Positions 1-64,000 of a stretch of DNA of 64,000 bases are shown here, piece by piece (within the stretch, counting starts at the first letter, position 1; each line of letters begins with the position of its first letter). The stretch covers positions 12,284 to 76,283 of the forward strand of contig JAYTHE010000006.1 of NCBI GenBank assembly GCA_043732705.1. Direction: 5' to 3'. A model generated the notes under the pieces. That model made no database searches. It worked only from the letters and a program-made list of their open reading frames with translations, and was not told the DNA's origin. The position numbers were made by a program, and so were the translations under genes. This stretch comes from Candidatus Omnitrophota bacterium. Lineage in GTDB: Bacteria; Omnitrophota; Omnitrophia; Omnitrophales; Aquincolibacteriaceae.

Positions 1-2
1 TT

Positions 3-1127
3 ACGATTGGTGCGAATAGCGCGATTGTAGTGGATCAATTTATTTATGACCCGGCGACCGACGCGGGAAAAGTCAGCGTGCGTGTTGTAGAGGGAACCTT
101 TCGTTTTATCACAGGGAAAATCGCACATAAAAATCCGGAAAATATGCAAGTCGATTTACCCAACGGCACAATTGGTATTCGTGGCACCATGGTCATGGGG
201 CGTGTTCACGGAACAAATTCACGGGTGATTTTGACGGGCCCTGGCGATAAAAATAATACGGGGAATAGGCATGGCGAAATTACTGTGGGTGGCAAAGGCG
301 GTGACTCATCAAAGTCAGTACGCATTGCAAAGACCGGTTTTGGCACCGAAATTGAAGGCGAAGGCGCGCCTAAAGGACCCTTTAAAGTTCCGCAATCACA
401 GCTGGATGAAATGACTAGTGAATTGAGTCCCCAAAGCGGTGAGGAAGCCGCCGGCGAGGAAAAATCAGAGCCATCGGGAACAGACCAATCAAGTTCTTCA
501 TCAGGAGAGAGCGCGACTGAACAGGCCGGGCAGGCGAATGTCGATGTTGGCGATAACTTAGAAACGGCAGGAACTTTTACTGAGCTAAGTACAGAGCTTG
601 GAGATCAAACAACCAAGTCAGTGCAAGATACAGTGGACGAAGAGGGGCAGACGCTCGATGGGATTGCGACGGTTCGAGATCTTGGAAAAATTACAACCGG
701 GCAGGCTCATTTTGAAGCGGTAAATTTTCCTCTTTTTAATACTTCGAGTGGTGGTTCATCCACTGGGCGCTTTGATATAAAGTATGACATTGATTTTGCC
801 GCAAGGACTGTCGGGGGTGGGAATTCCAATATTTATGCGCAAGATAGTTCAATTAATAGCCCAACTCCAAAAACGTTTGTTTTGCCAAAACAAAGTTTTG
901 ACAATGCCAGCTCGGCAGGTTTGGCAATCTTCAGTTATTCAAATTTACCGGATAATGGTACTGGCTCCTGTATCTCTTGTACTGCCAACGCGGTTATTAG
1001 CATTGGTAATAGTGGTGGCAATGTTGCAACGGGTGCAATTGCTTTTGTGACCATTACAAACACAGTGCCATCGACTACTACGGTTATAGGTGTTGCAGAG
1101 GCCCCCCGGCAACCCAATCTTTCCTAG
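3..1127 (+). CDS. FecR-domain protein, probably 5'-partial (reading frame open from nt 3 to the first in-window Met at 30); C-terminal half is Ser/Thr/Gly-rich low complexity
   Basis: Motif ...GKVSVRVVEGTFRFITGK...TIGIRGTMVMGRV resembles the FecR/anti-sigma periplasmic domain; no stop codon between window edge and nt 30. Confidence 0.5.
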   Translation, partial: TIGANSAIVVDQFIYDPATDAGKVSVRVVEGTFRFITGKIAHKNPENMQVDLPNGTIGIRGTMVMGRVHGTNSRVILTGPGDKNNTGNRHGEITVGGKGGDSSKSVRIAKTGFGTEIEGEGAPKGPFKVPQSQLDEMTSELSPQSGEEAAGEEKSEPSGTDQSSSSSGESATEQAGQANVDVGDNLETAGTFTELSTELGDQTTKSVQDTVDEEGQTLDGIATVRDLGKITTGQAHFEAVNFPLFNTSSGGSSTGRFDIKYDIDFAARTVGGGNSNIYAQDSSINSPTPKTFVLPKQSFDNASSAGLAIFSYSNLPDNGTGSCISCTANAVISIGNSGGNVATGAIAFVTITNTVPSTTTVIGVAEAPRQPNLS

Positions 1128-1154
1128 ATTGGCCACAAAAATATAGAAACATTT

Positions 1155-1874
1155 ATGTTCCTTTTTCTTAAATTAGTTCTCGCGCATTTGATCGCTGATT
1201 TTATCCTTCAATTTGAAGAGCTTTATCAGCTGAAGGTGCGCAGTCATCTCGGGCATTTTTTTCACGCCCTTATTCACTTAATTGTTTCATTGCTGCTCGC
1301 GATTCCCTTCATTTTGGTCTATCCCTGGGTTGCGGTTTATATTTTTGTGCTGGCTGTGATTCATCATTTTCAAGATATCGTTAAATATAACCTTCAATCA
1401 AAATACCCAAAGCAAATTTTTTGGTGTTTTACGATTGATCAAATGGGGCACTTTCTTTTTTTGACGACGGCATTCTTTTTACCAATTGCTAATGAAGTTT
1501 ACGGCTTTCCGAGCTGGCCGACGCTTAATCGAATTTATCTTGATCCATGGATGACGCTGTTTTTAATCGCTTTTATCACGAGCACTTTTAAAGCGACTTA
1601 TTTTTTGCATGCTTTACGGCTCAGCTTTATTTCCGGATCGCGCCCCTTGCATTTCATCACCAGCTTTGAGGTTGCGCATGCGCTGATCGAACGTTCGTGG
1701 ATTACGGCTTGGATTTTATTTGCGCCGCTCGCGGTCGCGCTGCCTGCCGCCCTGGGCATTGGCGTTTTACGCCTGGGTTCGCCCTTGCTGAGAAACCGCA
1801 CTGATTTTATTTTAAGTTTCGTGTATGCGGCTCTGGTCGGCTTTGCCTTTCGTCCCTTACTCGGACGCGTCTGA
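1155..1874 (+). CDS. DUF3307-family polytopic membrane protein
   Basis: N-terminus LVLAHLIADFILQ matches the HLxADFxLQ signature of DUF3307; several hydrophobic helices; stop overlaps next start (TGATG). Confidence 0.5.
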   Translation: MFLFLKLVLAHLIADFILQFEELYQLKVRSHLGHFFHALIHLIVSLLLAIPFILVYPWVAVYIFVLAVIHHFQDIVKYNLQSKYPKQIFWCFTIDQMGHFLFLTTAFFLPIANEVYGFPSWPTLNRIYLDPWMTLFLIAFITSTFKATYFLHALRLSFISGSRPLHFITSFEVAHALIERSWITAWILFAPLAVALPAALGIGVLRLGSPLLRNRTDFILSFVYAALVGFAFRPLLGRV

Positions 1875-3142
1875 TGAGTCATCCGTCAGACCTGACGATT
1901 CAGAATCTTAAAAAAGTTCTCGCCATTAATGCGCAGCTTAATTCCACGCTCGAGATCGGTGCTTTGCTTGAAATTATTATGAAAACCGCCGCGGAGGTGA
2001 TGGACGCGGAAGTGGCTTCGCTTCTGCGCATGGATACCGAAGCGGGTGAGCTTGTGTTTCAAGTCGCTTTAGGGGAAAAGGGCGGAGAGCTCAAAGATAA
2101 ATTCCGCGTCAAGATCGGCGAAGGGATTGCGGGCACAGTCGCAAAAACCGGCGAATCTTTGATTGTGAATGACGTGAGCCGGGATGAGCGGTTTGCCAAA
2201 CGTTTTGACGTCTCAACCGGATTCGTGACGAAGGCCATTCTTTGTGTGCCGTTGCGCGCGGGAAATAAAATCATCGGCGTTTTGCAGGCGATTAATCCTA
2301 TCAATAGCCTGCCCTTTTCAGTTGACGATCAATTCTTGTTTGAAACCTTTGCGGATCTTGCGGCAATCGCGCTTGAAAACGCTCGTATGCACGGTGAGAT
2401 TGTGAAGCAGGAGCGCGCAAAACGGGATCTTAAGATCGCGCATGAAATTCAACAAAATTTTTTGCCGGACCTTTCCCGCAACCGGTTTTGCGTGGAAATC
2501 GCCGCTAAAAATATTCCCGCGCTTGATGTGGGCGGTGATTTTTATGATGTCGTCCAGCTGGACAAGGATAGGGTTGGTGTCGTGATCGGGGATGTTTCCG
2601 GTAAGGGTGTGCCAGCCGCGCTTTATATGGTGCGCGCGATATCCGAGTTTCGTTTTCTTTCGCATCAGCTGGCAAGTCCCGCGCAACTCTTGTTTGAACT
2701 GAATCGTGTGCTTTCTGAAAACAGCCCTTTTGGAATGTTTGTGACGCTCGTTTACATGGTGATTGATACGCGGTCTCAAGTTATGAGTTATGCTTCGGCC
2801 GGACATCACGCGATTTTGAAACGCGCCGCTAAATCCGGAAAAGTAGAAGCGCTTGAGAATATTGGGGGGCCGCCAATAGGGCTCGCGGAGGAATCGACCT
2901 ATAATCAAAATGAAATCACGATCGGATCCGGCGATGGATTTTTTGCCTATACTGACGGTGTTGTTGAGGCCCGCAATAAAAGCAAAGAAGAATATGGCAT
3001 GCAAAGGTTAGAGAGCTGCCTGCGAGAAACGCGCCGGAACGTGGCTGATTACGCGGATTTAATTCTATCTGATTTAAAAATTTTTACAGGCAATGTGGAT
3101 CCACATGACGATATCACTGTAATTGGCATGATCATTCCGTAG
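1874..3142 (+). CDS. GAF-domain PP2C-type Ser/Thr phosphatase (RsbU/SpoIIE-like)
   Basis: N-terminal GAF-like region followed by PP2C/SpoIIE motifs (GGDFYD, VVIGDVSGKG, HDDITVIGM). Confidence 0.8.
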   Translation: MSHPSDLTIQNLKKVLAINAQLNSTLEIGALLEIIMKTAAEVMDAEVASLLRMDTEAGELVFQVALGEKGGELKDKFRVKIGEGIAGTVAKTGESLIVNDVSRDERFAKRFDVSTGFVTKAILCVPLRAGNKIIGVLQAINPINSLPFSVDDQFLFETFADLAAIALENARMHGEIVKQERAKRDLKIAHEIQQNFLPDLSRNRFCVEIAAKNIPALDVGGDFYDVVQLDKDRVGVVIGDVSGKGVPAALYMVRAISEFRFLSHQLASPAQLLFELNRVLSENSPFGMFVTLVYMVIDTRSQVMSYASAGHHAILKRAAKSGKVEALENIGGPPIGLAEESTYNQNEITIGSGDGFFAYTDGVVEARNKSKEEYGMQRLESCLRETRRNVADYADLILSDLKIFTGNVDPHDDITVIGMIIP

Positions 3143-3235
3143 CACGCAAGAAACCAGCCACGAGGCTGCGTTACACGCAACCTCGGGATTCATAGATTAT
3201 TTAGCCGCAGTCGAAATTAATAAAGGAAATTTAGA

Positions 3236-5455
3236 ATGAGCAAAAAGAAAGCTTCTAAATTTTTAATCCCGCTTGTTTTGCTGGGCGCGGTGGTTGGTCT
3301 GCGGATTCTTTTTTCTGAAAAAGCAGATGATTTTTCCATGCGGGTTTTTGATCAATATCAAAAAATAAGGCCGCGCATTTATAAAGATACCCCCGTGCGT
3401 TTTATTGACATTGACGATGAGAGCCTTGCCAAGATAGGTCAATGGCCGTGGCCGCGTACGGTGTTGGCACAACTTATCTCCCATTTATCTGAAAAAGGCG
3501 CCTCTGTTATCGTGATGGATATTCTTTTTTCAGAAGCGGACCGTACTTCGCCTGCCCGGGCGCTTCCGTTATGGAACTCCGATTTACCGGAACTTCAAAC
3601 TTTAAAAACCAAAGTAAATTTGTTGCCAGATCATGATCAGGTTTTTGCCAAGGCTATTTCTGAAGCGCGTGTTGTTACGGGCTTTAATTTGACGACTGAT
3701 AAAACCGTGGGCTCTCCGTTGGTTAAAGCCGGTTTTGCGCATAGCGGTGAAGATCCGCTTGGATATTTACCCGCTTTTCATGGTGCTATTTCGAATCTTT
3801 CGATTTTTGAAAAAGAAGCGTTGGGTAATGGGAGCTTCAATTTTATCGCGGATTCCGATGCCGTTTTAAGGCGAGTGCCGCTTGTTTTCCGGTATGAGAA
3901 TCAGCTTGTGCCGTCGCTTGTGGCGGAAGCTGTGCGCGTGGCTCAGGGCGCTTCAAGTTTCGTGATTAAGTCTTCAACGGGCAGCGGTAAAACAAGTTTT
4001 GGAGAAAATACGGGGATAACTAATTTTAAAATTGGACAATTTGTTATCCCAACGGATGGTGAGGGCCGAATCTGGCTTTACGATACCGGAAGAATAAAAA
4101 AACGTTATCTCTCCGCCTCCAAGGTTCTCAGCAGCGATTTTGATCCCAAGCTCGTGGAAGGAAATGTTATTTTTGTAGGATCGAGCGCCGCGGGGCTTAA
4201 AGATTTGCGCGCCACGCCGCTGAGCTCGGTGTCGGCCGGGACGGAAGTTCACGCGCAACTGGTAGAGCAAATTTTAAATCAGGAGTTTTTAAGCCGTCCT
4301 GATTGGGCGCCGGGCGCCGAAATCTGTTTCGTGCTTGTGTTGGGTATCCTCCTGGTTTTTTTGTTGCCATGGCTGGGGGTTGTGGCGTCCGCGGTTTTTA
4401 GCGTGCTTTTGACTATGTTTGCCTTTGGATTTTCATGGTATGAATTCAGCACAAAGCATCAGCTTTTTGATCCGGTGACGCCATCACTCGTGGTGTTGAT
4501 TCTTTACTTGGCGATATCGTTGATGCATTACCTTCGGACGGAAGCCGAAAAAAATCAAATTCGCGGGGCTTTCGGGCAATATGTTTCACCCGCGCTTTTA
4601 GAGAAAATATCAAAAAATCCCGAGCAGTTGAAGTTGGGCGGGGAAACGCGCACGATGACTATTTTATTTTCCGATATCCGCAATTTTACAGCACTTTCCG
4701 AAAAATTGAGCGCTGAGGATTTAACGCTATTCATGAATCGCTATTTGACCCCCATGACAAATATTATTCTTAAAACGAATGGGACCATTGATAAATATAT
4801 CGGCGATTGCATTATGGCTTTTTGGAATGCGCCGGTATCGGATGCTGAGCATGTGCGGCATGCTTGCCAAGCTGCGCTTGAAATGCAAAGCCATCTCAAA
4901 GATTGGAATGTGTCGATGCGGGAAGAATTTAAAAAGAATGGAAAATTTTTTGAGCCCATCAAGGTTGGAATTGGTTTAAACACGGGGGAGTGTTGCGTGG
5001 GAAATGTGGGGTCGGAGCAACGCTTTGATTATTCTGTGTTGGGCGATGATGTGAATCTTGCTTCGCGCTTAGAGAGCCAATCTAAATTTTATGGAGTGGA
5101 TATTATCTTAGGCCCGTCAATGCAAACGCAAGCTCAAGACTATGCAATGCTTGAAATGGACTTAATTCGTGTTAAAGGCAAAACAAAGCCCGTTCAGATT
5201 TATGCTTTGCTGGGTAACGAAAGTGTAAAAAAAAGCAGTGTCTTTCAAGGTTTGGAAGCATTGCATCAAAAAATGATTTCATCGTATCGAACCCAACAGT
5301 GGGGGGAAGCCGAGAAAATAATGGATAGTCTTCTTGAGCAAAAAGGGTTTTTGCAGCTAGAAGATTTGTATAGGCTATATCAAAAAAGCATTCAAATCTA
5401 CAAACTTCGTCCTTTTGACCCCAACTGGGATGGTGTGAATAGTCTGAATCACTAG
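3236..5455 (+). CDS. CHASE2 sensor domain-containing class III adenylate/guanylate cyclase
   Basis: N-terminal TM, CHASE2-like extracytoplasmic region, TM block, then cyclase homology domain (ILFSDIRNFTALSE, GDCIMAFWNAP, GLNTGECCVGNVGS); RBS AAAGGAAA upstream. Confidence 0.85.
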   Translation: MSKKKASKFLIPLVLLGAVVGLRILFSEKADDFSMRVFDQYQKIRPRIYKDTPVRFIDIDDESLAKIGQWPWPRTVLAQLISHLSEKGASVIVMDILFSEADRTSPARALPLWNSDLPELQTLKTKVNLLPDHDQVFAKAISEARVVTGFNLTTDKTVGSPLVKAGFAHSGEDPLGYLPAFHGAISNLSIFEKEALGNGSFNFIADSDAVLRRVPLVFRYENQLVPSLVAEAVRVAQGASSFVIKSSTGSGKTSFGENTGITNFKIGQFVIPTDGEGRIWLYDTGRIKKRYLSASKVLSSDFDPKLVEGNVIFVGSSAAGLKDLRATPLSSVSAGTEVHAQLVEQILNQEFLSRPDWAPGAEICFVLVLGILLVFLLPWLGVVASAVFSVLLTMFAFGFSWYEFSTKHQLFDPVTPSLVVLILYLAISLMHYLRTEAEKNQIRGAFGQYVSPALLEKISKNPEQLKLGGETRTMTILFSDIRNFTALSEKLSAEDLTLFMNRYLTPMTNIILKTNGTIDKYIGDCIMAFWNAPVSDAEHVRHACQAALEMQSHLKDWNVSMREEFKKNGKFFEPIKVGIGLNTGECCVGNVGSEQRFDYSVLGDDVNLASRLESQSKFYGVDIILGPSMQTQAQDYAMLEMDLIRVKGKTKPVQIYALLGNESVKKSSVFQGLEALHQKMISSYRTQQWGEAEKIMDSLLEQKGFLQLEDLYRLYQKSIQIYKLRPFDPNWDGVNSLNH

Positions 5456-5645
5456 TCAATACCTCTTCAAAGTCTTTCGAGACCAGCTTGATGAAATCAG
5501 ATATAATCCCGCTTCCGAGGACGGAAAAGTTAAAACTTAAAGTTTAAAGCTAAAAACCATAACTCAAAGCCCCTAAGCTGCCTGAAGAGTTTTGAGTTAT
5601 CAGTTATAGTTTTGATTTTTTAGTTATAAGTTTTGAGTTTTCTTG

Positions 5646-5718
5646 TGCCCGTAGCTCAACTGGATAGAGTACTGCCCTCCGAAGGCAGGGGTTGGTGGTT
5701 CAAATCCACCCGGGCACA
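5646..5718 (+). tRNA. tRNA-Arg (anticodon CCG)
   Basis: Hand-folded cloverleaf: acceptor GTGCCCG/CGGGCAC, D-arm GCTC..GAGT, anticodon stem CTGCC/GGCAG with loop CUCCGAA, T-arm GGTGG-TTCAAAT-CCACC, discriminator A; no encoded CCA. Confidence 0.85.
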
Positions 5719-5753
5719 TGCATCGCGAAGCGATGGCGTTTTGAATTATGATT

Positions 5754-5850
5754 CAAAACGAGCTCAACTATTCCGCCTTAGGCGGATAAATATTACGGGA
5801 GCGCTGCCCTCCGAAGGCAGAGGTTGCGCGTTCAATTCGCGCCGGGCACA
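5754..5850 (+). pseudogene. degenerate tRNA-Arg(CCG)-like copy: intact anticodon arm, T-arm and 3' acceptor strand, but no complementary 5' acceptor strand and a ~28-nt hairpin insertion (CCGCCTTAGGCGG) in the D-loop
   Basis: Aligned by eye against the upstream tRNA-Arg; shares CTGCCCTCCGAAGGCAG and CGGGCACA; T-arm differs (GCGCG-TTCAATT-CGCGC). Confidence 0.45.
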
Positions 5851-6033
5851 GTTATGTTTTTGGCTCTGTGCAAAGCACAACCGCCAGGAAAGAGTGTTCA
5901 ACAGTTTGTTTTTGAGTGTGAATTGAAGTCAGCTCGACGCGGCAACTATGTATTTTGGATTAAGTGGCTTGCGGTTGAGCGACCCGCTGCGCCAGAGCGT
6001 CAGCGCGGCGAGAGCCCAAGGAAAAAAGAATTC

Positions 6034-6711
6034 GTGAAGAAATTGTCTTTGCTGAAAAATTTAAAAAATCTTTTGATCATAGTCGTGGTGATCGCCGGAA
6101 TTGCCTGGGTAAAAGTTCTTTTCCACCGTGATCAGGTTTTGCGGCAGGTAATTGACCGGCTTTCCGCGGATACACGCGTTGCCGAAGTGGTGGTTACGAA
6201 AAGCGAGTTGGATGAAGTGAGCGGAAAAATTTTAACCACGATTAAATTTCTCGAGTACAACGCCAAAGGCGAACCGCTGGTTCCAAAGTATTTTACTTTT
6301 CGCGGCAATATTATTCAGTTTCAATCGCTTGTGATTCGCTTCAATGATAATTTGATCAAGAAAGGCGACAAGCTCAAAGGTAAAAGCGCCTATCTTTTTA
6401 TGAAAGCTTTTGTCCTGGATCCAAAAGATTTACAGGTTTTTGATATTACTCCGGCGCACACGGTTCCTGAAGGGTATCAAACCGATATTGAAGTGGCTGG
6501 CTTCGAACGTCAGCTTTGGGAAAAATTTTGGAATTACGCGCTCAATCCTCAGACCCGCGATCAGGTAGGAGTGAAGAACGCTCAAATTGAAGCGCCCGGC
6601 TCTTTGTTTCTTCCCGGAACTATTTACACTTTAAAAATCGAACATGACGGCGGTATCCGGATTGATACGCAGCCGATTCCACAAATTTTGAAAGGCGAAA
6701 AAATCGCATGA
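6034..6711 (+). CDS. hypothetical membrane-anchored protein (N-terminal TM LLIIVVVIAGIAW); the GTG at 6034 is preferred over the track's ATG at 5824, which lies inside the tRNA region
   Basis: ORF in track 5824..6711; in-frame GTG at 6034 preceded by AAGGAAAAAAG; stop overlaps queA start (ATGA). Confidence 0.45.
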   Translation: MKKLSLLKNLKNLLIIVVVIAGIAWVKVLFHRDQVLRQVIDRLSADTRVAEVVVTKSELDEVSGKILTTIKFLEYNAKGEPLVPKYFTFRGNIIQFQSLVIRFNDNLIKKGDKLKGKSAYLFMKAFVLDPKDLQVFDITPAHTVPEGYQTDIEVAGFERQLWEKFWNYALNPQTRDQVGVKNAQIEAPGSLFLPGTIYTLKIEHDGGIRIDTQPIPQILKGEKIA

Positions 6712-7787
6712 AAAAGTTTTCTTCGCCGCGTGACACATTAATGCTCGAGCAGTTTGATTATCCGCTGCCCAAAGAGAAAATCGCGCTTTACCCGCTGGCT
6801 GACCGCGCGGCTGCAAAAATGCTGGTGGCTGACCGTAAAGCAGATTCCTTTGAGCACAAAACTTTTCGTGATTTGCCAAGTTATCTCAAATCAGGCGATG
6901 TACTTGTGGTTAATAATACGCGCGTGATCCCTGCCCGCATATTTGGCCATCGTATGACCGGATCCAAGGTTGAAATTTTACTTTTAAAGAAAGTGCAATT
7001 CGGTCCCGATTTTTCGGCTTGGGAAGTTTTGTTGAAGCCTTCCGGAAAAATCAGAAAAGGCGAAGTTTTTGAAGCGGGCCAAAATGATTTTTGGATTCAG
7101 GTCAAGGTGTTGAATGATGCTCCGGAAAATGACGGCCGCCGCTTATTGCGCTTTGAAACTGATGACTTTGAAGGCTTCCTCAAAAAAGCCGGACATATGC
7201 CTTTGCCGCCTTATATTCACCGCGATGACGAAGTTTCCGATCGCGAACAGTATCAAACTGTGTATGCTGAAAAAGAAGGTTCGGTTGCGGCGCCGACTGC
7301 CGGTTTGCATTTTGATGCTGCGCTTTTGGAAGAAATTAAAAAGAAGGGCGTACAAGTTATCGAAGTGACTTTGGATGTTGGCTACGGAACTTTTCAGCTG
7401 ATGATGGCTAAGCATGTTGCGGATCATCATATGTCCATGGAATCTTATGAAATTTCCGAGGCTGCAGCGCAAACCATTAATCAGGCCAAGACTGACGGCC
7501 GCCGTGTGATTGCCTGCGGGACAACCAGCGTGCGCGCCCTGGAATCTTCCGCGTGGGAAGACGGAAAAGTACATGCCGGTCGTGTACAAACGGATCTTTT
7601 TATTTACCCGCCTTATCCATTTAAAATTGTGGATGCGCTGATTACCAACTTTCATTTTCCAAAAACATCGCTTTTAGTTTTGGTCAGTGCTTTTTTAGGT
7701 TACGAGAAAATGATGGCCGCTTACAAAACCGCGCTCGAGTCCAACTATCGTTTTGCGAGTTATGGTGACGGAATGTTTATTATTTAG
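6708..7787 (+). CDS. queA: S-adenosylmethionine:tRNA ribosyltransferase-isomerase
   Basis: Full-length similarity to QueA (LEQFDYPLPKEKIALYPL..., GLHFD...); conserved position upstream of tgt. Confidence 0.9.
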   Translation: MKKFSSPRDTLMLEQFDYPLPKEKIALYPLADRAAAKMLVADRKADSFEHKTFRDLPSYLKSGDVLVVNNTRVIPARIFGHRMTGSKVEILLLKKVQFGPDFSAWEVLLKPSGKIRKGEVFEAGQNDFWIQVKVLNDAPENDGRRLLRFETDDFEGFLKKAGHMPLPPYIHRDDEVSDREQYQTVYAEKEGSVAAPTAGLHFDAALLEEIKKKGVQVIEVTLDVGYGTFQLMMAKHVADHHMSMESYEISEAAAQTINQAKTDGRRVIACGTTSVRALESSAWEDGKVHAGRVQTDLFIYPPYPFKIVDALITNFHFPKTSLLVLVSAFLGYEKMMAAYKTALESNYRFASYGDGMFII

Positions 7788-7863
7788 GCTTGAGGCTTGA
7801 GGCTTGAGGCCGGCGGCCGGAGGGAACTTAGTTCTGAGTACCCTCGGGCCTCCGACCTCCGGG
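7788..7863 (+). repeat. tandem GGCTTGAG x3 followed by nested GC-rich hairpins (CCGGAGG…GAGGG…CCCTC…CCTCCGG) after the queA stop
   Basis: Read from sequence; likely terminator or attenuator-like structure. Confidence 0.4.
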
Positions 7864-7877
7864 CTACTTTTATTACT

Positions 7878-8993
7878 ATGAAGAACCTTAAATTTCAAAT
7901 TTTAGCTGAGGATGGTCACGCTCGCGCGGGTCAGTTCACAACTGCTCATGGAGTCGTGGAAACACCCGTATTTATGCCTGTCGGAACGCAGGGAACGGTC
8001 AAAGGGATTTTGCCGCGCGATTTGACCGAGATGGGCACTTCGATTCTGCTCGGAAATACTTACCATTTATATGTCCGTCCTGGAATGGAAATTCTCAAGA
8101 AATTCGGCGGGCTGCATAAGTTCATGGGTTGGAATGGGCCGATTCTGACCGATAGCGGCGGCTACCAGGTTTTTTCGCTCAACAAAATACGGAAATTAAC
8201 GGAAGACGGCGTGCGCTTTAATTCACATGTGGATGGCGCAGAAATATTTTTGACTCCCGAAAAAGTGATGGAAATTCAAAGTGATATTGGCAGCGATATC
8301 GCGATGGTTTTTGATGAATGTCCGGCTTCAACGAGCGACCGTAATTTGATTCAGGAAGCGGTGGAGCGCACCTTGCGCTGGTCTAAGCGCGCGAAAGATT
8401 GTCACAAACTCGGAACACAGTCCCTTTTCGGAATTGTGCAGGGCGGGGTTTTGGAAGATTTGCGCAAATACTCGCTCGAGAAAACCGTCGAAATCGGTTT
8501 TGACGGCTATGCTTTGGGCGGTTTATGCGTCGGCGAAAACCAGGAGGATACCTTTCGAATCTATCGCGAAATCATCCGCCTCATGCCGCGCGAGTATCCG
8601 CGTTATATGATGGGTATCGGAACTCCGATGGATTTTATTCAAGCGATTGAAAATGGCGCCGATATGTTTGATTGCGTTACGCCTACGCGCCATGGGCGGA
8701 ATGGTTCGGCTTTTACGCCCGAGGGCATGGTGGTGGTCAGAAACGGGCGTTACGCGGCTGATGAGCTGCCGATTCAGCCAGGCTGCGGTTGTTACGCCTG
8801 TAAGACTTTTTCGCGGGGATATATCCGGCATCTATTGAATACGGAAGAAATGCTGGGGCCGATTTTGGTCTCGATGCATAACACGCATTTTTTTATACGC
8901 TTTGTAACGGATATCCGCGCAAGTATTGTTGCGGGAAAATTTGCGGAGTTTAAGAAGAATTTTTTAGGAAGTTTTGATTCAGAACAGAGATAA
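7878..8993 (+). CDS. tgt: queuine tRNA-ribosyltransferase
   Basis: TPVFMPVGTQGTVKG, zinc motif CGCYACKTFSRGYIRHL; start moved to the MKNLKF ATG downstream of the repeat/hairpin region. Confidence 0.9.
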   Translation: MKNLKFQILAEDGHARAGQFTTAHGVVETPVFMPVGTQGTVKGILPRDLTEMGTSILLGNTYHLYVRPGMEILKKFGGLHKFMGWNGPILTDSGGYQVFSLNKIRKLTEDGVRFNSHVDGAEIFLTPEKVMEIQSDIGSDIAMVFDECPASTSDRNLIQEAVERTLRWSKRAKDCHKLGTQSLFGIVQGGVLEDLRKYSLEKTVEIGFDGYALGGLCVGENQEDTFRIYREIIRLMPREYPRYMMGIGTPMDFIQAIENGADMFDCVTPTRHGRNGSAFTPEGMVVVRNGRYAADELPIQPGCGCYACKTFSRGYIRHLLNTEEMLGPILVSMHNTHFFIRFVTDIRASIVAGKFAEFKKNFLGSFDSEQR

Positions 8994-9003
8994 AGAAGGA
9001 CAT

Positions 9004-9096
9004 GAGACCGGAGACACGAGACTAGAGACCTTGGACTTGAAGTCGTTGTGTCGATAGTTTATAGTCTCCAGTCTTAGGTCCCTTGTCTCAGGTCTA
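9004..9096. repeat. inverted pair of 7-nt-periodic arrays: GAGACnn x4 (9004-9030) and GTCTCnn-like x4-5 (9063-9096) between tgt and yajC
   Basis: gagaccg gagacac gagacta gagacc … agtctcc agtctta ggtccct tgtctca ggtct. Confidence 0.5.
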
Positions 9097-9113
9097 ATAT
9101 ATAAGGAGTTTTC

Positions 9114-9422
9114 ATGTTGAGTTCAATTTTTGTGCCGATGCAGGCGACGACCCAGGCGAACCCTTTGGTTCAACTTGCACCGATGGTTTTGATTTTCGGA
9201 ATTTTTTATTTTCTAATTCTCCGTCCGCAGCAAAAACGCCAGAAGGACCTTGCCAAGTTGGTTGAAGGCGTGAAAAAAGGCGATAAGGTTGTGACAGCCG
9301 GCGGAATCTTAGGCATCGTGACAAGTATTCAGCAGGATTATGTTGTCATTAAAACCGGAGATTCCGATACGACTAAAATGGAAGTTTTAAAAAGCGCGAT
9401 TACCGGCATTCGAAATGAATAA
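9114..9422 (+). CDS. yajC: preprotein translocase subunit YajC
   Basis: ~100 aa with single TM and a YajC-like core (RPQQKRQKDLAKLVEGVKKGDKVVTAGGILG); RBS AAGGAG. Confidence 0.85.
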   Translation: MLSSIFVPMQATTQANPLVQLAPMVLIFGIFYFLILRPQQKRQKDLAKLVEGVKKGDKVVTAGGILGIVTSIQQDYVVIKTGDSDTTKMEVLKSAITGIRNE

Positions 9423-9432
9423 TTAAGGAACT

Positions 9433-9527
9433 CGCCCCGTTAGAGTTTTAACTAACTCAGCAGAGCAGTTTATTAATAGAAATTGGTTTTCTCAAGATGG
9501 TTTGATTTGTTCGAAACTCTAACGGGG
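9433..9527 (+). repeat. family-A palindromic element, divergent copy (TIR CCCGTTAGAGTTT / AAACTCTAACGGG), 5' of secDF
   Basis: Terminal inverted repeats read from sequence; related to copies at 14521 and 21761. Confidence 0.5.
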
Positions 9528-9537
9528 TAAATATTTT

Positions 9538-11751
9538 ATGGACAAGAATTATAAGTGGAAAGTTTTGTTTGTTCTTGCGTTGACCGGGCTTGCTGTTTGG
9601 AAAGCCTATCCGCTCGATAAGAAAATCAAGCTCGGTCTTGATTTGCGCGGCGGTATGCAGCTGATGCTGCAAGTGGATATGTCGAAGGTTCCCGAAAAAC
9701 AGCGCGGGGATGTGACTGAGCGTGTTGCCAGTGTGATCCGTAATCGTATCGATGAATTCGGCGTGGTTGAGCCTGAAATTTCCACACAAGGCCAAGATCA
9801 AGTTGTTGTAAAACTTCCCGGCATCACAGACCGCGAACGCGCGATCCAAATTGCCGGCCGAACTGCGCATTTGGAATTCAGAATTGTTTCCGATGAAGCG
9901 CCTGCCCCCGATAAAGACGGAAAAGCAGCCGCGGTTCCCGCGGGTTTTGAATATAAAAAAGTAAAAGACTCCGCAGCGGAAGAACAGCTTTTGCTTGCTA
10001 AAGACGCGGTTTTAACCGGTGAACGCTTGACCACTGCGGCTGTGGGCTTCGATCAATACGGCAAGCCGATGGTTGAATTGAGCTTTGATAAAGAAGGCGC
10101 GAAAATTTTTGACCGGGTTACATTTCAAAATATTGGAAAACGTCTTGCGATTGTGCTTGATGGTGTGATTCATTCTGCGCCCGTGATTCGTGACCGCATT
10201 TCCGGCGGAAACGCTCAAATCTCGGGCGGATTTTCAAACGAAGAAGCCAAGGATTTGGCGCTTGTTTTACGCGCCGGTGCTTTGCCTGCGCCTGTGAAAA
10301 TTGTAGAAGAACGCACGATCGGACCCAGTTTGGGACAGGACTCCGTCCGCAAATCAGTCAAGGCCGCGATTGTCGGCCTCGGAATCGTCGTGGTCTTTAT
10401 GTGTATTTATTATCAGCTCTGCGGTTTGATCGCGAGCGTGGGTCTTTTTGTTTATGCCGTGCTTGTGCTTGGCGCCATGGCGGCCTTCGGCCAAACTTTG
10501 ACTTTGCCTGGTATCGCGGGTTTTATTCTCTCGATCGGTATGGCCGTTGACGCGAACGTTCTTATTTTTGAACGTATGCGCGAAGAATTGGCTTTAGGTA
10601 AAAGTTTACGGGCCGCGATCTCCGTCGGCTATCACAAAGCGTTTAGCGCGATTCTCGATACGCATGTTACAACATTAATCACTTCAGCAATCCTGCTGAT
10701 TTTCGGAACAGGCCCGGTGCGCGGTTTTTCCGTAACTTTGATTATCGGTATTTTGGCGGATTTTATTTCCGCTTTGCTTGTGACGCGCATTATTTTCGAT
10801 TTCATTGCGGCGCGTAACCCCGATTTGAAACTGCATATGATGAATCTTTTCAAGAAACCGAATATTCGCTTTTTGAAAGGCCGGTTTTTTGCTTATGGTT
10901 TTTCTGTCGTCGTGCTTGTGATGGGTATCGCTTCGTATGCGATGCGCGGACAGCAAAGCTACGGCGTCGAATTTACAGGCGGAACTTTTACGCAAATAAA
11001 ATTTGAACAGCCGGTGGATATCGCGCAATTCCGCGCGGAACTCGGCAAAGAAAATCTCGGCAGTTTCACTTTGCAGCAAATCGGCGAAACAGCGGAAAAC
11101 ATGTTTACCGTAAAATTCCCTGGACATGACGTGAAGCCGTTGGAAGCTGCGGCGAAGCGCTTGGCAAAACCCTATAAAGTTTTGCGCGTCGATTTGGTTG
11201 GGCCGAGCGTTAGCAAAGATTTAAAAGAAAAAGCTTTGTGGGCAATTTTTTGGTCATGTGTGGGAATTTTGGTTTATTTGGGATTCCGTTTCCAATTCCA
11301 ACTTTCTTTTGCTGCGGTTGTCGCGCTCATTCACGATACGATTTTCGCGTTCGGGATTTTTATTTTAACCGGACATGAAATCAATCTCCCGATTGTTGCT
11401 GCGGTCTTAACGATTATCGGTTTTTCGGTTAACGATACTGTTGTGACGTTTGACCGTTTACGCGACAATCTTAAGATTATGCGCAAAGAAACATTTGCGG
11501 AAATCGTGGATGCGAGCGTAAATCAAACCTTGGGACGAACGGTTTTGACCACGGGTACGACCATGCTTTCAACGGCCGCGATTTATTTGTTCGGCGGTGC
11601 GGAAATTAAAGATTTCGCGTTCATTCTTTTGATCGGATTCGCGGTCGGTATTTATTCGACCGTATTCGTTGCATCCGCGCTTGTGGTGGATCTTCGCCGC
11701 AGCAAGGCTGCTCCGGCTAAGATTAAACTCGCTTCTAAAAAAGCACTGTAA
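9538..11751 (+). CDS. secDF: fused protein-export membrane protein SecDF
   Basis: 737 aa with SecD and SecF halves in one ORF; conserved queA-tgt-yajC-secD-secF order. Confidence 0.9.
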   Translation: MDKNYKWKVLFVLALTGLAVWKAYPLDKKIKLGLDLRGGMQLMLQVDMSKVPEKQRGDVTERVASVIRNRIDEFGVVEPEISTQGQDQVVVKLPGITDRERAIQIAGRTAHLEFRIVSDEAPAPDKDGKAAAVPAGFEYKKVKDSAAEEQLLLAKDAVLTGERLTTAAVGFDQYGKPMVELSFDKEGAKIFDRVTFQNIGKRLAIVLDGVIHSAPVIRDRISGGNAQISGGFSNEEAKDLALVLRAGALPAPVKIVEERTIGPSLGQDSVRKSVKAAIVGLGIVVVFMCIYYQLCGLIASVGLFVYAVLVLGAMAAFGQTLTLPGIAGFILSIGMAVDANVLIFERMREELALGKSLRAAISVGYHKAFSAILDTHVTTLITSAILLIFGTGPVRGFSVTLIIGILADFISALLVTRIIFDFIAARNPDLKLHMMNLFKKPNIRFLKGRFFAYGFSVVVLVMGIASYAMRGQQSYGVEFTGGTFTQIKFEQPVDIAQFRAELGKENLGSFTLQQIGETAENMFTVKFPGHDVKPLEAAAKRLAKPYKVLRVDLVGPSVSKDLKEKALWAIFWSCVGILVYLGFRFQFQLSFAAVVALIHDTIFAFGIFILTGHEINLPIVAAVLTIIGFSVNDTVVTFDRLRDNLKIMRKETFAEIVDASVNQTLGRTVLTTGTTMLSTAAIYLFGGAEIKDFAFILLIGFAVGIYSTVFVASALVVDLRRSKAAPAKIKLASKKAL

Positions 11752-11752
11752 A

Positions 11753-11783
11753 TTTTTGCTCTGCGCCTTCGGCGCAACCGCAA
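11753..11783 (+). repeat. family-C ~30-nt REP-like hairpin element (TTTTTGCTCTGCGCC-TTCG-GCGCAACCGCAA)
   Basis: Ten or more copies in both orientations: 13507-13532(+), 13563-13593(-), 20591-20658(+, two tandem), 24395-24431(-), 47771-47859(+, two or more), 50037-50065(+, inside uvrA), 58434-58465(-), 60244-60274(+), 60999-61026(+). Confidence 0.55.
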
Positions 11784-11800
11784 CTTTCGCAGTAAAAAGT

Positions 11801-11835
11801 AAAGGAGTCAGACACATGGGTGTCTGACTCCTTTG
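11801..11835 (+). terminator. rho-independent terminator after secDF (perfect 15-bp stem AAAGGAGTCAGACAC/GTGTCTGACTCCTTT followed by a T-run)
   Basis: Inverted repeat read directly from the sequence. Confidence 0.7.
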
Positions 11836-11858
11836 TTATTTATGGTAAACTACGCGGC

Positions 11859-13505
11859 ATGACGAATTCAATTTCCACATTCACTCCTTCTGCGCTGCTT
11901 CTTAAAATTCTGGAAAAAAAGGGACTGACTGATCCAGATTCAATTCGTGAGTATTTATCGCCGCAATTGTCTTCTTTATTCGATCCTTTGCGCATGAAAG
12001 GTATGGCCGAAGCCGTTGAACGGATCCGCCGCGCGGTTTTAAGCCGGGACCCCATTCTGGTGCACGGAGACTACGATGTAGACGGTATTACGGGCACGGC
12101 GGTCGTGGCGCGTTTACTGGAGAAGCTTGGCGCACAATTTACTACTTTTCTTCCCGAACGCGAACGTGATGGCTATGGGGTTAGTTCACGGGCTATTCGC
12201 GAAGGCGCGGCGGCGGGAACCAAGATTTTAATTACGGTTGATTGCGGAGTTGCAGCAACGGAACAGGTGAAACTAGCGCGGGAATTGGGACTTGATGTGA
12301 TCGTGATTGACCATCATCGTATTCCCGCTTCGGGTGTTCCGAATGCCAATATCATTTTGAATCCTTTACAGGAAGATTGCCCTTATCCGTTTAAAGAGCT
12401 GTCCGCGGCCGGACTTGCGTTTAAATTGGCGCAGGCTTTTTTAGGCGACGACGCGTTTGAGTTTTTGGATTTGGCCGCGTTGTCCACAATCAGCGATGTC
12501 GCGCCGCTGTGCTCGGAAAACCGTGTGATCGTTAAAAAAGGCTTGGAAGTGATCGCGGCTCAAAAAAAAGCCGGCATCGCGGCTTTGATCGCGGTATCAA
12601 AAATCCGAGGTTCTAAAATCGGCGTAACCCAAGTGGCTTTTCAGCTTGCACCGAGAATTAATGCCGCGGGGCGCATGGGTTCGCCCGATTCCGCTTTGCG
12701 TTTGCTTTTAACTGAATCATTGAAAGAGGCTTCAAGTCTCGCCAATATTTTGGAAAGTGAAAATGAAGAACGCAAATTAATTGAACGCCGCTGTACCAAA
12801 GAAGCGATTGAATGGGTCGAAAGGAATGCTAATTTTAACCGCGATAAAGTGCTGGTCGCGGCGTCAGAAAGTTGGCATGTCGGCGTCATCGGAATTGTAG
12901 CGGCGCGTCTCGTTGATAAGTTTCACCGTCCGTCGATTGTAATCGGGTTTCAAAACGGAGTGGGTAAGGGGTCGGGAAGATCGATTCCCGGTTTTAACTT
13001 GTTTCATGCTTTGCAGTATTCCAAGGAGACATTGAAAGAATCCGGTGGACACGCGCAAGCCGCCGGCCTTTCGATTGAGCCGAAACAGGTGGATGCGTTT
13101 CGCGCTAAAATTAATGCTTACGCCGTTGAAAATCTGGACGCGAAACATCTTTCTAAACGAATTGAAGCTGATTTAGAAATAGAGTTGAGTGATTTGAGTG
13201 ATCAGCTGCTATCCGAACTTGAATGGCTGGAGCCGCATGGCGCGGGCAATCCCGCCCCGCGATTTTTAACGCGCGGACTAAAAATTATTTCTAATCCCAG
13301 AAAGTCACCGATCGGAATTTATGAAGCCGTTGTTAGCGATGGCAAAGAAAAAGGGATGATGCATTTCAAAGAAGATGACTATTTAAAGTTGATTGGATTA
13401 CCCAAGGACGGAACGTTTGAAGCGGTATATGAAGTCCGGAAAAAGTCCTGGAACGGAATCGACAGCATTGTTTTTTCTGCAAAACAAATAGACCTTACGC
13501 TGTAA
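11859..13505 (+). CDS. recJ: single-stranded-DNA-specific exonuclease RecJ (DHH/DHHA1)
   Basis: LVHGDYDVDGITGTAVV DHH motif and RecJ-like length; the track start at 11820 lies inside the terminator hairpin, so the in-frame ATG at 11859 is preferred. Confidence 0.8.
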   Translation: MTNSISTFTPSALLLKILEKKGLTDPDSIREYLSPQLSSLFDPLRMKGMAEAVERIRRAVLSRDPILVHGDYDVDGITGTAVVARLLEKLGAQFTTFLPERERDGYGVSSRAIREGAAAGTKILITVDCGVAATEQVKLARELGLDVIVIDHHRIPASGVPNANIILNPLQEDCPYPFKELSAAGLAFKLAQAFLGDDAFEFLDLAALSTISDVAPLCSENRVIVKKGLEVIAAQKKAGIAALIAVSKIRGSKIGVTQVAFQLAPRINAAGRMGSPDSALRLLLTESLKEASSLANILESENEERKLIERRCTKEAIEWVERNANFNRDKVLVAASESWHVGVIGIVAARLVDKFHRPSIVIGFQNGVGKGSGRSIPGFNLFHALQYSKETLKESGGHAQAAGLSIEPKQVDAFRAKINAYAVENLDAKHLSKRIEADLEIELSDLSDQLLSELEWLEPHGAGNPAPRFLTRGLKIISNPRKSPIGIYEAVVSDGKEKGMMHFKEDDYLKLIGLPKDGTFEAVYEVRKKSWNGIDSIVFSAKQIDLTL

Positions 13506-13604
13506 TATTTTTCTCTGCGCCAGCGGCATCAATTTTTTTCTGGGCTTTGCCCAACCCCATCCGCGATTGAGCAAGCTCAGAGCTAATATAAAACTGTAAA
13601 AAGA

Positions 13605-13636
13605 AAAGCCCCCATTTTTCAATGGGGGCTTTTTTG
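13605..13636. terminator. bidirectional rho-independent terminator between convergent recJ and rpmB (GCCCCCATT-TTTC-AATGGGGGC flanked by A/T runs)
   Basis: Perfect 9-bp stem with A-run upstream and T-run downstream. Confidence 0.7.
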
Positions 13637-13675
13637 TGTCGATTGCGTCCTCAGACGCAGGCCAAATATGGATCG

Positions 13676-13942
13676 TTATGCTGCAGCGGCTTCTTTAGTA
13701 TAGAGGCGGCGGGGCGGCGCTTTTCTGACTTTGCCCGCTTGAATGCAACTCGTGCAAACCTTAATGGCTTTCACTGAACCGGAAGCGAGAATGGCGCGTA
13801 CTTTCTGCAAATTCGGCAGAAAGCGGCGGCGGGTAATACCGGTCGTTTTCTTACCGATACCGCCTGATTTCTTTGAAAGACCGCGGCGCGCGATCGAATT
13901 TCCAACAATGGGTTTTTTTCCGCAAATTGCACATGTCTTCAC
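13676..13942 (-). CDS. rpmB: 50S ribosomal protein L28
   Basis: MKTCAICGKKP...RRRFLPNLQKVR matches the L28 N-terminal signature; C-terminal basic extension. Confidence 0.75.
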   Translation of the reverse strand: MKTCAICGKKPIVGNSIARRGLSKKSGGIGKKTTGITRRRFLPNLQKVRAILASGSVKAIKVCTSCIQAGKVRKAPPRRLYTKEAAAA

Positions 13943-14128
13943 TGTAATACTCCACTTAATTTAAGCCCCGCTGCTCAAACAGTCCTCGCTTCGCTGCGGA
14001 ACTCGCATCGACGCTTAAACAATGTTCCGTAGGGGCATTGCCCTTTACCTGCGGCAAAGGGCGATTCGAAGTTTGCTGGTCGCAAACTCGCTTACAAAGG
14101 AAGCGTCATTATAGGAATCCATTCACGC

Positions 14129-14157
14129 TTGGCAAGTGCTTTTTTCTGGGCTATACT
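14129..14157 (+). promoter_or_regulatory. sigma70-type promoter TTGGCA-N17-TATACT upstream of the CBM48 gene/glgA
   Basis: Near-consensus -35 and -10 hexamers with 17-nt spacer, read from sequence. Confidence 0.5.
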
Positions 14158-14191
14158 CCGACTCCATTTTAAAAAAATCCGGAGGCATTTT

Positions 14192-14506
14192 ATGGCAACT
14201 CGAACCGCGTCGAAAAAAGCTCCTGTCAAGGCGCCCAAGCTTAAGATTCAGAAGACAATTTTTAAGTATTTTGCGCCTGAAGCCAAAGAAGTTTGCCTGG
14301 CTGGGACATTTAATCAATGGCTTGATAAAGACCTTTTCCTTAAAAAGGACAAAGAAGGCTATTGGAAGACTTCCATGCCCCTTGGCGAAGGACGTTATGA
14401 GTACCGCTATATTGTCGATGGAAACTGGACCAATGCCCAGGAGCAGCTCGAGGCTGTTCCGAATTCCTTTGGAACGTGGAATACGGTTCTCCAAATTCAG
14501 AACTAA
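14192..14506 (+). CDS. CBM48/AMPK-beta-like glycogen-binding domain protein
   Basis: Start ATG at 14192 with GGAGG 6 nt upstream; ...GEGRYEYRYIVDGNW... resembles glycogen-binding E-set/CBM48 domains; lies next to glgA. Confidence 0.55.
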   Translation: MATRTASKKAPVKAPKLKIQKTIFKYFAPEAKEVCLAGTFNQWLDKDLFLKKDKEGYWKTSMPLGEGRYEYRYIVDGNWTNAQEQLEAVPNSFGTWNTVLQIQN

Positions 14507-14520
14507 GATTACTTATATGA

Positions 14521-14631
14521 ATGAATGCCGTTAGACTCTTAACCTACACTGTTATGAATATATATAAACTAAAGCTTGAAAAATTGCGCAACTATGCTTG
14601 TTGCTATTTGAAGAGAGTCTAACAGGATGAA
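14521..14631 (+). repeat. family-A ~110-nt MITE-like element flush with the glgA start codon (ATGAAT...CCGTTAGACTCTTAAC...GAAGAGAGTCTAACAGG ATGAA)
   Basis: High similarity to 21761..21871 over the whole length; TIRs; flanking ATGAA(T/A) on both sides. Confidence 0.6.
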
Positions 14632-16093
14632 AATTGTTCATGTCGCTTCCGAATTCGGGAAATTTGCGAAAACAGGCGGTTTGGCCGATGTTACTTCCTC
14701 TTTAACGGATGCCTTGGCCGGGCTGGGGCATGAGGTTTCTGTTTTTTTGCCGCGTTATCGTTTTTCCGATAAAGTGACAACGGGTTTTAAGAAAGTCATT
14801 GATGCGCTCGATGTCACCATCGGCCATCAAAAAGAAAAGGGCGCGGTTTATTCCGGCAAGCTTGAATCGGGAGTCACCGTTTACCTGATTGACCACCCCG
14901 AGTTTTTTACCCGCGAATTTATCTACGGAACCTACACCGGCGATTATGCCGACAATGACCGCCGCTTTACTTTTTTTCAGCGCGCAGTTTTGACAGCGAT
15001 TGATAAACTCGCACTGGATCCCGAGATTATTCATTGCCACGATTGGCAAACAGGCTTGATTCCGGTTTATTTGAAGAACCGTGATTTTCGCGGCGGGCGA
15101 TTTAAAAAAATCAGAACTGTTTTCACGGTGCATAACCTTGCCTATCAAGGTAATTTTCCGCCTGATTCGTTGCCCGTAACGGGGCTGGGTTGGGAGCATT
15201 TCCGGTTTGATTTATTGGAATTTTACGGCAAGGTCAGTTTTATTAAAGGCGGACTTGTTTTTGCCGATGCGGTGACAACTGTGAGTGAACGCTACGCGCG
15301 CGAAATTCAAACCAAAGAATTTGGCTGCGGGCTGGATGCTGTTTTACGCGAGCGCGCGCTTGATTTGCATGGCATTGTAAACGGTATTAATCCGGAAGAG
15401 TGGAATCCGGCGGGCGAAACCGGCTTAGCGGCCAATTTTTCAGCCTCAAGCCTTGCGGGTAAGGCCACATGCAAGCAAGCGCTTCAGCGCGACAATGAAT
15501 TTGTGCCAGATGAAAAAATTCCGGTGTTTGCTTTTGTGTCCCGTTTGGTTTCGCAAAAGGGCCTAGATATTTTGATTCCGGCTTTTGAAGCGCTCGCGGG
15601 GATGGAAATTCAGCTTTTGGTTTTAGGAACAGGTGAAGAGCGTTATCACCAGGCTTTGCGCGACCTTGCGAAAAAGAACCGCGAATGGCTCAAAGTACAT
15701 ATTGTTTTTGATCCCGCGACGGCAAAGCAAATGTATTCCGGTAGTGATTTCTTTTTGCTGCCCTCGCTGTATGAACCTTGCGGCTTAGGGCAAATGATCG
15801 CTTTGCGATACGGAACCATTCCCGTGGTGCGCGAAATCGGCGGCCTGGCGGATACGGTGACCGAATTTAACCCTGTTTCATGCACCGGGAACGGCTTTGT
15901 TTTTCAGGAATATAAGGCCGAGGCGCTGATTGACGCCGTGCGCCGTGCGGTTAAAGTTTTTAAAAAGAAAAAAGAGTGGCAGCAGCTGCAGCAAAACGCT
16001 TTTGCCTGTGATTTTTCGTGGGAAGCTTCCGCCAAAAAGTACGTTGAGCTTTATAAAAACGTTAAGCCGATCAAGGTAAAACTTGAGAAGTAA
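14627..16093 (+). CDS. glgA: glycogen synthase (ADP-glucose type, GT5)
   Basis: MKIVHVASEFGKFAKTGGLADV N-terminal signature; full length ~488 aa. Confidence 0.9.
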   Translation: MKIVHVASEFGKFAKTGGLADVTSSLTDALAGLGHEVSVFLPRYRFSDKVTTGFKKVIDALDVTIGHQKEKGAVYSGKLESGVTVYLIDHPEFFTREFIYGTYTGDYADNDRRFTFFQRAVLTAIDKLALDPEIIHCHDWQTGLIPVYLKNRDFRGGRFKKIRTVFTVHNLAYQGNFPPDSLPVTGLGWEHFRFDLLEFYGKVSFIKGGLVFADAVTTVSERYAREIQTKEFGCGLDAVLRERALDLHGIVNGINPEEWNPAGETGLAANFSASSLAGKATCKQALQRDNEFVPDEKIPVFAFVSRLVSQKGLDILIPAFEALAGMEIQLLVLGTGEERYHQALRDLAKKNREWLKVHIVFDPATAKQMYSGSDFFLLPSLYEPCGLGQMIALRYGTIPVVREIGGLADTVTEFNPVSCTGNGFVFQEYKAEALIDAVRRAVKVFKKKKEWQQLQQNAFACDFSWEASAKKYVELYKNVKPIKVKLEK

Positions 16094-16245
16094 GCTCTAA
16101 GCACGAAACCCTAAATCATAAATAAATTCCAATGATTGAAATCCAAAAGCGTGTCTTTGAGTCATTGAAATTTGTTGCTTTGTGTTTATTTAGAATTTAG
16201 ATATTAGGATTTGGGATTTAAATATGTCTAACGATATTTTAAAAA
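16094..16245. repeat. family-D ~130-150-nt palindromic AT-rich element (ends CTCTAAGCAC…CTAAATCATAAATAAA / TTTATTTAGAATTTAGA)
   Basis: Reverse complement of 33644..33768 aligns with it (CTCTAAGCAC, CTAAATC(A/C)TAAATAAAT, CCAA...). Confidence 0.45.
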
Positions 16246-16311
16246 TCGGCTGGTTATATTTGCGCCTCTCGACAAGGCTCGAGGCGCGGCTGCAATTATT
16301 TGAGAGCAAGC

Positions 16312-17085
16312 ATGAGTGATATGCTAAAAATCGGAAAATTTGAGATTCGTTCCCGGCTTTTGATCGGTACGGGGAAGTATCCGTCTTTCGAAGTGATGCG
16401 CGAAGCGCATATCGCCGCCGGCGTGGATATGGTGACGCTTGCGACCGCACGTTTTGATTTATCAAACAGGAAAGAAAAAAACATTCTTGATTTTATTGAT
16501 CAAAAGAAAATTAAAATTCTTCCGAATACAGCCGGCGCTTATACCGTAAAAGACGCGGTGCGCATTGCCTGCCTGGCGCGTGAAGCTGGAATGGGCGAGT
16601 TGGTAAAACTCGAAGTGATCGGCGATCCAAAAACTTTGATGCCGGATGTTGTCGGCTTGATTGAAGCAACCCGTGAATTGGTGAAAGACGGTTTCACGGT
16701 CATGCCTTATACAAGTGATGATTTGGTCGTGGCAAAAAAACTAGTCGATGCGGGCGCGGCCTGCGTCATGCCGCTTGCGGCGCCGATTGGCTCGGGGCGC
16801 GGCATTCAAAATAAATTAGCCTTAAAACTTTTAATCGAGGCGGTGGATTGCCCCGTGATTATTGACGCAGGCGTCGGTACGGCATCCGATGCGGCGATTG
16901 CCATGGAGCTCGGCGCCGATGGCGTTCTTCTCAATACGGCGATTGCCGAAGCAAAAGATCCGGTTTTAATGGCGCAAGCGATGAAGGAAGCGGTGAGCGC
17001 CGGCCGTAAAGCATTTCAAGCGGGACGAATGGCTATTAGGGATTACGCTTCAGCTTCATCACCCCAACAAGGCTTAAAAGTCTGA
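16312..17085 (+). CDS. thiG: thiazole synthase
   Basis: MSDMLKIGKFEIRSRLLIGTGKY...; ThiG-like length; first in-frame ATG at 16312 (the track uses TTG at 16300). Confidence 0.85.
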   Translation: MSDMLKIGKFEIRSRLLIGTGKYPSFEVMREAHIAAGVDMVTLATARFDLSNRKEKNILDFIDQKKIKILPNTAGAYTVKDAVRIACLAREAGMGELVKLEVIGDPKTLMPDVVGLIEATRELVKDGFTVMPYTSDDLVVAKKLVDAGAACVMPLAAPIGSGRGIQNKLALKLLIEAVDCPVIIDAGVGTASDAAIAMELGADGVLLNTAIAEAKDPVLMAQAMKEAVSAGRKAFQAGRMAIRDYASASSPQQGLKV

Positions 17086-17212
17086 TGAAAAATTCCATCT
17101 ACTGCGTTACAAGCTTCACAGCGGTTCGCTTGCGAATCGCCAAACGATTCATAGGCTTGTGCGGCGTATTTCTGCATACGCCTCCGCGGGCACTCGCTTG
17201 CGCCTTGTATTT
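17086..17212 (+). repeat. family-B ~100-127-nt repeat immediately after the thiG stop (…TCCATCT(A/G)CTGCGTT…TGTGCGGCGTATTTCTGCATACGCCTCCGCGG…CTTGCGCCTTG…)
   Basis: Three near-identical copies (17086, 27694, 59718), all + orientation, all starting at a TGA/TAA-AAAA stop context. Confidence 0.6.
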
Positions 17213-17243
17213 GATCAAACTATAAGAAACAGGAAGGTTTGTT

Positions 17244-18317
17244 GTGTATAAAATCGCATTATTGCCGGGCGACGGCATTGGTCTCGAAGTTACGGAACAA
17301 GTTGTAAAAATTTTAAAAAAACTGCAATCCGAATTTCATATTGTTTTTGAAACCGAAAAATATTTGATTGGCGGGTGCTCGATTGATGCGCATGGCGAAC
17401 CTTTGACGGATGAAACGCTCGCTAAAATTAAAAAAGCGGATGCAGTTTTTCTTGGCGCGGTCGGCGGACCCAAATGGGATAATCTTGAATCGGCGAAACG
17501 CCCGGAAAAAGGATTGTTGAAGCTGCGCAAAGGTTTGAATGCTTACGCCAACGTTCGTCCGGTCAAAATGTTTGACGCGCTGGTTCAACGATCTTCCTTA
17601 AAACCTGAAATTGTGAAGGGGCTCGACTTCGTCATTTTACGCGAATTGGTGAGCGGAATTTATTTCGGCGAACCGCGCGGGTTCAAAAAAAACGCAGCGG
17701 GTGAAGAACAGGGTTTCAATACCATGATTTACTCCGAATCCGAAGTCGAACGCATTGCGAAAAAAGCATTTGAAATCGCGCGTAAGCGAAAAAAAATCGT
17801 CACTTCGGTAGATAAAGCAAATGTGCTCGAAGTTTCCCAGCTTTGGCGCAAAGTTGTTGAGCGTGTTCACAAACAATATCCGGACGTTCAGTTGAATCAC
17901 CGTTATGTGGATGATTGCGCGATGCAGTTTATCCGCGATCCAAAGCAATTTGACGTTGTTGTTACCGGAAATTTATTCGGAGATATTTTAAGTGATGAAG
18001 CTGCGATGCTCACGGGTTCGATTGGCATGCTGCCGTCAGCTTCGCTTGGCGACACGATCGGCCTTTATGAGCCGGTGCATGGTTCCGCACCTGATATCGC
18101 GGGCCAGGACAAAGCTAATCCCTTGGCATCGATTTTGACTCTGGCCATGATGCTGGAGTCGAGCTTTAATTTGTTTGATTTATCGGATAAATTAGTTAAA
18201 GCCGTTGAGTCTGTTTTGACCGAAGGCTACCGTACCGGTGATATTTTTACTGAAGGTTCGAAACTTGTCAGCTGTTCCAAAATGGGCGATTTGATCGCGG
18301 AACGGATTAAAAAATGA
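17244..18317 (+). CDS. leuB: 3-isopropylmalate dehydrogenase (isocitrate/isopropylmalate DH family)
   Basis: NLFGDILSDEAAMLTGSIGMLPSASLG signature; 357 aa. Confidence 0.7.
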   Translation: MYKIALLPGDGIGLEVTEQVVKILKKLQSEFHIVFETEKYLIGGCSIDAHGEPLTDETLAKIKKADAVFLGAVGGPKWDNLESAKRPEKGLLKLRKGLNAYANVRPVKMFDALVQRSSLKPEIVKGLDFVILRELVSGIYFGEPRGFKKNAAGEEQGFNTMIYSESEVERIAKKAFEIARKRKKIVTSVDKANVLEVSQLWRKVVERVHKQYPDVQLNHRYVDDCAMQFIRDPKQFDVVVTGNLFGDILSDEAAMLTGSIGMLPSASLGDTIGLYEPVHGSAPDIAGQDKANPLASILTLAMMLESSFNLFDLSDKLVKAVESVLTEGYRTGDIFTEGSKLVSCSKMGDLIAERIKK

Positions 18318-18414
18318 CATGCAAAGCATGTCATCCCGTAAAACGAACGAAGTGAGTTTATACGGGATCTAGATTCCCATTTTCGCGGGATTTTTTTGAT
18401 TTTAAAAGGATTTT

Positions 18415-19506
18415 ATGAAGAAGAAAGACAAATATAATATTGCGGTCGTGGGCGCAAAGGGCGCCGTCGGCTATGAAATGATCAAGCTGCTTGCTGATTC
18501 TAAAATCGCAGTTGGGGAATTCAAGCCTTTCGGATCGGCGCGCACAAAAGGCGCCGAGATTTTATTTCGCGGCAAGACTTACAAAAATAACGAACTCAAA
18601 TCGACACGTGAAGAGTTCAAAGGTATCGACATTGTTTTGTCGAGTCCGGGCGCTTCGGTCAGCAAGCAATTTGCGCCAGCTGCAATTGCTGAAGGGGCGA
18701 TTATTATCGATAACACCAGCGCATTTCGCATGGATCCAAAGGTCCCGCTTGTGATTCCTGAAATTAACGCGAGTGATATTAAAGAAGACAGCAAAATCAT
18801 CGCCAATCCGAATTGTTCGGCGATTATGATGTTGATGGCTGTTGCGCCTTTACATAAGGTTAATCGAATCCGCCGCATTCATTGCGCCACCTATCAGGCT
18901 GTCAGCGGTGCCGGTGCGACGGCCATGGTCGAACTTTATTCCCAGGCCAAAGAATTTGTTGAGCGTGTTGAGAAGAACCCAAAGAGTAAAAGCGATTTGC
19001 TGGCTGCGGTCCAGGATGAAACCGACCGTTTAAGTAAATCTCCGCTTGCTAAGAGCGTTTTTCCGCATCAAATTGCATTCAATTTGTTTTCGCATAACGC
19101 TGCGATTGAAGATAAAGGTTATAACGGTGAAGAGTTAAAAATGATCCAGGAATCGAAAAAGATTCTGCATGATAACTCGATTCAAATCGCGACCACCTGT
19201 ATCCGCGTGCCGGTATTACGTGCGCACACCGAAGTGCTCTACATAGAGTTTGAGAAGAAAATGACACCGGATGAAGCTCTTGGAATTTTGATCAAGTCTC
19301 CGGGTATCGAAATCCAAAACAATCCGAAAGATAATCATTTTCCGATGCCGATCGAGGCTACCGGTAAAAAGAAAGTGCTCGTGGGCCGTATCCGCGAAGA
19401 TTTGTCCTGCGAAAACGGGTTAGCTCTCATGGTTTCCGGCGATCAATTGTGGAAAGGTGCAGCCCTCAATGCCGTTCAAATCGCCGAGTATCTTGTCAGC
19501 CATTGA
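18415..19506 (+). CDS. asd: aspartate-semialdehyde dehydrogenase
   Basis: NIAVVGAKGAVG Rossmann N-terminus and active-site NCSAI motif. Confidence 0.85.
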   Translation: MKKKDKYNIAVVGAKGAVGYEMIKLLADSKIAVGEFKPFGSARTKGAEILFRGKTYKNNELKSTREEFKGIDIVLSSPGASVSKQFAPAAIAEGAIIIDNTSAFRMDPKVPLVIPEINASDIKEDSKIIANPNCSAIMMLMAVAPLHKVNRIRRIHCATYQAVSGAGATAMVELYSQAKEFVERVEKNPKSKSDLLAAVQDETDRLSKSPLAKSVFPHQIAFNLFSHNAAIEDKGYNGEELKMIQESKKILHDNSIQIATTCIRVPVLRAHTEVLYIEFEKKMTPDEALGILIKSPGIEIQNNPKDNHFPMPIEATGKKKVLVGRIREDLSCENGLALMVSGDQLWKGAALNAVQIAEYLVSH

Positions 19507-19636
19507 AAGTGGCTCGTCTGCGGCGTTACAAATTCGCAATTTTCAGTCAACGTGCGTTTTCAGCGCGCCTTCTTCGATTGCTCATTTGTGCCTTGCATCC
19601 TAACCATTTTGAATGGCTTCTCTTTCGTCAACTTTT

Positions 19637-20455
19637 ATGAAGAGCGCAAAACTGCGAAACATTAAACCGACGCTTGGCAGTATTCGACACATCAAGCTCA
19701 CACTTGAGTATGACGGCACCGATTTTTTCGGATTTCAGCGCCAGCCTAATCAACCGACAGTCCAGCAAGCAATCGAAGAAGCGCTCGAAAAATTACTCCA
19801 GCAAAAAACACGGCTGATTTCAGCCAGCAGCCGCACGGACGCGGGTGTGCATGCCGAAGAACAAATTATTCATTTCAAAACAGAAAGTATTTTGGCGCTG
19901 CACCGGATTGAACGCGGACTGAATCATTTTTTGCCGAAATCTATTGCGGTTACAAAAGCAGAAGAAGTTTCCGCGGACTTTCACGCGCGCTTTCAGCCTG
20001 TTGCTAAAATTTACGAATATCGCATTTGGAATCATTTTTCGCATCCTGCGATTTGGCGCAACCGAGCCTGCCACATCGTTGGTGAATTAGATTTGACGGC
20101 AATCAAACATGCCGCCAAATTTTTAACGGGTAAGCATGACTTTCGCGCTTTCACTTCGGTTGAAGTGATTGTCAAAAGTCGGACTATTGCCCGCAAAAAA
20201 ATTTCTTTTGTCCGTACTATTAAGAAATTAAATATTAAAAAACAGGGCAAAATGTTGATTTTTACCGTGGTGGCCGATGGTTTTCTTTATCATATGGTGC
20301 GTAATCTCGTCGGTACTTTGACGGCGGTTGGGAAGGGGAAAATGAAGGCCGGAGATATGCCCGCAATCTTAAAATCCCATGACCGTAAGCGTTCGGGACC
20401 TACTTTGCCTGCTTGCGGGCTAACGCTAAAACGGGTGATTTACCCGTCAGCCTAA
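19637..20455 (+). CDS. truA: tRNA pseudouridine(38-40) synthase
   Basis: LEYDGTDFFGFQRQ...RTDAGVHA motifs; start placed at MKSAKL ATG. Confidence 0.85.
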   Translation: MKSAKLRNIKPTLGSIRHIKLTLEYDGTDFFGFQRQPNQPTVQQAIEEALEKLLQQKTRLISASSRTDAGVHAEEQIIHFKTESILALHRIERGLNHFLPKSIAVTKAEEVSADFHARFQPVAKIYEYRIWNHFSHPAIWRNRACHIVGELDLTAIKHAAKFLTGKHDFRAFTSVEVIVKSRTIARKKISFVRTIKKLNIKKQGKMLIFTVVADGFLYHMVRNLVGTLTAVGKGKMKAGDMPAILKSHDRKRSGPTLPACGLTLKRVIYPSA

Positions 20456-20529
20456 AAGGCTAAAAAGCCGCGCTCTATTCGAGGGTAAGCCTAGGGGAAA
20501 ATACCTTAGTAGAGCGTAAGAAAATAATT

Positions 20530-20558
20530 TTGACACCCCCCAAGTCCTTTGCTATACT
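20530..20558 (+). promoter_or_regulatory. strong sigma70 promoter TTGACA-N17-TGCTATACT (extended -10) for rplM-rpsI
   Basis: Consensus -35, 17-nt spacer, TGn-extended -10, read from sequence. Confidence 0.55.
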
Positions 20559-20590
20559 CCGCTCTCTTTTGCCGCCCTGTTTTGTATTCG

Positions 20591-20658
20591 CCTCTGTGCG
20601 CTAAGGCGCACAACCGAGCGGTAATAATTGTTTGGCTCTGCGCTTCGCGCAACCGCAA
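20591..20658 (+). repeat. two tandem family-C REP-like hairpins in the rplM leader
   Basis: CTCTGTGCGC-TAAG-GCGCACAACCG then GCTCTGCGC-TTC-GCGCAACCGCAA. Confidence 0.5.
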
Positions 20659-20688
20659 AGCGGTTTACAGCATGAAATTAAGGGAACT

Positions 20689-21117
20689 ATGAAGACATTT
20701 CGTATTGCAGATAAAGATATCGAGCACAAAGTATGGCTCGTCAACGCCGACGGAAAAACGTTGGGACGTCTTGCTACTAAAGTAGCGCAGCTTTTAATCG
20801 GTAAGGGTAAGCCTTATTTCGCTAAAGACCAAGTTGTGGGCGATTATGTTGTTGTGATTAATGCCGCTAAAATTAAAGTTACCGGCCGTAAGCATGAACA
20901 AAAAACCTATACACGCTATTCCGGCTATCCAGGTGGGTTGAAGTCAGTCGTTTATGAGGACTTTCAAGCTAAGAAGCCCACGGAAATTATTACACGTGCC
21001 GTTTCACGCATGCTTCCTAAAAATAATATCGGCGAAGAAATGCGCCGCCGCATCCGCGTTTTTGAAGGCGCGGAGCATAATCAACAGGCGCAAAAGCCCG
21101 TTGCAATTGAGGTATAA
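20689..21117 (+). CDS. rplM: 50S ribosomal protein L13
   Basis: MKTFRIADKDIEHKVWLVNADGKTLGRLAT... matches L13; RBS AAGGGA. Confidence 0.9.
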   Translation: MKTFRIADKDIEHKVWLVNADGKTLGRLATKVAQLLIGKGKPYFAKDQVVGDYVVVINAAKIKVTGRKHEQKTYTRYSGYPGGLKSVVYEDFQAKKPTEIITRAVSRMLPKNNIGEEMRRRIRVFEGAEHNQQAQKPVAIEV

Positions 21118-21122
21118 ATAAA

Positions 21123-21512
21123 ATGGCAGAAGTTATTTACGCAACCGGACGCCGCAAATCAGCTATCGCGCGCGTTTGGATTTTTCCCGGTCAAAAAGGT
21201 TTTACGATCAATGGTAAAGATTCCGCTAAATATTTAAAGCGCGCGAATTTGCAGATGGTTGTGGATCAGCCGATTCAAGCCGTTAGCCCTAAAGAAGTCG
21301 TTCGTATCCGCGCCCGCGTTATCGGCGGCGGCATTGCCGGTCAAGCCGGAGCGGTTCGCCTCGGAATTTCCCGTGCGCTTGTGAAACTTAATGAAAAATT
21401 TCAGCCTGCTTTGCGTAAGGGCGGCTTTTTAACGCGTGATCCGCGTCAGAAAGAAAGAAAGAAATACGGTAAAAAAGGCGCACGCCGCGGTTTTCAGTTT
21501 ACAAAACGCTGA
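21123..21512 (+). CDS. rpsI: 30S ribosomal protein S9
   Basis: C-terminal ...KKYGKKGARRGFQFTKR typical of S9. Confidence 0.9.
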   Translation: MAEVIYATGRRKSAIARVWIFPGQKGFTINGKDSAKYLKRANLQMVVDQPIQAVSPKEVVRIRARVIGGGIAGQAGAVRLGISRALVKLNEKFQPALRKGGFLTRDPRQKERKKYGKKGARRGFQFTKR

Positions 21513-21514
21513 TT

Positions 21515-21706
21515 ATGTTTTTGCCTCTGCGGCCAGCTTTTTTAGCTCTGTCGCGTTGGCACAACTGCAGCAACCGGCGGCTCAAATCAGCAGTGGTTGT
21601 TTTTATTTTGTTGCTGGCATTCGGAGTTCTCTCCGGATGCCAGTCTTTTTTTGAGGATTACCAGTACGCGCCGGTAGCATCGTCGTCGTCCGGTTCTTCT
21701 TACTAA
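21515..21706 (+). CDS. candidate small lipoprotein (63 aa; signal peptide with lipobox LSGC, Ser-rich tail)
   Basis: RRLKSAVVVFILLLAFGVLSGCQ is a textbook lipoprotein signal; no obvious RBS, start uncertain. Confidence 0.3.
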   Translation: MFLPLRPAFLALSRWHNCSNRRLKSAVVVFILLLAFGVLSGCQSFFEDYQYAPVASSSSGSSY

Positions 21707-21760
21707 TTTTGGCGCGATCGGATCAGACCCGATCGTAATTGGCTGTGATATACTGACCCC

Positions 21761-21871
21761 ATGAATCCCGTTAGACTCTTAACCAACGTTGTTATAAATA
21801 ATTATAAATTTATGTGTAGGAAAATTTTGCATTCATACAGATTTTATTTGAAGAGAGTCTAACGGGATGAA
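21761..21871 (+). repeat. family-A ~110-nt MITE-like element flush with the AsmA-like gene start codon
   Basis: See 14521..14631. Confidence 0.6.
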
Positions 21872-24317
21872 TTTCAAGAAATATTTTTTTACCGTCGTTT
21901 CCATTCTCATCTTCTTTCTGGTTGTTTTTTTATCCGCGGTTTTTTTACGCTATCATTCTTGGAGCACCGATCCTCGCCCCGCGGAAAAGCTGGCGGCTTA
22001 TTTTTCGCGCATTACGAAGAGTGATTTTCAATATAAGTCTTTGGAATGGCGGCTTTTGCCTTTTCCTGCGGCTCGTTTTTCTGAGCCCGTTTTTAAATTT
22101 AAAAGTGATTTGCATCATGAGCTCAAAGCGCGTTCATTAGTTTTAAATCTTGATCTAGTGAAGCTCCTCTTTGGAGATTTTGGGTTTTCTGAGCTTCATC
22201 TCAGCGAGGGAGAGTGGCATGGCCAGATTGACGCGCCTAAGGGGGTGCATAATTTTGTGGTCGAGCATATTGACCTGAAAACTTCTGCGCTTTTGTCGGA
22301 TCGGCCCGTAAAAATTTATATGAGCGGAGATACCGGCGGCCGGAGGAAAGCGGTTGTCATTCACGGCGATTTAAAATTACCGCCGCTTGAAGAGCCGCGT
22401 CTAGATAGTTTGGGTTTCGAAGTTCAGGTTTTAACGCGTAATTTTAAGTTTGAAGACAGTCCGGAATGGGAATTTTTAGGCTGGATTCCAAGCTCGGGGC
22501 TTTCTGACTTTTTAATTGAATTAAAACATGAGCCCATGAGTGATCGTGTTGATTTTTCGGGTGATGCGGGACTGCATGAACTTTCTTTCCGCTCCGCAGA
22601 TCAGGCCAAAGCAGTGCCGTATAAAGTCGGAAATTTGCAGGTTAAATTTGCGGGGTATTTCAGTCCGAAGACGGATGAATTAAAATTTACGCATTGTTCC
22701 GCCGCGTTGCCTTTCTCACAATTTAATCTTCAAGGCGCTTATCTCCCGCATCGCCGTGAATTCCGTTCGATGACGTTTAGTTTTTCAAATGTCAAATTGG
22801 ATGACTTGCCGTCTTATTTCCCGGATATGAAAAACCGAATTCCTTACTTTATCGGATTTTCAGGACAAACGGACTTGAGTTTTTCACTTAATGGATTTCC
22901 GAATCATTTAAAAATTTACGGTGATTTCGATTTGACGCATACCTTGTTTACTTACGGGCGCTTCTTTCAAAAAGCCAAGGAAAAACCATTTCGCATCAAG
23001 ACCGACTTTGATTGGGCGGCGCAGCTGTTGTCCGGAGAGTTTTCGGGCAGTCTTGATAACCTGACATTTAAAGGCAATCTTCCGGAGTGGCGGCCATCGG
23101 GGGCCATGAAAATTAATTTTATTACGAATGCTTTTGCCGCCGATCAACTGCCCGGGTTTGTGCCCTTTTTGTCGAGTTATGAGTTAGGCGGAACCATGAA
23201 ACTTTTTGCGAACTTTGACGGTAATTTACAAAGCACCGCTCCTTTTCAAAAAATGTTTCATTTAAATATGCAAGAGGGCCGTATTTTAAGAAAAGGCACT
23301 GGTTCGGGCTTTAAAGATTTGGACTTGGATTTGGACTTTGGCCCGTTATTGATGGAAGTCAAGGCGCCGCGGTTTTCGGTGGGGGGATCATTTTTTGAAG
23401 GTGCGCTGAAAGGAATTCATCCTGAAAAGGATCCGAAGTGGGAAGGGCATTTGACCTCCCAAAAATTGATTGCCGCTAGTGTTTGGAAGGAATGGAAAGA
23501 ATTTTGGGGCGGTGAAAATGCGGCCTGGCTTGAGCGCCTGCATCCGTGGCTTCAAAAAATGATTTTGAGCGAGGATCCTTATGAGTCAGTAAAAGCAGAT
23601 TTTTCATCGGAAAATAATGCTTCTCAGATTCATTCGCTTGAGGCCAAGGCTTTTGACGGGCAGTTGTCCGGATCCGTCTCTGTTCAGACGGTCGATCAAG
23701 GCCAAAAAACTGAACTAAAAATGAATGGCGCGGGGATGGATGCGGCCCGCTTGTTTAAGCTTTTGGGCGCTACGCAGCCCGCCTTAGAAGGCCGGGTGGA
23801 TTGGAAGGCTGAATTGGAAGGCTCGCCGGCTTCAGGTCATACGGATTGGTCGGGGCCGATTTCGCTTTCGATAAAAAATGGTTTCTTAAATCACTTTGGT
23901 TATGTTCAGGCTTTTGAACAGATGGAAACTTTAAAGAAGGCGTCTTCAGAAGGCAGCGACCGGTTGGCTTTTAAATTTTTGAACGTCGAGGGTCATGTTG
24001 AAAATGAACGATTTAAAGCCAGTCAGGTTAATTTTGAAAATGAACAAATTCAAGTTGAGGGTGAAGGCGAGGTAACCGGCGACGGCATCTTGAATTTCCG
24101 GTTAAAAACTCATCTTGAGGCGGGATACTTCCGGCAGCTTTTTCCAAAACGCGCGGATGATTTTATTTCCGGGCAGGATAAATTTTTTGGCCCTATCACT
24201 TTGCTTGCGTCCGGTCCGTTGGATGGTTTGAATGTTAAGCCGGATCCGCAGTCGGTTGCCGAATTAGCAAGCTGGTATGCGCATAAAAAGACCGAGTCCC
24301 TCTCGAAGTATCTGTAA
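21867..24317 (+). CDS. AsmA/TamB-like membrane-anchored envelope protein (N-terminal TM, large periplasmic region)
   Basis: 816 aa with N-terminal TM helix and beta-rich remainder; family call from architecture only, no strong motif. Confidence 0.4.
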   Translation: MNFKKYFFTVVSILIFFLVVFLSAVFLRYHSWSTDPRPAEKLAAYFSRITKSDFQYKSLEWRLLPFPAARFSEPVFKFKSDLHHELKARSLVLNLDLVKLLFGDFGFSELHLSEGEWHGQIDAPKGVHNFVVEHIDLKTSALLSDRPVKIYMSGDTGGRRKAVVIHGDLKLPPLEEPRLDSLGFEVQVLTRNFKFEDSPEWEFLGWIPSSGLSDFLIELKHEPMSDRVDFSGDAGLHELSFRSADQAKAVPYKVGNLQVKFAGYFSPKTDELKFTHCSAALPFSQFNLQGAYLPHRREFRSMTFSFSNVKLDDLPSYFPDMKNRIPYFIGFSGQTDLSFSLNGFPNHLKIYGDFDLTHTLFTYGRFFQKAKEKPFRIKTDFDWAAQLLSGEFSGSLDNLTFKGNLPEWRPSGAMKINFITNAFAADQLPGFVPFLSSYELGGTMKLFANFDGNLQSTAPFQKMFHLNMQEGRILRKGTGSGFKDLDLDLDFGPLLMEVKAPRFSVGGSFFEGALKGIHPEKDPKWEGHLTSQKLIAASVWKEWKEFWGGENAAWLERLHPWLQKMILSEDPYESVKADFSSENNASQIHSLEAKAFDGQLSGSVSVQTVDQGQKTELKMNGAGMDAARLFKLLGATQPALEGRVDWKAELEGSPASGHTDWSGPISLSIKNGFLNHFGYVQAFEQMETLKKASSEGSDRLAFKFLNVEGHVENERFKASQVNFENEQIQVEGEGEVTGDGILNFRLKTHLEAGYFRQLFPKRADDFISGQDKFFGPITLLASGPLDGLNVKPDPQSVAELASWYAHKKTESLSKYL

Positions 24318-24508
24318 CATTTAGGTTCTGGGCGGAACGCCCAACCACCGGTCCTCAACTCTAATATTTAATCAAGCTTCCCTGATAGAGCCATTTGCTG
24401 CTTTGCGTTTGAGCGAAGCTCAGAGCAAAAATTATAGCCGGAATTTTTTCCGCAGTTTGATGACGAGATTCCTAGCAGCTTTTAAATGAAGCCGCAAGTT
24501 AAGGAGTA

Positions 24509-24555
24509 GAGCGACATAACTTGCATGGCGGAATTTATACCGAGCGGCGGTAGCC
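24509..24555 (+). repeat. family-E element GAGCGACATAACTTGCATGGCGGAATTTATACCGAGCGGCGGTAGCC
   Basis: Shares GAGCG(C/A)CATAAC(A/T)TGC…G(C/G)GAATTTATACCG(G/A)GCG(G/C)CG(G)TAGC with 38451..38516. Confidence 0.4.
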
Positions 24556-24589
24556 AAAATGCTCGGCATGTACCCAGACTAGCAATTCT

Positions 24590-25300
24590 TTATAATTTGA
24601 ATCGCTTTCTCAATTTAAGTACTAGCATTCTCGCTGCTTTTTCTTCCGCTTCTTTTCTGGATCTTGCCACTGCTTTGGCGCGTTTCTGTCCATCGATCCA
24701 GGCGACAACCTGAATTCCCTTGGCGACCTGTGAGCTGTCATATTGAGGCAGTTTTTTCCAGTGTTTCTGGCTGATTTCTTGAAGCGTGCTTTTTGGATTG
24801 GGATCAAGCCGGAAAAGTTTTTTAATGTCAAAGTATTCGTCAAAGTGCGTGAGAATAAAATTTTCCGCGGCTTTTTTTCCGCGGTCAAAATAAATGGCGG
24901 CGATTAAAGATTCAAAAACATCCGCCAGCACCTTTGCTTTCAGAAAAGACGGGGAGGACTTTTTAAATCCGCGCCCAAGCCGCATAAATTTATTCAGTTT
25001 CAGGTCTCGCGCGATTTTAATTAGGATTCTGCGTGAAACGAGCGTGGACCGGAGACGGCTCAAAAGTCCTTCGTCGGCATCCTTAAATGTTTGATAAATT
25101 TTTCTGCAAACCACTTCGTTGAGAATGGCATCACCGAGAAACTCCATGCGGTCAAAATGATCCAATCCCGGAATCGGGTTTTCATAACGAAATGACGGGT
25201 GAGTTAAAGCGGACTCGTAACCGTACGGTTTTTTAATTTTGAGCCCCAAGGTTTTTTCAAGCGCCTTGAAATCAATGGGGCGAATCGTGCGTGTTGCCAT
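24590..25300 (-). CDS. rnc: ribonuclease III
   Basis: RNase III signature HPSF...ERMEFLGDAILN and C-terminal dsRBD. Confidence 0.9.
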   Translation of the reverse strand: MATRTIRPIDFKALEKTLGLKIKKPYGYESALTHPSFRYENPIPGLDHFDRMEFLGDAILNEVVCRKIYQTFKDADEGLLSRLRSTLVSRRILIKIARDLKLNKFMRLGRGFKKSSPSFLKAKVLADVFESLIAAIYFDRGKKAAENFILTHFDEYFDIKKLFRLDPNPKSTLQEISQKHWKKLPQYDSSQVAKGIQVVAWIDGQKRAKAVARSRKEAEEKAARMLVLKLRKRFKL

Positions 25301-25439
25301 GGGGCGGTAAACTAAAGGCTTTTGGGCATTGTGTCAATGTGTCAAATTGCGTCAGTTTTTGGCTTCTTGTCTCTTGTTCGAAGCCGTTCGTCCCCTTATA
25401 ATACCTCTTCATTTTTAAGGGGCTAAAAGGCTTGGTTTT

Positions 25440-26468
25440 ATGAGTACAAAGAAAGCATCAGTTATTGGGGCAACGGGTTACGTCGGCGTTGAGCTGACGC
25501 GGTTTTTATTAAGGCACCCGCATGTCCAAATTTCAAGGCTGACGACCAGCCAGCCGCAAGGTGTTCCGATGCAGACCCTTTTACCTGAAATTCATGCCGC
25601 TGCCGCACATCAGGTTGTTCCTTATAACAAAGAAGATGTGATTAAAAACTCGGATGTGGTTTTTCTTTGCCTTCCGCATACCGAGGCGATGCAGCATGCC
25701 GCGGCTTTTCTGGAAGCGGGGAAGACGGTCATTGATTTATCCGCTGACTTCCGGCTTAAGAATCCGGCGGAATATCCCGTTTGGTATGGCGTTGAGCATT
25801 TATCACCAGACCTGTTGAAGAAATCCGTTTACGGTTTGTGCGAATTTTACCGCGATGCCGTTAAAAAAGCAGATTTGATCGCGAACCCGGGATGCTACCC
25901 GACAGGTTCATTACTTGCGTTGCTGCCGCTCGTGAAGAAAAAATTGATTCATTTGAACTCAATCGGAATCACCGCCGCATCAGGCGTGAGCGGTGCGGGC
26001 AAGAAACCTTCAGCTACAACACATTTTTGCGAAACGCATGAAAATTATTTTGCTTATAAAGTCGGCAAGCATCAGCACACGCCCGAAATTGAACAAATTC
26101 TTGCTGAAGGTGCGGGAGCTTCGCTCAAGATTGATTTTACAACGCATCTTTTACCGGTGAACCGCGGTATCCTTTCCACCATTTACGCTAAAAAAGCTGC
26201 GGGCGTGCACGAAGGGCAAATCCGCGCGGCTTACGAAGAGTTTTATGGCAAGAGCTTGTTTGTCCGGTTTAAAAAGAGCGGAGAATACCCCGCGTTGAAA
26301 GACGTGCAGCATTCTAATTTTTGCGATATCGGCGTGCTTGTGAATCCGCGTACGGATACGGTCACGGTCATTTCAGCGATTGATAATTTAGTAAAAGGTG
26401 CCGCGGGCCAGGCGGTTCAAAATTTTAATATTCGGTTTGGCTTCGAAGAAGGAACTGCGCTTTTATGA
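25440..26468 (+). CDS. argC: N-acetyl-gamma-glutamyl-phosphate reductase
   Basis: ASVIGATGYVG, NPGCYPT active-site region. Confidence 0.9.
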   Translation: MSTKKASVIGATGYVGVELTRFLLRHPHVQISRLTTSQPQGVPMQTLLPEIHAAAAHQVVPYNKEDVIKNSDVVFLCLPHTEAMQHAAAFLEAGKTVIDLSADFRLKNPAEYPVWYGVEHLSPDLLKKSVYGLCEFYRDAVKKADLIANPGCYPTGSLLALLPLVKKKLIHLNSIGITAASGVSGAGKKPSATTHFCETHENYFAYKVGKHQHTPEIEQILAEGAGASLKIDFTTHLLPVNRGILSTIYAKKAAGVHEGQIRAAYEEFYGKSLFVRFKKSGEYPALKDVQHSNFCDIGVLVNPRTDTVTVISAIDNLVKGAAGQAVQNFNIRFGFEEGTALL

Positions 26469-27688
26469 ACAAGATGACGGGTATAAAACTTTTAAAAAAT
26501 GGTTCTTTGACTTCCGCGAAGGGGTTTCTCGCTTCCGGCATGTTTTGCGGCATCAAGCGCGTATCTAAAAAATATGATATCTCCCTCGTTGTTTCAGAAA
26601 AAGCCGCGACAGCCGCAGGCGTTTTTACGGTGAATCGCGCGAAAGCATGGCCGGTTTATCTTGCGATCAAAAATTTGAAAAATGCGAAGCATATGGCGAT
26701 TCTTGGAACAAGCGGCAATGCGAATTGTTTGAACGGCCTTACGGGTCAAGCAGCCGCATGGACATGCTTGAAAGCGGCGGCGGATGAATTGGGTGTTAAG
26801 ACGGAAGAAGTTTTAATCGCGCAAACCGGGATTATTGGGATGCGTTATCCGGTGCATTGTGTGGAGCGGGCCATGCCGGAGCTTGTCAAAAGTTTATCGA
26901 CCGAGGGTGGGCATGCCGCAGCGCGGGGAATTCTTACAACCGATAAACGCACAAAAGAAATCGGTGTTTCATTTACATTGGGCAGTAAGAAAGTAACCAT
27001 CGGCGCGGCCGCGAAAGGCGCGGGCATGGTGCATCCGTACATGGCGACCATGCTTTGTTTTATTACAACTGACGCGGCGATTTCAAAACCACTTTTGCAT
27101 AAATCTCTTAAAACTGCCGTTCAAACCACATTTAATGCGATTGCGATTGATAACGACATGAGTACGAATGACTGTGCATTTGTTTTGGCAAACGGTTTAG
27201 CGGGCAACCGTGAAATAAAAAAGGAAAACGCGGATTACAAAAAGTTTTCCGCAGCGCTTGAGTTTTTACTTAAAGAGGTCGCAGTAGGTCTTGTTGAAGA
27301 CGGTGAAGGCGTAAAACATGTTTGCCACATTACAGTGAAAAACGCTAAGTCCGATGCGGAAGCCGCAAAAGCCGCGCGGCAAGTTGGAAATTCGATGCTT
27401 TTTAAAACTATGGTTACCGGCGAAGATCCGAATTGGGGACGTATTATCGCGGCAGTCGGTGCCAGTCAGATTCAATTTAATCCGCAGAAATTTTCTGTAG
27501 CTATCGGCGGCGTGCCGATTGTACGGGAAGGTGTCGTGCGTTTTTCAAATCGTCCCAAAGCAAAAAAGGTTATGGCCAATTCCCATTTTGATGTCACCGT
27601 GGATTTGCATTATGGAAAAGGCAGCTCAACATTTGTGACTTCGGATTTAACGCACGAATATGTCTCTATCAACGGAGCTTATTCATAA
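26465..27688 (+). CDS. argJ: bifunctional glutamate N-acetyltransferase/amino-acid acetyltransferase
   Basis: ArgJ family (ATMLCFITTDAAIS autoprocessing region); start overlaps argC stop. Confidence 0.9.
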   Translation: MNKMTGIKLLKNGSLTSAKGFLASGMFCGIKRVSKKYDISLVVSEKAATAAGVFTVNRAKAWPVYLAIKNLKNAKHMAILGTSGNANCLNGLTGQAAAWTCLKAAADELGVKTEEVLIAQTGIIGMRYPVHCVERAMPELVKSLSTEGGHAAARGILTTDKRTKEIGVSFTLGSKKVTIGAAAKGAGMVHPYMATMLCFITTDAAISKPLLHKSLKTAVQTTFNAIAIDNDMSTNDCAFVLANGLAGNREIKKENADYKKFSAALEFLLKEVAVGLVEDGEGVKHVCHITVKNAKSDAEAAKAARQVGNSMLFKTMVTGEDPNWGRIIAAVGASQIQFNPQKFSVAIGGVPIVREGVVRFSNRPKAKKVMANSHFDVTVDLHYGKGSSTFVTSDLTHEYVSINGAYS

Positions 27689-27693
27689 AACCG

Positions 27694-27793
27694 ATGAAAA
27701 AGTCCATCTGCTGCGTTGCGTCCCTCGCTTCCTTGTGCGGCGTATTAGCTTATACGCCTCCGCGGTCGCTCGAACGCGCCTTGCATCTGAATC
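27694..27793 (+). repeat. family-B repeat copy after the argJ stop
   Basis: Aligned by eye with 17086 and 59718 copies. Confidence 0.6.
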
Positions 27794-27849
27794 TTTTTGA
27801 CCGGTTTTAATTTTAGTTATTTTAAGTATTGAGGATATAGATAAAGTTT

Positions 27850-28704
27850 ATGGAAGAATTGATTGCAAAAGCCAGCACGCTGATTGAAGCGCTGCCGTAT
27901 ATCAAAAGTTTCCGGGGCAAGGAAATTCTTGTTAAGTACGGCGGGGCTGCGCTTCGTCACGGTGAAGTGCGGAAACATATTCTGCAGGATCTTGTGTTTA
28001 TGCAGTTCGTCGGAATTAAACCGATTCTTGTGCATGGCGGCGGAAAACATATTACCGAAAATATGGAAAAGAAAGGTTTGGTTTCCAAATTTTTAAATGG
28101 CTTGCGCGTAACGGATGAACCGGCGGTGCAGGTGGTTGTTGAAACACTTGCCGCGATTAACCGCGAGCTGGTGAATGATTTGAATCACTTAGGCGGCAGC
28201 GCCGTAGGGCTTTCGGGACATGACAACGATATTTTGCATGTCGAGCGGCACACGAAGAACGGTGACTTGGGTTTTGTCGGCGATGTAACCAAAGTAAATA
28301 TTTTTCATATCCGCCAGATGACGGATGCAGGAATTATTCCCGTAATTTATCCGGTCGGAATCGATAAAGACGGTCAAACTTATAACGTGAACGCAGACGA
28401 AGCCGCCTGCAATATTGCGATGGCGCTTAAAGTTCCTAAGTTGATGATGCTGACTGACGTGAGAGGCGTCATGCTTAATCACAAGGATGAGAGTACATTA
28501 GTGCCGACTTTGACTTTGGAAGAAACTGAAAGCTTGATCAAAAATGGCACGATTAGCGGTGGGATGATTCCCAAAGTGGAATGCTGCCTGGAAGTCATCC
28601 GCAAAGGCGTTAAAAAAGCCCACATCGTGGACGGCCGCATGAAACATCCACTGCTTTTGGAAGTCTTCACTGATAAGGGTGTCGGAACCGAATTCGTCCG
28701 TTAA
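27850..28704 (+). CDS. argB: acetylglutamate kinase
   Basis: ILVKYGGAAL...ILVHGGG amino-acid kinase motifs. Confidence 0.9.
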   Translation: MEELIAKASTLIEALPYIKSFRGKEILVKYGGAALRHGEVRKHILQDLVFMQFVGIKPILVHGGGKHITENMEKKGLVSKFLNGLRVTDEPAVQVVVETLAAINRELVNDLNHLGGSAVGLSGHDNDILHVERHTKNGDLGFVGDVTKVNIFHIRQMTDAGIIPVIYPVGIDKDGQTYNVNADEAACNIAMALKVPKLMMLTDVRGVMLNHKDESTLVPTLTLEETESLIKNGTISGGMIPKVECCLEVIRKGVKKAHIVDGRMKHPLLLEVFTDKGVGTEFVR

Positions 28705-28780
28705 AAGCTTCGGTTGTGGGGCTTTGATTTTTAATAAAAATAACTCTGTCGCAGAGAAGCTTTTAACTTAAATAAAACAA

Positions 28781-29992
28781 ATGAAGATAACAGAAATCGA
28801 AAAATTATACGGGGAATACGTTTTGCCGACTTACCGGCGTGTGCCGGTTTGCATGGTCAAAGGCAAGGGTTCCCGGGTTTGGGATTCCGAGAACAAAGAA
28901 TATCTCGACTTTTTTCCCGGCTGGGGCGTTTCCGGAATCGGTCATTCGCATCCGGACGTTGTGCATGCGATCAAAAACCAGGCTCAGAAAATAATTCATG
29001 TTCCGAATAATTTTTATATTCTGCAGCAGGCGAAGCTGGCGCAAGCGATTGTTAAAAATGGTTTTTCCGGGCGTGTGTTTTTTGGCAATAGCGGCGCGGA
29101 AGCAAATGAAGCGGCGATTAAATTTTGCCGGATTTATGGTTCAACCGGTAATGTTTCTGAGGGGACACGCAATGAAATGATTACTTTTACGAAATCATTT
29201 CACGGCCGGACGATGGGTGCAATGTCCGCGACGGGACAGGACAAAATTCACCAGGGGTTTTACCCACTTGTGGAAAAATTCACTTACGCGGAATTCAATG
29301 ATTTGGAATCCGTAAAGAAATTGATTACGCCGAAAACGGTCGGGATTATGCTTGAGCCAGTTCAGGGTGAGGGCGGAATCCGGGTTGCGACGCAGGATTT
29401 CATGAAAGGCCTGCGCAAGCTTTGTGATGAGAAAGATTTGCTTTTAGTTTTGGACGAAGTTCAGACTTGTATGGGGCGTACGGGAAAAATGTACGCCTAT
29501 CAGCATTATGGTATTGAGCCCGACATTATGACGCTTGCGAAGTCGCTTGGTTCAGGTGTGCCGATCGGCGCGATGGTTTTAAACAATCGCGTAAAGAAAG
29601 AATTATTTGTTCCGGGTACGCATGGCTCGACTTATGGTGGTAATCCGCTTGTTTCGGCGGCGGCGCTGGCGGTATTCGGAGCGATTAAAAAAGAAAAGCT
29701 TTTGGCGCGTGCGGTAAAAATGGGCGAAGTTCTTGGTGTGAAATTGGAAGAACTGAAAAAGAAATATTCTGTGATTGAAGAAGTGCGCGGGATAGCACTG
29801 ATGCGCGCGCTGAAGCTTTCAGTGCCGTCCGACGCTTATGCCGCGGAAGCGCTTAAAAAAGGTTTGATTATTAACTCAACACAAGGTGATGTGCTGCGTA
29901 TTATGCCGGCACTCACGGTAAAGACAAAAGAAATTGAAAAGGCAATCAGCGTTTTGGATGAGGTTTTCCAGACGCTTGCTCAAAAAGGATAG
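28781..29992 (+). CDS. argD: acetylornithine aminotransferase
   Basis: Class III aminotransferase with PLP lysine region (LAKSLGSGVPIGA). Confidence 0.85.
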   Translation: MKITEIEKLYGEYVLPTYRRVPVCMVKGKGSRVWDSENKEYLDFFPGWGVSGIGHSHPDVVHAIKNQAQKIIHVPNNFYILQQAKLAQAIVKNGFSGRVFFGNSGAEANEAAIKFCRIYGSTGNVSEGTRNEMITFTKSFHGRTMGAMSATGQDKIHQGFYPLVEKFTYAEFNDLESVKKLITPKTVGIMLEPVQGEGGIRVATQDFMKGLRKLCDEKDLLLVLDEVQTCMGRTGKMYAYQHYGIEPDIMTLAKSLGSGVPIGAMVLNNRVKKELFVPGTHGSTYGGNPLVSAAALAVFGAIKKEKLLARAVKMGEVLGVKLEELKKKYSVIEEVRGIALMRALKLSVPSDAYAAEALKKGLIINSTQGDVLRIMPALTVKTKEIEKAISVLDEVFQTLAQKG

Positions 29993-29995
29993 GTT

Positions 29996-30925
29996 ATGGT
30001 TCGTTCGCTAGTCTCAATCAATGAACTGAAACCGGAAACAATTCGCCGCTTGATTCATCAGGCGCGTGTGATTAAAGAACATCCGCGGGATTACCGTAAG
30101 GCGATGGAAGGGCATGTTCTCGGCTGTATTTTTGAAAAGCCTTCAACCCGCACACGTGTTTCTTTTGAAACCGCAATGGTGACCATGGGCGGCAGCGCGG
30201 CTTATATTAATCAGCAGGACGAAAAGCTGGGACAGCGCGAAGAAGTACGCGATGTGGCTCGGACTTTGTCGCGCTATTTCTCAGCGGCGGTGCTCAGAAC
30301 TTTTTCACATTGGACCATCACGGAATTTAAACGGCATTTTAAGAAGCCGGTGATTAATGGTTTGTCCGATTTAGAGCATCCTTGCCAGGCACTTGCAGAT
30401 TTTATGACGATTGAGGAAAAATTTGGTGATGTTAAAAACGCAACTGTCGCTTTTGTCGGCGACGGCAACAATGTTTTAAATTCACTGATGTTGACCGCGG
30501 CAAAACTCGGGACACATTTAAAATTTGCAACACCGCGCAATAACCGGCCGTATAAAAAAATGCTGGATCTCGCGAAAAAAATCGCTAAAAAATCAGGCGG
30601 AAAAATTGAGGAAAGCCGCGATCCCAAAGCCGCTGTACGGGGCGCGCAGGTCATTTATACCGATGTATGGGTCAGTATGGGCGAAGAAGAAATCCGCGAA
30701 ATGAAAATGCGTGAGTTCGATGGTTTCGAGGTTAACCGGAAATTATTGAAGTATGCTGCGAAAGACGCGGTTGTCATGCATTGTCTGCCCGCGCACCGCG
30801 GCGAAGAAATCACGGATGACGTGATGGAAAGTAAGCGCTCGATCGTATTCGATCAGGCTGAAAACCGCTTGCATATTCAAAAAGCCATTATTCTTTATTT
30901 GTTAGGACAAGGGGAAATGTCATGA
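29996..30925 (+). CDS. argF: ornithine carbamoyltransferase
   Basis: STRTR carbamoyl-phosphate motif and HCLP motif. Confidence 0.9.
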   Translation: MVRSLVSINELKPETIRRLIHQARVIKEHPRDYRKAMEGHVLGCIFEKPSTRTRVSFETAMVTMGGSAAYINQQDEKLGQREEVRDVARTLSRYFSAAVLRTFSHWTITEFKRHFKKPVINGLSDLEHPCQALADFMTIEEKFGDVKNATVAFVGDGNNVLNSLMLTAAKLGTHLKFATPRNNRPYKKMLDLAKKIAKKSGGKIEESRDPKAAVRGAQVIYTDVWVSMGEEEIREMKMREFDGFEVNRKLLKYAAKDAVVMHCLPAHRGEEITDDVMESKRSIVFDQAENRLHIQKAIILYLLGQGEMS

Positions 30926-32142
30926 AGAAAATTACCAAGAAAAAAATTGTGCTGGCCTATTCCGGCGGACTGGATACGTCGTGCATCGCAAAATGGTTGA
31001 AAGACAAATATGATGCCGAAGTCATCTGCTTCTCTGCATTTTTGGGCGAAGTCAGCGACCCGAAGATTTTGAAAAAGCGCGCGAATGCGGCCGGTTCGAA
31101 GAAAGTTTATATTGAAGATTTGAAACAGGAATTTGCGGATGACTTTATTTTGCCGGCGCTGTGGGCGCATGCGCGCTATGAAGGCAAATATCCGCTTGCG
31201 ACGGCTCTCGGACGCCCTTTGATTGCAAAACGGCTCGCGGAAGTCGCTGAAAAAGAAGGTGCCACCGCGGTCGCGCATGGCTGTACGGGCAAAGGCAATG
31301 ATCAGGTTCGTATTGAAGTCGGTGTACGCACGCTCAGCCCGCATCTTGAAATTTTAGCCCCTTTGCGTGAATGGGAATTTAAAACTCGTGAAGAAGAAAT
31401 TGATTATGCAATCAAACATAAAATTCCGATTGGCGCGACGAAAAAAAGCCCGTATTCAATCGATAAGAATATTTGGGGTATCGCAATTGAAGCCGGCATT
31501 CTCGAAGATCTTTGGCAGGAACCGCCTGAAGACGCTTATGTGATGACGCGCCATGTTTCCAAAACTCCGAAACATGAATATGTCACGATTGATTTTGATA
31601 AGGGCGTGCCCGTTAAATTGAACGGCAAAAAAATGAATTTCGCGGCGCTAATCGAAAAATTAAACGTGATCGCGGGCCGTAACGGTGTTGGACGTTTTGA
31701 TATGGTTGAAAACCGGCTGGTAGGAATCAAGAGCCGTGAAATTTACGAAGCCCCTGCTGCGGAAGTTTTATTAAAAGCGCATGAAGAGCTGGAAGGCCTT
31801 GTGATGGACCGCGAATTTTTGCATTACAAGCGCGTCATGTCAGAGAAATATTCCGAGCTGGTTTATTTTGGGCTTTGGTTTTCGCCGCTGAAACAAGCAA
31901 TGGATGCTTTCTTCGCATCGAATCAAAAACGCGTGACTGGTAAAATCCGTTTCAAGCTTGAAAAGGGGCATGTATTGCCCGCGGGCCGCGAGTCCAAGTA
32001 TTCGCTTTATTCGCATAAGCTCGCGACTTATTCCAAGGGTGATGTGTTTGACCGTACGGCGGCGGCAGGATTCATGAAATTGTGGGGGCTCCCATACGAG
32101 GGTATGGGAGCAAAAACTAATAGCTCAAAGCGTAAAGGTTAA
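30922..32142 (+). CDS. argG: argininosuccinate synthase
   Basis: VLAYSGGLDTS PP-loop; start overlaps argF stop (ATGTCATGA). Confidence 0.9.
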   Translation: MKKITKKKIVLAYSGGLDTSCIAKWLKDKYDAEVICFSAFLGEVSDPKILKKRANAAGSKKVYIEDLKQEFADDFILPALWAHARYEGKYPLATALGRPLIAKRLAEVAEKEGATAVAHGCTGKGNDQVRIEVGVRTLSPHLEILAPLREWEFKTREEEIDYAIKHKIPIGATKKSPYSIDKNIWGIAIEAGILEDLWQEPPEDAYVMTRHVSKTPKHEYVTIDFDKGVPVKLNGKKMNFAALIEKLNVIAGRNGVGRFDMVENRLVGIKSREIYEAPAAEVLLKAHEELEGLVMDREFLHYKRVMSEKYSELVYFGLWFSPLKQAMDAFFASNQKRVTGKIRFKLEKGHVLPAGRESKYSLYSHKLATYSKGDVFDRTAAAGFMKLWGLPYEGMGAKTNSSKRKG

Positions 32143-32236
32143 AGCCATAACCAAAAGCTTTTTAACCGATCGAAAGCCTTTGGGCTTTAAGCTATAGTCT
32201 TGAGTTTTAACCTTTAACCTTTGGGCTAAAATTTTT

Positions 32237-33643
32237 ATGAAAAAAAGTATGAGTGAAAAAAAGCAGTTATGGGGCGGAAGATTTGAGCAGGGCATGCATC
32301 CTGCGCTGCAGGAATTTAGTTATTCCTTGGCGACGGACAGCGCGCTTTTTCATTCGGAAATTCGTGTCAACCGCGCTTGGGTCAAAATGCTTGCCAAAGC
32401 GAAAGTGGTTTCTGCTTCCGAGCTGAAAAAACTTTTAAAGGGTCTCGATAAAGTCGCCAAAGAATGGAATGAATGTCAGGCTTGCTGTGAATACTCTGAT
32501 GTCGAAGATGTTCATTCATTGATTCAAATTCTTCTCGAAAAAGTCTGTGGATCAGTTGCGAAGAAATTACATACTGGCCGGAGCCGCAACGATTTGGTTG
32601 TGACCTCAACCAGAATTTATCTCAAAGATCAGGTTGCTGATCTGAAAGCTTTTATCACAAAGCTTCAGAAATCTTTAGTGGGGCAGGCGGATCAAAATTC
32701 GAATCTTATTATTCCAGGCCTGACACATTTGAGAAAAGCACAGCCTATTTTATTGGCGCATCATCTACTTGCTTATGTTGAAATGCTCGAAGAAGATACG
32801 GAACGATTGAATGACGTTTTAAAACGGTTGGATGTACTGCCGCTGGGTTCGGCCGCGCTTGGCGGTTCGGCATTGCCATTTGACCGCAAGTTTCTCGCAA
32901 AAGAATTAGGTTTTTCAAAAATTGCCGCGAATAGTATGGCCGCCACAAGCGACCGTGCTTTTTTAGTAGAGCTTATGTCTGGAATTTCCACAGTTTGGAT
33001 GCATCTTTCACGTCTCGCGGAAGACTTTGTACTATGGAATTCAGAATTCTTTGGCTACGTTGAATTGGATGACCGGTTCTCGACAGGCTCAAGCCTCATG
33101 CCGCAAAAGAAAAATCCGGATGTGTTTGAACTCGTGCGTGGGAAAACAGGTTCCATTTTTGGGATTTTGCAGGCTTTGCTCGTGGTGCAAAAAGGTTTGC
33201 CGCTCGCGTATAACCGCGATTTGCAGGAAGACAAACCCGGAGTTTTCTTCGCGTTGAATGAAACCATGCTTGCGCTCGAAGTTTTAAGTTTAACGATTCA
33301 AACTGTACGTTTTCAAAAGCAAGCCGCGGAAAAGCAATTGGCGGATGACGGGCTGTATGCCACCGACCTGTTGGAGTATTTGGTGCGTAAAGGTGTGCTT
33401 TTTACCGATGCTCATCATGCTGTCGGAAAGATCGTAGCGTATTCGGTTAAGGCCGGAAAAAAAATCCGTGACTTTTCTTTATCGGAATTACAGGTTTTTG
33501 CACCGAAGGCGGATGAAGATGCCTTTTCCTTGTTCCATGCCGAAAAATCAGTTTCGGGAAAGAAAACTTTGGGCAGCACTAACCCGAAATTAGTTGGTCA
33601 ACAGATTCTATATTGGAAGAAAAAGTTAAATTCTAATTTCTGA
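32237..33643 (+). CDS. argH: argininosuccinate lyase
   Basis: LWGGRF N-terminus and fumarate-lyase signature GSSLMPQKKNPD. Confidence 0.9.
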   Translation: MKKSMSEKKQLWGGRFEQGMHPALQEFSYSLATDSALFHSEIRVNRAWVKMLAKAKVVSASELKKLLKGLDKVAKEWNECQACCEYSDVEDVHSLIQILLEKVCGSVAKKLHTGRSRNDLVVTSTRIYLKDQVADLKAFITKLQKSLVGQADQNSNLIIPGLTHLRKAQPILLAHHLLAYVEMLEEDTERLNDVLKRLDVLPLGSAALGGSALPFDRKFLAKELGFSKIAANSMAATSDRAFLVELMSGISTVWMHLSRLAEDFVLWNSEFFGYVELDDRFSTGSSLMPQKKNPDVFELVRGKTGSIFGILQALLVVQKGLPLAYNRDLQEDKPGVFFALNETMLALEVLSLTIQTVRFQKQAAEKQLADDGLYATDLLEYLVRKGVLFTDAHHAVGKIVAYSVKAGKKIRDFSLSELQVFAPKADEDAFSLFHAEKSVSGKKTLGSTNPKLVGQQILYWKKKLNSNF

Positions 33644-33768
33644 ATTCCAAATAAATACAAAATTTCAATTTTCAAACCATCGCCTTTGCATTTTTGAATT
33701 TGACTACTTGGATTTATTTAGGATTTAGAGCTTAGTGCTTAGAGTTTTTTAGAACGAAGAGGATTATT
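33644..33768. repeat. family-D palindromic element, second copy (argH-lysA spacer)
   Basis: See 16094..16245. Confidence 0.45.
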
Positions 33769-35028
33769 GTGGATCAAAATTTTTATTACAAAAATAGTGA
33801 GCTTTACTGTGAAGGTGTCCGCGTTTCGGAAATCGTCAAGCAAACCGGAACACCGGCGTATATTTACAGCCACGCTGCTTTTACGGGCCGCCTGAAAGAA
33901 CTGCAGCAGGCTTTTAAAGCCGTGAAACCGCTGATTTGCTATTCGATGAAAGCGAATTCGAATATTGCCGTATTGCGTGCGCTTGTGAAGCAGGGCAGCG
34001 GTCTTGATATTGTTTCCGGTGGTGAGTTGGAACGCGCGAAGCGTGCGGGTTGTCCGGGAGAAAAAATTGTTTTCGCAGGGGTCGGTAAAACAGACGAAGA
34101 AATCGCCGCGGCCATTCGCTACGGAATTTTATTTTTTAACGTTGAGTCACTGCCTGAAATTGACGCGATCAATGCCGTTGCGGCAAAACTGAAAAAGAAA
34201 GCGACGATTTCGCTGCGCATTAATCCGGATGTGGATCCGCGCACGCACCGCCATATTTCCACGGGTAAAAAAGAAAGCAAATTTGGAATTGATTTATTGC
34301 GCGCGGAAAAAGCCTTTCTTCGCAGAAGCCATTATCCATGGGTGCGCCTCGCTGGGCTGCATGTCCATATCGGATCGCAAATTGAAAGCGGCACGCCCTT
34401 CGTGCACGCTTTTAAAAAAGTAACCAAGTTTATTGCTGGTTTGAAAAAAGACGGCGTTGACTTGGAATTTTTGAATATCGGCGGCGGGCTGGGTGTGACC
34501 TATAATCATGAGAAGCCGCAAAAAGCCGCTGACTATGCAAAAAAAGTCGCGTCGATTCTCAAGAAAACCGGCCTCAAAATTATTATGGAGCCGGGACGTT
34601 TCATTTCCGCTAACAGCGGAATTTTAGCGGCACAAGTAATTTATGTAAAAGAAACGGACGTAAAAAATTTCGCAATCATTGATGCTGCGATGAACGATTT
34701 AATCCGACCCTCTTTTTATGACGCCTATCACCGGATTGAACCGCTTACCAGGAAAAAATCAAAATCAGTTGTTTATGATGTTGTCGGCCCGGTTTGTGAA
34801 AGCGGTGATTTTCTTGCGAAAGCACGCAAGCTTTCGCAGGTGAAGCGCGGTGATTTGCTTGCGATCTTTTCCGCGGGCGCCTATGGATATGTGATGTCTT
34901 CAAACTACAATACTCGCGGCCGCGCGGTTGAAGTCCTGGTTAAAGGCTCATCATTCAGTGTCGTAAAAAAACGCGAATCGGTTTCCGAGCTTCTTGCCGG
35001 CGAAACGATTCCGGCTTACTTACGCTAA
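33769..35028 (+). CDS. lysA: diaminopimelate decarboxylase
   Basis: YSMKANSN PLP-lysine motif, ESGD, fold-III decarboxylase; GTG start with GAGGA RBS. Confidence 0.85.
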   Translation: MDQNFYYKNSELYCEGVRVSEIVKQTGTPAYIYSHAAFTGRLKELQQAFKAVKPLICYSMKANSNIAVLRALVKQGSGLDIVSGGELERAKRAGCPGEKIVFAGVGKTDEEIAAAIRYGILFFNVESLPEIDAINAVAAKLKKKATISLRINPDVDPRTHRHISTGKKESKFGIDLLRAEKAFLRRSHYPWVRLAGLHVHIGSQIESGTPFVHAFKKVTKFIAGLKKDGVDLEFLNIGGGLGVTYNHEKPQKAADYAKKVASILKKTGLKIIMEPGRFISANSGILAAQVIYVKETDVKNFAIIDAAMNDLIRPSFYDAYHRIEPLTRKKSKSVVYDVVGPVCESGDFLAKARKLSQVKRGDLLAIFSAGAYGYVMSSNYNTRGRAVEVLVKGSSFSVVKKRESVSELLAGETIPAYLR

Positions 35029-35036
35029 GAATAAGA

Positions 35037-35390
35037 TTGATGCGCCAAATTTTTCTTATTACCGGCGGCGACCAGCCGGAAAATTTTGAAAACGAGGACG
35101 CACTTCCCATGAGCGCCAAGCTTTTGGCTGAATTGGAAGCTCACTTGAAACCCGCTCAAAATCAAAACAAATTTCATATTCCCGCAGGCGAAGCCCTAGT
35201 CTTTTTACGGGATTTTTACGCGCAGTATGAGCTTTCTCAGCCGCAACGGCGCGTGAGGCTTCGTTTTGAGAAAGTTTTGGAAGGAATTCCTTCCGGCCAA
35301 ACCGTTCAATTTGCCGTCGCGGAAGTCTCCGAACACCGCAGCCGCAGAAATTTAAACAAAAACTTAAAAAAAACCGAACAGCTGTATTGA
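35037..35390 (+). CDS. hypothetical protein (117 aa)
   Basis: ORF only; a similarly long antisense ORF with Arg-rich composition looks like translation of non-coding sequence. Confidence 0.3.
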   Translation: MMRQIFLITGGDQPENFENEDALPMSAKLLAELEAHLKPAQNQNKFHIPAGEALVFLRDFYAQYELSQPQRRVRLRFEKVLEGIPSGQTVQFAVAEVSEHRSRRNLNKNLKKTEQLY

Positions 35391-35459
35391 CACTACCCAC
35401 AGTTGCTGTAATATTCCAATTCTGTTCTGTAAGCTGTTGAAAAATATCGAAAGATGTAA

Positions 35460-36935
35460 ATGAAAAAAAAGTTTAGTGGCAAAGTCTTGGTGATCGGCTG
35501 TGGCTCTGTCTCGCAGTGTACGGTTCCACTTTTATTGAAGATGATCGACATGCCCGCAGAAAAAATCACGATCATGGATTTTGTCGATAACCGTACGCGC
35601 GTTAAATCCGCTTTGAAGCAAGGCGTTAATTATGTGATTGACCGCATTGCTCCTGAAAATTATGCCAAGCTGCTTTCCAAATATGTCGGTAAAGGTGATT
35701 TGATTGTCGACCTTGCGTGGAATATTGACTGCGGCGCAATTTTGACCTGGTGTCGACAAAATGACGTACTCTATGTGAATACCTCAGTCGAGGAGTGGGA
35801 TCCGTACGGGGACGAAATTCGCGATGATCCGCGTGACTATACGTTATATAGCCGGCATATGCGCTTGCGCAAAATCACCGACCCTTGGGCGACTGATCCC
35901 GGAGCAACCGCGATCGTGGACCATGGCGCCAACCCCGGGCTTGTTTCGCATTTCACAAAACACGCGTTGATTCAAATTGCCGAAAAAATTCTAAAGACGA
36001 AACCGAAGGACCGCCGCAAAAAGCAGCTTGAGAAATTTTTGGAAGATAAAAATTTTTCAAAGCTCGCGCAGCTTACTGGCGTTAAAATAATCCATGTCAG
36101 CGAGCGTGATTCTCAAATTACGAATAAGCCGAAACAGGTCAATGAATTCGTAAATACCTGGAGCATCGAAGGTTTTTATGAAGAAGGCGTGGCTCCGGCT
36201 GAAATGGGCTGGGGAACACATGAACGCTTAGTTCCGAAGGGCGCCTTTTTTTATGATGAAGGCCCGAAGAATCAAATTTGTTTGAATACGCTCGGAATGA
36301 AAACCTGGGTGCGTTCATGGGTGCCGAGCGGCGAAATTACCGGGATGGTGATCCGCCACGGCGAAGCGTTCAGTATTTCCGACCGTCTCACGGTTTGGGA
36401 ACGCGGTGTTCCGGTTTACCGCCCCACCGTGCATTACGCTTATTGCCCGTCTGATTCCGCGATCAATTCCATGCATGAACTTGAAATGCGCCAGTTTAAA
36501 CTTCAAGAGAAACAACGCATTATGAACGACGAAATCATTGCCGGCCGCGACGAACTTGGCGTGCTTTTAATGGGGCATGATTTTAATTCCTGGTGGTGCG
36601 GCAGCTGTTTGACCATTGATGATGCGCGCAAAATTGTCGCAGGCCAGCAAGCAACTACATTACAGGTCGCGATTTCGATTACGGCGGCTGTGATTTGGAT
36701 GATTGATAATCCGCGCAAAGGGTTTCTGATGCCGGATGATGTGGATCACGAGCCGATCCTTAAGATCGTTAAGCCTTTTATCAAGCCGCTGATTTCAGAA
36801 GCAGTGGATTGGACGCCGCTTAAAAATGCCAATATCAAATATACGAAATTTAATATTCCGCAGGCACGGCAGGAAGATGTTTGGCAGTTTACGAGTTTTC
36901 TCATTCATCATCAGGAAAGACTAGCAGTTCAATGA
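35460..36935 (+). CDS. hss: homospermidine synthase (saccharopine-dehydrogenase-like)
   Basis: Recalled bacterial HSS blocks present: VLVIGCGS, NTWS(I/V)EGF, EMGWGTHER, YRPT(V/C)HYAY, DELGVLL, ATTLQV, DWTPL, WQF. Confidence 0.8.
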   Translation: MKKKFSGKVLVIGCGSVSQCTVPLLLKMIDMPAEKITIMDFVDNRTRVKSALKQGVNYVIDRIAPENYAKLLSKYVGKGDLIVDLAWNIDCGAILTWCRQNDVLYVNTSVEEWDPYGDEIRDDPRDYTLYSRHMRLRKITDPWATDPGATAIVDHGANPGLVSHFTKHALIQIAEKILKTKPKDRRKKQLEKFLEDKNFSKLAQLTGVKIIHVSERDSQITNKPKQVNEFVNTWSIEGFYEEGVAPAEMGWGTHERLVPKGAFFYDEGPKNQICLNTLGMKTWVRSWVPSGEITGMVIRHGEAFSISDRLTVWERGVPVYRPTVHYAYCPSDSAINSMHELEMRQFKLQEKQRIMNDEIIAGRDELGVLLMGHDFNSWWCGSCLTIDDARKIVAGQQATTLQVAISITAAVIWMIDNPRKGFLMPDDVDHEPILKIVKPFIKPLISEAVDWTPLKNANIKYTKFNIPQARQEDVWQFTSFLIHHQERLAVQ

Positions 36936-37066
36936 AATTTAAAATGATAATTTTAAAATCAATGCTCACTGCTGTGCTGAGTCTACTTAGAAAACAAGTT
37001 GTGACTCGGCTTAGCGACCCGCTAATCGGATGTTCATTTCACAATTGAAATAAACCATAGGCGAAT

Positions 37067-38248
37067 ATGAAAGAAGAATTAGCTCCGCAACAAGAACAGC
37101 CTCTGTCGCCCAATAAATCAAAAACATCGGCTTCCTTCGGTATTGATGATCTTGTCAGGGACATGCTGAAAAAGCATAAGACGCCTTTTATGCTGATTCG
37201 CCGCTCTGTGCTTCGCAAGCAGTATGAGCGTTTCCGCAAATGTCTTCCGGAAGTCACACCTTATTACGCCATTAAAGCCAATCCTTATCCCAAAATCATT
37301 AAAGAGTTTGTTGATTTGGGCGCAGGGTTTGACGTGGCGAGCGCGGAAGAAATGAAATTGGTATTGAAACTCGGCGCATCGACCAGCAAGGTCATTTTCG
37401 CGAACACGATTAAGTCCGAGGAAGATATTCAGGCCGCGAAACGCCGCCGCGTCAACCTCATGACGTTTGACAGCGAAACCGAACTTTATAAAATTGCTGA
37501 AAATTTTCCCGGGGCGCATGTTGTTGCGCGTATCAAAGTCGCGAATTTAGGCAGTGTTGTTCAGCTCTCGCTCAAATTCGGCTGCGATCCCGAACAGGCA
37601 TTCTTTCTTTTGAAAAAAGCGAAGGCGCTTGGCCTTGTTCCGAAAGGCATTAGCTTTCATGTCGGCTCGCAATCGCGCAACGTTGAAAATTACCTCCAGG
37701 CGCTTGAGATTACCGCCGCGATTTTCGAAGAAGCGGAATCAAACGGCATGCCGCTCAAGATCGTGGATATTGGCGGGGGATTTCCGATTCAGCATTTTGA
37801 CAATGAAATTGGTATTAATTTTGAACGCATGGCCGCGCAAATCCGTAAGCAGCTCAAAAAACTTTTCAGCAGCAATGTAAAATTTATTGCTGAGCCGGGT
37901 CGTTTTTTTGTCGGGCCTTCCGGAATTTTGGTGACCAAAGTTGTAGGCCGCAGTTTCAGAAATAACAAAAGTTATTACTATTTGAATGACGGTATTTACC
38001 AAGATTTTTCAGGAATGGTGTTCGATCATTGCAAATATGAATTCAAAACTTTGCGCCGCGGGCCCAAGTTCATGTGTACCCTCGCGGGGCCGACCTGCGA
38101 CTCATTTGACACCCTGGCGGAGAACGCCGAAATGCCCGAGCTCAATTTAGACGATATCGTCTATGTAAAGAATATCGGCGCTTATTCCTCAGCGAGTGCT
38201 GTACCTAACTTTAACGGGTTTCCGCCTGCCAAAATTGTCCTCATTTGA
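37067..38248 (+). CDS. ornithine/lysine decarboxylase, eukaryotic-type (fold III PLP decarboxylase)
   Basis: YAIKANP PLP-binding lysine motif, GGGFP, C-terminal CDSFD region; beside hss it is a likely putrescine-forming ODC. Confidence 0.75.
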   Translation: MKEELAPQQEQPLSPNKSKTSASFGIDDLVRDMLKKHKTPFMLIRRSVLRKQYERFRKCLPEVTPYYAIKANPYPKIIKEFVDLGAGFDVASAEEMKLVLKLGASTSKVIFANTIKSEEDIQAAKRRRVNLMTFDSETELYKIAENFPGAHVVARIKVANLGSVVQLSLKFGCDPEQAFFLLKKAKALGLVPKGISFHVGSQSRNVENYLQALEITAAIFEEAESNGMPLKIVDIGGGFPIQHFDNEIGINFERMAAQIRKQLKKLFSSNVKFIAEPGRFFVGPSGILVTKVVGRSFRNNKSYYYLNDGIYQDFSGMVFDHCKYEFKTLRRGPKFMCTLAGPTCDSFDTLAENAEMPELNLDDIVYVKNIGAYSSASAVPNFNGFPPAKIVLI

Positions 38249-38450
38249 TCTTGTTTGCGTCGCTCGATAAAGCTCGCGGTGCGGAGGCATTTCAAGCTTT
38301 GCGTTCCTCAACGTACCAGACCGTACGCCTCGGAAAACTTCACTTCATAAGCCTTGTATCCAAAGCCTTTTGAGTCAAAACTCCTCTAAAAACACCATAA
38401 ATTTTAGCTTAAATTGGCCTCTCAATTTGTTACAATACCCGTTCTTAAAT

Positions 38451-38516
38451 GAGCGCATAACATGCGGAACGAAGTGAACGTAAGTTATAGACGCGAATTT
38501 ATACCGGGCGCGTAGC
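38451..38516 (+). repeat. family-E element copy with a ~25-nt internal insertion
   Basis: See 24509..24555. Confidence 0.4.
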
Positions 38517-38569
38517 TAGAAAGACCGGTGCTTAGTAGTAAGCTGCAAAGCAGCTTTCCATAGGAAAAA

Positions 38570-39409
38570 ATGCCTAAGACAATTCGTTTTCACAAAATGC
38601 AGGCTTCGGGCAATGACTTTGTGGTAATCGATCTGCGCAAGCAGTCGCTTTCCAATCTCAAAGCATTTGCCGCCAAAGTATGTCCGATTCACACAGGTAT
38701 CGGTGCTGATGGCGTGCTTGTGATTGAAGCTTCCAGGAAGGCTGATTTCAAGGCACGTATTTTTAATTCAGACGGTAGTGAAGCGGAAGCCTGTGGAAAC
38801 GGGTTTCGCTGCGTCGGCCGTTTCGCACGCGATATTTTAAAGTTTCCCGCGAAGATGCAATTTGAATCCGTTTCCGGTTTGATTTCCGCGGAAGTTAAAA
38901 AAGACAAGGTCCGCGTCCAATTGGTTCAGCCCAAAGTCCTGCAAGAAAATGGTGCCCTTTCAATCGACAGTGAAAATTTCGCCTATGACTTTTTTAATAC
39001 CGGAGTTCCGCATGTCGTTATTTTTTCGGAACGTTTAGAAAAGGCGAATGTGTTTGAATGGGGACGCGCAATCCGTAACCACAAAAAGTTTGCGCCCAAA
39101 GGTACCAATGTTAATTTCGTCCAGTGTCTTTTTAAAGCCGGAAAGCCGGCGGGTCGCGGCGTTTCTAGAATTAAGGTGAGAACTTATGAACGCGGTGTCG
39201 AAGATGAGACGCTGGCTTGCGGGACGGGCTCTACGGCTTCCGCGCTCGCGGCGATTTTAAAATTTAACATGAAGTCGCCGGTTGAAGTTTTAACGCGCGG
39301 CGGCGAAGCTTTGAAGGTTTCTTTTGAATTTGATAATCAAGGGCTTCCGCTCAAGGCTTTTCTTGAAGGCGGCGCTCACGTGGTCTATGAAGGAAAAATA
39401 ACTTTATGA
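38570..39409 (+). CDS. dapF: diaminopimelate epimerase
   Basis: MQASGNDFVVID and second active-site Cys region (ACGTGS). Confidence 0.9.
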   Translation: MPKTIRFHKMQASGNDFVVIDLRKQSLSNLKAFAAKVCPIHTGIGADGVLVIEASRKADFKARIFNSDGSEAEACGNGFRCVGRFARDILKFPAKMQFESVSGLISAEVKKDKVRVQLVQPKVLQENGALSIDSENFAYDFFNTGVPHVVIFSERLEKANVFEWGRAIRNHKKFAPKGTNVNFVQCLFKAGKPAGRGVSRIKVRTYERGVEDETLACGTGSTASALAAILKFNMKSPVEVLTRGGEALKVSFEFDNQGLPLKAFLEGGAHVVYEGKITL

Positions 39410-40290
39410 GAAAAAAGACGAAACTGCAAGGTTCGATGGTCGCGCTTGTTACACCGCTCAAAAATAATCAGGTGGATGAAAAAGCGCTCAAAGGCTTGAT
39501 CGATTTTCAAATTAAAAACGGCACCGATGTGATCATTCCCTGCGGAACAACGGGTGAATCCTCAACCATGACGCATGAAGAGCATCGCAAGATGATGTCT
39601 TTTGTGGTGGATTATGTGAACGGCCGTGTGCCTGTAGTTTGCGGCGCAGGCTCGAACAATACAGCGGAATCACTTGGCTTAATGCAGCACGCCAAAAAAA
39701 TCGGCGCGGACGGTGTTCTGGTCGTGACACCTTATTATAACAAGCCCACCCAAGAGGGCATGTATAAGCATTATGAGCATTTAGCGCGTAAAGTGGATTT
39801 GCCGATCATTCTTTATAATGTTCCGGGCCGGACGGGGGTTTCGATCGCGCCGGATACAGTGGCAAGACTCGCAAAAATCGATACGGTTGTTGCAATCAAG
39901 GAAGCGAGCGGCAGTTTGGCGCAGGTGGACCAGATTCAGCAGCGCTGCGATTTACCGATCCTTTCCGGCGAAGACTCGCTGACTTTTCCGATGATTATGT
40001 TGGGCGCGGTCGGCGCGATTTCTGTTACGGCTAATATCGTACCCAAACTGCACAGTGATTTGGTGCATGCCTCACTGAAGGGTGATTTAAAAAAAGCAAA
40101 AGCATGCCATGAAAAGCATCTTGATTTAGCGCAGGTGCTTTTTATTGAAGCCAATCCGATTCCGGTCAAAACTGCGTTGGCTTTAATGCGAAAAATTGAA
40201 CTCGAATTTCGTTTACCGCTTTGCCCGATGGTACGCGCGAATGAAGAAAAATTAGCGGCTTCGCTTAAAAAAATGGGGTTAATCAAATGA
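39406..40290 (+). CDS. dapA: 4-hydroxy-tetrahydrodipicolinate synthase
   Basis: GTTGES motif, Schiff-base Lys region (AIKEAS). Confidence 0.9.
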   Translation: MRKKTKLQGSMVALVTPLKNNQVDEKALKGLIDFQIKNGTDVIIPCGTTGESSTMTHEEHRKMMSFVVDYVNGRVPVVCGAGSNNTAESLGLMQHAKKIGADGVLVVTPYYNKPTQEGMYKHYEHLARKVDLPIILYNVPGRTGVSIAPDTVARLAKIDTVVAIKEASGSLAQVDQIQQRCDLPILSGEDSLTFPMIMLGAVGAISVTANIVPKLHSDLVHASLKGDLKKAKACHEKHLDLAQVLFIEANPIPVKTALALMRKIELEFRLPLCPMVRANEEKLAASLKKMGLIK

Positions 40291-41090
40291 CACGGATTGT
40301 AATGGCCGGCGCTTGCGGAAGAATGGGGCAATCTATTTTGAGATTGGCGTCACAGGATAAAGCTTTTCAAATCGCGGGCGGAGTGGAACAAAAAGGTCAT
40401 CCGGATTTAGGCCGCGATATCGGAGATGTCCTCGGTTTTAAAAAAACCGGCGCGCAATTAACCTGCGACATGACGACTGCGTCCAAAGGCGCGGATGTGA
40501 TTATTGACTTTACGCACCCGTCGAGTTTGGATAAGCATCTTGAAGCCGCTTTTAAAAATAAAACCGGACTTGTTGTCGGAACCACCGGTTTGACGGATGT
40601 TCACCGCGCAAAATTGAAACTTGCTTCCAAGAAAATTGCGATTGTACAGTCTCCGAATATGAGCGTCGGCGTGAACCTGCTTTTTAAATTAACACAGCTT
40701 GCCGCGGAAGTTTTGGATGAAAGCTATGACATGGAAATTTCCGAGATTCATCATAAGCTGAAAAAAGACGCACCCAGCGGAACAGCGGTTAAGTTGCTTG
40801 AGATTTTAGCTGAAGCTAAAAAAAGAAATTTAAAGCGCGACGCGGTTTATGGGCGCGAAGGTGAAGTCGGTGCCCGTAAGCAGAATGAAATCGGCTGCTT
40901 TGCGCTGCGCGGAGGCGATGTGGTGGGCGAACATCATGTTTTCTTCTTCGGAGCGGGTGAGCGCGTGGAGCTTGTGCATCAAGCAACTTCCCGGGACGCT
41001 TTCGCCAAGGGCGCCCTGGTCGCGGCCGGGTTTTTAGCGAAGAAAAGACACGGGCTTTTCACTATGCAGGATGTGTTAGGGATGGCATAA
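40287..41090 (+). CDS. dapB: 4-hydroxy-tetrahydrodipicolinate reductase
   Basis: MAGACGRMG NAD(P)-binding N-terminus, EIHHKLKKDAPSGTA. Confidence 0.9.
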   Translation: MTRIVMAGACGRMGQSILRLASQDKAFQIAGGVEQKGHPDLGRDIGDVLGFKKTGAQLTCDMTTASKGADVIIDFTHPSSLDKHLEAAFKNKTGLVVGTTGLTDVHRAKLKLASKKIAIVQSPNMSVGVNLLFKLTQLAAEVLDESYDMEISEIHHKLKKDAPSGTAVKLLEILAEAKKRNLKRDAVYGREGEVGARKQNEIGCFALRGGDVVGEHHVFFFGAGERVELVHQATSRDAFAKGALVAAGFLAKKRHGLFTMQDVLGMA

Positions 41091-41130
41091 TACGCCGTTT
41101 AAATTTTTTTAATCGCCTTGCTTATATTGA

Positions 41131-42843
41131 ATGAAAAAAAATCCTTCTAGTTTGATTGCCCTAGTGGGCGTTTTTTGTGTTTTTGCCCTCACGCCGAATC
41201 TTCTTTCGGCGCAAACCTCTTTTTCCGACAATTCCGATATAAAGTCGTCCGATCTCAATTTAGATAAAGAGTTAGACAAGGCTATGGCCAAAGAAGGCAA
41301 ATCTTCTCCGACTCATGTCGCGGGAAAACCTGCACTTGAAACCTCAGCCCAATTGCACAAAGTTAAAGAAGCTCCCAAGCCGAATCTTTTCGCAAAAACA
41401 TTTTTTGCTTCACCCGCGAAAAAATCCGAATCCATCGCGACTGATGTTCAAGGGTTTACTGTGGTTCACACTCCTTCCCGGAAAATGGACTCGGAATATG
41501 CCGTGATCACCGACTTTGGCGGCGAGGTAGTAAAGACCCGATATCTGAAAGGTCTCAAAACAATTGATGACGTGAATGACTATGTTCAAAAGAATTTAGA
41601 AACAGCGGAAGAAGGAAATGTTGAAATTCGCAAAATGAAATTGCCGGGTGAGGGTGGTCAAACTCTTTTTTGGGTGGGCGATAAATCTTTCACCAGCTTG
41701 GATGAGGCTAAACAATGGATCGCGAAAGTTCGCCAGCAGGTTGTGGAGATCGGCGGTAACTTTGATGAAATGGTGAGCGAGGCTCAAACGCCCGTTGAGA
41801 TTGAAAATGAATATGTGACCCAATTTGACCAGCAAGATTACATTCCGAATCAGAAAAAAGAAGAAGATATGGTTTTGAAATGGGCCGATCAAATGGATCT
41901 TGGCGAAGAACTTTGGGGGCCTTTCCATGGCGATCCCGCGGGTGAGCCGATCCTGTGGCAGTCATTCGGTGAAACTACTTATCGTAAAACAAATCTTGAA
42001 GACAACAAATATAATAGTCAGGTCGCGTATTGGACTAACCGGGTTGTTTTACGAGGCATTCGGTTTCCGCTTAACACCTTGGACCCTTACCTTGAAACGA
42101 CCGCGGTTATGGAAGCCGTCTCGGAAGATTATAAAAGCTACGCTGACTTTTTTGCGGGTGTGGAATGGCGGCCGCTCGCGCGCAATCATTGGCTTGAAAA
42201 TTACCGTCCGATAGGCAATATCAGTATTTTAAAATGGATACGTAATTACCGGTTTTATGTTCAGTACGGTGACCGCAAAAACATCAAAGACGAAATTCAG
42301 GCTAAAGATTGGGATTATCAAGCCGGCGTGCAAATGTTTTATGAGTTTGGAGTTGAACTTCCGGATTTGAGTCAGCCGGCCCCCGAAAGTTTCCCCGAAT
42401 ATTTACAGGAATATGTTTGGGGTGAGTATTTCGCGAAATATCGTTACGAACGCACAAGCTTTTCCACAGACAAAGACTCTCGAGCGATCATTCTTGAAAA
42501 CTCGCTGATTTTGGGACTTAAGATGCCTGGCATTCCTTTACCGGAGAATCCCGTAAACAATGAAATTAAACTCATGCCGTATATTCACCTCAATCAAACT
42601 TGGAATGATAACCATTCTTTTTCTTATCAGAACTATTATTATGTCGGCGCGGGCGTGCGCTGGATGCCTTTTAATACATGGCGGCATAAAGAAAACGAAT
42701 GGCTTTCTAAGATTAAAGTATTTGGTGAATGGATTGCGATTGGCAAGACGCAATATGTGAAAGTCGACAGCTCAGAGAATGGCGACAATTTAGTCCGCAA
42801 TGATTTACGTTTCGGCGTCAGCTTCGCGAGCCGCAGATACTAA
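41131..42843 (+). CDS. secreted protein with signal peptide, probable outer-membrane beta-barrel (570 aa, C-terminal ...RFGVSFASRRY)
   Basis: Signal peptide MKKNPSSLIALVGVFCVFALTP...; alternating aromatic/hydrophilic pattern in C-terminal half; terminal aromatic residue. Confidence 0.45.
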   Translation: MKKNPSSLIALVGVFCVFALTPNLLSAQTSFSDNSDIKSSDLNLDKELDKAMAKEGKSSPTHVAGKPALETSAQLHKVKEAPKPNLFAKTFFASPAKKSESIATDVQGFTVVHTPSRKMDSEYAVITDFGGEVVKTRYLKGLKTIDDVNDYVQKNLETAEEGNVEIRKMKLPGEGGQTLFWVGDKSFTSLDEAKQWIAKVRQQVVEIGGNFDEMVSEAQTPVEIENEYVTQFDQQDYIPNQKKEEDMVLKWADQMDLGEELWGPFHGDPAGEPILWQSFGETTYRKTNLEDNKYNSQVAYWTNRVVLRGIRFPLNTLDPYLETTAVMEAVSEDYKSYADFFAGVEWRPLARNHWLENYRPIGNISILKWIRNYRFYVQYGDRKNIKDEIQAKDWDYQAGVQMFYEFGVELPDLSQPAPESFPEYLQEYVWGEYFAKYRYERTSFSTDKDSRAIILENSLILGLKMPGIPLPENPVNNEIKLMPYIHLNQTWNDNHSFSYQNYYYVGAGVRWMPFNTWRHKENEWLSKIKVFGEWIAIGKTQYVKVDSSENGDNLVRNDLRFGVSFASRRY

Positions 42844-42968
42844 ATTAAAGAAACCCCCGAGGTTGTTGAAAGCATCTTCGGGGTTGTGTTGGCTCTGTCA
42901 TCCCCGCGAAGGCGGGGACCCAGGTCAAAAATTTAAAACTAGATTCCCGACCAAGTCGGGAATGACAA

Positions 42969-45900
42969 ATGAAAAAAGAAATTAAAAAAGTAATTTCGGG
43001 ATTGATGATTGCCGCGCTCGTTTTGACGGGTTTGCAGCCGCATGCCTTTGCCCGCGCCATCATGGAGTCCTCGCCGGTTTCAACGGATCCTTTTTCAATT
43101 CACAATTCTTTGATTAATCCGGGCTTTGAAGGCGCTATCAGCAGCGGCTTTGGAAATTGGGATAGTACTAATGGAGTTACGCGTGTAACAACGCCCCCAG
43201 GACTTTTTACAGCCTTCCCTGAAGGAAGCGCGGCGCTTTCCGTTACGCCGGGAACTTTTACTTTTCAGGTTGTGGATCATGTTAAGCCCGGGGATGTTGT
43301 GTCATTTAGTGCTTTGGCATCGTCTAACTTTGCCATCGGCGTTAATGCGGCAGATTTGAAGATAGAATTTAAAAGAATTAATTCCGACGGTAGTGACACT
43401 TTAATTTCAACGGCGCCTCTTTCCTCCAATATAAACGATACAAGCGCTCCTGTTGGGAGTTATACACTTTTTACTGCTTCCGGAGTTGTGCCGGCGGGTG
43501 CGAATCGTGTTATTGCGGTCATTGAGACATCGGGTGGGGCGGCGGCGACTCGCGCTATTATTGATAAGACTGTGATTTCCATTAATCCGACGGCTTTCCG
43601 TGTCGAGCTCTCGAAGCGCAGTGCGAAGGCCGGTGATGTGGTTCCCGCGCGCGTTACTTTTACCAATCAATCTAATAGTACCTTTACCGGTGTCCAATTG
43701 CATACGGTGGTTCCCAAAGGCATGAATGTGAATCTCTCTGAGGTTCGTAATAATGGACAAGACGCGCATGCCACCGAAGGTTCGGTGATTATACCGATCG
43801 GGACCGTCGTTGCGGGCGCTAGCTTCAGCCTCGTGCTTCCGATCGCGATTACCGGTGGAGTGATGCCGGGGCATGTTTACGATCTTGATTTTACTTTGAT
43901 GGATTCTGCGAGCATGCATGAAACCGCGCGCGAACGGCTTTTGATCGAAGAAGACCCGATGTTTGACCAAAGCACTGTGATCGGAAAAGTTTTTCATGAC
44001 CGCAACCGCGACGGCAAACAGCAGGAAGGTGAAGAGGGCATGTCTTTCGTGAACCTTTACACCGAGCAAGGCATTATGGTTACAACCGATGAAAACGGAA
44101 TGTACCATATTCCTAATATGAATCCCGGCCGCCATGTGCTTAAGATTGACGCGCATACTCTTCCCGACAACACAGAATTTATTACCGAAGAATCTTATTT
44201 GTTTAAAAGTACTCCGGGCGTGATGAATAAAGTTAATTTTGCTGTGGCTCCGCGCGGCAAGGCAGATTGGGAAGGCGGCAATCCAAACATGCCTGAGGAC
44301 TTTAAAGGCGACCTCAATGTGCAGATTACGCAGGGTTTGGACACAGCTCCGCCGCAGCTTGACGTGAAGATGGAACCGGATGTTTTACGTTTGGGCGCCG
44401 GCATTTTAGAGCGTCAACCTCTTTTCAGTTTTGACATTAATTATCCGCATGTGGTGAAAAAGTGGATGCTTGAAATTCGCGATGAAATGGGCCGCAAGGT
44501 TTGGTCGGGTTATGGTATTGGAAAACCTCCCGCGGACGTGATGTGGGAAGGATTAACGGACGCGGGCGTTCTGATTCAACCCGGAATTTATTCTTATCAG
44601 TTTAAAGTAGAAGATGACAAAGGCCGGCAGGATTGGACTTTGCTCAAATTTTTCCGTGTCTTTTCAAAGGTCGGGAAAACCGCTGTCGGAGAGGATTGGG
44701 AAGGTTCGCGCAAAGAAGAAAAGGTTTATCAGGCCAGCCCCAAAGCGGATCCGAATTACCGCGAAGAAATTTCACCCGTCGGAAATTTCAATCTTTTTCA
44801 AGACGGGAAACGCAGCATTCCTTTGATTGCCAAACCAACCGTACGTGTACGCGGGCGAACACATCCGGGTTTTAAAGCGTATATCAATGACGCGCCGGTG
44901 GATGTGAATGATGAAACGGGCCGTTTCGATAAAGAATTTTACGTGAAGCCCGGTGAAAATGAATTTGTAATCAATGTCGTTTCACCGGAAGGGGAAAGCA
45001 CGCTTTATACCGAAAAAGTGAAAGTTAAAGACAGTATGTTTTTCATGGTCGGATTGGGCGAGCAGGAATTGGGTAAAAATTTTGGAAAAGGAGCTGTTGA
45101 GACGGCGGGCGGCGATAAGCAGTATCGGGATGGTTTTTATCAGAATGGACGTTTGGCTTATTTTCTGAAAGGTAAGTTGAAAGGAAAATTCCTGATTAAA
45201 TCGAAGTTTGATTCCGGCGATAAGCGTTCGGCGCTTTTTACCAATCTTGATCCCGATCAGTACTATCCGATTTATGGTGATAAATCGCAGATCAGTTATG
45301 AGGGGCTCAATACCGAATCCCGTTTTTACACGCTTGTAGAAATGGACCGCTCTTTTTTACGCTGGGGAAGTTTTCAAACGCAATTTGATGATACCGAATT
45401 AGCCAGCTATAACCGCACGCTTTCCGGTTTACAGGTTCACCACGAATCGCTACAAACCACGCCTTACGGCGACCCTAAACGCGGCTTTAAAGTTTTTTGG
45501 TCTGAAAGCAAAAATCGGTCAGCGCATGTGGAGCTCGAATCCACCGGCGGGACACTTTATTATCTGCGCGATCGCAATATTGTTCAGGGCAGCGAACAGC
45601 TGCATGTTGAGATCCGGGATAAACTGCAGGACATTTCCATCGGCCGCTATGATCTGAAAGAAGGTGCGGATTATGAAATTGATTATGAATCCGGCAGAAT
45701 TATGCTCACTCGTCCGCTTTCATCGCTTGCCGCGCCGAACACGCTTTTTTCAACCGACCTGGCTGACGGCAACAGAATTTTTTTAACGGCTGATTATGAA
45801 TATGTCGCTGGCTTTGATCCCGCGAAAGTCGGAGATCGCGGCGCGCGCGGCTATGTGCATTTGGGCGACCACATTCGTGTGGGCGGAACACTTGTTGAAG

Positions 45901-47738
45901 AAAAGCGTGACGCGGTGGATTACGATATGCGCGGAGTCGACATGACCATGAAATTCGGCCGCAATACGCGCATTATTTCGGAGTATGCTACGACCATCAA
46001 TCAGCAGGGAGACCAGACGGTTTCTTATGACGGAGGTTTGACATTCGCGAATCTGGGGCCGCTTTCGGACCGCAAAGATGAAGCTCGCAGCCGCGCTTAT
46101 TTAATTAAAGCTGAAAGTAAACCGGTTAAGAACTTAGAAGTGAGCGGATTTTTACAAGGCGTATCGCCGGGCTTTTCAAATGATACTTTGAAAAGCCAGG
46201 AAGGTTATAAAAAGTATGGTTTCGCGAGTCGTTATCGTTTGACGGACAATTTACACGCCAAATACCGCTATGATCATAATGAGATCACAGACAGCCTGCT
46301 GCCGTTGACTTCCAGTTCCGTTTTAGCACCGTATGAAAATATGAACGCGCATACGCTGGGCCTGACTTATGACGATGGCCTTTGGCTCGCAGAGACTGAA
46401 TATCTTCACCGAACCCTTGATGGTCCTGACAATGAAAGCCGTGTTTCGCCTTCGCTTGAATCCGAAATTCCTTTTAATGACGGTGTGGTCTCCAAATTAG
46501 GATACCGCGTGAATGACAAATTCATGCCTTATGCCAAGGCACAAACTTCCTTTCATACGAAGGGTGACACGCAGCTTGGCGGCGGCATGCGCTATGAAGT
46601 TGCGCAAAATCTTTACGCTTACCTTGAACAGATGTTCGGTAAAATCGGAGATTCCACTTTATTTGGAATTGAAAAGCATCACGGCAATGGATCAAGCACT
46701 TATGCCAATTTAAAATCACTCGACCGTGGTATTGGCTACAAAACATTGACGACCGCGGTCGGCAGTAATTATTTCATGGATAACGGTTCGCGGCTTTATT
46801 CGGAGCGCGAAATCACGACCTACAATGCCAAAGATGGCTTTGCCGACATTATGGGTTACGATGGCAAGGCCGGTGATCATTGGGATTACGGCGGACGTTT
46901 TGAGCGCCGCCGTCTGCAGGATTCAACCACCCAGCGTTTAGATATTTTAGCCAGCAGCGCCCTTGCGCGCGCGAATGCTTATAACACCGTGGGCGCACAT
47001 GTGGCCTACATTGGTACGGAACAAAGAGAAGGCGCGGGCGCGGCTCAGCATTATTCTCCTTTCGATAAACTGAAAGCACGCGTTTCGGGCGAAGTTCGTA
47101 AAGATCAAAATAACCCCAATCTTTGGCAGGTGGTAACGCGTGATTCCGTTGAATACAAAATAACCCGTGATTTAAATTTTATGACCTACTTGAATTCCGG
47201 CGTGACGCATTTAACAAAGCATGTTTTTAATGCTGATTTTATGGAGTGGAATACAGGCTTTGCCTACCGCCCGATCAATTTCGACCGTCTCAATTTACTG
47301 ACGCGTTATACTTATGTTGAAAACAATCTTGATTATTTACAGTTGAGCGGCAAGCTGGATAGCTCGGCGCACATTATTCAGCTTGATGCGTCCTATGACG
47401 TGAACCGTTATTTTGAGATTGTTGAGAAGGTTGGTTTCAAGCGCGCGGTCGCGTCTTATTTTTCTGATGATGCCATACTGAATTCGATGCTTTGGGCAAA
47501 CCGCATTAACTTTCACGTTACACGGAAATGGGATGTCGCGACAGAGTATCGCATCCTTTTTCAGGGGAATGCCGCGGACACGAAAAAACACGGAGCTCTT
47601 TTTGAAGTGGACCGCGAAATTTATGAATATGTGCGTGTCGGCGCCGGTTATGACTTTGCTAATTTTACCGATGACCTGAGAAAGGCCAACAACTACTCAA
47701 GTCACGGGCCTTTTGTCCGTATGACAGGGAAGTTCTAA
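42969..47738 (+). CDS. giant (1589 aa) outer-membrane protein: signal peptide, CBM4_9-like N-domain (LINPGFEG...W), DUF11-like repeat, Cna-B/SdrD-B-like domain, very large C-terminal beta-barrel-like region ending ...FVRMTGKF
   Basis: Domain motifs read from the translation; C-terminal Phe and ~1000 aa of beta-strand-like alternation. Confidence 0.5.
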   Translation: MKKEIKKVISGLMIAALVLTGLQPHAFARAIMESSPVSTDPFSIHNSLINPGFEGAISSGFGNWDSTNGVTRVTTPPGLFTAFPEGSAALSVTPGTFTFQVVDHVKPGDVVSFSALASSNFAIGVNAADLKIEFKRINSDGSDTLISTAPLSSNINDTSAPVGSYTLFTASGVVPAGANRVIAVIETSGGAAATRAIIDKTVISINPTAFRVELSKRSAKAGDVVPARVTFTNQSNSTFTGVQLHTVVPKGMNVNLSEVRNNGQDAHATEGSVIIPIGTVVAGASFSLVLPIAITGGVMPGHVYDLDFTLMDSASMHETARERLLIEEDPMFDQSTVIGKVFHDRNRDGKQQEGEEGMSFVNLYTEQGIMVTTDENGMYHIPNMNPGRHVLKIDAHTLPDNTEFITEESYLFKSTPGVMNKVNFAVAPRGKADWEGGNPNMPEDFKGDLNVQITQGLDTAPPQLDVKMEPDVLRLGAGILERQPLFSFDINYPHVVKKWMLEIRDEMGRKVWSGYGIGKPPADVMWEGLTDAGVLIQPGIYSYQFKVEDDKGRQDWTLLKFFRVFSKVGKTAVGEDWEGSRKEEKVYQASPKADPNYREEISPVGNFNLFQDGKRSIPLIAKPTVRVRGRTHPGFKAYINDAPVDVNDETGRFDKEFYVKPGENEFVINVVSPEGESTLYTEKVKVKDSMFFMVGLGEQELGKNFGKGAVETAGGDKQYRDGFYQNGRLAYFLKGKLKGKFLIKSKFDSGDKRSALFTNLDPDQYYPIYGDKSQISYEGLNTESRFYTLVEMDRSFLRWGSFQTQFDDTELASYNRTLSGLQVHHESLQTTPYGDPKRGFKVFWSESKNRSAHVELESTGGTLYYLRDRNIVQGSEQLHVEIRDKLQDISIGRYDLKEGADYEIDYESGRIMLTRPLSSLAAPNTLFSTDLADGNRIFLTADYEYVAGFDPAKVGDRGARGYVHLGDHIRVGGTLVEEKRDAVDYDMRGVDMTMKFGRNTRIISEYATTINQQGDQTVSYDGGLTFANLGPLSDRKDEARSRAYLIKAESKPVKNLEVSGFLQGVSPGFSNDTLKSQEGYKKYGFASRYRLTDNLHAKYRYDHNEITDSLLPLTSSSVLAPYENMNAHTLGLTYDDGLWLAETEYLHRTLDGPDNESRVSPSLESEIPFNDGVVSKLGYRVNDKFMPYAKAQTSFHTKGDTQLGGGMRYEVAQNLYAYLEQMFGKIGDSTLFGIEKHHGNGSSTYANLKSLDRGIGYKTLTTAVGSNYFMDNGSRLYSEREITTYNAKDGFADIMGYDGKAGDHWDYGGRFERRRLQDSTTQRLDILASSALARANAYNTVGAHVAYIGTEQREGAGAAQHYSPFDKLKARVSGEVRKDQNNPNLWQVVTRDSVEYKITRDLNFMTYLNSGVTHLTKHVFNADFMEWNTGFAYRPINFDRLNLLTRYTYVENNLDYLQLSGKLDSSAHIIQLDASYDVNRYFEIVEKVGFKRAVASYFSDDAILNSMLWANRINFHVTRKWDVATEYRILFQGNAADTKKHGALFEVDREIYEYVRVGAGYDFANFTDDLRKANNYSSHGPFVRMTGKF

Positions 47739-47770
47739 CTCGAGTTGTTTTCGTTCTGAGCTATTTCTTC

Positions 47771-47859
47771 TTGCTTCTGCGCATTGCACAACCAGCGAAG
47801 TAGCTCAACTGCGGTTTGCGTGGCACAGTTTTTTTGCTCTGTGCTTCACACAACTGCAA
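47771..47859 (+). repeat. cluster of two or more family-C REP-like elements between the giant OMP gene and the lipoprotein gene
   Basis: TTGCTTCTGCGCATTGCACAACCAGCGAA and TTTTTTTGCTCTGTGCTTCACACAACTGCAA. Confidence 0.45.
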
Positions 47860-47887
47860 TTTGCATTAATTTTTAAACGGAGGAACT

Positions 47888-48295
47888 ATGCGATCAAAAT
47901 ATTTGGCCGGGACGTATTTATGTTTTGCGCTTGGCTTGGCCGCCTGTGCGGGATCCCAAAAATATCTTCCGATTGAACAAATTCCCGCCGGAAACAACGA
48001 AGAAATTCACGTTGCGAAGGCTTATGACTTTGTTTATCTGAATGTTTTTGATACGGTGAATGCTCTTCCTGACTGGGCTCCGGATAAGACCTTGAAAGAT
48101 GAGGGGCTGATTCGTTTGAAGAACACGCAGTTTTCACGCTTTGATGACTCAAGCAATCGTGTTATTAATCTTCATATCCGCCGCGATAGCGCGCTGCAAA
48201 CAAGCGTTTACCTCGATCCTGACTCCCGTCGTGTCATCGGCGCGGATCAAGTTTTGGCTGCGATCCGCAAAAAGTTCAGCATCCCGGCAGCTTGA
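47888..48295 (+). CDS. small lipoprotein (lipobox LAAC)
   Basis: MRSKYLAGTYLCFALGLAACAGSQ signal/lipobox; stop overlaps uvrA TTG start. Confidence 0.5.
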   Translation: MRSKYLAGTYLCFALGLAACAGSQKYLPIEQIPAGNNEEIHVAKAYDFVYLNVFDTVNALPDWAPDKTLKDEGLIRLKNTQFSRFDDSSNRVINLHIRRDSALQTSVYLDPDSRRVIGADQVLAAIRKKFSIPAA

Positions 48296-51105
48296 GTTCG
48301 ATTGAGCTGCGTCGTGTTTCAACCCATAATTTAAAAGGGTTCGACCTCCGGCTTTCCCATCGCAAAATTCATGTTATGACCGGTGTCTCCGGCTCCGGAA
48401 AATCTTCTTTGGCATTTGATACGCTGTATGCCGAGGGCCAGCGCCGCTATATGGAATCGCTTTCTTCGTACGCTCGTCAGTTTCTTGAAAAAATGCCCAA
48501 GCCGGATATTGAATCTGCGACAGGGATCCCTCCTGCCGTTGCGATCCAAGCCAAAAACGTTGTTTCCAACGCAAGGTCGACAGTCGGCACTCAAACCGAA
48601 GTGAACGATTATTTACGGTCGCTTTTTGCGCGCGTAGGACATTTGCATTGCCCTGATTGCCAAGGCACGGAAGTGACCGCCTACCAAACAGACTCTGTTT
48701 TAAACCAGATTTGCGGCGAAAAAGCAGACCGTTTGACGGTATTTTTCCCTTTTATGCTAAAAAAGAATTCAAAGAGTGAAGCGGAGGCGCTGGCCTCGGA
48801 CTTTCTGAAACAGGGTTTTGAGCGCTTTTCCGAACCCGGCAAAGAATGGATTTCGATTCAAGCCGACAAGCTTACCGGGAAAAAAGTCCGCGAGATTGCC
48901 GTGCTTGTCGATGAGCTTGCAAATACCGCATCCAATCGAAACCGGATAAGAGAGGCTCTCGAATTGGCTTTTCAGGCGGGGCAGGGACGGGTAGGTGTGA
49001 TAAGCGGGAAAGCCACGCAATGGTTTTCAAAAGATCTGCAATGCTCTTCCTGCCGCCGTATTTTTAAAAAGCCGACTGAAAACTCTTTTTCATTCAATAG
49101 TCCGATCGGGGCCTGTCCGGTTTGCCAGGGTTTTGGACGGGTGATTGAAACCGATTGGAATTTAGTTATTCCGGATGAGTCCAAATCAATTCAAGAAGGC
49201 GTGATTGAGCCTTGGACCAAAGCCAGTACACGCTGGGAATTAGGGCAGCTGCTCGATTTTTGTAAACGTAAAAAAATCTCAGTTAAAGTTCCATGGAAAG
49301 AGCTTGAACCTAAACAGCGTAAATGGATTTTATATGGCTGCGAGGGAGATGAGTTCGCGTCCGTAACCGAGTTTTTTAAATATCTCGAAAAGAAAACTTA
49401 CAAAATGCATATCCGCATTTTTTTAAACCGCTACCGCGGCTATGCGGTTTGTCCCGCCTGCAAAGGTGTGCGGATTCAACCCGACGCTTTAAACGTATTT
49501 GTCGGCAGGAAAAATTTTGCGGATATTCAGGAAATTAAAATCAACGCGTTGGCGCTTTTTTTCAGAGATTTAAAGTTAACTTCTTATGAAACCGAAAGAG
49601 CGGAAGCGCTTTTGGATGAAATTCGCGCGCGCCTCGGCTTTTTAAGCGAAGTCGGTTTGGGATATTTGACGCTTTCGCGGATGTCGCGCACGCTTTCCGG
49701 CGGCGAAGTTGAAAGAATTCATTTGGCATCATCGCTCGGCGCTTCGTTGGTTGACACGCTGTATGTTTTGGATGAGCCGAGCATCGGATTGCATGAGCGT
49801 GATAATCAGATGTTGATTGGGCTTTTACGAAAGCTGAGAGATTTGGGAAATACCGTGGTTGTTGTGGAGCATGACCGTACGATGATCGAAGCTGCCGATG
49901 AGGTGGTTGATTTAGGGCCGCGCGGCGGCGAAGGCGGCGGAAAAATTCTTTACCAGGGCCCGGTAGCGGGGCTTTTACAATGTGAAGAATCGCTGACAGG
50001 GCGTTACCTGTCGGGACGCGAGACGCTATCACGTTTAAGCTCTGCGTTCGCGCAACCGCGACAACAGGCAAAGGCGATAAAAATTTTGGGTGCTTCCGCA
50101 CACAATTTAAAGAATTGCGATGTTGAAATTCCTTTGGGGAAACTTGTCGTGCTTTCGGGTGTTTCAGGTTCGGGGAAGAGCACCTTACTTTATGATGTGT
50201 TGTACAACCGTTATCAAAAATACCGCGGCCGCGCCATTTCACAGGAAGACTTGGGAGCGGTGAAGTCGATTCGCGGCTGGGATACGCTTGGAGATATGGT
50301 TTTGATCGATCAATCGCCGATTGGGCGTTCCCCGCGGTCAAATCCCGTGACTTATATGGGTATTTACGATGAAATCCGCAAAATATTTTCGCGGCTTCCC
50401 GCGTCCAAAGCGCAGGGGTTTGGTCCTGGACATTTTTCATTTAATGTGGACGGCGGACGCTGCAATGCCTGCAAAGGCGACGGCGAAGTCAAAGTTGAAA
50501 TGCATTTTCTTGCGGATGTTTATGTGCGCTGTGAAGCCTGCGGCGGAAAGCGTTTTCAACGGGACGTGCTTGCGATTACCTATCAGGGAAAAAATATCGA
50601 CAAAGTTTTGGGAATGACCGTAACCGAGGCGCTGAATTTTTTTTCAAAGTCGCCCGCAATCGTGAAATCTTTGACGATTCTAGAAAATACGGGGCTGGGT
50701 TATTTGCGTTTGGGTCAGCCGACATTGACTCTTTCGGGCGGGGAAGGACAAAGGCTTAAATTAGCGAGCGAGCTGGCCGCATCGCAATCTTCAAAGCAGC
50801 TTTATCTTTTTGATGAGCCGACAACGGGCTTGCATGAACATGATATCCGCTATCTGATCAAAGCTTTTGACGAATTGCTTGCGCGGGGACATTCCGTGCT
50901 GGTGATCGAGCATCACATGGAATTAATTCGACTTGCCGATTGGGTGATTGATCTAGGTCCCGAAGGCGGAGATGCCGGCGGCGAAGTGGTTTATCAAGGC
51001 GACGTAAAAGGCCTGCTCAAATGCGCACGGTCGCATACGGGGCGCTGTTTATCGCAATACCTCCAAAAAACAAGTTTGAAGATTCCCGCTCTTCAAACGT
51101 CTTAA
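48292..51105 (+). CDS. uvrA: excinuclease ABC subunit A
   Basis: THNLK...GVSGSGKSSLAFDTLYAEGQRRY, two ABC ATPase modules, zinc-finger Cys pairs; TTG start. Confidence 0.9.
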   Translation: MSSIELRRVSTHNLKGFDLRLSHRKIHVMTGVSGSGKSSLAFDTLYAEGQRRYMESLSSYARQFLEKMPKPDIESATGIPPAVAIQAKNVVSNARSTVGTQTEVNDYLRSLFARVGHLHCPDCQGTEVTAYQTDSVLNQICGEKADRLTVFFPFMLKKNSKSEAEALASDFLKQGFERFSEPGKEWISIQADKLTGKKVREIAVLVDELANTASNRNRIREALELAFQAGQGRVGVISGKATQWFSKDLQCSSCRRIFKKPTENSFSFNSPIGACPVCQGFGRVIETDWNLVIPDESKSIQEGVIEPWTKASTRWELGQLLDFCKRKKISVKVPWKELEPKQRKWILYGCEGDEFASVTEFFKYLEKKTYKMHIRIFLNRYRGYAVCPACKGVRIQPDALNVFVGRKNFADIQEIKINALALFFRDLKLTSYETERAEALLDEIRARLGFLSEVGLGYLTLSRMSRTLSGGEVERIHLASSLGASLVDTLYVLDEPSIGLHERDNQMLIGLLRKLRDLGNTVVVVEHDRTMIEAADEVVDLGPRGGEGGGKILYQGPVAGLLQCEESLTGRYLSGRETLSRLSSAFAQPRQQAKAIKILGASAHNLKNCDVEIPLGKLVVLSGVSGSGKSTLLYDVLYNRYQKYRGRAISQEDLGAVKSIRGWDTLGDMVLIDQSPIGRSPRSNPVTYMGIYDEIRKIFSRLPASKAQGFGPGHFSFNVDGGRCNACKGDGEVKVEMHFLADVYVRCEACGGKRFQRDVLAITYQGKNIDKVLGMTVTEALNFFSKSPAIVKSLTILENTGLGYLRLGQPTLTLSGGEGQRLKLASELAASQSSKQLYLFDEPTTGLHEHDIRYLIKAFDELLARGHSVLVIEHHMELIRLADWVIDLGPEGGDAGGEVVYQGDVKGLLKCARSHTGRCLSQYLQKTSLKIPALQTS

Positions 51106-51151
51106 TAGTACAGGGTTTGAAAAGCGGCTTTCCGCAAGGTACACTTAAAGG

Positions 51152-51736
51152 ATGAATCTTTTTACTTCCAAGAAACATTTTTACATGGCGGGATATCTGT
51201 TGTTGATAGGTTTTTTACATGTGAATGCCATTTTGAAAGCGGAGGATCCGATTGCGGACACGCAAACAGAAGCCATTTCTTATGATCAAAAAATGGAACA
51301 AGATAAAGATGGAGTCAAAGCTCCGGCAACTCCCAAAATGATTTATTACGGCGGACAGGGGTTTTTAACCCGGAGTTCCTTGTCGAAATACGAAAATGAA
51401 ATTGCTTCTGCTTCAAAGGGCAAGAAAAAAGAAAAATTCAACTGGTCCGATTGGTGGGAAGATAAGCCATCTGAAACTCAAACGGACACGGCAGAAATTA
51501 AGCCTGCGGAAACAGTTGAGCCGGAAATACTTCAAGGCACGGATTTGCCGGCGGCGAAAGACAGTAGTTTGGATTCACAGCAAACGGATATAAAAGAAAA
51601 AAAGACGGATGAAAAACCGGCCGGTTCGGCTCAAACCGTCTTGGAAGAAGAAAGTTTCCCAGGGGAAGAAAGTGCGGCTCCGGATCAATCTCAGCCTCCC
51701 GCAGGGGGGAATACGAAGGGTGACGATTGGTGGTAG
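51152..51736 (+). CDS. hypothetical secreted/membrane-anchored acidic low-complexity protein (ends ...GDDWW)
   Basis: N-terminal hydrophobic segment then E/D/K/T-rich disordered sequence. Confidence 0.4.
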   Translation: MNLFTSKKHFYMAGYLLLIGFLHVNAILKAEDPIADTQTEAISYDQKMEQDKDGVKAPATPKMIYYGGQGFLTRSSLSKYENEIASASKGKKKEKFNWSDWWEDKPSETQTDTAEIKPAETVEPEILQGTDLPAAKDSSLDSQQTDIKEKKTDEKPAGSAQTVLEEESFPGEESAAPDQSQPPAGGNTKGDDWW

Positions 51737-51851
51737 AAGCAGTTTTGAGGGATAAAATGAGGGCTTTTCACGTATTTTATTCCAATTCAGTTTCAGACTC
51801 CAAAGCCGTTAATTCTTCAGGTAATTAAGGTCTGCACGACCTGGTCCTTTT

Positions 51852-51860
51852 TGATATAAT
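51852..51860 (+). promoter_or_regulatory. extended -10 promoter element TGATATAAT upstream of the FtsH-like gene
   Basis: Consensus TGnTATAAT read from sequence; -35 weak. Confidence 0.35.
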
Positions 51861-51913
51861 CCTGTCTTTATTGCGCCTTCTTTTAGGTGCGTTTCTAAGG
51901 AGAACACGAATTT

Positions 51914-53593
51914 ATGGTCATGAAAAAACGCCGCTTACAGCTTTTCTTTATTGAGCATGGTGGAACCATGGGTGTGATTGCGGGCGCCTTGGTCTTGATC
52001 GCGTTATGTGCATGGGGATTGATGAGCCTCGAAAGTTATTATCGAAATATTACTCTTGCTCAGATTCCGCTTAATTTTCTTTCGGTGATCGTGAATGCGG
52101 TTGTATTCGCTTACATCTACATGAACATGATGGGCCGCGGCTTTTCAGGTATCGGAAAGAAAGGTATTAAGGCCAATCAGGTTAATATTAAGTTTGATGA
52201 CGTGGTGGGAATTGATGAAGCAAAAGATGAATGCCGTGAAGTTGTGGACTTAATCAAAGATCACACCCGTCTTAAAAATATCGGCGGAAAAATTCTGCGC
52301 GGCGTTCTCATGATCGGGCCTCCGGGCTGCGGGAAAACCTATATTGCGAAAGCAATCGCGACTGAAACCGGCTTACCGTTTCTTTCTATGGCGGCCAGCG
52401 AATTCAACGAAGTGTTTGTGGGTGTTGGTGCAAGCCGTGTCCGTCAGCTTTTCAAAAAAGCACGCCGTTTGGCTTATGGCTATGGCGGCTGCGTGATATT
52501 TATCGACGAACTTGATGCCATGGGGCAAAAGCGTACTTTCAGCCAATTTGGCAGCGGCGAAGGCAATACGACCCAAAACCAGTTGCTTGTGGAGTTGGAT
52601 GGATTGGGTGGCGGTGCGACTGAGAATATTGTCGTCATCGGCGCGACCAACGCTTCCGAAGATATTTTGGATCCCGCGCTTTTGCGTCCGGGCCGTCTTG
52701 ACCGCAAAGTTTATATCAACAAGCCTAATTTGGAAGGCCGCGAAGCCGTGTTTAATCTTTATCTTAAAAAAGTAAAACATGATTCGAGCGTCGACCCCAA
52801 ACGTTTGGCGCGTCGCGCAATCGGTTATTCTCCCGCAGAAATTGAAAACGCGGTAAAAGAATCCGCGCTTGTAGCAACACGCAACAAACGCGACGTGATT
52901 ACTTGGAGCGATATGACGGAAGCCTTGGACCGTATTGAGCTTGGTTTCAAAATTAAACTGACGATTAATTCAAGAGAACGTGAAATGACGGCTTATCACG
53001 AAACGGGTCATTTGATTATCACGTATTTGCTTCATCCACGCGACGATGTCTTTAAGGCGTCTATTTTGCCGCGTAAAAACACCTTGGGTGTGGTTTACCA
53101 TGTTCCTTTGGAAGAGTGGCACACGCAAGACAAGGAGTCCTTAACAGCTCAAATCAAGATTGCTTTGGGCGGATTTGCCGGAGAACGCGTCAAATATGGA
53201 ACATCCACATCGGGTGTTTCTTCGGATTTTAAATCTGCGATGGGAGTTGCGCATACCATGGTTTGGAAATTGGGTATGGGGCCGTCCAGCCTTGTCGGAG
53301 ATTTTACAGTTGTGCCCGAAGGGCAATTATCGCGCGAAGTGGTGACTCAGTTGAGTCAAGATACTCAAAAAATTCTTACGGATTGTTTGAAAGAAGTAGA
53401 AGATTTATTGCGCAAAGAAAAGCCGTTGTTTGAACGTTTTGCCCAAGAATTAATTTCTAAAGGCGAGTTGCAGTATGACGAAATTGAGGCGATTTTTGCT
53501 GAGTTTGGGAAGGTCAATCCCAGAAAATTCGGCGGATCGGTTGCTTCTGCTGCTTCTGCGGACTCGAAGTATTTGCCGCCGTCTGCGCGTTAA
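51914..53593 (+). CDS. FtsH-family ATP-dependent zinc metalloprotease paralog with minimal periplasmic loop
   Basis: Two N-terminal TM helices ~14 aa apart, Walker A GPPGCGKT, second region of homology, HETGH zinc motif; 559 aa. Confidence 0.8.
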   Translation: MVMKKRRLQLFFIEHGGTMGVIAGALVLIALCAWGLMSLESYYRNITLAQIPLNFLSVIVNAVVFAYIYMNMMGRGFSGIGKKGIKANQVNIKFDDVVGIDEAKDECREVVDLIKDHTRLKNIGGKILRGVLMIGPPGCGKTYIAKAIATETGLPFLSMAASEFNEVFVGVGASRVRQLFKKARRLAYGYGGCVIFIDELDAMGQKRTFSQFGSGEGNTTQNQLLVELDGLGGGATENIVVIGATNASEDILDPALLRPGRLDRKVYINKPNLEGREAVFNLYLKKVKHDSSVDPKRLARRAIGYSPAEIENAVKESALVATRNKRDVITWSDMTEALDRIELGFKIKLTINSREREMTAYHETGHLIITYLLHPRDDVFKASILPRKNTLGVVYHVPLEEWHTQDKESLTAQIKIALGGFAGERVKYGTSTSGVSSDFKSAMGVAHTMVWKLGMGPSSLVGDFTVVPEGQLSREVVTQLSQDTQKILTDCLKEVEDLLRKEKPLFERFAQELISKGELQYDEIEAIFAEFGKVNPRKFGGSVASAASADSKYLPPSAR

Positions 53594-53615
53594 GAACGCT
53601 GTTCTAAGCCGCATT

Positions 53616-55196
53616 ATGGCGAATAAACAAAAATCAGTCCTTCGCAAAGTTGCGCAAGGACTGATTTTTGTTTTTATGCCGATTTTGCTACTTTCCGCGT
53701 GTTTGAAAAGTACTTATCCTGAAAACTACGTCAAAGAATCCATTCTTAAAATTCTTCGTACGGAATACAGCATTCCCATGGCCCAGGTTGAGATTACCGG
53801 GAAAACGATTCATCTCTACCTGCCTGTCGAACGTTTGTTTACGGCGGACCTTGATGATATTAAAGTCTCTTTTGTGAGAATTTTGGGCATTCCCGTAAAA
53901 AATGGTTTTGTCGTGTGGACTGCACGTATTCTCTCGGGTCCGCAGGACGGTTATTGGGAATTGCTGGCGAGAATGTATCACGCGGAGCTTCTCCGCTGGT
54001 TCAAAATGGATTGGGTTGAGACGAAAGCAGAAAAGAAAAAAATCGAAAAAATTCAAGACGCGATTGAACTTCACCCCGAAGTTCAGGATGAGATCGGTCA
54101 AATGTTGTTCGCGGTGGCGCGCGTCGCACGCAGTACGGATCTCAAGCTTGATTTTTATGCCGCGCAAATTACAGACGTGAGATCAGGGCATGAATTTATT
54201 CTGCAGGGCTATTTGCAGGATATGAATCGCTTGCAGCTCATGGATATTTCTCAGGCCGAGTATCACAAGCGTATGCTGAAAGACACGCATGTGAATAACC
54301 GCGCACAAGTTCATTTTCCGGTGCGGAACTTTTTTTTAGATTTGAATCAAAAAACACGGGAAGACGTGCAGCAAAAGTATTTTGAAAAACTCACTTCTTT
54401 GGATTGGATGGACCGGTTCTATTTTAGAGACAAGAAGAAAAAGCTGTTTCCGGTTTCACAGATGACTTGGGAGATTGAGGATATTCGCAGCTTTTTAAGC
54501 CCCGCCGGCGGGCGTGCGTTGGTCTATGTAAAAACGGAAATGCTTTCGCGCACCGATCAGAAGACCGTAAAACCCCTGGAAGAAGAGTTTTTATTTGAAA
54601 TTTTGATTCGGAGCAAGTCGGTTCAAATTTTACGGATCATTCCGTTCAGTCTTTTAAATGAGATGTTGGCGGGCATGCCGGAATTTAATATGAGCGAAAA
54701 GACATTGCAGGAAAATATCAAGACATGGCGTTCGGAATTTGAACCAAAAGAAATTTTTCTCGAAGATTTTTTAGCCAAACAAATGATGATGCGCCTTTAC
54801 GATGATATTTATCAGGATGAACGCATCGCGAATACCTTTACCGACCTGCACTTTGAAGTCCGTTTCCGGCGTGAGCCCAAACGTGAATTTGTTTTTGAGG
54901 TGCGTCCAGCGTTAAAAGACCCGAAGGCCATTACTTCGGGCAGGCCTTTGTCGGAGCATGAGGACATGGTTTATTTGGAGAATCAATTTGTAAGCCGTGC
55001 GGCAGCCACTTTCCATAGTTATGGGTATAAAGATTTTGAAAATATGACAATCGAGCTTCCCGCTGAGGGCGAGAGGCTCATCGTGTCACCGGACCATTTA
55101 GAGCTCTTTTACCGCAAGAAGAAGCGCTTGGGAGATGTTTTACTGCGTGACAGTAACCCTATTCCGTCTGAGGAAACAGTTCCCCAAGGCAATTGA
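53616..55196 (+). CDS. large lipoprotein of unknown function (526 aa, lipobox LLSAC)
   Basis: Start placed at MANKQK ATG (53616); the track start at 53475 would overlap the FtsH-like 3' end. Confidence 0.5.
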   Translation: MANKQKSVLRKVAQGLIFVFMPILLLSACLKSTYPENYVKESILKILRTEYSIPMAQVEITGKTIHLYLPVERLFTADLDDIKVSFVRILGIPVKNGFVVWTARILSGPQDGYWELLARMYHAELLRWFKMDWVETKAEKKKIEKIQDAIELHPEVQDEIGQMLFAVARVARSTDLKLDFYAAQITDVRSGHEFILQGYLQDMNRLQLMDISQAEYHKRMLKDTHVNNRAQVHFPVRNFFLDLNQKTREDVQQKYFEKLTSLDWMDRFYFRDKKKKLFPVSQMTWEIEDIRSFLSPAGGRALVYVKTEMLSRTDQKTVKPLEEEFLFEILIRSKSVQILRIIPFSLLNEMLAGMPEFNMSEKTLQENIKTWRSEFEPKEIFLEDFLAKQMMMRLYDDIYQDERIANTFTDLHFEVRFRREPKREFVFEVRPALKDPKAITSGRPLSEHEDMVYLENQFVSRAAATFHSYGYKDFENMTIELPAEGERLIVSPDHLELFYRKKKRLGDVLLRDSNPIPSEETVPQGN

Positions 55197-55227
55197 AAAA
55201 AGCCACGAATTTGCTATCATACGCGCC

Positions 55228-56009
55228 ATGCTAAGCCTTAGTTCTCGCCAATCATTTATTCTTAACCGGGTTGTGGATACATTTATTGAAACAGGGCATC
55301 CAGTGTCCTCACAAGCGGTGGCCTATGCCAGCCCTTCGCCGGTTTCTTCCGCTACAATTCGTAACGAAATGGGTACGCGGAGGATACGGGCTATCTTGTT
55401 CAGGCGCATCATTCCTCAGGCCGTATTCCCACCGACCGCGGTTACCGTCATTATTTGGATCATGGCATTGAGTCTTGTGAAATAAAAGGGGAGCTGTCAC
55501 GCCAATTGTCCGCAAGTTTTTTGAATCGTTTTAAAACTATGGAAGACACCCAGCCTTTTGCCGAAGAGATTACAGCCGTTCTTTCGGAGCTTTCGAGGCA
55601 GCTGGGTGTTTTGCTTGTGCCTGATACCGGTCCCGAAACTTGGAGCGAAGACCGGATGCAAATGAAGGCGCAAGGTTTGCGTTATTTATTGGAAAATCCG
55701 GAATGTCAGAACTCCGCGACGCTCCGTCCGCTTGTGCGTGCAGTCGAAGAAAAGGAAGCTTTGAAACGTTGGATCGGTGAGCATGCCTCTGAAGCAAATA
55801 CACAGGCTTTTGTCGGATCGGAGCATGAATTTGAAGAACTTGAAAATTATACGATTGTGACCGCCCGTTTTGAGTCGGGCGCGCATGGCCCGTCAGGGGC
55901 TGTCGCGATTATTGGATTGAAACGCATGGCTTACGCGAAAGTTTTGCCGATTGTTTCGGAAATGGCCCATTTAATGGGAACAACTTTTCGCGCGATGCGT
56001 CAAGGTTAA
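55228..56009 (+). pseudogene. hrcA: heat-inducible transcription repressor HrcA, interrupted by an apparent 1-nt frameshift at ~55371-55374 (GGG run): N-terminal part in one frame, remainder in the +2 frame
   Basis: Frame A: MLSLSSRQSFILNRVVDTFIETGHPVSSQ...SATIRNEMG; frame C continues YAEDTGYLVQAHHSSGRIPTDRGYRHYLDHGIE... to a typical HrcA C-terminus; joined reading restores the HrcA signature ATIRNEMxxLE(D)xGYL. Confidence 0.55.
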
Positions 56010-56021
56010 CGGGGGAAAAGC

Positions 56022-56597
56022 ATGAAAGACAAAGAAACGGAAGATAAACTGAAATCTGAAAAGCAGACGGATGAAACAGTTGAAATTTCACGTGCCGAGC
56101 TTGAAAAGTTGCAGGCGCAGTTAGCCGAGGCAGAAGGTATGCGTGAAAAACTTTTGCGTTCTGCCGCGGATTTTGAAAACGCTAAAAAACGTTTGACGCG
56201 CGAACGTGAAGATTTTATTAAGTTCTCACAGGAAAGCCTTTTGGGTGATTTGCTGCCGATTCTCGATAATTTTGACCGCGCCTTGGGACACCAGGCTAAT
56301 CTTGAGACCTTGGACGCTGAGGGACTTAAAAAACAGCTTAAATCGCTCATGACCGGTATGCAGATGGTGAAGAAGCAGTTTATGGATGTATTGCAAAGCC
56401 AGGGTGTTAAAGTGATTTCTGCATTGGGCGAAATTTATGACCCGCATAAGCATGAGGTGATTGAATACGTTCCGGGCGAGGGTAAGCCGGATGAAATTAT
56501 CACGGAAATTCAAACCGGTTATCTTTTGCAAGACCGCTTATTACGCGCAGCGAAAGTGCGCGTGCGTTCCGCGGCTCCCAAGCCCGAAGCTTCGTAG
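56022..56597 (+). CDS. grpE: nucleotide exchange factor GrpE
   Basis: Coiled-coil N-terminus, GrpE C-terminal motifs. Confidence 0.9.
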   Translation: MKDKETEDKLKSEKQTDETVEISRAELEKLQAQLAEAEGMREKLLRSAADFENAKKRLTREREDFIKFSQESLLGDLLPILDNFDRALGHQANLETLDAEGLKKQLKSLMTGMQMVKKQFMDVLQSQGVKVISALGEIYDPHKHEVIEYVPGEGKPDEIITEIQTGYLLQDRLLRAAKVRVRSAAPKPEAS

Positions 56598-56605
56598 ATT
56601 TGACT

Positions 56606-57691
56606 ATGGCGCAGAAAAGAGATTATTACTCGGTGCTTAGCGTTGAGCGCACCGCGACTGGCGAAGAAATTAAAAAATCCTACCGTAAAGTTGCGATGCA
56701 ATACCACCCCGACCGTAACCCCGGCGATCATGCCGCCGAAGAAATGTTCAAAGAAGCTGCAGAAGCTTACGCTATTTTAAGCGATTCAGCCAAGCGCGCT
56801 CAGTACGACCAATTCGGCCACTCGCTGGGCGGTGGGCGCGGAGGTTTTTCCGGTGATTACGGAGACGTCGGTGATATTTTTGAAGATGTATTTGAAGGTT
56901 TTTTTGGAGGAGGCGGAAGACGCAATCCCAACCGTGCACAAAAAGGCTCAGACCTCGAATATAAAATTGAAATGACTCTAGAAGAAGTTTTGAAGCCGAA
57001 AACTTTGGATCTTAAAATTCCGCGGCTGGAAAACTGCAGTGAATGTTCTGGAAGCGGTGCCGCGCCCGGATCTAAAAAAGTAACCTGTAATGATTGCCGC
57101 GGCAGCGGACAGATTCGTGTTTCCCAGGGTTTTTTTAATATGCAGACGACTTGTCCGCGCTGCCGCGGAGCAGGCGCATTTATTGACAAGCCCTGTAAGC
57201 CTTGCGGCGGTGCCGGACGTGTGAGAGATACACGCAAGCTGGAAGTGAAGATTCCGGCAGGCATGGACCATGGAACGCGTCTTAAAGTAACAGGGGAAGG
57301 CGAGGCGGGACAAAATGGCGGGCCGCGCGGAGACTTGTATGTTCAGGTGCTACTCAAAAAACACGATTTGTTTGAGCGGAATCATGAAGATATTCATTGC
57401 GAATGGAGTATTCCGTACACAGCGGCAGTTTTGGGCGGGACAGTTTCAGTTCCGACGCTTGAAAAAGAGGCAAGTTTAAAAATTCCTGCCGGCACAGTTC
57501 CGGGAAGAGCTTTAAAAGTTGAAGGCGCCGGTATTCCGTTTGTGCGTTCGCCTGACCGTCGGGGAGACCTTTACATCCATGTTCAGATTGAAGTGCCCGA
57601 AAAAGTTTCCAAGCGTGAAAAAGAGCTTTTGGAAGAGTTGGCCAAAGAGCGCGGCGAGAAAGTAAAAGCAAAAAAAGGGATGTTTAGTTAG
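56606..57691 (+). CDS. dnaJ: molecular chaperone DnaJ
   Basis: J-domain with HPD, G/F-rich region, four CxxCxGxG zinc-finger repeats. Confidence 0.9.
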   Translation: MAQKRDYYSVLSVERTATGEEIKKSYRKVAMQYHPDRNPGDHAAEEMFKEAAEAYAILSDSAKRAQYDQFGHSLGGGRGGFSGDYGDVGDIFEDVFEGFFGGGGRRNPNRAQKGSDLEYKIEMTLEEVLKPKTLDLKIPRLENCSECSGSGAAPGSKKVTCNDCRGSGQIRVSQGFFNMQTTCPRCRGAGAFIDKPCKPCGGAGRVRDTRKLEVKIPAGMDHGTRLKVTGEGEAGQNGGPRGDLYVQVLLKKHDLFERNHEDIHCEWSIPYTAAVLGGTVSVPTLEKEASLKIPAGTVPGRALKVEGAGIPFVRSPDRRGDLYIHVQIEVPEKVSKREKELLEELAKERGEKVKAKKGMFS

Positions 57692-57983
57692 GTTCTGTCG
57701 ACCTTTTTTATAAAATAGCGACAGGCCCGCATTGCAAGCAGTACAAGGAACGAGGGAGGAAGGCGCACCCGTGTGGTGCGTCGACGATGGAGTGACGAAG
57801 TAATGCTTCGCAATCCGTCCTGTCCCTCTGAAAATATCATTAACGGGTTATGGTGGCATGGTTGCCATTCCGGCGTTGTTTTCTCCTTGGCGTAGTGCAT
57901 CGACTACGCCGTCGTCGTCACGCCTTGGACTGACAACCATGGCACTCATAACGCTAATTTACAAAAAAGGTCGGCAGAACCTC

Positions 57984-58406
57984 ATGGAATATTTTGATTA
58001 TCACACCCGCGTGATTTACCGCGATACCGACAAAATGGGTATCAGTTATTACGCTAACTATTTTGTTTGGTTTGAGGCTGCACGCACCGAATATTTCCGG
58101 GCTTTGGGATTGCCCTATACAGAATGCGAAAAAAAGGGTATTTTCCTGCCTGTGATCGAAGCGAATGCCAAATATATCGCGCCCTCGACTTACGATGACA
58201 AATTAATCGTTAGAACAAGCGTCAGTAAATTTACACCGAGCACAATCCGTTTCGAATATTTGGTTGTCAACGCCGCGACTGAAAAAATTCTGACGCAAGG
58301 TTTTACGGTACATGTTTTTGTTGATCGAGAAATGAATCCCTGCCGCGTTCCCCACGAAGTCGAATCAATCGTAGAGATTTATTCGCTGTTTGATTCCAAA
58401 AAATAA
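57984..58406 (+). CDS. YbgC/4HBT-family acyl-CoA thioesterase
   Basis: YYANYFVWFEAARTEYF hot-dog fold signature; start placed at MEYFDY ATG. Confidence 0.7.
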   Translation: MEYFDYHTRVIYRDTDKMGISYYANYFVWFEAARTEYFRALGLPYTECEKKGIFLPVIEANAKYIAPSTYDDKLIVRTSVSKFTPSTIRFEYLVVNAATEKILTQGFTVHVFVDREMNPCRVPHEVESIVEIYSLFDSKK

Positions 58407-58699
58407 ATTCTGCGTTGCAATTTTTAGAATGATGTTGCGGTTGAGCGAAGCTCAGAGCAAAAAAATATCTCAGAGAAATCACAGAAAAATTTTGACTGTG
58501 TGCCCGCACGGTGTTAAAGTAGCCGCGCTTCGAAAGACCTTGTCCCACGGGCTTTTCCGCGGGATACTATTTATTCTGCTCCGAGCTTTGCTTAACCGCA
58601 AAGTAATGGCTTAGCATGGACGAAGCGAATTGAAATTCAAAAGCGGGACGATGTTTGTTGCGCTCTGAGCCGCGGCTCAATCGCAAAACAAAAGGAAAG

Positions 58700-59710
58700 A
58701 TGGCTGGAACCGAACGAGTGACTGTTTTGGGGGATGGAGGATGGGGGACAGCGCTTGCGCTTGTGAACGCGCGGCGCGGAAATGATGTCCTGCTATGGTC
58801 CGCTTTCCCCGAATATGCCGCGCAAATGAAAGAGCGCCGTGAAAATTTTAAATTTCTTCCCGATGTACCGCTTCCGAAAAATATTCATATTACTTCTGAC
58901 TTGAATGAAGCGCTGCTTTTCGCCGAAATCGTTATTTTAGCTATTCCGACGCAATTTATGCGTAGTGTTCTTCAAAAAGTGCGGCCGCTCGTGCGCGGAA
59001 AAAAGATTTTTGTCAGTGTTGCCAAGGGCATTGAAAAACAAACCTGTATGCGACCCTCGCAGATCGTTTCAGCCGAATTGGGCGATGTTCCGCTTGTCAT
59101 TTTAAGCGGTCCTTCGCATGCCGAAGAGGTTTCGCGCGGTATTCCGACTCTGGTTGTGGCGGCTTCCAAAAAAGTGGAATACGCGAATAAGATTCAAGAG
59201 ACGTTTAAAGACAAATTTTTCCGTATTTATGTTCAGCATGATTGGGCCGGTGTAGAGTTGGGTGGCGCTTTGAAAAATGTCGTTGCTGTCGCGGCGGGAG
59301 TTTGTGACGGCCTTGGCTTTGGAGATAACACGAAATCAGGCCTTTTAACCCGCGGCCTTTTTGAAATGAGCCGTATGGGCGTAAAAATGGGTGCGAATCC
59401 GACAACTTTTTTTGGACTTTCGGGCGCGGGCGATTTAATGACGACTTGCTTCTCAAATCATGGACGTAATTTAAAAGTCGGCCGCGAATTAGGTAAGGGC
59501 CGTAAGATCAAAGAAATTTTAGATGAAATGGAAATGGTCGCGGAAGGCGTTGCGTCCGCGGAGGCTGTGCATGAACTTTGCCAACGCGAAGGCATTTCTC
59601 TTCCGATCATGGAAGAGGTTTATAATATTCTTTGTAAGGATAAAGATCCCAAACAAGCGGTTTCCGACTTACTGAGCCGTGACGCATACGAAGAGTGGAA
59701 ACAGTACTAA
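58700..59710 (+). CDS. gpsA: NAD(P)H-dependent glycerol-3-phosphate dehydrogenase
   Basis: VTVLGDGGWGTALA Rossmann motif, GpsA C-terminal domain; RBS AAGGAAA. Confidence 0.85.
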   Translation: MAGTERVTVLGDGGWGTALALVNARRGNDVLLWSAFPEYAAQMKERRENFKFLPDVPLPKNIHITSDLNEALLFAEIVILAIPTQFMRSVLQKVRPLVRGKKIFVSVAKGIEKQTCMRPSQIVSAELGDVPLVILSGPSHAEEVSRGIPTLVVAASKKVEYANKIQETFKDKFFRIYVQHDWAGVELGGALKNVVAVAAGVCDGLGFGDNTKSGLLTRGLFEMSRMGVKMGANPTTFFGLSGAGDLMTTCFSNHGRNLKVGRELGKGRKIKEILDEMEMVAEGVASAEAVHELCQREGISLPIMEEVYNILCKDKDPKQAVSDLLSRDAYEEWKQY

Positions 59711-59717
59711 TGGTCCC

Positions 59718-59814
59718 TGAAAAACTCTCATCTGCTGCGTTGCAAGCAGCGCTTCTTTGTGCGGCGTATTTCCGTATACGCCTCCGCAGTCGCTCGCTTG
59801 CGCCTTGCATCTAA
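59718..59814 (+). repeat. family-B repeat copy after the gpsA stop
   Basis: Aligned by eye with 17086 and 27694 copies. Confidence 0.6.
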
Positions 59815-59913
59815 GAATTTTTGAGTGACCATTTAAAAGATTTTTTCGAACAACAACAAAGTCAGACGATGTTAATAAATAGCTTCGTTTGGTTTTTATA
59901 ACAGGAGCATCAA

Positions 59914-60186
59914 GTGAATAAAGCAGAACTTACGCAAGCAGTTGCGTTGAAGACAAAATTATCTAAAGCTAAGGCAGCAGAAGCGCTTAACGCCGCTTTT
60001 GATACCATTCAAGCTTCCCTCAAAAAGGGTAAGAATGTTGCTTTGATCGGTTTCGGAACTTTCAAAGTTCGCAGCCGCAAAGCACGCACAGGCCGCAATC
60101 CTCAGACCGGCGCTGCGCTTAAGATCAAAGCTTGCAAGGTTCCTGCTTTTTCCGCTGGTAAAGCGTTGAAGAAAGCTGTTAACTAA
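59914..60186 (+). CDS. hup: DNA-binding protein HU
   Basis: MNKAELT...GFGTFKVRSRKARTGRNPQTG HU/IHF signature; GTG start with AGGAG. Confidence 0.85.
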   Translation: MNKAELTQAVALKTKLSKAKAAEALNAAFDTIQASLKKGKNVALIGFGTFKVRSRKARTGRNPQTGAALKIKACKVPAFSAGKALKKAVN

Positions 60187-60202
60187 GCTTTTCTGATTTA
60201 AG

Positions 60203-60237
60203 AGCCGCGCGCGGGAAACCGTGCGCGGCTTTTCTTT
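60203..60237 (+). terminator. rho-independent terminator after the HU gene (AGCCGCGCGC...GTGCGCGGCT + T-run)
   Basis: 10-bp stem with one mismatch, 8-nt loop, TTTTCTTTT tail. Confidence 0.6.
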
Positions 60238-60284
60238 TGCTGTTTTTTTAGGTTCTGAGCTGTGCTCAACCGTATTAATTATTT

Positions 60285-60743
60285 ATGAAAATTATTTTTG
60301 GATTAGGCTGGGCAGAGGGCCGCGTTAAAAACCATCTCAGGGCTTTTAAAGATCAATCCGCCGCTGAATTATTCGAAAAATACCGCGAGCGAATCGCGCA
60401 TGATTTTGGCTGCGGAGCCATGCCGATGCCCTTTGAAGATTTAAAAAAGCAAAGTGGGCTCATTTGGATCTGTGAACGTTCAAAAAAAAGCAAAATGCTT
60501 GCGAGCGAAGAGTTGTCCGCCCGCTTTCAAAAAATTTGTGATTCCGGAACTAAGAGTTTAACTATTTGGATCGGCGGTCCCGACGGGCTTACTCCTGAAC
60601 AGATAAACACGGTTCAAACAGATTTAATCTGGTCTTTTGGCCCGATGACTTTACCGCATGAGCTGGCTTCGGTGGTTGCGGCTGAACAGCTTTATCGCGC
60701 TGTTTCCATTCTCAAAAACCACCCCTACCACACGGGACATTAG
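60285..60743 (+). CDS. rlmH: 23S rRNA (pseudouridine1915-N3)-methyltransferase RlmH (SPOUT)
   Basis: C-terminus IGGPDGL...LPHELA...YRA.SI..NHPYH matches RlmH. Confidence 0.75.
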   Translation: MKIIFGLGWAEGRVKNHLRAFKDQSAAELFEKYRERIAHDFGCGAMPMPFEDLKKQSGLIWICERSKKSKMLASEELSARFQKICDSGTKSLTIWIGGPDGLTPEQINTVQTDLIWSFGPMTLPHELASVVAAEQLYRAVSILKNHPYHTGH

Positions 60744-60789
60744 GTATTTTTAAAGCCTGAAGCGCGTTAAAGGGCTGCCTGTTTAAGTT

Positions 60790-60817
60790 TTGGAACAGGG
60801 TCTAATTATGATATACT
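60790..60817 (+). promoter_or_regulatory. promoter TTGGAA-N16-TGATATACT directly upstream of tRNA-Pro
   Basis: -35-like and extended -10 read from sequence, ~14 nt before the mature tRNA 5' end. Confidence 0.45.
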
Positions 60818-60830
60818 CTCGGCCTATCAT

Positions 60831-60905
60831 CGGGACGTAGCGCAGACTGGCTAGCGCACACGCTTGGGGTGCGTGAGGTCGCAGGTTCAAATCCTGTCGT
60901 CCCGA
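60831..60905 (+). tRNA. tRNA-Pro (anticodon GGG)
   Basis: Hand-folded: acceptor CGGGACG/CGTCCCG, D-arm GCGC..GCGC, anticodon stem CACGC/GCGTG loop UUGGGGU, T-arm GCAGG-TTCAAAT-CCTGT, discriminator A. Confidence 0.8.
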
Positions 60906-61179
60906 AATTACTTCGCTTAATCAAATCACTCCTCGCTTCTCTGCGAAACTCATTTTAAATGAGGAATGATTTGACAACGCTTCGTTAGGCTTTGCTCTGC
61001 GCCTTTGGCACATCGCATGTTGGAATTTTGCTAGGCGCAAAATGGGCCGAAAAATACTTTTTTGCAGGTTCGTTCAGTCTTAAAGCCACTTTAAAAAGCA
61101 CTCTTCCAGGCTTGTTTCACAGCTCTCAAAAAGGTATATTAAGTCGGTTTTCAATACATTAAAAGGGAGCCCCCACCTT

Positions 61180-61944
61180 ATGCGGAAATTAGCCATTATC
61201 AGCCTCATTTATGCGTCTTTGCTTGTGACGACGGCAGCCTCTGCCAAACTGAGCTGGTTTAAATCACAGCCCAGGGCCAAAGAAGAAACGGCTCAAGCCA
61301 AAAATATTCCCACCACGGCTCCGCAAGTACCGGCACCGCCTGTTAACCTTCTGCCTGGGCCTGTTCCGGTTCCACCTCTATCGGCGCCGCTTGCTGCTTC
61401 CGCACCCGTTTCAAAGTTAGCCGATGCAAGCGAACTTGTTATCGCTGATTTTGATACCGGAGATAAACCGAATAATCTCGGCGGTGATTTTGGTGCTTGG
61501 AATAAAGACCCGGATGATTCAACGCAGCGCTGCAATGTTTCCTTTGAACCGGATGATGCTTTGAAAGATCCCGCTGGTTATGCCCTTAAAATGGATTATG
61601 ATGTGGATTCTCCGAATCCGGCGTATAACGGCGTTTGGATGAAGCTGAACGGTCAAAATGCTTCCGATTACAAGGCAATCAGTTTTTATGCGCGCGGCGA
61701 AGGTCTGAATAACTATACAAAACGTATTAAATTGGAACTGAAAGATTCCGCAATGAATTCTTCACCGTATATTGTGAGCGGTATTACCGAGACCTGGCAA
61801 AAAATAGAAGTGCCGTTTGATCGTTTTAAAAAAGTTAAAGATTGGTCTTCACTTGGGGAATTTGTGATTGTATTTGATGACCGGAATTCAAACCCTAAGC
61901 AAGGAACCATTTTAATTGATCAAATTACTTTTGAAAAAAAGTAA
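61180..61944 (+). CDS. secreted protein with Pro-rich linker and putative CBM-like beta-sandwich domain
   Basis: Signal peptide MRKLAIISLIYASLLVTTAASA; P-rich segment; C-terminal domain of beta-sandwich character. Confidence 0.4.
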   Translation: MRKLAIISLIYASLLVTTAASAKLSWFKSQPRAKEETAQAKNIPTTAPQVPAPPVNLLPGPVPVPPLSAPLAASAPVSKLADASELVIADFDTGDKPNNLGGDFGAWNKDPDDSTQRCNVSFEPDDALKDPAGYALKMDYDVDSPNPAYNGVWMKLNGQNASDYKAISFYARGEGLNNYTKRIKLELKDSAMNSSPYIVSGITETWQKIEVPFDRFKKVKDWSSLGEFVIVFDDRNSNPKQGTILIDQITFEKK

Positions 61945-62004
61945 ATAACTGAAAAAATCCATAAAGCGGCGAGCAGGCTTCGGCTCGCCACTTTTTAATA
62001 ACCT

Positions 62005-62799
62005 ATGAATATTTTCATTTTTGCTTTTTTAGCGCTGGGGTTGATCCAAACGCTGGCCTTTTTGGTATGGCTCGCCGCGTATAAAATTCAAAAAACATCC
62101 ATTGTGGATATTTTTTGGAGTTTGTTTATTCTTTCCGCTGTGATTTTTTATTTTTATTTCTCAAGTCCACATGCCGCATTTCATGTTTTTTGCCTCGGAC
62201 TTGTTTCTTTTTGGGCGGTCCGTCTTTCGCTTCATATTTATTTTCGCGGCCGCGGCCAGGGTGAAGATCCGCGCTATCAAGCCCTTCGTGCTCAGTGGGG
62301 AAGCCGGGAAAAACAAAAAATGCTTATTTTCTTTTTTCAGCAAGGGTTTGCGGCCTGGGTTTTTTCAATTCCATTCTTGATTTTATTTCTAAGCCGTCGC
62401 TCCATTTTTGGGGTTTGGGAAGCCATCGGTGTATTGATTTGGATTGCCGCTTTTAACGGAGAAGCTATTTCAGACGCGCAATTACTGACATTTAAAAAGG
62501 ACCCTCAAAACAAGGGACATGTTTGTCGCGTGGGGTTTTGGAAATATTCCCGCCATCCTAATTACTTCTTTGAGTGGCTTAATTGGATTGCCTATGCTTG
62601 GATTGCCATGCCGCATCATTATGGCGAATTGGCTTTGGTTTGTCCTATGCTCATGTATTATTTTCTGAATAAAGTCAGCGGTGTTCCTCTCGCTGAAAAG
62701 CAGTCTTTAAAAAGCCGCTCTGGGGAGTATGCAGAGTATCAACGCATAACCCCGCCCTTTTTCCCCTGGCTGCCTAAGAAGTCAGATATGCTCCGATGA
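62005..62799 (+). CDS. DUF1295 / ICMT-PEMT-like integral membrane methyltransferase-family protein
   Basis: RHPNYFFEWLNWIAYAWI motif typical of DUF1295/steroid-reductase-like membrane proteins. Confidence 0.6.
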   Translation: MNIFIFAFLALGLIQTLAFLVWLAAYKIQKTSIVDIFWSLFILSAVIFYFYFSSPHAAFHVFCLGLVSFWAVRLSLHIYFRGRGQGEDPRYQALRAQWGSREKQKMLIFFFQQGFAAWVFSIPFLILFLSRRSIFGVWEAIGVLIWIAAFNGEAISDAQLLTFKKDPQNKGHVCRVGFWKYSRHPNYFFEWLNWIAYAWIAMPHHYGELALVCPMLMYYFLNKVSGVPLAEKQSLKSRSGEYAEYQRITPPFFPWLPKKSDMLR

Positions 62800-63872
62800 G
62801 CTGTTTAGACTGGGCGATCGCAAAAGGCTATTTGCCCGACTCTGTCCTCCGAGCGGGTATCCGCTGGCAGTTAAAAAACCGGCTTAATCAACTCGACCGC
62901 TCTGCCGAAAAAGGTTTTCAGAGAAAATGGATTGAACAGCTGAAGCAAAGTCCGATTGCGATCATGACCGCCGCCGCGAATGAGCAGCATTATGAAGTTC
63001 CGTCTGAGTTCTTTTGCCAGGTGCTTGGACGGCACATGAAATACAGTTCTGGAAATTGGGCTGTACATGACGCGGACTTGGATGCCTCGGAAGAAGCCAT
63101 GCTGCGCCTCACGATACAGCGTGCTGAAATTATGGACGGTCAGCATATTCTTGAGTTGGGCTGCGGCTGGGGTTCGCTTAGTTTAGAAATGGCGCGTAAA
63201 TTTTCACGATCGCAAATTACCGCGGTTTCAAACTCTCACACTCAGAAAACATGGATTGATCAAGCTGCGGCAAATGAAGGGCTGACCAATCTGCATGTTA
63301 TTACCGCCAATATTGAAAATTTTGATCCAGGGGCGCAATTTGATCGGATTGTATCGGTGGAAATGTTTGAGCATTTACGGAATTACGAATTACTTTTTGA
63401 AAGGATATTTAATTGGCTTAAGCCTGACGGAAAAATGTTCGCGCATATTTTTTGTCATCGTGAATATTCTTATCCGTTTGATCCGGACCCATCATCCTGG
63501 ATGGCAACTTACTTTTTCAGTGGAGGGATTATGCCTTCCGAAAATCTTTTTCGGCATTTTGATAAAGATTTACGTGTAACCAAAACTTGGAAGGTTTCCG
63601 GGTTTCATTATCACCGTACTTGCGAGGCTTGGCTGAAGCGCGCCGACGCGCGTAAAGAATCAATTTTAGAGCTATTTGGCCAAACTTACGGCGAGGCTCA
63701 GGCGCTTAAATGGTTTAACTACTGGCGTGTATTTTTCTTAGCTTGCTCGGAACTATTTCGTTTTAATCAGGGGAATGAATGGTACGTTTCTCATTATCTT
63801 TTTGAGCCACAAGCTCAAAAAGAAGTTAATTATGAGTTAACGACCGGCATGGAGGCGGGCACCGCCTCTTGA
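62796..63872 (+). CDS. cyclopropane-fatty-acyl-phospholipid synthase-family SAM-dependent methyltransferase
   Basis: ILELGCGWGSLSLEMA SAM motif and CFA-synthase family length; start overlaps DUF1295 stop (ATGA). Confidence 0.75.
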   Translation: MSCLDWAIAKGYLPDSVLRAGIRWQLKNRLNQLDRSAEKGFQRKWIEQLKQSPIAIMTAAANEQHYEVPSEFFCQVLGRHMKYSSGNWAVHDADLDASEEAMLRLTIQRAEIMDGQHILELGCGWGSLSLEMARKFSRSQITAVSNSHTQKTWIDQAAANEGLTNLHVITANIENFDPGAQFDRIVSVEMFEHLRNYELLFERIFNWLKPDGKMFAHIFCHREYSYPFDPDPSSWMATYFFSGGIMPSENLFRHFDKDLRVTKTWKVSGFHYHRTCEAWLKRADARKESILELFGQTYGEAQALKWFNYWRVFFLACSELFRFNQGNEWYVSHYLFEPQAQKEVNYELTTGMEAGTAS

Positions 63873-64000
63873 TTTGTCGCTGTATCTTCAGAAGACGGCA
63901 CCTTTTTCTTGCCCTGCTCGCGCGCCGCTTGATCTTTCATCGAAGTTTCTAAAACACCTTCGCCCATATTGGGAAAATCAACCGGAATTGGAAATGTCAC

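Follow-up and report, generated by a model that had tools for sequence, protein, structure and literature searches.

A dispersed, oriented family of long hairpin elements abutting stop codons in Candidatus Omnitrophota and other bacteria

The window, that is, the whole 64-kb stretch of Candidatus Omnitrophota DNA that was analysed, holds about 50 genes, all on the + strand except the RNase III gene (rnc, 24590-25300), and four to seven copies of a repeated element, ~5 of the ~50 genes carrying one. The genes flanking the copies were assigned by Pfam to ThiG, LeuB-like, Asd, TruA, ArgJ, ArgB, GpsA and HU and are arranged in conserved synteny; the labels thiG, argJ and gpsA used in an earlier note on this DNA are therefore correct. 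The copies and their possible relatives are the following:

17077-17223, + strand: copy c1, after thiG (16300-17085)
19499-19617, + strand: copy c4, divergent, directly after asd; 78 bits (c4 was in the training alignment)
27687-27809, + strand: copy c2, after argJ (stop 27686-27688); 130.7 bits
38251-38388, + strand: possible degenerate copy, after a decarboxylase gene (37067-38248); weak, 14.6 bits, E 0.9
57712-57831, - strand: possible inverted c4-like relative; marginal, 20 bits, E 0.057
57840-57960, + strand: possible short relative, upstream of a thioesterase gene; 33 bits, E 6e-5
59709-59833, + strand: copy c3, between gpsA (stop 59708-59710) and an HU gene (59914); 139.1 bits

The homology of c1, c2 and c3, which the earlier note had pointed out, is upheld by an exact 31-nt core, TTGTGCGGCGTATT-N5-ATACGCCTCCGC, found three times (at 17157, 27733 and 59757, always on the + strand) where none is expected from 100 shuffles, and by nhmmer profile matches with E = 1e-27 to 1e-31. 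Their common orientation is likewise borne out, and it is well defined because the covariance model that gives c2 and c3 the scores above awards the opposite strand at the same places just 25-34 bits. Within the window this shared orientation proves little alone, since nearly all genes lie on the + strand, but the wider sample described below does show the bias. The note had located the copies rightly and drawn their extents, ~100 nt each, too short: on either side of the conserved TGAAAAAG...CTTTTTGA lie arms that are specific to each copy and complement each other, so that the homologous units are those of the list. All three of its copies are real; the fourth, after asd, had been missed.

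The arms differ from copy to copy. In c1, the 5' arm (AAAGTCTGA, 17077-17085) consists of the last two codons and the stop of thiG; TGAAAAA follows from 17086, the apical stem lies at 17163-17182, and a 3' TGA (17212-17214) precedes the 3' arm TCAAACTAT (17215-17223). Compared with the orthologous locus L006, where the 3' end is complete and no insertion is present, c1 bears an internal insertion (17115-17155, net +33 nt) that itself contains a small hairpin, and it has lost 10 nt on the 3' side. The arms of c2 are AAAACCG and CGGTTTT, 40 A+T-rich nt filling the space to argB (start 27850), and those of c3 are AATGGTCCC and GTGACCATT. Copy c4 represents a divergent subfamily with the apical stem variant AACGTGC.../...GCGCGCC; its 5' TGA (19504-19506) doubles as the asd stop codon, and its arms are GCCAT and ATGGC. 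The possible degenerate copy at 38251-38388 retains ...GTACGCCTCGG... and ...GCCTTGTATCCAAAGCCTTTTGA, with an nhmmer fragment at E 0.16. At L109, the site judged equivalent by eye from flank similarity, there is apparently an internally deleted copy. The candidate at 57840-57960 carries the motifs CCGGCGTT, GGCGTAG-loop-CTACGCC and GCCTTGG, and adjoins the inverted candidate at 57712-57831, which reads GACGCAC-loop-GGTGCGCCTTCCTCCCTCG on the - strand. The thioesterase ORF is called at 57858, and its domain begins only at residue 55.

Folding turns every copy into one long interrupted hairpin of ~125 nt, in which a copy-specific outer arm, an A-tract, conserved mismatched internal loops, the apical GGCGTAT/ATACGCC stem, a T-tract and the second outer arm follow one another. 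The internal GGCGTAT-loop-ATACGCC hairpin described previously is thus present, but as the apex of a hairpin formed by the whole unit. Three conserved blocks accompany the conserved apical stem, and conservation is highest at the apex and in the internal loops rather than at the termini; the A side is nearly always 5' and the T side 3' (AU 91-105 vs UA 2-4). A covariance analysis across copies, suggested in the earlier note, revealed strong covariation. The model-based alignment of 121 matches contains double changes in 44 of 46 pairs, with 89.1% of cells paired against 69.4% after shuffling, and a covariation score of 0.476 compared with 0.151 for shuffled columns and 0.06-0.09 when partners were slid. 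An independent MAFFT alignment of 75 copies, analysed with RNAalifold, gave compensatory changes in 15/15 pairs, columns 44/105 for instance being CG in 31 copies, AU in 20, UA in 13 and GC in 6. The outer 8-nt arms vary by copy and yet pair (5.75/8 Watson-Crick vs 3.13 with partners swapped), and at two pairs both bases differ in a compensatory way between c3 and its ortholog L033 (U-A against C-G, G.U against U-A). The hairpin with its compensatory changes is thus shown; a role at the DNA level would yield the same covariation.

This family is considerably wider than the three-copy set, which is real but had been described without its extension across phyla. A scan of a genome collection returned at least ~115 further copies, most of them in Candidatus Omnitrophota MAGs, with more than 20 loci in each of two MAGs among the matches listed. 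The other carriers are Christensenellaceae, Desulfobacterota, Geobacter, Gemmatimonadota and Bdellovibrionales, and the family spans at least six phyla. One set of copies, in Desulfovibrio (Desulfobacterota), lies in sense orientation in the transcribed 23S-5S rRNA spacer. The carriers include two cultured strains, Christensenella intestinihominis AF73-05CM02 and Desulfovibrio sp. 7SRBS1. Rfam 15 at gathering thresholds recognised two tRNAs only in the whole window and no family for the element, a permissive search of 27600-27900 gave chance-level matches only (E > 2), and no matching paper was found in the literature; the large hairpin-element family is apparently undescribed.

The placement at gene 3' ends, claimed for three copies, is confirmed on this wider sample. 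Where an upstream ORF could be called (74 copies), it shares the strand of the element in 66, the other eight copies being antisense to their neighbours; within tandem contexts the split is 53 to 7, and eight copies sit between convergent genes. The upstream ORF ends at model positions 1-9 in 66/79 copies, pairing starts from column 6-7, and the base of the helix is 0-3 nt past the stop codon in ~85% of copies. All three kinds of stop codon abut the element, no reading frame is preferred, and an ATG occurs at the junction in just 13/62 copies. Among 28 copies from other phyla, the stop lies 48-63 nt ahead of the core in most. There is thus strong support for an oriented family that is dispersed and linked to the 3' ends of genes. 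Abutment of the stop could nevertheless have a cause other than function, either a preference in insertion or a bias in deletion.

Comparison of orthologous junctions indicates both mobility and retention. The argJ-argB junction of L020, with overlapping TCATAATGG, and the asd-truA junction of L006 have no element where the window is filled by c2 and c4, respectively, and L114 is filled where L031 is empty. It follows that the element was mobile, because orthologous sites can be filled or empty. The gpsA site, in turn, is filled in three species, by c3 in the window and by L033 and L044 in other Omnitrophota. Orthologous copies are 62-93% identical, against 40-61% at third codon positions of the adjacent gene, and the compensatory changes between c3 and L033 occurred within one locus. 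Since filled sites persist with synonymous positions near saturation, the element is constrained, and the copies are old rather than recent. TA is frequent near both ends in one clade, at positions that are not fixed, and the filled/empty comparisons concern two pairs too diverged to resolve the junctions.

The strand on which the palindrome folds better does not favour a sense RNA. Predicted stability is higher for the - strand in 52/64 copies. In the consensus Watson-Crick stems, A.C on the + strand (G.U on the - strand) outnumbers G.T by 199 to 90, an excess that is largely one inherited subfamily feature; the + strand keeps three conserved G.T (G.U) wobbles, with which the G.T and A.C totals are roughly balanced overall. 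The c4-type apex pairs on the - strand (GGCGUAC/GUACGUU) and has two A.C mismatches on the + strand; read on the - strand, the conserved UC/CU mismatches are tandem G.A pairs.

Several explanations can be weighed against the one that we favour. Purely selfish mobile DNA is possible, though rather doubtful: the hairpin would be the ssDNA substrate, or the paired terminal repeats, of a trans-acting transposase (RAYT/IS200-like HUH or IS630-like), the host would draw no benefit, and placement at stop codons would reflect target preference and loss of harmful insertions. HUH transposases and integron integrases read conserved mismatches in hairpins. This explanation is consistent with the filled and empty sites and the strand comparisons, with terminal inverted repeats such as CAGTCTGCTGAAAAAG common to Omnitrophota and Christensenellaceae copies, with internally deleted and insertion-bearing derivatives, and with many copies per genome in distant phyla, which suggests horizontal spread. 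However, dead copies should decay, whereas orthologs evolve far slower than synonymous sites and acquire compensatory changes within a single locus. Viral contigs and plasmids yielded no copies. In the 860 kb around ~120 copies, a weak test, tblastn with approximate RAYT-like and IS200-like queries gave no match, no pair of repeats flanks an ORF as in an autonomous IS with the same termini, and in the loci sampled solo terminal repeats occur only directly beside elements.

The comparison with REP and MITE families is instructive in this respect. REPINs, which are hairpin-forming REP doublets, go with RAYT (IS200-like Y1/HUH) transposases, whose genes the repeats typically flank. REP/BIME sequences are extragenic multi-copy palindromes that mostly follow coding regions, in spacers between genes of the same or of converging orientation, and are believed to act as RNA hairpins; their superfamilies are defined by an unpaired GTAG or CGTC tetranucleotide at the palindrome end, and conserved hairpin mismatches are read by the transposase in REP/RAYT systems (PMC3733652). 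The element resembles REP/REPIN sequences as a high-copy extragenic palindrome mostly downstream of genes, which persists vertically and has conserved mismatches inside the hairpin. It differs in its size of ~125 nt, as opposed to a 20-40-nt palindrome or a simple inverted doublet, in a core found across phyla where REP families are mostly lineage-specific, in the failure to find a RAYT in the 860 kb surveyed (a weak test), and in lacking the tag: no tetranucleotide is favoured just outside the stems of 64 anchored copies, and GTAG or CGTC is present in just a few Auribacterota-type copies. As leads only, the E. coli REP, which we take to read …GATGCGGCG…CGCCTTATC…, resembles the element motifs CTGCGGCGTT… and …GCGCCTTGCATC, and Liang, Rudd and Deutscher reportedly found in 2015 that a REP no more than ~15 nt from a stop codon influences how the preceding gene is translated. 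RNase III cleaves Correia hairpins, and the effects of ERIC vary with its orientation. The bacterial MITEs ERIC/IRU, Correia/NEMIS, YPAL, RUP, BOX, SPRITE, Nezha and Chunjie are gene-adjacent and co-transcribed, with robust hairpins that stabilise or destabilise mRNA (PMC3733652). The element shares with MITEs a size within the range of 70-300 bp, terminal inverted repeats, the absence of coding capacity (the whole unit being an imperfect palindrome) and presence/absence polymorphism at orthologous sites; it differs from them in conserving apex and loops rather than termini, in its regular distance from the stop, and in copies retained across synonymous saturation in at least six phyla. The earlier suggestion of a MITE accordingly gains from the filled and empty sites; against it, no clear target duplication was found, nor, in the loci sampled, a cognate transposase or IS or an autonomous partner, and the copies are old and constrained.

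A dispersed intrinsic, bidirectional terminator cassette, in which the G+C-rich inner hairpin and UUUUU would release RNA polymerase and the 5' A-tract would extend the action to both directions, is unlikely. The A-tract, hairpin and T-tract have the order of an intrinsic terminator with a conserved, fixed polarity, directly after ORFs and in eight cases between convergent genes; further T-runs lie past some arms (c2, CCGGTTTTAATTTT), and the same CTTTTTTTGA closes a canonical terminator at another place in the window. Nevertheless, the stem, at ~45-55 bp and with numerous mismatches, has several times the length of a canonical one, and the U-tract of 4-5 nt that follows the inner hairpin is itself paired inside a further 7-10-bp helix; a simple terminator scanner does not call the elements. 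The terminator or insulator proposed earlier is compatible with the polarity but sits uneasily with the surroundings: half of the tandem-context copies stand less than ~41 nt upstream of the next co-oriented gene, with no recognisable promoter between, as in the conserved operon argJ-argB, and copies lie between 23S and 5S rRNA, where termination would harm.

An antisense or independent small RNA, either a functional minus-strand transcript or a separate RNA of ~110 nt made from a promoter of its own, is improbable. The better folding of the minus strand, its higher G.U-type tolerance in the variable stems, the c4-type apex and the tandem G.A pairs would suit it, and the three conserved G.U wobbles of the plus strand would not. 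At most sites the next gene begins a mere 12-40 nt beyond the element, the upstream flank being occupied by coding sequence, and scan and inspection found no promoter-like motif at a fixed distance; a free-standing small RNA gene family is thus the least likely of the three options offered in the earlier note, because most sites leave no room for its own promoter on either strand.

Least probable is a double-stranded or cruciform DNA site for a DNA-binding or recombination protein, such as integron attC or Xer/dif-like sites: the apex does offer two ~11-bp inverted arms separated by a variable 5-8 bp, as in the core site of a tyrosine recombinase, and the balance of G.T and A.C would agree with it, but each arm conserves a sequence of its own that mismatches the other, something a symmetric dsDNA binder would not need. 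An attC site, 57-141 nt long, is an imperfect palindrome in which unpaired bases are conserved; it abuts a cassette ORF immediately 3' and in one orientation, and is read as a folded single strand. The element is likewise an imperfect palindrome immediately 3' of an ORF in one orientation, but identity with attC was rejected: its consensus lacks the RYYYAAC ... GTTRRRY core boxes, there is neither integrase nor cassette array, its neighbours are syntenic housekeeping genes, and only ~5 of the ~50 genes of the window carry a copy.

The common core of the earlier options, a dispersed and oriented family at gene 3' ends, holds (66/74), and family membership, hairpin, orientation, stop abutment, presence/absence and slow evolution at retained sites are directly supported. 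On this basis, and assuming that the element is transcribed and processed, we tentatively propose, as the best of the explanations though with less than even confidence, that it is a MITE/REPIN-like element which has been domesticated and now works, co-transcribed with the gene before it, as an RNA hairpin just past the stop codon. Small mobile DNAs would have given rise to these old and widespread ~125-nt imperfect palindromes, which would now be retained by selection. Transcription would place the element at the very start of the upstream gene's 3' UTR, or of an intercistronic spacer, where its transcript would fold into a single ~55-bp interrupted hairpin whose base stands 0-3 nt after the stop. 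It can be hypothesised that this structure sets or protects the mRNA 3' end in cis, as a barrier to 3' exonucleases, as a processing site or substrate of RNase III, which the window encodes, and/or as a leaky, partial A-tract/hairpin/U-tract terminator. The expression of upstream and downstream cistrons may thereby be uncoupled.

The homology of the three stretches lying after thiG, argJ and gpsA, which the earlier note had proposed from the sequence alone, is borne out by an exact 31-mer, TTGTGCGGCGTATT-N5-ATACGCCTCCGC, common to all of them on the + strand (17157, 27733 and 59757) and matched in 0 of 100 dinucleotide-preserving shuffles, as well as by a copy-derived profile that recovers the three at E = 1e-27 to 1e-31. 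Pfam assigns the upstream genes to ThiG, ArgJ and GpsA, in agreement with the labels given to them. Beyond the conserved TGAAAAAG ... CTTTTTGA, arms of 5-10 nt are observed that are unlike among the copies and complementary inside each copy; the units are therefore longer than the ~100 nt originally attributed to them. Their number has also grown, with a fourth, divergent copy after asd and several weak candidates:

c1, 17077-17223, + strand: copy after thiG, with the shared 31-mer and complementary arms
c2, 27687-27809, + strand: copy after argJ, with the shared 31-mer and complementary arms
c3, 59709-59833, + strand: copy after gpsA, with the shared 31-mer and complementary arms
c4, 19499-19617: divergent copy directly after asd, the element's own TGA being the asd stop codon
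38251-38388: weak candidate from the covariance model
57840-57960: weak candidate from the covariance model
57712-57831: weak candidate from the covariance model, inverted

The orientation of the elements is well defined, since the covariance model attributes 139 bits to c3 and 131 bits to c2, and just 25-34 bits to the reverse strand at the same places. The three copies do share the + strand, as first noticed, but within the window this says little alone, because all except one of the ~50 genes are on that strand.

Every copy folds as a single long interrupted hairpin. The outermost layer is the arm specific to each copy, inside which lies a T-G-A whose G faces another G, followed by an A-tract pairing with a T-tract, in a polarity conserved across copies, and by a variable stem. 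Further inward, the conserved block CATCTGCTGCGTTGC lies opposite GCGCCTTGCATCTGA in a partial pairing with fixed pyrimidine-pyrimidine mismatches and G.T wobbles, and is succeeded by a second variable stem, by CTTGTGC / TCCGCGG and by the GGCGTAT-N5-8-ATACGCC stem at the apex. The features conserved in the family are the core, CUUGUGCGGCGUAU-loop-AUACGCCUCCGCGG, and the CUGCGUU / GCCUUG internal loop. Copy c1 contains an insertion of net 33 nt that forms a small hairpin by itself, and lacks 10 nt at the 3' end; its ortholog shows neither change. The covariation analysis that the earlier note had called for reveals textbook compensatory evolution of the family. In a structure-blind MAFFT alignment, compensatory changes and few breaks are found in 15 of 15 RNAalifold pairs. 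In a model-based alignment, which is fitted to the structure and so biased towards it, 44 of 46 pairs have changed on both sides, 89.1% of cells are paired versus 69.4% after shuffling, and the covariation score reaches 0.476, versus 0.151 when shuffled and 0.06-0.09 with partners displaced by 1-3 columns. In the outer arms 5.75 of 8 positions are paired, a value that falls to 3.13 after swapping arms between copies, and two of the ~10 differences between c3 and its ortholog in the relative L033 are compensatory double changes. A small protein (c1 and c2 open with ATGAAAAA, and one frame reads through) was rejected: ATG is present there in only 13 of 62 copies, the lengths of the indels between copies are not divisible by three, and the three frames are about equally open. 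No fixed -35/-10 promoter made of the conserved TTGCAT and the tail was found; on inspection the spacing is right in c2 and in the copy of L106, and wrong in the other copies.

Beyond the window, the sense orientation relative to the upstream gene is upheld: the upstream ORF is on the element's strand in 66 of the 74 copies with a callable ORF, and tandem gene contexts comprise 53 sense and 7 antisense cases. In 66 of 79 copies the last base of the ORF's stop falls within model positions 1-9 (mode 5-6), and pairing exceeds chance from model column 6-7 inward, so that the helix begins 0-3 nt past the stop. This placement rule likewise holds in the phyla other than Omnitrophota. The gap that separates the element from the following gene varies widely (12-278 nt, median ~41), and the stop codons in use are TAA (39), TAG (20) and TGA (20), a diversity that led us to reject a strict TA or stop-type target. 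A stop codon located inside the helix was also discarded, pairing being at chance level outside model columns 6-7. The reading of the TGA at both ends as working stops is not supported, since the G is only ~70% conserved at an unpaired position where other bases occur, and the 5' TGA is not biased to any frame of the gene upstream. The abutment of the helix on the stop may be due to functional need, to insertion preference, or to the deletion of functionless spacer in streamlined genomes.

The history of these sites can be read from relatives. In one of them (L020) argJ and argB overlap as TCATAATGG with no element, in another (L006) asd and truA overlap without one, and in a third pair, filled in L114 and empty in L031, the empty site is TCTAAATG. 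These empty orthologous junctions indicate that the element, arms included, is an insertion, which in the case of c2 also brought a tail of 40 nt that provides a new ribosome-binding site. An origin of the outer arms by insertion into terminator loops was considered and rejected: the empty argJ-argB and L031 sites are plain stop/start junctions devoid of any palindrome, so the arms did not exist as palindromes at the target beforehand. Other orthologous sites are occupied in two or three species, and at these retained sites the identity of the element is 62-93%, versus 40-61% at third codon positions of the adjacent genes. As neutral DNA would be neither retained nor alignable at such divergence, the comparison indicates that the elements at retained sites are under constraint.

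The scan of the genome collection (one genome per species), with the apical core as pattern, yielded at least 115 loci, in which profile and covariance-model searches found at least ~115 copies; several loci hold two or three, some of them not fitting the search pattern. Among the matches listed, the majority of copies belong to Candidatus Omnitrophota MAGs. The window itself has 77-87% nucleotide identity with syntenic contigs of one of these, JAYSWD01, which places its source organism in Omnitrophota. Full-length matches outside Omnitrophota score 35-83 bits, of which ~25 bits are imposed by the search pattern, and are carried by Christensenellaceae (including the isolate Christensenella intestinihominis), Desulfobacteraceae, a Desulfovibrio isolate, Geobacter, Thermodesulfobacteriota, Gemmatimonadota, Bdellovibrionales and Clostridia. 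This cross-phylum resemblance is considered real because the CTGCGTT and GCCTTG blocks flank the core here too, the same general architecture is seen, and one deltaproteobacterial MAG has a second copy, outside the pattern selection, with the compensated core GGCGTAC/GTACGCC. In Desulfovibrio, three rRNA operons carry the element in sense orientation in their 23S-5S spacers. In Desulfovibrio sp. 7SRBS1 this family member lies at 5845-5979 of locus L073, and a second hairpin just 3' of the 5S gene (6170-6270) has the outer motifs CTGCTGCGTTGC ... GCGCCTTGCAGG and a different centre. One clade (L072 1725, L042 1700, L089 3619, L083 87 and L025 967) carries, 15-20 nt 3' of the element, the 5' terminal repeat GGTTTTTCAGCAGACTG a second time in inverted orientation, which could provide alternative pairings or be the mark of nested or truncated insertions. 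The focal core was found neither in viral contigs nor in plasmids, the family has no match in Rfam, and the literal core sequences were absent from a literature search and from Geobacter genome-paper supplements listing multicopy sequences. The DNA around the copies yielded neither a transposase nor an autonomous partner, which is a weak test.

The best-supported model is that of a domesticated MITE/REPIN-like hairpin which would act in cis on the sense transcript, as a 3'-exonuclease barrier, an RNase III substrate, a leaky terminator, or in several of these ways at once. The window itself encodes RNase III (24590-25300). The main uncertainty is which strand or molecule folds: the minus strand has the higher predicted stability in 52 of 64 copies, and A.C exceeds G.T on the + strand (199 versus 90) in stems of Watson-Crick consensus; however, G.T is found on the + strand at three conserved wobbles, a single inherited trait of one subfamily accounts for much of the A.C excess, and at most sites an antisense promoter would not fit. 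The signals of this strand-asymmetry test (G.U versus A.C) are in conflict. A purely DNA-level, selfish explanation of the family is a serious rival. A strong terminator is unlikely, given that many copies lie 12-40 nt ahead of the next gene in conserved operons and that one set is located between 23S and 5S rRNA. Going further than the domesticated cis-acting hairpin, we raise as a speculative and rather improbable extension that the family may be an undescribed pan-bacterial class of structured cis-elements recognised by a conserved host factor, for which a ribonuclease, the ribosome-release machinery and other proteins that bind RNA or ssDNA are candidates; the element would have to start at the first nucleotide after the stop to work, and would hence be a post-stop-codon control element that purifying selection maintains in Omnitrophota, Bacillota, Desulfobacterota and further phyla.

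The window contains further repeats and hairpins. A second family of ~100-nt hairpins (9434-9530, 14527-14626 and 21767-21866), with arms CCCGTTAGA(G/C)T... / ...A(C/G)TCTAACGGG, runs right up to the start codons of three genes (secDF, one for a glgA-like glycosyltransferase and a YhdP-like one of 816 aa); it is thus flush with starts, not stops, and its 3' arm covers the ribosome-binding region. A third family, present on both strands, consists of short REP-like palindromes of the form TTTTTGCTCTGCGC-loop-GCGCAACCGCAA (5842-5997, 11752-11790, 13506-13530, 20600-20660, 21513-21560, 24403-24431, and 58435-58463 with 58557-58603), several of which start right after stop codons (secDF, recJ, rpsI); the copies at 58435 and 58557 are the arms of a ~170-nt hairpin. 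Additional long hairpins between genes, which share no sequence relationship with the focal family, are located at 8994-9113, 16094-16299, 32143-32236 and 47739-47887. The one at 32143-32236 occupies the exact site where L020 has a focal copy, and different hairpins therefore fill the same post-stop slot across genomes. The gene for RNase III (Ribonuclease_3 and dsrm domains) is the sole convincing minus-strand gene of the 64 kb, and GC skew is positive throughout, which fits an extreme co-orientation of genes with replication. The stretch at 5799-5850, 132 nt downstream of tRNA-Arg(CCG) (5644-5719), matches the 3' two-thirds of that tRNA at 81% identity; ARAGORN calls no tRNA there, and the stretch could represent a duplicate in decay or a scar left by integration. 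A 1589-aa ORF (42969-47738), whose single Pfam match is a weak SdrD B-like domain, probably encodes a large surface protein.

The nearest known kinds are REP/REPIN and RNA-folding MITEs such as ERIC, Correia and RUP (PMC3733652), with which the focal family shares a position downstream of genes, a hairpin and a suspected RNA role. It differs from them in its size and three-block architecture, in its lack of tags (the REP tags GTAG/CGTC are absent), in a core that spans phyla, in a nucleotide-precise post-stop placement and in its long-term retention. Small palindromic repeats of the REP, ERIC or Correia type are usually viewed as lineage-specific selfish DNA with incidental effects. The focal family departs from this view by a core common to at least six phyla, by the compensatory evolution of its hairpin, by the keeping of the same gene junctions as synonymous sites near saturation, and by its sense-oriented, exact positioning against stop codons. 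Experiments are feasible in the cultured carriers Christensenella intestinihominis and a Desulfovibrio isolate, and the element is a practical annotation feature for the uncultured and barely studied Omnitrophota. It can be regarded as a concrete, testable case of mobile hairpins becoming fixed operon architecture, and possibly also as a case for a conserved factor that reads them.

Follow-up and report, generated by a model that had tools for sequence, protein, structure and literature searches.

A conserved gene trio of Omnitrophota encodes a predicted, very large outer-membrane beta-barrel preceded by Ig-like domains

Very large outer-membrane beta-barrels are known from several envelope systems, including SprA, the 36-strand translocon of the T9SS (PDB 6H3I, 8GL6, 8GL8), the 30-strand SlpA of Deinococcus radiodurans, which carries a coiled coil and an SLH domain (PDB 7ZGX, 8AE1), the 26-strand LptD with its small lipoprotein plug LptE, and the 24-strand ushers FimD and PapC with their inserted plug. 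In D. radiodurans, three further proteins have been predicted to form 38-strand barrels with N-terminal Ig-like domains (PMC9388160, SI Table S3). Type V systems combine an Ig-like or repeat passenger with a C-terminal barrel that ends in a beta-signal, either in one protein (autotransporters and inverse autotransporters, types Va and Ve, 12 strands) or divided between two genes (two-partner secretion, type Vb). Finally, OmpA-anchored fibrillar adhesins with CLIPPER (DUF11) repeats are known in Gram-negative bacteria, for example B9T28_05395 of Acinetobacter silvestris (PMC12617251; the terms "outer membrane" and "barrel" do not occur in that paper).

The locus described here lies in the window, i.e., the whole 64-kb stretch of Omnitrophota DNA that was analysed. 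It consists of three open reading frames on the + strand, found where a preliminary description had placed them: a 570-aa outer-membrane protein (41131..42843), a giant outer-membrane protein of 1589 aa (42969..47738, from the ORF listing) and a 135-aa lipoprotein (47888..48295). That description is confirmed in part, and its outer-membrane interpretation of the locus is supported; all features below are on the + strand unless stated otherwise. Around the trio, which is apparently chromosomal, gene order is conserved phylum-wide as well (dapF-dapA-dapB ... uvrA ... ftsH-hrcA-grpE), and the stop of the lipoprotein ORF overlaps the uvrA ORF (listed start 48292, TTG).

By inspection of its translation, the giant protein has the signal peptide that had been proposed (MKKEIKKVISGLMIAALVLTGLQPHAFA, 42969..43052; ..HAFA|R), which is of the Sec type and indicates Sec export. 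Full-length orthologues of 1,520-1,620 aa number more than 120, and those with names belong to Omnitrophota MAGs or to unclassified "bacterium" entries. The first ~690 residues are predicted to form soluble beta-sandwich domains. The conserved N-terminal domain (~aa 45-205, 43101..43583), seen in the alignment with the motif N-x-G-F-E...N-W...FTFQ, is possibly a beta-sandwich and had no match among PDB sequences. Its proposed identity as a CBM4_9-like carbohydrate-binding module was not upheld: no CBM family of Pfam matched the giant protein or 23 orthologues, and a CBM search with five N-terminal domains returned nothing at E<=10, with one weak HpiC1-like match (E 3e-4). The DUF11 repeat of the preliminary description is confirmed in part. 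The DUF11/CLIPPER-like domain (aa 214-293, 43608..43847) scores 22.6 bits in the giant protein, below the Pfam cut-off of 24.6, but reaches E<=0.01 in 7 of the 23 orthologues, and in alignments it is matched by DUF11-SdrD_B stretches of relatives. The SdrD_B (CnaB-type) domain that follows (~aa 336-427, 43974..44249; Pfam match aa 340-395) is well supported, scoring 32.3 bits where the Pfam cut-off is 29.7, and has a counterpart in all 23 orthologues; over 113 aa, it is 42% identical to the same region of a Rhodothermales protein (P0026). Weak FlgD_ig and Glucodextran_B-like matches mark Ig-like beta-sandwich domains at aa 449-686 (44313..45026).

The remaining C-terminal module (about aa 690-1589, 45036..47735; conserved over 899 aa, 691-1589) had no match in Pfam, NCBIfam or the PDB. 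The beta-barrel character noted earlier for the ~1000 C-terminal residues, with their final Phe, is supported by an AlphaFold2 model with ~38 long strands (pLDDT 76, pTM 0.68), a number that comprises 37 DSSP segments of the predicted model plus one 5-residue strand. Reading the strand table in a 38-strand register places 8 of the 9 loops of at least 14 aa on one face, and the turns of the opposite face span 2-7 aa, with a single exception of 19 aa. Fold searches with the model recovered only large outer-membrane barrels (SlpA, SprA, FimD, MtrB, FhuA, LptD), none of them close, and SlpA complexes were the best Foldseek matches. After strand 3, the model and invariant alignment columns define an insert (aa 749-935, 45213..45773) whose compact beta domain (aa 786-913) is modelled at pLDDT 85-91; it carries the best-conserved motifs of the family (YYPVYGD, TGGSLYYLR and DYEIDYxxGRI), which served as patterns for retrieving the family. 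The translation ends in a beta-signal-like strand, GPFVRMTGKF (47706..47735), with G1587 and K1588 as invariant positions. An aromatic residue also closes the consensus of the module family, and ...GKF is probably a BAM-type C-terminal signal. Together, these predictions support the view that the last 900 residues form one very large outer-membrane beta-barrel of ~38 strands. The AlphaFold2 and fold-search results, obtained as a check of a membrane barrel against a soluble fold, did not refute the barrel. A soluble beta-rich domain (a solenoid or an array of sandwiches) over-predicted as a barrel would be in keeping with the moderate model confidence and with an underlying alignment in which one phylum predominates, but we regard it as highly improbable given the family-wide aromatic terminus, the alternation of long and short loops, sub-threshold matches of relatives to OMP_b-brl and DUF2490, and the position of the module, which is always at the exact C-terminus or followed by a periplasm-type TPR or OmpA tail.

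The module is part of a large, widespread and unnamed family across diderm phyla that is coupled to giant adhesin-like proteins. We recovered 2,642 representative relatives, of which 816 match at E<=1e-30, and at least 524 species genomes encode the module; in many relatives, the best-matching span covers module residues 1-340 or 1-630. In the fused form found in other phyla, the module stands behind giant "fibrillar adhesin-like" regions of CLIPPER, SdrD_B and Ig repeats that reach ~6,700 aa ahead of the barrel. In the split form, represented in RefSeq by Sinorhizobium meliloti and Eleftheria terrae, it occupies a protein of ~1,200 aa whose gene is translationally coupled to a giant adhesin-like gene. 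In 18 split loci, the barrel ORF directly follows a large ORF (about 490 to >1,990 aa, most being cut by the end of the locus), and its start overlaps the upstream stop in 15, usually by 4 nt. These upstream partners carry DUF11, DUF7507, He_PIG, CshA_repeat and SdrD_B domains, their tails have the order DUF11-SdrD_B-OmpA, and the OmpA end was present in three of the four scanned. Such adhesin tails align with residues 213-431 of the giant protein, and the split barrel proteins align with its residues 451-775; as judged from these alignments, the giant protein corresponds to an adhesin tail (DUF11-SdrD_B) fused with its barrel partner.

The two smaller proteins are also predicted to be envelope proteins. 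By inspection, the 570-aa protein has a Sec-type signal peptide (aa 1-27, ..LLSA|Q), and its model shows a low-confidence linker (aa 22-81), an alpha/beta domain (~aa 100-220) that is presumably periplasmic, and a 12-strand outer-membrane beta-barrel (aa 274-567) ending ...FASRRY, in agreement with the earlier reading of a barrel-like protein with an aromatic end. The 135-aa protein has a lipobox (LAAC, Cys20) consistent with its description as a lipoprotein; all four homologues have a Cys where the signal region ends, offset in the alignment, and neither Pfam nor the PDB gave a match. The three genes are also neighbours in other Omnitrophota, and the check for genes never co-located elsewhere likewise did not refute the preliminary description. 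Every Omnitrophota orthologue locus with upstream DNA has a homologue of the 570-aa protein immediately upstream, the lipoprotein gene immediately follows the giant gene in most (16 loci), and the trio stays adjacent even where the giant-protein orthologues are only 39% identical. In 15 species loci, the small barrel and giant genes overlap by up to 4 nt or lie up to 45 nt apart; at one more, the start call is ambiguous. Outside Omnitrophota, module loci contain neither the small barrel nor the lipoprotein, and these are therefore not general partners of the module.

The fusion or translational coupling of the module to giant CLIPPER/Ig-repeat proteins suggests an anchoring or export platform. 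We consider it probable, though well short of certain, that the locus is a phylum-conserved envelope trio in which the giant barrel anchors or passes an Ig-repeat chain. The base of the chain would be held in the periplasm and the barrel lumen, and the chain would pass through the barrel to the cell surface. The other two proteins of the trio may serve in Omnitrophota as accessory subunits, e.g., as a gate or plug. If the strand number is even, as modelled, the N-terminal domains would begin on the periplasmic side, and surface exposure would thus require threading through the lumen. Given its short passenger (~650 aa) and the lack of an OmpA domain, the giant protein may behave unlike the giant adhesin systems. 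The proteins upstream of split barrel genes resemble the CLIPPER adhesins in their CshA/He_PIG/CLIPPER repeats and mostly in their OmpA end, and the giant protein shares the tail but has a single weak CLIPPER-like domain and a fused barrel. The type V systems offer a parallel both in domain order and in having fused and two-gene forms; however, the module has ~38 strands rather than 12 or 16, Autotransporter, ShlB and POTRA HMMs did not match the giant protein or 23 orthologues, and type V passengers lack the periplasmic OmpA end that most scanned split-form adhesins have. The ushers likewise share a fold match, a globular beta-domain between barrel strands and, under the proposed mechanism, the passage of an Ig-like fibre through the barrel. 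The usher plug insert follows barrel strand 6, whereas that of the module follows strand 3. As described, the D. radiodurans proteins AAF11946, UID71982 and UID69687 share the architecture of the giant protein. We found no experimental data in the literature on any member of the module family.

The locus can also be read in other ways. Adjacency alone is no proof of a complex, because the surrounding dap/uvrA/ftsH block is also syntenic across the phylum, and the three genes could be neighbours merely by inherited order, without working together. The conserved flanks (dapF-dapA-dapB and uvrA-x-ftsH-x-hrcA-grpE) and the missing lipoprotein at the L001/L002 locus make this a real possibility, if a doubtful one: at L004, other genes replace the upstream dap genes and the trio is intact, the small barrel and giant genes are tightly spaced, and all three products are envelope proteins confined to the same phylum. 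It is rather unlikely that the giant barrel is instead a major outer-membrane scaffold or large porin, by analogy with Deinococcus SlpA or OmpM-type connectors, with its N-terminal domains in the periplasm and no part in export or adhesion. The SlpA fold matches, the periplasmic barrel start, the retention of the gene phylum-wide in a housekeeping block and the 38-strand envelope barrels of D. radiodurans all fit such a scaffold, but the giant protein has no SLH, OmpA, LysM or coiled-coil segment for binding peptidoglycan, and the longest repeat regions of the family would be hard to fit in the periplasm. A translocon for other cargo, comprising a SprA- or usher-like pore, a 12-strand PorV-like shuttle or partner, an LptE-like or Plug-like lipoprotein and Ig-like periplasmic adaptors, is unlikely. 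The top fold matches include SprA and FimD, the conserved inserted domain recalls the usher plug, and a large barrel, a small barrel and a lipoprotein are kept together, an adjacency also reminiscent of LptD/LptE. Nevertheless, the trio has no Pfam or NCBIfam match to SprA, Usher (or its chaperone), LptD/OstA or LptE, T9SS and chaperone genes are absent among the scanned neighbouring ORFs, no candidate cargo gene lies at the window locus, and the two smaller genes are restricted to Omnitrophota. Moreover, SprA matches the module with TM-scores of just 0.15-0.19, shows no sequence or HMM similarity to the giant protein and has other N-terminal domains, and LptD is a much smaller barrel with a beta-jellyroll bridge in place of Ig-like domains.

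The spacer between the first two genes contains palindromic sequences (RNA fold z = -5.65). A hairpin just past the stop of the 570-aa gene (CCCCGAGG...CUUCGGGG, 42855..42883; inverted repeat and RNA fold) was not called as an intrinsic terminator by a consensus scan. A palindromic doublet (TGTCATCCCCGCGAAGGCGGGGACCCAG ... CTAGATTCCCGACCAAGTCGGGAATGACA, 42896..42967, no strand assigned) ends 1 nt before the ATG of the giant gene. It comprises inverted repeats at 42901-42907/42912-42918 and 42943-42951/42955-42963 within an outer pair, TGTCATCCCCG/CGGGAATGACA (42896-42906/42957-42967). The two hairpins described previously are thus placed and bracketed as claimed, but their loops, GAAG and CAA, are not GNRA. 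On sequence grounds, the pair is one copy of a dispersed REP/REPIN-like repeat, inserted only in this lineage and unrelated to the giant gene. Unrelated metagenome stretches that contain the 22-nt core number at least 120 (30-72% GC), and none of them encodes trio proteins. As in REP/REPIN elements, the repeat is a short palindrome, rich in GC and conserved in its flanks (GTCATCCCCGCGnAGGCGGGGAtCCAG), often in inverted doublets 20-60 nt apart; a difference is that the 64-kb window holds just one doublet. This dispersal largely refutes a dedicated gene-specific RNA element. Translational control of the giant gene by such an RNA, as the stable fold might suggest, is very unlikely, since the doublet is also absent at that site from L001, L029 and all other Omnitrophota loci, except L009, and matches no Rfam family. 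In L009, a locus with a 74%-identical orthologue, the doublet occupies the same site and its shortened stem still pairs perfectly. The hairpins lie within 6 nt of the ATG, over the sole purine-rich stretch upstream (GGGAA); a side effect of the doublet on translation of the giant gene is possible.

The three open reading frames (ORFs) of the outer-membrane locus lie on the + strand where the preliminary description put them and encode a 570-aa protein (41131-42843), a 1589-aa giant protein (42969-47738) and a 135-aa lipoprotein (47888-48295). By sequence inspection, the giant has the Sec-type signal peptide proposed for it (a K-rich n-region, a hydrophobic core and AFA/R), and the 570-aa protein has one as well (LSA/Q). 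The aromatic C-termini reported earlier are evident in the translations, Phe in the giant and Tyr in the 570-aa protein, as part of a C-terminal beta-signal (...GPFVRMTGKF and ...FGVSFASRRY, respectively) that is kept in our alignments A1, A2, and A4. The third protein bears the expected lipobox on inspection, LAAC with Cys20, which fits the pattern [LVI][ASTVI][GAS]C and closes the signal peptide; all four homologues likewise have a Cys where the signal region ends, at a shifted position in the alignment. Housekeeping genes surround the trio on the same strand: before it lie lysA-like decarboxylases, dapF, dapA, and dapB, and after it uvrA and ftsH. Named close homologues of the giant are all from Candidatus Omnitrophota/Omnitrophica MAGs or unclassified “bacterium” entries, and nearly all named homologues of the 570-aa protein have the same origin, the exceptions being one “Verrucomicrobiae” and one “bacterium.”

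The C-terminal ~900 aa of the giant (residues 691-1589, hereafter the module) can be aligned over their full length with the C-terminal parts of proteins in other phyla. For example, the alignment with a 2,534-aa Rhodothermales protein (P0026) has 28% identity over 998 aligned positions (E 2e-83). We defined the family by full-length similarity together with the motifs [DE]xxYYPxYGD, TGGSLYYLR, DYEIDYxxGR, and a terminal GK[FYW]; the giant was the query, so its own membership holds by construction. By exhaustive HMMER search, the module has 2,642 cluster representatives (50% identity clusters), including 816 at E<=1e-30; the proteins that carry it measure roughly 630 to 7,600 aa. The 158 full-module matches end either with the module itself or with a short tail behind it; scanning identified the tail as TPR in three proteins and as OmpA in the relative P0030. 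A scan of one genome per species identified at least 524 carriers, distributed over Omnitrophota, Planctomycetota, Acidobacteriota, Bdellovibrionota, Nitrospinota, Elusimicrobia, and many Proteobacteria, and cultured carriers include Leucothrix arctica, Halopseudomonas pelagia, Arenimonas caeni, Lysobacter, Hydrogenophaga, and Sinorhizobium. Judged from these sequences, the family is real, because the full-length match to P0026, the 816 strongest representatives, motif columns that are invariant in the alignment, and the breadth of species genomes all point to it.

The family is thus common at the level of both clusters and species, yet it has no informative name. The module has no entry in Pfam, NCBIfam (none above cut-off), or the PDB, and PDB sequence and profile searches with the giant, its C-terminal and N-domain profiles, and the profiles of the 570-aa protein and the lipoprotein returned nothing meaningful. 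Relatives are called “hypothetical,” “SdrD B-like domain-containing,” “OmpA family,” or “TonB-dependent receptor” in databases. The last of these is the PGAP label of the plasmid relatives H3, H6, H9, H10, H12, H13, and H17, and H11 is labeled “outer membrane protein transport protein.” The Plug and TonB_dep_Rec HMMs have no match in the giant, its orthologues, or the distant members scanned, and the PGAP name is therefore probably a misannotation. In the literature searched, no paper describes this barrel family, and the sole related mention is of three Deinococcus radiodurans proteins (AAF11946, UID71982, and UID69687), which are predicted to be barrels of 38 strands and to have Ig-like (invasin D3) domains at the N-terminus (PMC9388160, SI Table S3). 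Compared by description only, their architecture and strand count are the same as those inferred for the giant.

We modeled residues 440-1589 of the giant with AlphaFold2 using 43 aligned sequences (pLDDT 76, pTM 0.68). Beyond the Ig-like domains, the model has 37 strands of 8-16 residues and one short strand (aa 1015-1019), or about 38. An insert after strand 3 (aa 749-935) holds a compact, high-confidence beta-domain bearing YYPVYGD, TGGSLYYLR, and DYEIDYxxGRI, the most conserved motifs of the family. In a 38-strand register read from the strand table, eight of the nine loops of at least 14 aa (the 187-aa insert counted) fall on one face, and the opposite face has turns of 2-7 residues, with one exception of 19; in the model, this division into long-loop and short-turn faces is the usual outer-membrane pattern. 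The AlphaFold2 secondary structure of the 570-aa protein is predicted to contain 12 long strands. Foldseek searches against the PDB retrieved Deinococcus SlpA (30 strands), SprA (36), the FimD usher, TonB-dependent transporters, MtrB, and LptD, at probabilities near 1 and TM-scores of only 0.13-0.2; the fold matches to the barrel regions of both the giant and the 570-aa protein are outer-membrane barrels. The module is accordingly modeled as a large outer-membrane barrel of a predicted ~38 strands, with no close solved relative, and a soluble solenoid in its place seems very improbable. The 36-strand barrel of SprA has been called the largest known (bioRxiv 10.64898/2026.03.07.710327), and if our model is right, the family equals or exceeds this largest single-chain beta-barrel with a solved structure. 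Large-scale barrel surveys may have missed the family, since most (un-curated) proteins of >1,280 residues are left out of AFDB (bioRxiv 10.64898/2026.03.07.710327).

We then compared the locus with known systems, including the LptD-class, SprA, and Deinococcus tether proteins to which the giant had been likened. There is no OstA/LptD or LptE HMM match, no Usher HMM match and no adjacent periplasmic chaperone gene. For the T9SS, neither Pfam nor NCBIfam gives a SprA match, the neighbors are dap genes, uvrA, and ftsH, and SprA has only a distant fold resemblance to the module. As to connectors of the SlpA/OmpM type, no SLH or other peptidoglycan-binding domain and no coiled coil was found in the giant or in 23 orthologues; some distant relatives carry OmpA. 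Membership among SprA, LptD, usher, autotransporter, TonB-dependent receptor, or SlpA proteins was rejected in each case because the defining domains are missing; in fold or logic, the giant does resemble SlpA, SprA, ushers, and autotransporters.

The N-terminal half of the giant only partly resembles its initial annotation. The SdrD_B domain (PF17210) holds, scoring 32.3 bits against a gathering threshold of 29.7 and occurring in all 23 orthologues. The DUF11 repeat (PF01345; since renamed CLIPPER, PMC12617251) stands insofar as DUF11-SdrD_B stretches of distant relatives can be aligned to the region, but in the giant itself the match is sub-threshold (22.6 vs 24.6 bits; TIGR01451 scores 15.7 against a cut-off of 24), and 7 of 23 orthologues match at E<=0.01. 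From these scores, a divergent domain of DUF11-like type is the most apt description of the region. The AlphaFold2 model shows residues 449-686 as Ig-like sandwiches, and the corresponding region of the orthologues has weak FlgD_ig and Glucodextran_B matches. The domain with the NPGFE...W motif (about aa 45-205), which had been read as a carbohydrate-binding module, is conserved in the alignment. No CBM family, CBM4_9 (PF02018) included, has a match at E<=0.1 in the giant or at E<=0.01 in the 23 orthologues, five N-terminal domains lack one even at E<=10, and the N-domain profile found nothing among PDB sequences. The label, a motif-level guess, is thus rejected as being without any HMM support.

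Outside the Omnitrophota, the module occurs in two arrangements. In the fused form, roughly 600 to >2,300 residues of repeat domains precede it in the loci examined (up to ~6,700 in protein matches). In the split form, it resides in a secreted protein of ~1,200-1,260 aa (up to ~1,400 aa in cultured Proteobacteria), encoded in 18 loci directly behind a large ORF of about 490 to >1,990 aa (most are cut by the locus end). The barrel start overlaps the upstream stop in 15 of these 18 loci, usually by 4 nt. Among the domains of the upstream proteins are DUF11, DUF7507 (CLIPPER_2), He_PIG, CshA_repeat, PKD, and SdrD_B; of the four proteins scanned, three have OmpA as their last domain, the same architecture as that of OmpA-anchored fibrillar adhesins (PMC12617251). 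In RefSeq, such pairs are found in S. meliloti T073 (the DUF11 protein WP_198388080.1 followed by WP_088196626.1) and, with a gap of 72 nt, in Eleftheria terrae (WP_301261129.1 followed by WP_301261128.1). In cultured Proteobacteria, pairs of a giant adhesin-like gene and a barrel gene, in most cases with overlapping stop and start, were observed at six loci (L076, 3-9628; L089, 3-9646; L052, 3-9712; L082, 1-6851; L210, 1-11754; L211, 1-11694), the adhesin-like genes having DUF11/CLIPPER_2/He_PIG/CshA-repeat domains and mostly a DUF11-SdrD_B-OmpA end. The proteobacterial pair looks like an undescribed two-gene module of adhesin and barrel.

Residues 213-431 of the giant align with the DUF11-SdrD_B tails of split adhesins and residues 451-775 with the N-terminal part of split barrel proteins. 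Therefore, the Omnitrophota protein is in effect an adhesin tail fused to its barrel partner. In three distant loci (L006, 1636-5777; L007, 5952-7883; L008, 4778-7923), the fused gene is directly preceded by genes for two smaller secreted DUF11 proteins, a conserved small one (~160 aa) and a mid-size one. The small proteins are 28-32% identical to each other, and their setting suggests minor subunits of a fibre-like system.

The other two members of the trio are confined more narrowly. In Omnitrophota species-representative loci with a module identity of at least 39%, a homologue of the 570-aa protein is directly upstream wherever upstream DNA exists, at distances from the giant gene ranging from a 4-nt overlap to 45 nt (one locus has an ambiguous start call). 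The lipoprotein is directly downstream of the giant in 16 loci and is missing in L001/L002. Neither partner adjoins the module outside the phylum or in the distant Omnitrophota copies L037, L051, and L058. Pfam has no match in 42 homologues of the 570-aa protein or four of the lipoprotein, and the lipoprotein is also without a structure match. A wider block (dap genes, uvrA, ftsH, hrcA, and grpE) is syntenic too, so the adjacency of the trio is suggestive of a complex and not proof of one; in one locus (L004) the dap genes are replaced and the trio persists. The trio is a conserved, phylum-specific envelope feature of Omnitrophota and a candidate surface structure.

We consider it probable that the locus encodes an outer-membrane trio centered on a ~38-strand barrel, and that this barrel belongs to a widespread, unnamed family acting as a membrane platform for Ig-repeat surface proteins. 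From the pattern of fusion and fission of module and adhesin, we infer that the barrel would anchor or pass the Ig-repeat chain. The N-terminal domains of the giant, which are joined to the barrel in one chain, may become surface-exposed by passing through its lumen. Alternatively, they may stay periplasmic and have a structural or connector role; the fold-level likeness to SlpA favors this reading, and the absence of peptidoglycan-binding domains from the giant and its orthologues speaks against it. The trio may also be a translocon for other cargo.

Returning to the platform reading, a stronger version of it is tentative, and we think it rather less likely than not to hold in full: the module would be an undescribed class of ~38-strand single-chain barrel serving as both conduit and anchor that brings folded Ig-repeat (CLIPPER/SdrD_B) fibres to the surface, either fused to it or OmpA/peptidoglycan-anchored and encoded by the preceding gene. 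In Omnitrophota it would form a phylum-specific three-protein complex, possibly for host attachment by ultra-small, host-dependent cells. Omnitrophota are thought to live attached to hosts. If the conduit reading is true, diderm bacteria would have in this family a new and widespread route for surface display or secretion. The strict coupling of the family with giant CLIPPER/Ig-repeat proteins suggests, in testable form, how Gram-negative OmpA-anchored fibrillar adhesins cross the outer membrane. A giant outer-membrane barrel with fused Ig-like domains is a known kind of protein; the barrel’s predicted size, the conserved insert, the unannotated breadth, the coupling to CLIPPER adhesins, and the Omnitrophota-specific partners appear undescribed in the literature searched.

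The 125-nt spacer before the giant gene contains both perfect inverted repeats noted previously (42901-42918 and 42943-42963) and the outer TGTCAT...ATGACA pair, and its RNA fold is far better than that of shuffled sequence (z = -5.65). The GNRA caps ascribed to the hairpins are not borne out, the loops being GAAG and CAA. In a locus with 74% identity (L009), the doublet is at the matching place with a GCAG loop and a second stem that is shorter and still pairs perfectly; it is missing from L001, L029, and all other Omnitrophota loci at that site. At least 120 metagenome stretches, with GC of 30 to 72%, contain a 22-nt core, GTCATCCCCGCGnAGGCGGGGA. Among the metagenome matches listed, none of the stretches encodes the trio proteins, and an inverted ...CTGGATTCCCGCnnnCGCGGGAATGAC copy very often lies 20-60 nt from the core. 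REP/REPIN repeats are likewise short dispersed palindromes, often in inverted doublets. Given the metagenome spread and the presence in one lineage, the doublet is one copy of a ubiquitous REP/REPIN-like element that entered a single lineage, and no dedicated regulator. It is the only doublet within the 64-kb window and may happen to occlude the purine-rich GGGAA stretch before the ATG. A gene-specific riboswitch or leader was rejected on the basis of the metagenome scan and the copies missing from orthologue loci, and Rfam returned no family for 40900-48500. A role as intrinsic terminator or promoter is unsupported, as counts do not exceed those of shuffles.

Several further features of the window were observed. 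At 48292-48295, the lipoprotein stop codon overlaps the first listed start of the uvrA ORF (TTG, 48292); the lipoprotein-uvrA gap is 9-61 nt in other Omnitrophota loci, and thus the uvrA start may lie further downstream here. Two ORFs have no Pfam domain, one of 194 aa (51152-51736) and one of 573 aa (53475-55196), and Pfam-less genes are found at matching positions, between uvrA and ftsH and after ftsH, in loci L001, L003, and L004. Because the listed 573-aa ORF and the end of ftsH share 119 nt, the real start codon of the ORF probably lies further along. Over 1-64000, the + strand holds nearly all large ORFs and GC skew is positive in every 2-kb bin, consistent with a long leading-strand stretch. 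Elsewhere, the only match of an 816-aa protein (21867-24317) is weak and below threshold, to YhdP (AsmA-like envelope lipid-transport family), and an adenylate/guanylate cyclase domain is fused to a CHASE2 sensor domain at 3236-5455.

Follow-up and report, generated by a model that had tools for sequence, protein, structure and literature searches.

One of the basic questions concerning FtsH is what its extracytoplasmic part contributes. FtsH, the universal membrane-bound protease of bacteria and organelles, serves in both quality control and regulation, and its assembly and substrate access are believed to be governed by its periplasmic domain and by partners such as HflK/C. What, then, could fill this role in an FtsH that has no periplasmic domain, and do neighbouring genes offer a candidate? 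These questions are raised by a locus within a 64-kb stretch of DNA (the window) from the Omnitrophota, which are ultra-small, possibly host-dependent bacteria. Three genes are of concern here:

51152-51736, + strand: acidic-protein gene; 194 aa, exported or membrane-anchored, with an N-terminal hydrophobic segment
51914-53593, + strand: ftsH-like gene; 559-aa FtsH-family AAA+/M41 zinc metalloprotease without a periplasmic domain
53616-55196, + strand: lipoprotein gene, downstream neighbour of the ftsH-like gene; 526 aa, lipobox LSAC with Cys29, then a conserved xxxTYP

A short-loop form of FtsH

The 559-aa protein has the AAA+ module, the M41 zinc site and the predicted two-TM anchor by which the FtsH family is recognised. 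In a Pfam profile search it matches AAA (PF00004, 4.7e-37), AAA_lid_3 (PF17862, 1.1e-9) and Peptidase_M41 (PF01434, 8e-35), and FtsH_ext (PF06480) is absent. Residues 51-489 pair in sequence alignment with residues 102-546 of E. coli FtsH (7vhp), and therefore TM2 is aligned and a periplasmic domain of ~70-75 aa is missing; Walker A lies at residue ~133 in 80 orthologues, as against ~195 in E. coli. A hydropathy scan predicts TM segments at residues 21-39 and 48-66, with a turn of some 10-14 residues in between; the same prediction of two TM segments is obtained for 80/80 orthologues, whose loop measures ~8-25 residues. Across 43 orthologues Walker A (G135-PPGCGKT-142), Walker B (D198/E199), the pore loop F168-V-G, N246, the arginine fingers R258/R261/R264 and the zinc site H362-E-T-G-H366 with D438 are all invariant, and E424 is at least 90% conserved. 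The preliminary description of this DNA, which had seen intact Walker A/B and HETGH motifs and two TM helices separated by a short loop, is thus borne out. Judged by these features the product is the Omnitrophota form of FtsH, which the intact motifs indicate to be catalytically competent and which presumably forms a hexamer. Its monomer structure model is poor (pLDDT 59.9).

With the canonical enzymes, such as E. coli FtsH/HflB and T. maritima FtsH, this form has in common the two-helix anchor, the AAA+ FVG pore loop, the arginine fingers and the M41 HExxH motif, and the alignment with canonical FtsH extends from TM2 to the C-terminus; the ~70-aa FtsH_ext is, however, replaced by a turn of ~10-14 residues. 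Sequence matches also include Yme1 and AFG3L2. The mitochondrial i-AAA and m-AAA proteases are FtsH-family members too, in which the parts outside the AAA/M41 core vary.

An assignment of the protein to an anti-phage defence AAA system was rejected, as the similarity is to generic AAA modules only (IetA, 5.7e-31; TRIP13) as against 3.8e-133 for FtsH. PADLOC defence-system models gave no match for the acidic protein or the lipoprotein.

Is this the housekeeping FtsH, or an accessory paralogue with a specialised job in a genome that encodes a canonical FtsH, periplasmic domain included, elsewhere? The protein misses the curated equivalog cutoff for canonical FtsH, scoring 445.4 bits with TIGR01241 (cutoff 600; profile positions 106-598 only) and 319.3 with PRK10733 (cutoff 1008), and the first of these shortfalls lends the paralogue some credence. 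It is nonetheless a rather improbable reading, given that (i) a second FtsH was not found within the 64-kb window, (ii) hundreds of Omnitrophota protein clusters, of ~551 aa, share 65-70% identity with the short form, a phylum-wide conservation like that of an orthologous housekeeping gene, and (iii) the best 120 protein matches are all short or tandem forms, none with FtsH_ext. Published annotation points the same way: the Source Data of Seymour et al. 2023 list PF01434, PF00004, PF17862 and K03798 for Omnitrophota genome 58, and PF06480 is not among them (PMC10066038). For most bacteria a published review gives the number of ftsH genes as one (PMC9020784). The short-loop protein may be the only FtsH of the Omnitrophota.

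The short connection between the two TM segments is itself of interest:

52025-52063, + strand: turn codons S38-LESYYRNITLAQ-50 between TM1 and TM2, an inferred candidate docking site for a partner

The turn, SLESYYRNITLAQ, is the best-conserved stretch of the N-terminal region. Mean column identity over 75 orthologues is 0.87 for residues 40-53, compared with 0.59 for TM1, 0.61 for TM2 and 0.84 for the AAA module, and S38-A49 is mostly invariant. This conservation would suit a docking site, for which the lipoprotein is the candidate partner.

The lipoprotein and its pairing with ftsH

The downstream gene encodes a protein whose signal peptide, MANKQKSVLRKVAQGLIFVFMPILLLSAC29, ends in the lipobox L-S-A-C29 (criterion: [LVI][ASTVI][GAS]C at the end of the signal peptide). 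Most of ~70 homologues likewise carry a lipobox, and two family alignments show Cys29 without exception. The lipobox and the conserved CxxxTYP together place the start of the fold right at the membrane anchor, 4-5 residues past the presumably lipidated Cys. The protein has no sequence match in Pfam, NCBIfam or the PDB, so that its earlier description as a lipoprotein without recognisable domains holds at the level of sequence. Its structure was modelled with confidence (pLDDT 86.8) as several alpha+beta domains, among which there is an apparent NTF2/VirB8-like fold, an alpha+beta cone of three helices and a curved antiparallel sheet. Fold matches include TcpC (3ub1), PrgL (7aed) and DotI/TraM (3wz3/3wz4), with further NTF2-like matches to the ARC6 IMS domain (5d9r) and the Tim44-like MRPL45. 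Folds of this type are common as inner-membrane-anchored periplasmic scaffolds. Short members of the family are without the middle domain, and the NTF2-like part is therefore dispensable. The family comprises 227 clusters at 50% identity, all without annotation, and is essentially limited to the Omnitrophota lineage.

What links this lipoprotein to FtsH is the arrangement of their genes. At 75/75 informative loci, one representative being taken per species, a lipoprotein gene lies directly 3' of the short-loop ftsH, at a median distance of ~13 nt (22 nt here) and in some pairs with an overlap of 4 nt. The pair also occurs behind tandem "double FtsH" genes and has been kept through a gene duplication (locus L090). 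Reverse look-ups from distant lipoprotein homologues lead back to the same arrangement, since one (P0183) adjoins a 540-aa FtsH-like gene and upstream of another (P0258), at a locus with two lipoprotein paralogues, is the 3' end of an ftsH-like gene. The preliminary description had left conservation of the neighbourhood as the matter to be settled, and for the lipoprotein it is settled in favour of a conserved neighbour of this FtsH subtype.

Could the adjacency simply have been inherited as part of the gene order of a narrow clade, devoid of functional meaning? The entire 15-kb neighbourhood is collinear among the closest relatives, which on their own thus prove nothing about the pairing. This reading is barely credible, however, as it is contradicted by divergent lineages (FtsH 52-57% identical) where all other neighbours have changed and only the ftsH-lipoprotein adjacency is left. 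The pair is retained where both flanks are wholly replaced, by an RND pump, rpe/pmm, a split transketolase or hisG/ispE. Gene positions are kept even though identity ranges from 52 to 96% for FtsH and from 16 to 83% for the lipoprotein. The pattern suggests that the two proteins function together.

A more serious rival is co-expression without a complex, the lipoprotein being either a substrate controlled by FtsH or an unrelated envelope-biogenesis factor within a strong housekeeping operon. Tight operon pairing may indeed tie an enzyme to its substrate or to an envelope protein that has nothing to do with it, gene order is here the sole link, the lipoprotein evolves far faster than FtsH, its sorting signal is ambiguous and its fold is generic. 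Against these points stand the 75/75 pairing, which outlasts flank turnover, the L090 duplication and the tandem fusion of FtsH and would be unusual for unrelated operon-mates, and the extracytoplasmic turn, whose strong conservation in FtsH calls for a binding partner. We regard this reading as possible but unlikely.

Promoters and the acidic protein

The tight spacing of ftsH and the lipoprotein gene supports the earlier impression that they are co-transcribed; no consensus promoter or terminator site was reported within the 22-nt gap between them. Upstream of ftsH, two elements can be recognised:

51852-51860, + strand: extended -10 element TGaTATAAT, predicted promoter of the ftsH-like/lipoprotein unit
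51873-51890, + strand: small predicted 5'-UTR hairpin GCGCCU-N6-AGGUGC, between promoter and ribosome-binding site

The block CTTTTTG(A/G)TATAATCC is shared unchanged by 7 relatives, where the remaining intergenic sequence diverges. A generic promoter scan missed this promoter because there is no -35 match. The 51-nt leader folds at -10.8 kcal/mol, with a weak z of -1.8, and relatives retain a hairpin with altered stem bases. The ftsH-like and lipoprotein genes are thus probably co-transcribed from an extended -10 promoter of their own.

The acidic protein is a different matter. An ORF at 51152-51736 with an N-terminal hydrophobic segment and a pI of 4.6 (35 D+E vs 22 K+R) agrees with the acidic exported protein previously proposed there, which has no Pfam or NCBIfam match. 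It carries the conserved motif EDPIxDTQTxxIxYxQKMEQxKDGVK, has a WWE in its interior and ends in DDWW-COOH, the terminal WW being conserved as well. Homologues lie upstream of ftsH-like at 52 of the 64 loci with enough upstream sequence, and those at distant loci are still related to it by pairwise E-values of 3e-17 and 6e-14. Its standing as a conserved neighbour therefore applies to the major subclade, to which it is confined, and not to the deepest lineages, where it is missing. Co-transcription of all three genes fares less well at this end, as the conserved promoter lies inside the 177-nt gap before ftsH, so that the acidic-protein gene need not share the ftsH transcript.

A separately encoded extracytoplasmic subunit?

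The best explanation of the pairing is, in our estimate, that the lipoprotein is a separately encoded extracytoplasmic subunit of the short-loop FtsH, a proposal that stands at about an even chance. The lipoprotein would be produced alongside FtsH in matching amounts, would lie at the extracytoplasmic side of the membrane bound to the helical hairpin or its turn, and would there act as a scaffold, gatekeeper or sensor, in the role that elsewhere falls to the periplasmic domain of FtsH and to its partners, HflK/C among them. The WW-ended acidic protein, found in one subclade and with its own transcription, might be a third component or a client. Both the binding of the lipoprotein to FtsH and its membrane and regulatory role are what we infer from the genes and their order. 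A stricter version is a split two-gene holoenzyme, in which the phylum's only FtsH, lacking a periplasmic domain, has an obligate NTF2/VirB8-like lipoprotein docked on SLESYYRNITLAQ that supplies assembly, gating or envelope sensing, with the acidic WW protein as a third component in most lineages; this we put forward tentatively, as somewhat less probable than not.

Conservation of the turn above that of its flanking TM helices, and of a promoter upstream of ftsH, is in support of such a module.

Counting against it are two traits of the lipoprotein family, namely the absence of the NTF2-like part from short members and the residue at Cys+2, which is rarely Asp. In E. coli a non-Asp residue at Cys+2 directs a lipoprotein to the outer membrane, although the rule is not universal. 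By this rule the Omnitrophota lipoprotein would be sent to the outer membrane, distant from the FtsH turn.

How does the proposal compare with known systems? HflK/C bind the FtsH periplasmic domain and are extracytoplasmic modulators of FtsH, as is proposed for the lipoprotein; the latter has, however, an apparent NTF2-like fold and is without SPFH/Band_7, a Pfam domain that is absent from the acidic protein as well. In mitochondria, Yme1 with Mgr1/Mgr3 and the m-AAA protease with prohibitins have separately encoded membrane partners that tune substrate access. Yme1 differs in having one TM, in being organellar and in having unrelated partners, whereas the Omnitrophota protein has two TMs, and sequence searches detected no homology between the lipoprotein and the Yme1 or m-AAA partners. 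A further resemblance is to LpoA/LpoB with PBPs, RcsF with IgaA and NlpE with CpxA, outer-membrane lipoproteins that control inner-membrane enzymes; here too a membrane enzyme is regulated from the extracytoplasmic side, and the usually non-Asp Cys+2 of the Omnitrophota family would be comparable with that outer-membrane location. These lipoproteins have long flexible tethers, however, whereas the Omnitrophota fold begins directly after the Cys, and to our knowledge none of them targets FtsH or is related in sequence to the lipoprotein. With regard to the Omnitrophota themselves, hflK and hflC are missing from the complete published KO list of genome 58 and from the portion covered of that of genome 231 (PMC10066038).

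A bare-hairpin FtsH accompanied by a lipoprotein gene at every examined locus represents a natural experiment on the extracytoplasmic part of FtsH, and the pairing gives an unannotated lipoprotein family its first functional context. Current understanding is not overturned, since it is already known from deletion work in E. coli that FtsH can function without its periplasmic domain.

The heat-shock neighbours

Downstream of the lipoprotein gene lies hrcA-grpE-dnaJ, with the following features:

55193-55220, + strand: predicted, separate hrcA-grpE-dnaJ promoter (TTGAAA, 16 nt, TGcTATcAT)
55228-56009, + strand: hrcA, its frame broken near 55370 by a 1-nt deletion; outside the ftsH-lipoprotein module

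In model bacteria FtsH belongs to the heat-shock proteins, and the genes are adjacent, co-oriented and close here as well as in roughly half of the relatives, from which a single HrcA-controlled heat-shock or proteostasis operon, running from the acidic protein through dnaJ, might be envisaged. Such an operon is highly improbable. hrcA directly follows the pair at 29/57 loci only, its place being taken elsewhere by a giant protein gene, rubrerythrin or transketolase; ftsH has its conserved promoter; and hrcA owns another immediately 5' of its ATG, which was the top match of the promoter scan (10/12 positions plus TG) and is conserved in 7 relatives. Nor does the 64-kb window contain a CIRCE element (TTAGCACTC-N9-GAGTGCTAA) with up to three mismatches, a limit that a divergent operator would escape. 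Of the earlier claim that ftsH runs straight into hrcA-grpE-dnaJ, the adjacency in this genome stands and the single unit does not; on the comparison of loci and promoters the adjacency is a lineage-specific juxtaposition of what are predicted to be separate transcription units. The hrcA -10 element stops 7 nt before the ATG, so that the mRNA is probably leaderless. The N- and C-terminal parts of hrcA lie in two reading frames, with a base missing relative to intact relatives, and the identical deletion is present in an independent Logan assembly.

Domain organisation of the FtsH-like protein

The analysis centres on three genes, whose open reading frames were all confirmed as the preliminary description had placed them:

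51152-51736 (+), acidic protein of 194 aa
51914-53593 (+), FtsH-like protein of 559 aa
53616-55196 (+), lipoprotein of 526 aa

The FtsH-like protein is made up of AAA, AAA_lid_3 and Peptidase_M41 domains, and the Pfam search that identified these returned no match to the FtsH_ext domain. The NCBIfam equivalog model for FtsH, TIGR01241, aligns to the protein only from profile position 106 onwards, with a score of 445 bits that falls under its 600-bit cutoff. Alignment to solved structures pairs residues 51-489 with residues 102-546 of E. coli FtsH, and residues 61-533 with residues 124-610 of T. maritima FtsH, such that homology begins at the second membrane helix; by these alignments some 70-75 residues of periplasmic domain are absent. 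By hydropathy the protein has two membrane segments, joined by the short connection that had been noticed earlier from the sequence. The claim that the Walker and HETGH motifs are intact also stood, since Walker A (135-142), Walker B (D198/E199), the pore-loop Phe168, the arginine fingers and the H362-ETG-H366 motif are invariant across 43 orthologues, and on this basis the enzyme should be active. The AlphaFold2 model of the protein is poor (pLDDT 59.9, pTM 0.42) and was excluded from both the fold search and the description of the loop. A role in anti-phage defence was considered and rejected, as PADLOC gave generic AAA matches only.

Distribution of the short form and the question of a second FtsH

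Named database matches to the FtsH-like protein all come from Candidatus Omnitrophota/Omnitrophica metagenome-assembled genomes, the match list being filled by proteins of about 551 aa at 65-70% identity, and the species-representative loci that were retrieved are nearly all labelled Omnitrophota or unclassified. All 80 orthologous loci encode a protein with two hydrophobic segments separated by a loop of about 8-25 residues, and with Walker A at around residue 133, so the short loop is not peculiar to the genome of the window.

Is this protein then an accessory paralogue, as first described, or the only FtsH of its lineage? The question is one of identity and not of mechanism. No second FtsH is encoded within the 64-kb window, and the sole extra "FtsH" match among the loci, in L079, proved to be ClpX. 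For Omnitrophota genome ID 58, whose Pfam list is complete in the published Source Data (Seymour et al. 2023, PMC10066038), PF01434, PF00004, PF17862 and K03798 are given, and PF06480 (FtsH_ext), hflK and hflC are absent. Coming from one genome of uncertain completeness, this leans towards a sole FtsH but falls short of proof, and an accessory paralogue beside a canonical FtsH appears unlikely.

A tandem "double FtsH" is found in some Omnitrophota (proteins P0021-P0023; loci L088 6001-8937 and L089 469-3288), where chains of 926-978 aa each carry two complete AAA+M41 units. The N-terminal region of these chains holds one hydrophobic segment in P0023 and almost nothing in P0021, and a hexamer could be built from three such chains.

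The lipoprotein gene as a constant neighbour

The closest relatives are collinear with the window over 15 kb, which makes their gene order uninformative, and for this reason 80 species-level loci with FtsH identities of 52-96% were analysed, their open reading frames being searched with iterated profiles of each window protein. Among the 76 loci with a complete ftsH-like frame, a full lipoprotein homologue lies immediately 3' in 67 and a partial one, broken off by the contig end, in 8 more; the remaining locus has just 35 nt beyond ftsH and is uninformative. The lipoprotein gene thus follows ftsH in 75 of 75 informative loci, with a median gap of about 13 nt and a 4-nt overlap in several, so the refuting observation named in the preliminary description, a lipoprotein gene not conserved beside this FtsH subtype, did not materialise. 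In the most divergent lineages all other neighbours have been replaced, the flanks carrying an RND pump, rpe/pmm, hisG or ispE, and the pair is still adjacent and co-oriented. That the pairing reflects inherited synteny only, as the collinear close relatives might have allowed, is already contradicted and is most improbable.

The test was also run in reverse, with the same outcome. The distant lipoprotein homologue P0183 is encoded directly 3' of a gene for a 540-aa FtsH-like protein, and a tandem of two lipoprotein paralogues, P0258 among them, comes after the 3' end of an ftsH-like gene. Double-FtsH genes are likewise followed by a short member of the lipoprotein family, of 261-288 aa. Two arrangements are of note: in three loci of a divergent lineage (L077, L082 and L091; for instance L091 2255-7216) the genes for the N- and C-terminal halves of a split transketolase flank the pair, and on a short metagenomic contig (L090 450-2972) the 3' end of an ftsH-like gene is succeeded by two tandem lipoprotein paralogues, of 380 and 442 aa.

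The lipoprotein family and its fold

The lipoprotein had been described as having no recognisable domains, and it matches no Pfam or NCBIfam model. Its signal peptide is textbook-like and ends in L-S-A-C29. The family is small and lineage-restricted, with 227 clusters at 50% identity among 1.84 billion representatives in an exhaustive HMMER search, from which, together with the retrieved loci, the distant homologues came; a word-indexed protein search with a 36-sequence alignment returned the same close homologues and one fragment only. Members are typically about 455 aa long. In the clade of the window about 55 residues are inserted, and the middle domain is absent from short forms of 320-340 aa. 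The predicted lipidation site Cys29 is invariant, as are R169, D202 and R219. A CxxxTYP motif places the fold right at the membrane anchor. The Cys+2 residue is rarely Asp, so the lipoprotein may sit in either the inner or the outer membrane.

The AlphaFold2 model, built from 65 sequences, is confident (pLDDT 86.8, pTM 0.81). The best Foldseek matches to it are TcpC, the VirB8 domain of PrgL and the intermembrane domain of ARC6, all at E > 1e-3, and no whole-length likeness was found among solved structures. The family profile gave nothing against PDB sequences at E <= 10, and hhalign among three regions detected no internal repeat. The modelled fold points, in general terms only, to a membrane-proximal scaffold or ligand-binding module.

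The conserved turn and a proposed two-gene FtsH system

Within the first 90 residues of the FtsH-like protein, nothing comes close in conservation to the turn that links the two membrane helices on the outer face, S38-LESYYRNITLAQ-50. Averaged over its columns in 75 orthologues, identity in the turn is 0.87; the membrane helices have 0.59 and 0.61, and the AAA module has 0.84. This is too constant for a mere connector, and something on the outer face therefore probably reads the turn, the lipoprotein being the obvious candidate. In such a two-gene FtsH system the lipoprotein would be co-expressed with a minimal-anchor FtsH and would serve it as an extracytoplasmic partner, a proposal that we rate at about an even chance. 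A rival reading, in which the two proteins are made together but form no complex and the lipoprotein is either a substrate or some unrelated envelope factor, is rather unlikely.

The two-gene system is a clear and testable hypothesis that provides a first context for an unannotated lipoprotein family. Neither this form of FtsH nor the lipoprotein family was found described in the searchable literature, where searches for Omnitrophota with FtsH, or for FtsH without a periplasmic domain with a lipoprotein, gave nothing relevant. What is seen is a known protease family, the lineage-wide loss of one of its domains and a strictly conserved partner gene that had gone unnoticed, none of which contradicts the current understanding of FtsH.

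The acidic protein

The acidic protein has an N-terminal hydrophobic segment and a pI of 4.6, and matches no Pfam or NCBIfam model. Members of its family have in common the motif EDPIxDTQTxPIxYxQKxEEEKDGxKGP, a low-complexity acidic stretch and an internal WWEE. The C-terminus, D-(D/Y)-W-W-COOH (window 51722-51733), is strongly conserved and looks like a C-terminal recognition peptide. Its proposed place in the module held in part: of the 64 loci with sufficient sequence, 52 have the gene upstream of ftsH, in most cases accompanied by uvrA (42 of 49 loci), and two further loci have divergent acidic, signal-bearing counterparts, but no counterpart was found in the deepest lineages of the locus survey, and the linkage is less tight than that of the lipoprotein gene.

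Transcription and the heat-shock genes

In the 177-nt gap between the acidic-protein gene and ftsH, an extended -10 element, TGaTATAAT (51852-51860), is invariant, and a small hairpin comes after it. The ftsH gene is therefore probably transcribed with the lipoprotein gene as a separate unit. Just 5' of the -10 element is a terminator-like hairpin at 51828-51849 (AGGTCTGCACGACCT, then a T-run), which corresponds to a 13-14-nt insertion that is missing in six aligned relatives.

The pair had also been thought to run into a heat-shock operon. In the window hrcA, grpE and dnaJ do lie directly 3' of the lipoprotein gene, an order found in only 29 of 57 loci. A generic promoter and terminator scan of the window was at background level, its sole useful match being the hrcA promoter, TTGAAA-16-TGcTATcAT (55193-55220), which is conserved in 7 relatives; its -10 element stops 7 nt short of the ATG, suggesting a leaderless hrcA-grpE-dnaJ mRNA. 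The whole window is without a CIRCE element at up to 3 mismatches. The gene order, the separate ftsH and hrcA promoters and the lack of CIRCE leave a heat-shock super-operon unsupported, and an operon of this kind under HrcA control is very improbable.

A 1-nt deletion near 55370 splits hrcA itself (55228-56009) between two reading frames, whereas the HrcA of relatives is intact at 261-265 aa. The same deletion is present in the independent Logan assembly of SRR23617244 (L001), and reflects either a real pseudogene, in which case the heat-shock genes would be derepressed, or a shared sequencing error.

Other features of the window

Otherwise the window is ordinary chromosomal DNA, with genes for arginine and lysine biosynthesis, SecDF, RecJ, Tgt/QueA and UvrA, and an Rfam scan gave two tRNAs and nothing else. 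No Pfam match at E <= 1e-5 was obtained for the frames at 41131-42843 (570 aa), 30-1127 (365 aa) and 5824-6711 (295 aa). A surface protein of the SdrD_B/DUF11 type (1,589 aa) is encoded at 42969-47738, and between it and uvrA lies the gene for a 135-aa protein with the lipobox LGLAAC (47888-48295), which has no Pfam match and whose position is conserved in 45 of the retrieved loci. Finally, at 1874-5455 a GAF-SpoIIE (PP2C) phosphatase gene adjoins a CHASE2-adenylate/guanylate cyclase gene, and the two may form a signalling pair unrelated to the FtsH finding.

Follow-up and report, generated by a model that had tools for sequence, protein, structure and literature searches.

The repressor gene hrcA of an uncultured Candidatus Omnitrophota genome (a metagenome-derived assembly) is interrupted by the deletion of a single base between positions 55378 and 55379 of the window, by which we mean the whole 64-kb stretch of DNA that was analysed. 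The best and most likely reading of this lesion is a recent and genuine loss-of-function allele, with read error as its main rival; that we are looking at a recent null allele carried at the level of a strain or population is, in our judgement, probable. The absence of a CIRCE operator and of dnaK from the hrcA-grpE-dnaJ operon is a separate matter, since both are old traits of the clade to which the window belongs and are independent of the hrcA deletion.

Reading frames of hrcA and position of the missing base

The hrcA gene starts with the ATG at 55228 on the forward strand. Its frame 1 product, MLSLSSRQSFILNRVVDTFIETGHPVSSQAVAYASPSPVSSATIRNEMGT, runs from MLSL to SSATIRNEMGT and thereafter consists of out-of-frame residues until a premature TAA at 55483 to 55485. 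The remaining HrcA is carried by the other frame (GYLVQAHHSSGRIPTDRGYRHYLD ... FRAMRQG), in which the last codon ends at 56006 and the stop occupies 56007 to 56009. This other frame has a stop of its own at 55362 to 55364, so the frame switch must come after 55364. The 5' part of the gene (55228 to 55378, +) comprises codons 1 to 50 plus the first base (C) of Leu codon 51. Most of the winged-helix DNA-binding domain, as far as the recognition helix, is encoded here, and this part by itself matches positions 2 to 44 of TIGR00331. The 3' part (55379 to 56009, +), read in the shifted frame, supplies the wing (GYLVQAHHSSGRIPTDRGYRHY) followed by the C-terminal domain of HrcA and contains no additional stop or frameshift. 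Both hallmarks of HrcA, the SSATIRNEM recognition helix and the GRIPTDxGYR wing, are present but split over two frames, and with the 1-nt deletion at 55378/55379 no uninterrupted frame joins the two domains. The frame 1 product would be 85 aa long, with 50 native and 35 out-of-frame residues.

When the missing base is restored as a T, the joined HrcA is 260 aa long and scores 75.2 bits against Pfam PF01628 (gathering cut-off 22.2), the match covering profile positions 94 to 214 of 215 and leaving the first 93 unmatched. It also matches TIGR00331 with an E value of about 1e-54 to 1e-56, aligning to positions 2 to 126 and leaving about 127 to 220 unmatched. Its TIGR00331 score of 190.1 bits is below the NCBIfam equivalog cut-off of 197.2; intact relatives score 198.3 (P0005) and 183.8 bits (P0012), which places the short form of this lineage around the threshold. 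The N-terminal domain of the repaired protein aligns to residues 14 to 97 of the Thermotoga maritima structure 1STZ (E = 5.8e-16).

The original prediction recognized the frameshift correctly and placed it in a GGG run (55371 to 55373, in a stretch given as 55369 to 55376), a position that the DNA and proteins of the relatives do not support. The four nearest genomes (L002 to L005) read GAA ATG GGx GCx CTG/CTT/TTG GAr GAy at this site and the window reads GAA ATG GGT ACG C-G GAG GAT, so that the T of CTG (Leu51) is the base that is absent. The window version of the site is ACGCGGAGG and the T-containing version ACGCTGGAGG. At the protein level the consensus of the aligned intact relatives (n = 16) is EMG[TAS]LE[ED]TGYL, with the Leu nearly invariant; insertion of the T gives EMGTLEDTGYL, which fits this consensus, and repair of the GGG run gives EMGYAEDTGYL. 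The two repairs are 6.6 bits apart against TIGR00331 (190.1 bits for the T repair vs 183.5 for the GGG-run repair). The site itself, ACG C^G GAG, lies outside any homopolymer or other repeat. The earlier proposal to look for GGGG in the reads was consequently directed at the wrong position; the base at issue is a T between nucleotides 55378 and 55379. Annotations of hrcA should place the frameshift at 55378/55379 and not within the GGG run, and the database protein of 167 aa called HrcA (P0011) is a mere fragment.

Genuine mutation or sequence error

A scan with one genome per species yielded 80 loci for comparison, 27 of them (L002 to L028) with an HrcA 32 to 75% identical to that of the window and 53 others (L029 to L081). 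The nearest loci are from Candidatus Omnitrophota MAGs, with HrcA identities of 75% (L002), 71% (L003), 65% (L004) and 63% (L005). In the protein database the repaired HrcA is 58 to 78% identical over its full length to 16 intact relatives of 259 to 266 aa (most of them 62 to 78%), the database search itself listing them at 59 to 77%. All 27 related species genomes, like these 16 database relatives, carry an intact copy of the gene. The NG86 dN/dS of hrcA against the relatives is about 0.06 to 0.12 with dS saturated (at least 1.7), so that only the dN relative-rate comparison is informative. By that comparison the window gene is not accelerated relative to its nearest relative L002: its dN to L003 is 0.214 vs 0.250 for L002, and its dN to L004 is 0.288 vs 0.316. 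Because the gene shows no other damage and evolves no faster, the deletion appears to be recent and not the mark of an old pseudogene.

The main rival explanation is that the organism's hrcA is intact and that the T was lost in the reads or in consensus calling, for example through low coverage or mixed strains. We consider this rather unlikely, and there is evidence on both sides. An hrcA that is otherwise perfect and conserved is what a functional gene would look like, and the intact gene in all 27 related genomes points the same way. The stop 537 nt before grpE could have polar effects on two co-chaperone genes of the essential type, which would make a fixed null allele somewhat costly. Furthermore, the assembly is metagenome-derived and a single run (SRR23617244) is known to contain this genome. 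From that run, the Logan contig L001 matches window positions 50461 to 60905 at 100% identity over 10,445 nt without gaps, deletion included. Its ends differ from those of the window (L001 stops, for instance, at a tRNA, 60905), which marks L001 as a separate assembly, and the presence of the same deletion in it rules out a single assembler, or polishing, as the source.

The two assemblies nevertheless probably derive from the same reads, and a systematic read error or the majority consensus of a mixed population would be shared by both. Against this, Logan contigs are built from k-mers present at least twice, by which rule several reads should carry the deletion; the contig was not broken by any competing path, and the two different assemblies are identical across 10.4 kb. 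The site is also not a homopolymer, whereas the indel errors of HiFi, 454 and Ion Torrent reads concentrate in homopolymers. Elsewhere the window is clean: about 90% of it is coding, its 54 long ORFs (three of which measure 1589, 937 and 816 aa) show no evident split gene apart from hrcA, and no second frameshift is evident in the 64 kb. The only near-identical database entry is P0011, the 167-aa call, which begins at an internal TTG start of the hrcA 3' fragment; the protein collection searched contained no intact allele of more than 78% identity, and an exact-pattern scan of JGI metagenomes, covering the sequence both with and without the added base, returned 0 matches. Sequence error, one of the possibilities raised originally, is thus excluded as the work of one assembler, and at the level of the reads it stays the main rival. 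The genuine-mutation reading, raised alongside it, is favoured in the form of a recent loss-of-function allele by the single lesion, the lack of acceleration and the agreement of two assemblies.

CIRCE and dnaK in the window and its clade

The original prediction found no CIRCE near the operon, and this holds well beyond it: TTAGCACTC-N9-GAGTGCTAA has no counterpart in the whole 64 kb when as many as 5 mismatches are tolerated. Logan contigs allowed us to reach beyond the window by 5.5 kb downstream, including clpB, and by 0.3 kb upstream. The clpB gene lies just past the window end (L082 3946 to 6537, about window coordinate 64821 onward), 8.8 kb 3' of hrcA, with its own promoter region. No CIRCE was found 5' of clpB, and the 64 kb together with the 5.5 kb past its end contain neither groESL nor dnaK nor CIRCE; tblastn with E. 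coli queries gave no matches for DnaK, GroEL, GroES or ClpB in the 64-kb window. A search for CIRCE with up to 5 mismatches over the window, L082 and the 27 clade loci returned only background, with at least 5 mismatches in the clade loci. No short inverted repeats were found 5' of hrcA or clpB, and visual comparison of the hrcA promoters of the clade showed a conserved -10 region and no palindrome.

The distribution of CIRCE among the 80 loci is sharply divided. Within 400 nt 5' of hrcA it is present in 0 of 27 loci of the clade (L002 to L028), where the best match has 6 or more mismatches and is background, and in 40 of the 53 others (L029 to L081) with 0 to 3 mismatches, mostly 0 to 2. The operons divide likewise: hrcA-grpE-dnaJ wherever the sequence is long enough in the clade, with a DnaK match in no locus, and mostly hrcA-grpE-dnaK-dnaJ among the others, several CIRCE-bearing Omnitrophota among these (L045, L048 and L050) having CIRCE-clpB-hrcA, unlike the window's genome with its distant clpB. 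In the window, the absence of dnaK between grpE and dnaJ that had been predicted is borne out by the coordinates, since the grpE stop ends at 56597 and dnaJ begins at 56600 or 56606. The canonical order with dnaK in between is found neither in the window nor in the 27 clade loci, and the window has the Thermotoga-type order of hrcA, grpE and dnaJ. The regulon architecture called atypical in the original prediction is therefore real, but it is a clade trait with a precedent in Thermotoga and is unconnected to the frameshift. Being common to genomes with an intact hrcA, the missing CIRCE and dnaK are uninformative on the deletion.

The length of HrcA, about 260 aa, is also typical of the lineage and compares with 338 aa for the canonical protein. 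The region missing with respect to TIGR00331 (about 127 to 220) corresponds to approximately residues 98 to 234 of 1STZ, and the same shortening is seen in Omnitrophota that have CIRCE. Because the clade conserves the recognition-helix motif S[SP]AT[IVL]RxEM, a CIRCE-like operator would be expected at groESL and/or dnaK elsewhere in the clade genomes.

Gene decay and recoding

A further reading of the lesion holds that the lineage gave up HrcA and CIRCE, that CIRCE and dnaK are missing for this reason and that hrcA is decaying as an old pseudogene. It can draw on the clade-wide absence of CIRCE 5' of hrcA, on its absence 5' of clpB in the window's genome, and on the close relative L084, which has an independent hrcA frameshift with a T5 run where T6 is needed. 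We nevertheless find it very improbable, given that an intact hrcA is present in 27 of 27 clade genomes and 16 of 18 close database relatives, that the clade has kept its recognition helix, that dN/dS is well below 1 and that the window gene has a single lesion and no acceleration. L084 itself is a 1.2-kb scaffold with the indel in a homopolymer, a typical error context.

The L084 sequence (ENA ERZ28573553 scaffold, 1241 nt) encodes P0017, which is 78% identical to the window HrcA, and its frameshift at about 600 to 690 is elsewhere in the gene than that of the window, T6 being needed for ...PVFFIGCEHEF.... This second frameshift could reflect an error in a homopolymer of a short scaffold, or else be another null allele of natural origin. 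Our literature search found nothing pertinent on natural hrcA frameshifts, no paper combining 'Omnitrophota' with 'HrcA' and none naming the run SRR23617244.

The slippage-dependent expression suggested originally, in which ribosomal frameshifting or transcriptional slippage near the GGG run would sometimes restore full-length HrcA, is exceedingly improbable: one shift into the other frame would indeed restore the protein, and two rare Arg codons (CGG AGG) come next in frame 1, but the indel is outside the GGG run and any repeat, there is no X XXY YYZ slippery heptamer, the tRNA on ACG would be unable to pair again with TAC after moving one base back, a -1 slip would put Ala in place of the nearly invariant Leu, three G's are too few for transcriptional slippage, stalling at rare codons favours +1 shifts, which is the wrong direction, and a frameshift at this position occurs in none of the 27 genomes and 16 homologues, so that among more than 40 relatives nothing is conserved. 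Neither a slippery sequence or homopolymer at the site nor a conserved frameshift, the usual signs of programmed frameshifting, was thus found.

Genomic neighborhood and promoter of hrcA

The two genes downstream of hrcA are intact. The grpE gene (56022 to 56597, +) encodes 191 aa, scores 151.7 bits against PF01025 and is 89% identical to its L002 orthologue. Only a few bases 3' of it, dnaJ (56606 to 57691, +, with a start at 56600 or 56606) encodes 361 aa with a J domain, Zn-finger and C-terminal domain (PF00226, PF00684, PF01556). Upstream of hrcA are a gene for an FtsH-like AAA+/M41 protease (51914 to 53593, +, 559 aa, HETGH) and one for a protein of 551 to 573 aa without Pfam match (53475 or 53541 to 55196, +), which is the immediate neighbor of hrcA. 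The order FtsH-like, 551-573 aa protein, hrcA-grpE-dnaJ is the same in the 12 related loci that have both upstream genes, among them L002 to L006, L008, L018, L021, L024, L027 and L028. The two upstream ORFs overlap by 53 to 119 nt, and the conserved C-terminal motif of the second, DLELF(Y/R)RKKK, ends just 5' of the hrcA promoter.

A promoter-like site, TTGAAA-16 nt-TATCAT with a TG-extended -10, occupies 55193 to 55220 (+) and ends 7 nt before the hrcA ATG. It is the best sigma-70-like match in the region from 51.5 to 58.7 kb, with 10 of 12 positions. Because this putative promoter abuts the ATG, the hrcA mRNA is probably leaderless, which would leave no operator space between promoter and gene. 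Across much of the clade (L002 to L028) a strongly conserved (T)TTGCTATCAT(A)CCCGCC box is found 7 to 9 nt before the hrcA start codon. The proteins P0012 to P0016 are annotated with an N-terminal extension, 'MIRAM', that starts at an ATG within the -10 box (TATGAT) and is probably a gene-calling artefact.

An operator 5' of the FtsH-like gene, for an operon starting there, was considered and rejected, since the region has its own promoter and a small hairpin and no CIRCE. The promoter, again TG-extended, lies in window positions 51800 to 51913 (TTTTTGATATAATCC; TGATATAAT), and the small conserved hairpin in the 5'UTR (GCGCCTTCTTTTAGGTGCG) is, like the promoter, common to the window, L002 and L003. 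In L002 a long perfect inverted repeat, GATCTTCGACTTACATACTGAA...TTCAGTATGTAAGTCGAAGATC, is inserted at about 2440 to 2560 between the promoter and the start codon of the FtsH-like gene; it is MITE-like and absent from the window.

Six other loci (L007, L010, L012, L013, L015 and L017) have an insertion of about 130 nt that separates the conserved promoter from the hrcA start. The insert of L010 (1945 to 2090) contains a perfect 18-bp stem in which CCCCGUUAGAUCUCUGAC is paired with the Shine-Dalgarno and GUG start region (-42.9 kcal/mol, z = -2.2), and it may represent either a MITE bounded by terminal inverted repeats or an element that controls translation. An RNA thermometer was rejected for the window, which is without any UTR, and the L013 insert folds no better than its shuffles. 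An Rfam scan of the window found two tRNAs only and no known RNA thermometer or leader.

Predicted consequences of the deletion

If translation begins at 55228, probably on a leaderless mRNA, ribosomes would leave the HrcA frame right after the recognition helix and stop at 55483 to 55485. The resulting 85-aa product would be without the wing and the whole C-terminal domain, and any product of a downstream restart would be without the DNA-binding domain. Since neither product would be complete in these respects, we infer that this allele is unable to make a working repressor. The targets of HrcA, probably groESL and/or dnaK elsewhere in the genome, would then be constitutively expressed, a physiological consequence that we purely infer because no CIRCE, groESL or dnaK lies within the 64 kb and the 5.5 kb beyond. 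As translation of the gene ends 537 nt before grpE, a polar drop in the translation and transcription of grpE-dnaJ would also be possible.

The frameshift is an ordinary single-base disruption of a well-known repressor gene, seen in one metagenome-derived genome of a little-studied phylum, and at most it predicts constitutive chaperone expression in the source population. The clade itself poses a modest question about heat-shock control, as it is a sizeable group of Omnitrophota with an intact short HrcA in an operon of its own that has neither CIRCE nor dnaK. A tentative proposal, which we regard as unlikely, is that this clade (at least 27 species-level genomes and the window) has uncoupled hrcA from CIRCE autoregulation. 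The hrcA-grpE-dnaJ operon would be transcribed from the conserved TG-extended -10 promoter, probably as a leaderless mRNA, with dnaK and clpB located elsewhere; HrcA would act on distant targets only, or on a different operator, and would be dispensable enough for natural null alleles to occur (the window and L084). The second frameshift in L084 lends weak support to such rewired HrcA control and a tolerated loss.

Comparison with known systems

The short HrcA of Epsilonproteobacteria (NF003033, a 264-aa model) is similar in length to the window protein. Membership in that family was rejected, as the match is weak (54.5 bits vs a cut-off of 248) and N-terminal, being limited to the DNA-binding domain.

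With the HrcA/CIRCE system of Bacillus subtilis and other Firmicutes (hrcA-grpE-dnaK-dnaJ and groESL operons) the repaired protein shares the winged-helix N-terminus SSATIRNEM...GRIPTDRGYR and PF01628, and hrcA likewise heads an operon that includes grpE and dnaJ. The window differs from the Firmicutes system in that its hrcA is broken, its HrcA lacks about 78 aa in the middle region, no CIRCE lies upstream, the operon has no dnaK, and the putative promoter adjoins the start codon, with a probably leaderless mRNA and hence no space for an operator downstream of the promoter.

The order hrcA-grpE-dnaJ is not new, as it is already known from T. maritima, where dnaK is in a separate dnaK-sHSP operon (PMC11277822). 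The window has this same order, and the alignment of its HrcA to 1STZ includes the PVSSQ and SSATIRN motifs. The T. maritima HrcA is an intact protein of 338 aa, in contrast to the short and frameshifted HrcA of the window. The hrcA operon of T. maritima is controlled by CIRCE, unlike that of the window and its clade, where CIRCE is absent.

Closer at hand are other Omnitrophota and neighbouring uncultured lineages (L029 to L053), which share with the window a short HrcA (about 230 to 270 aa), the phylum label and a grpE gene after hrcA. They differ from it in having dnaK between grpE and dnaJ and a canonical CIRCE, with 0 to 2 mismatches, 40 to 205 nt 5' of hrcA or of clpB-hrcA.
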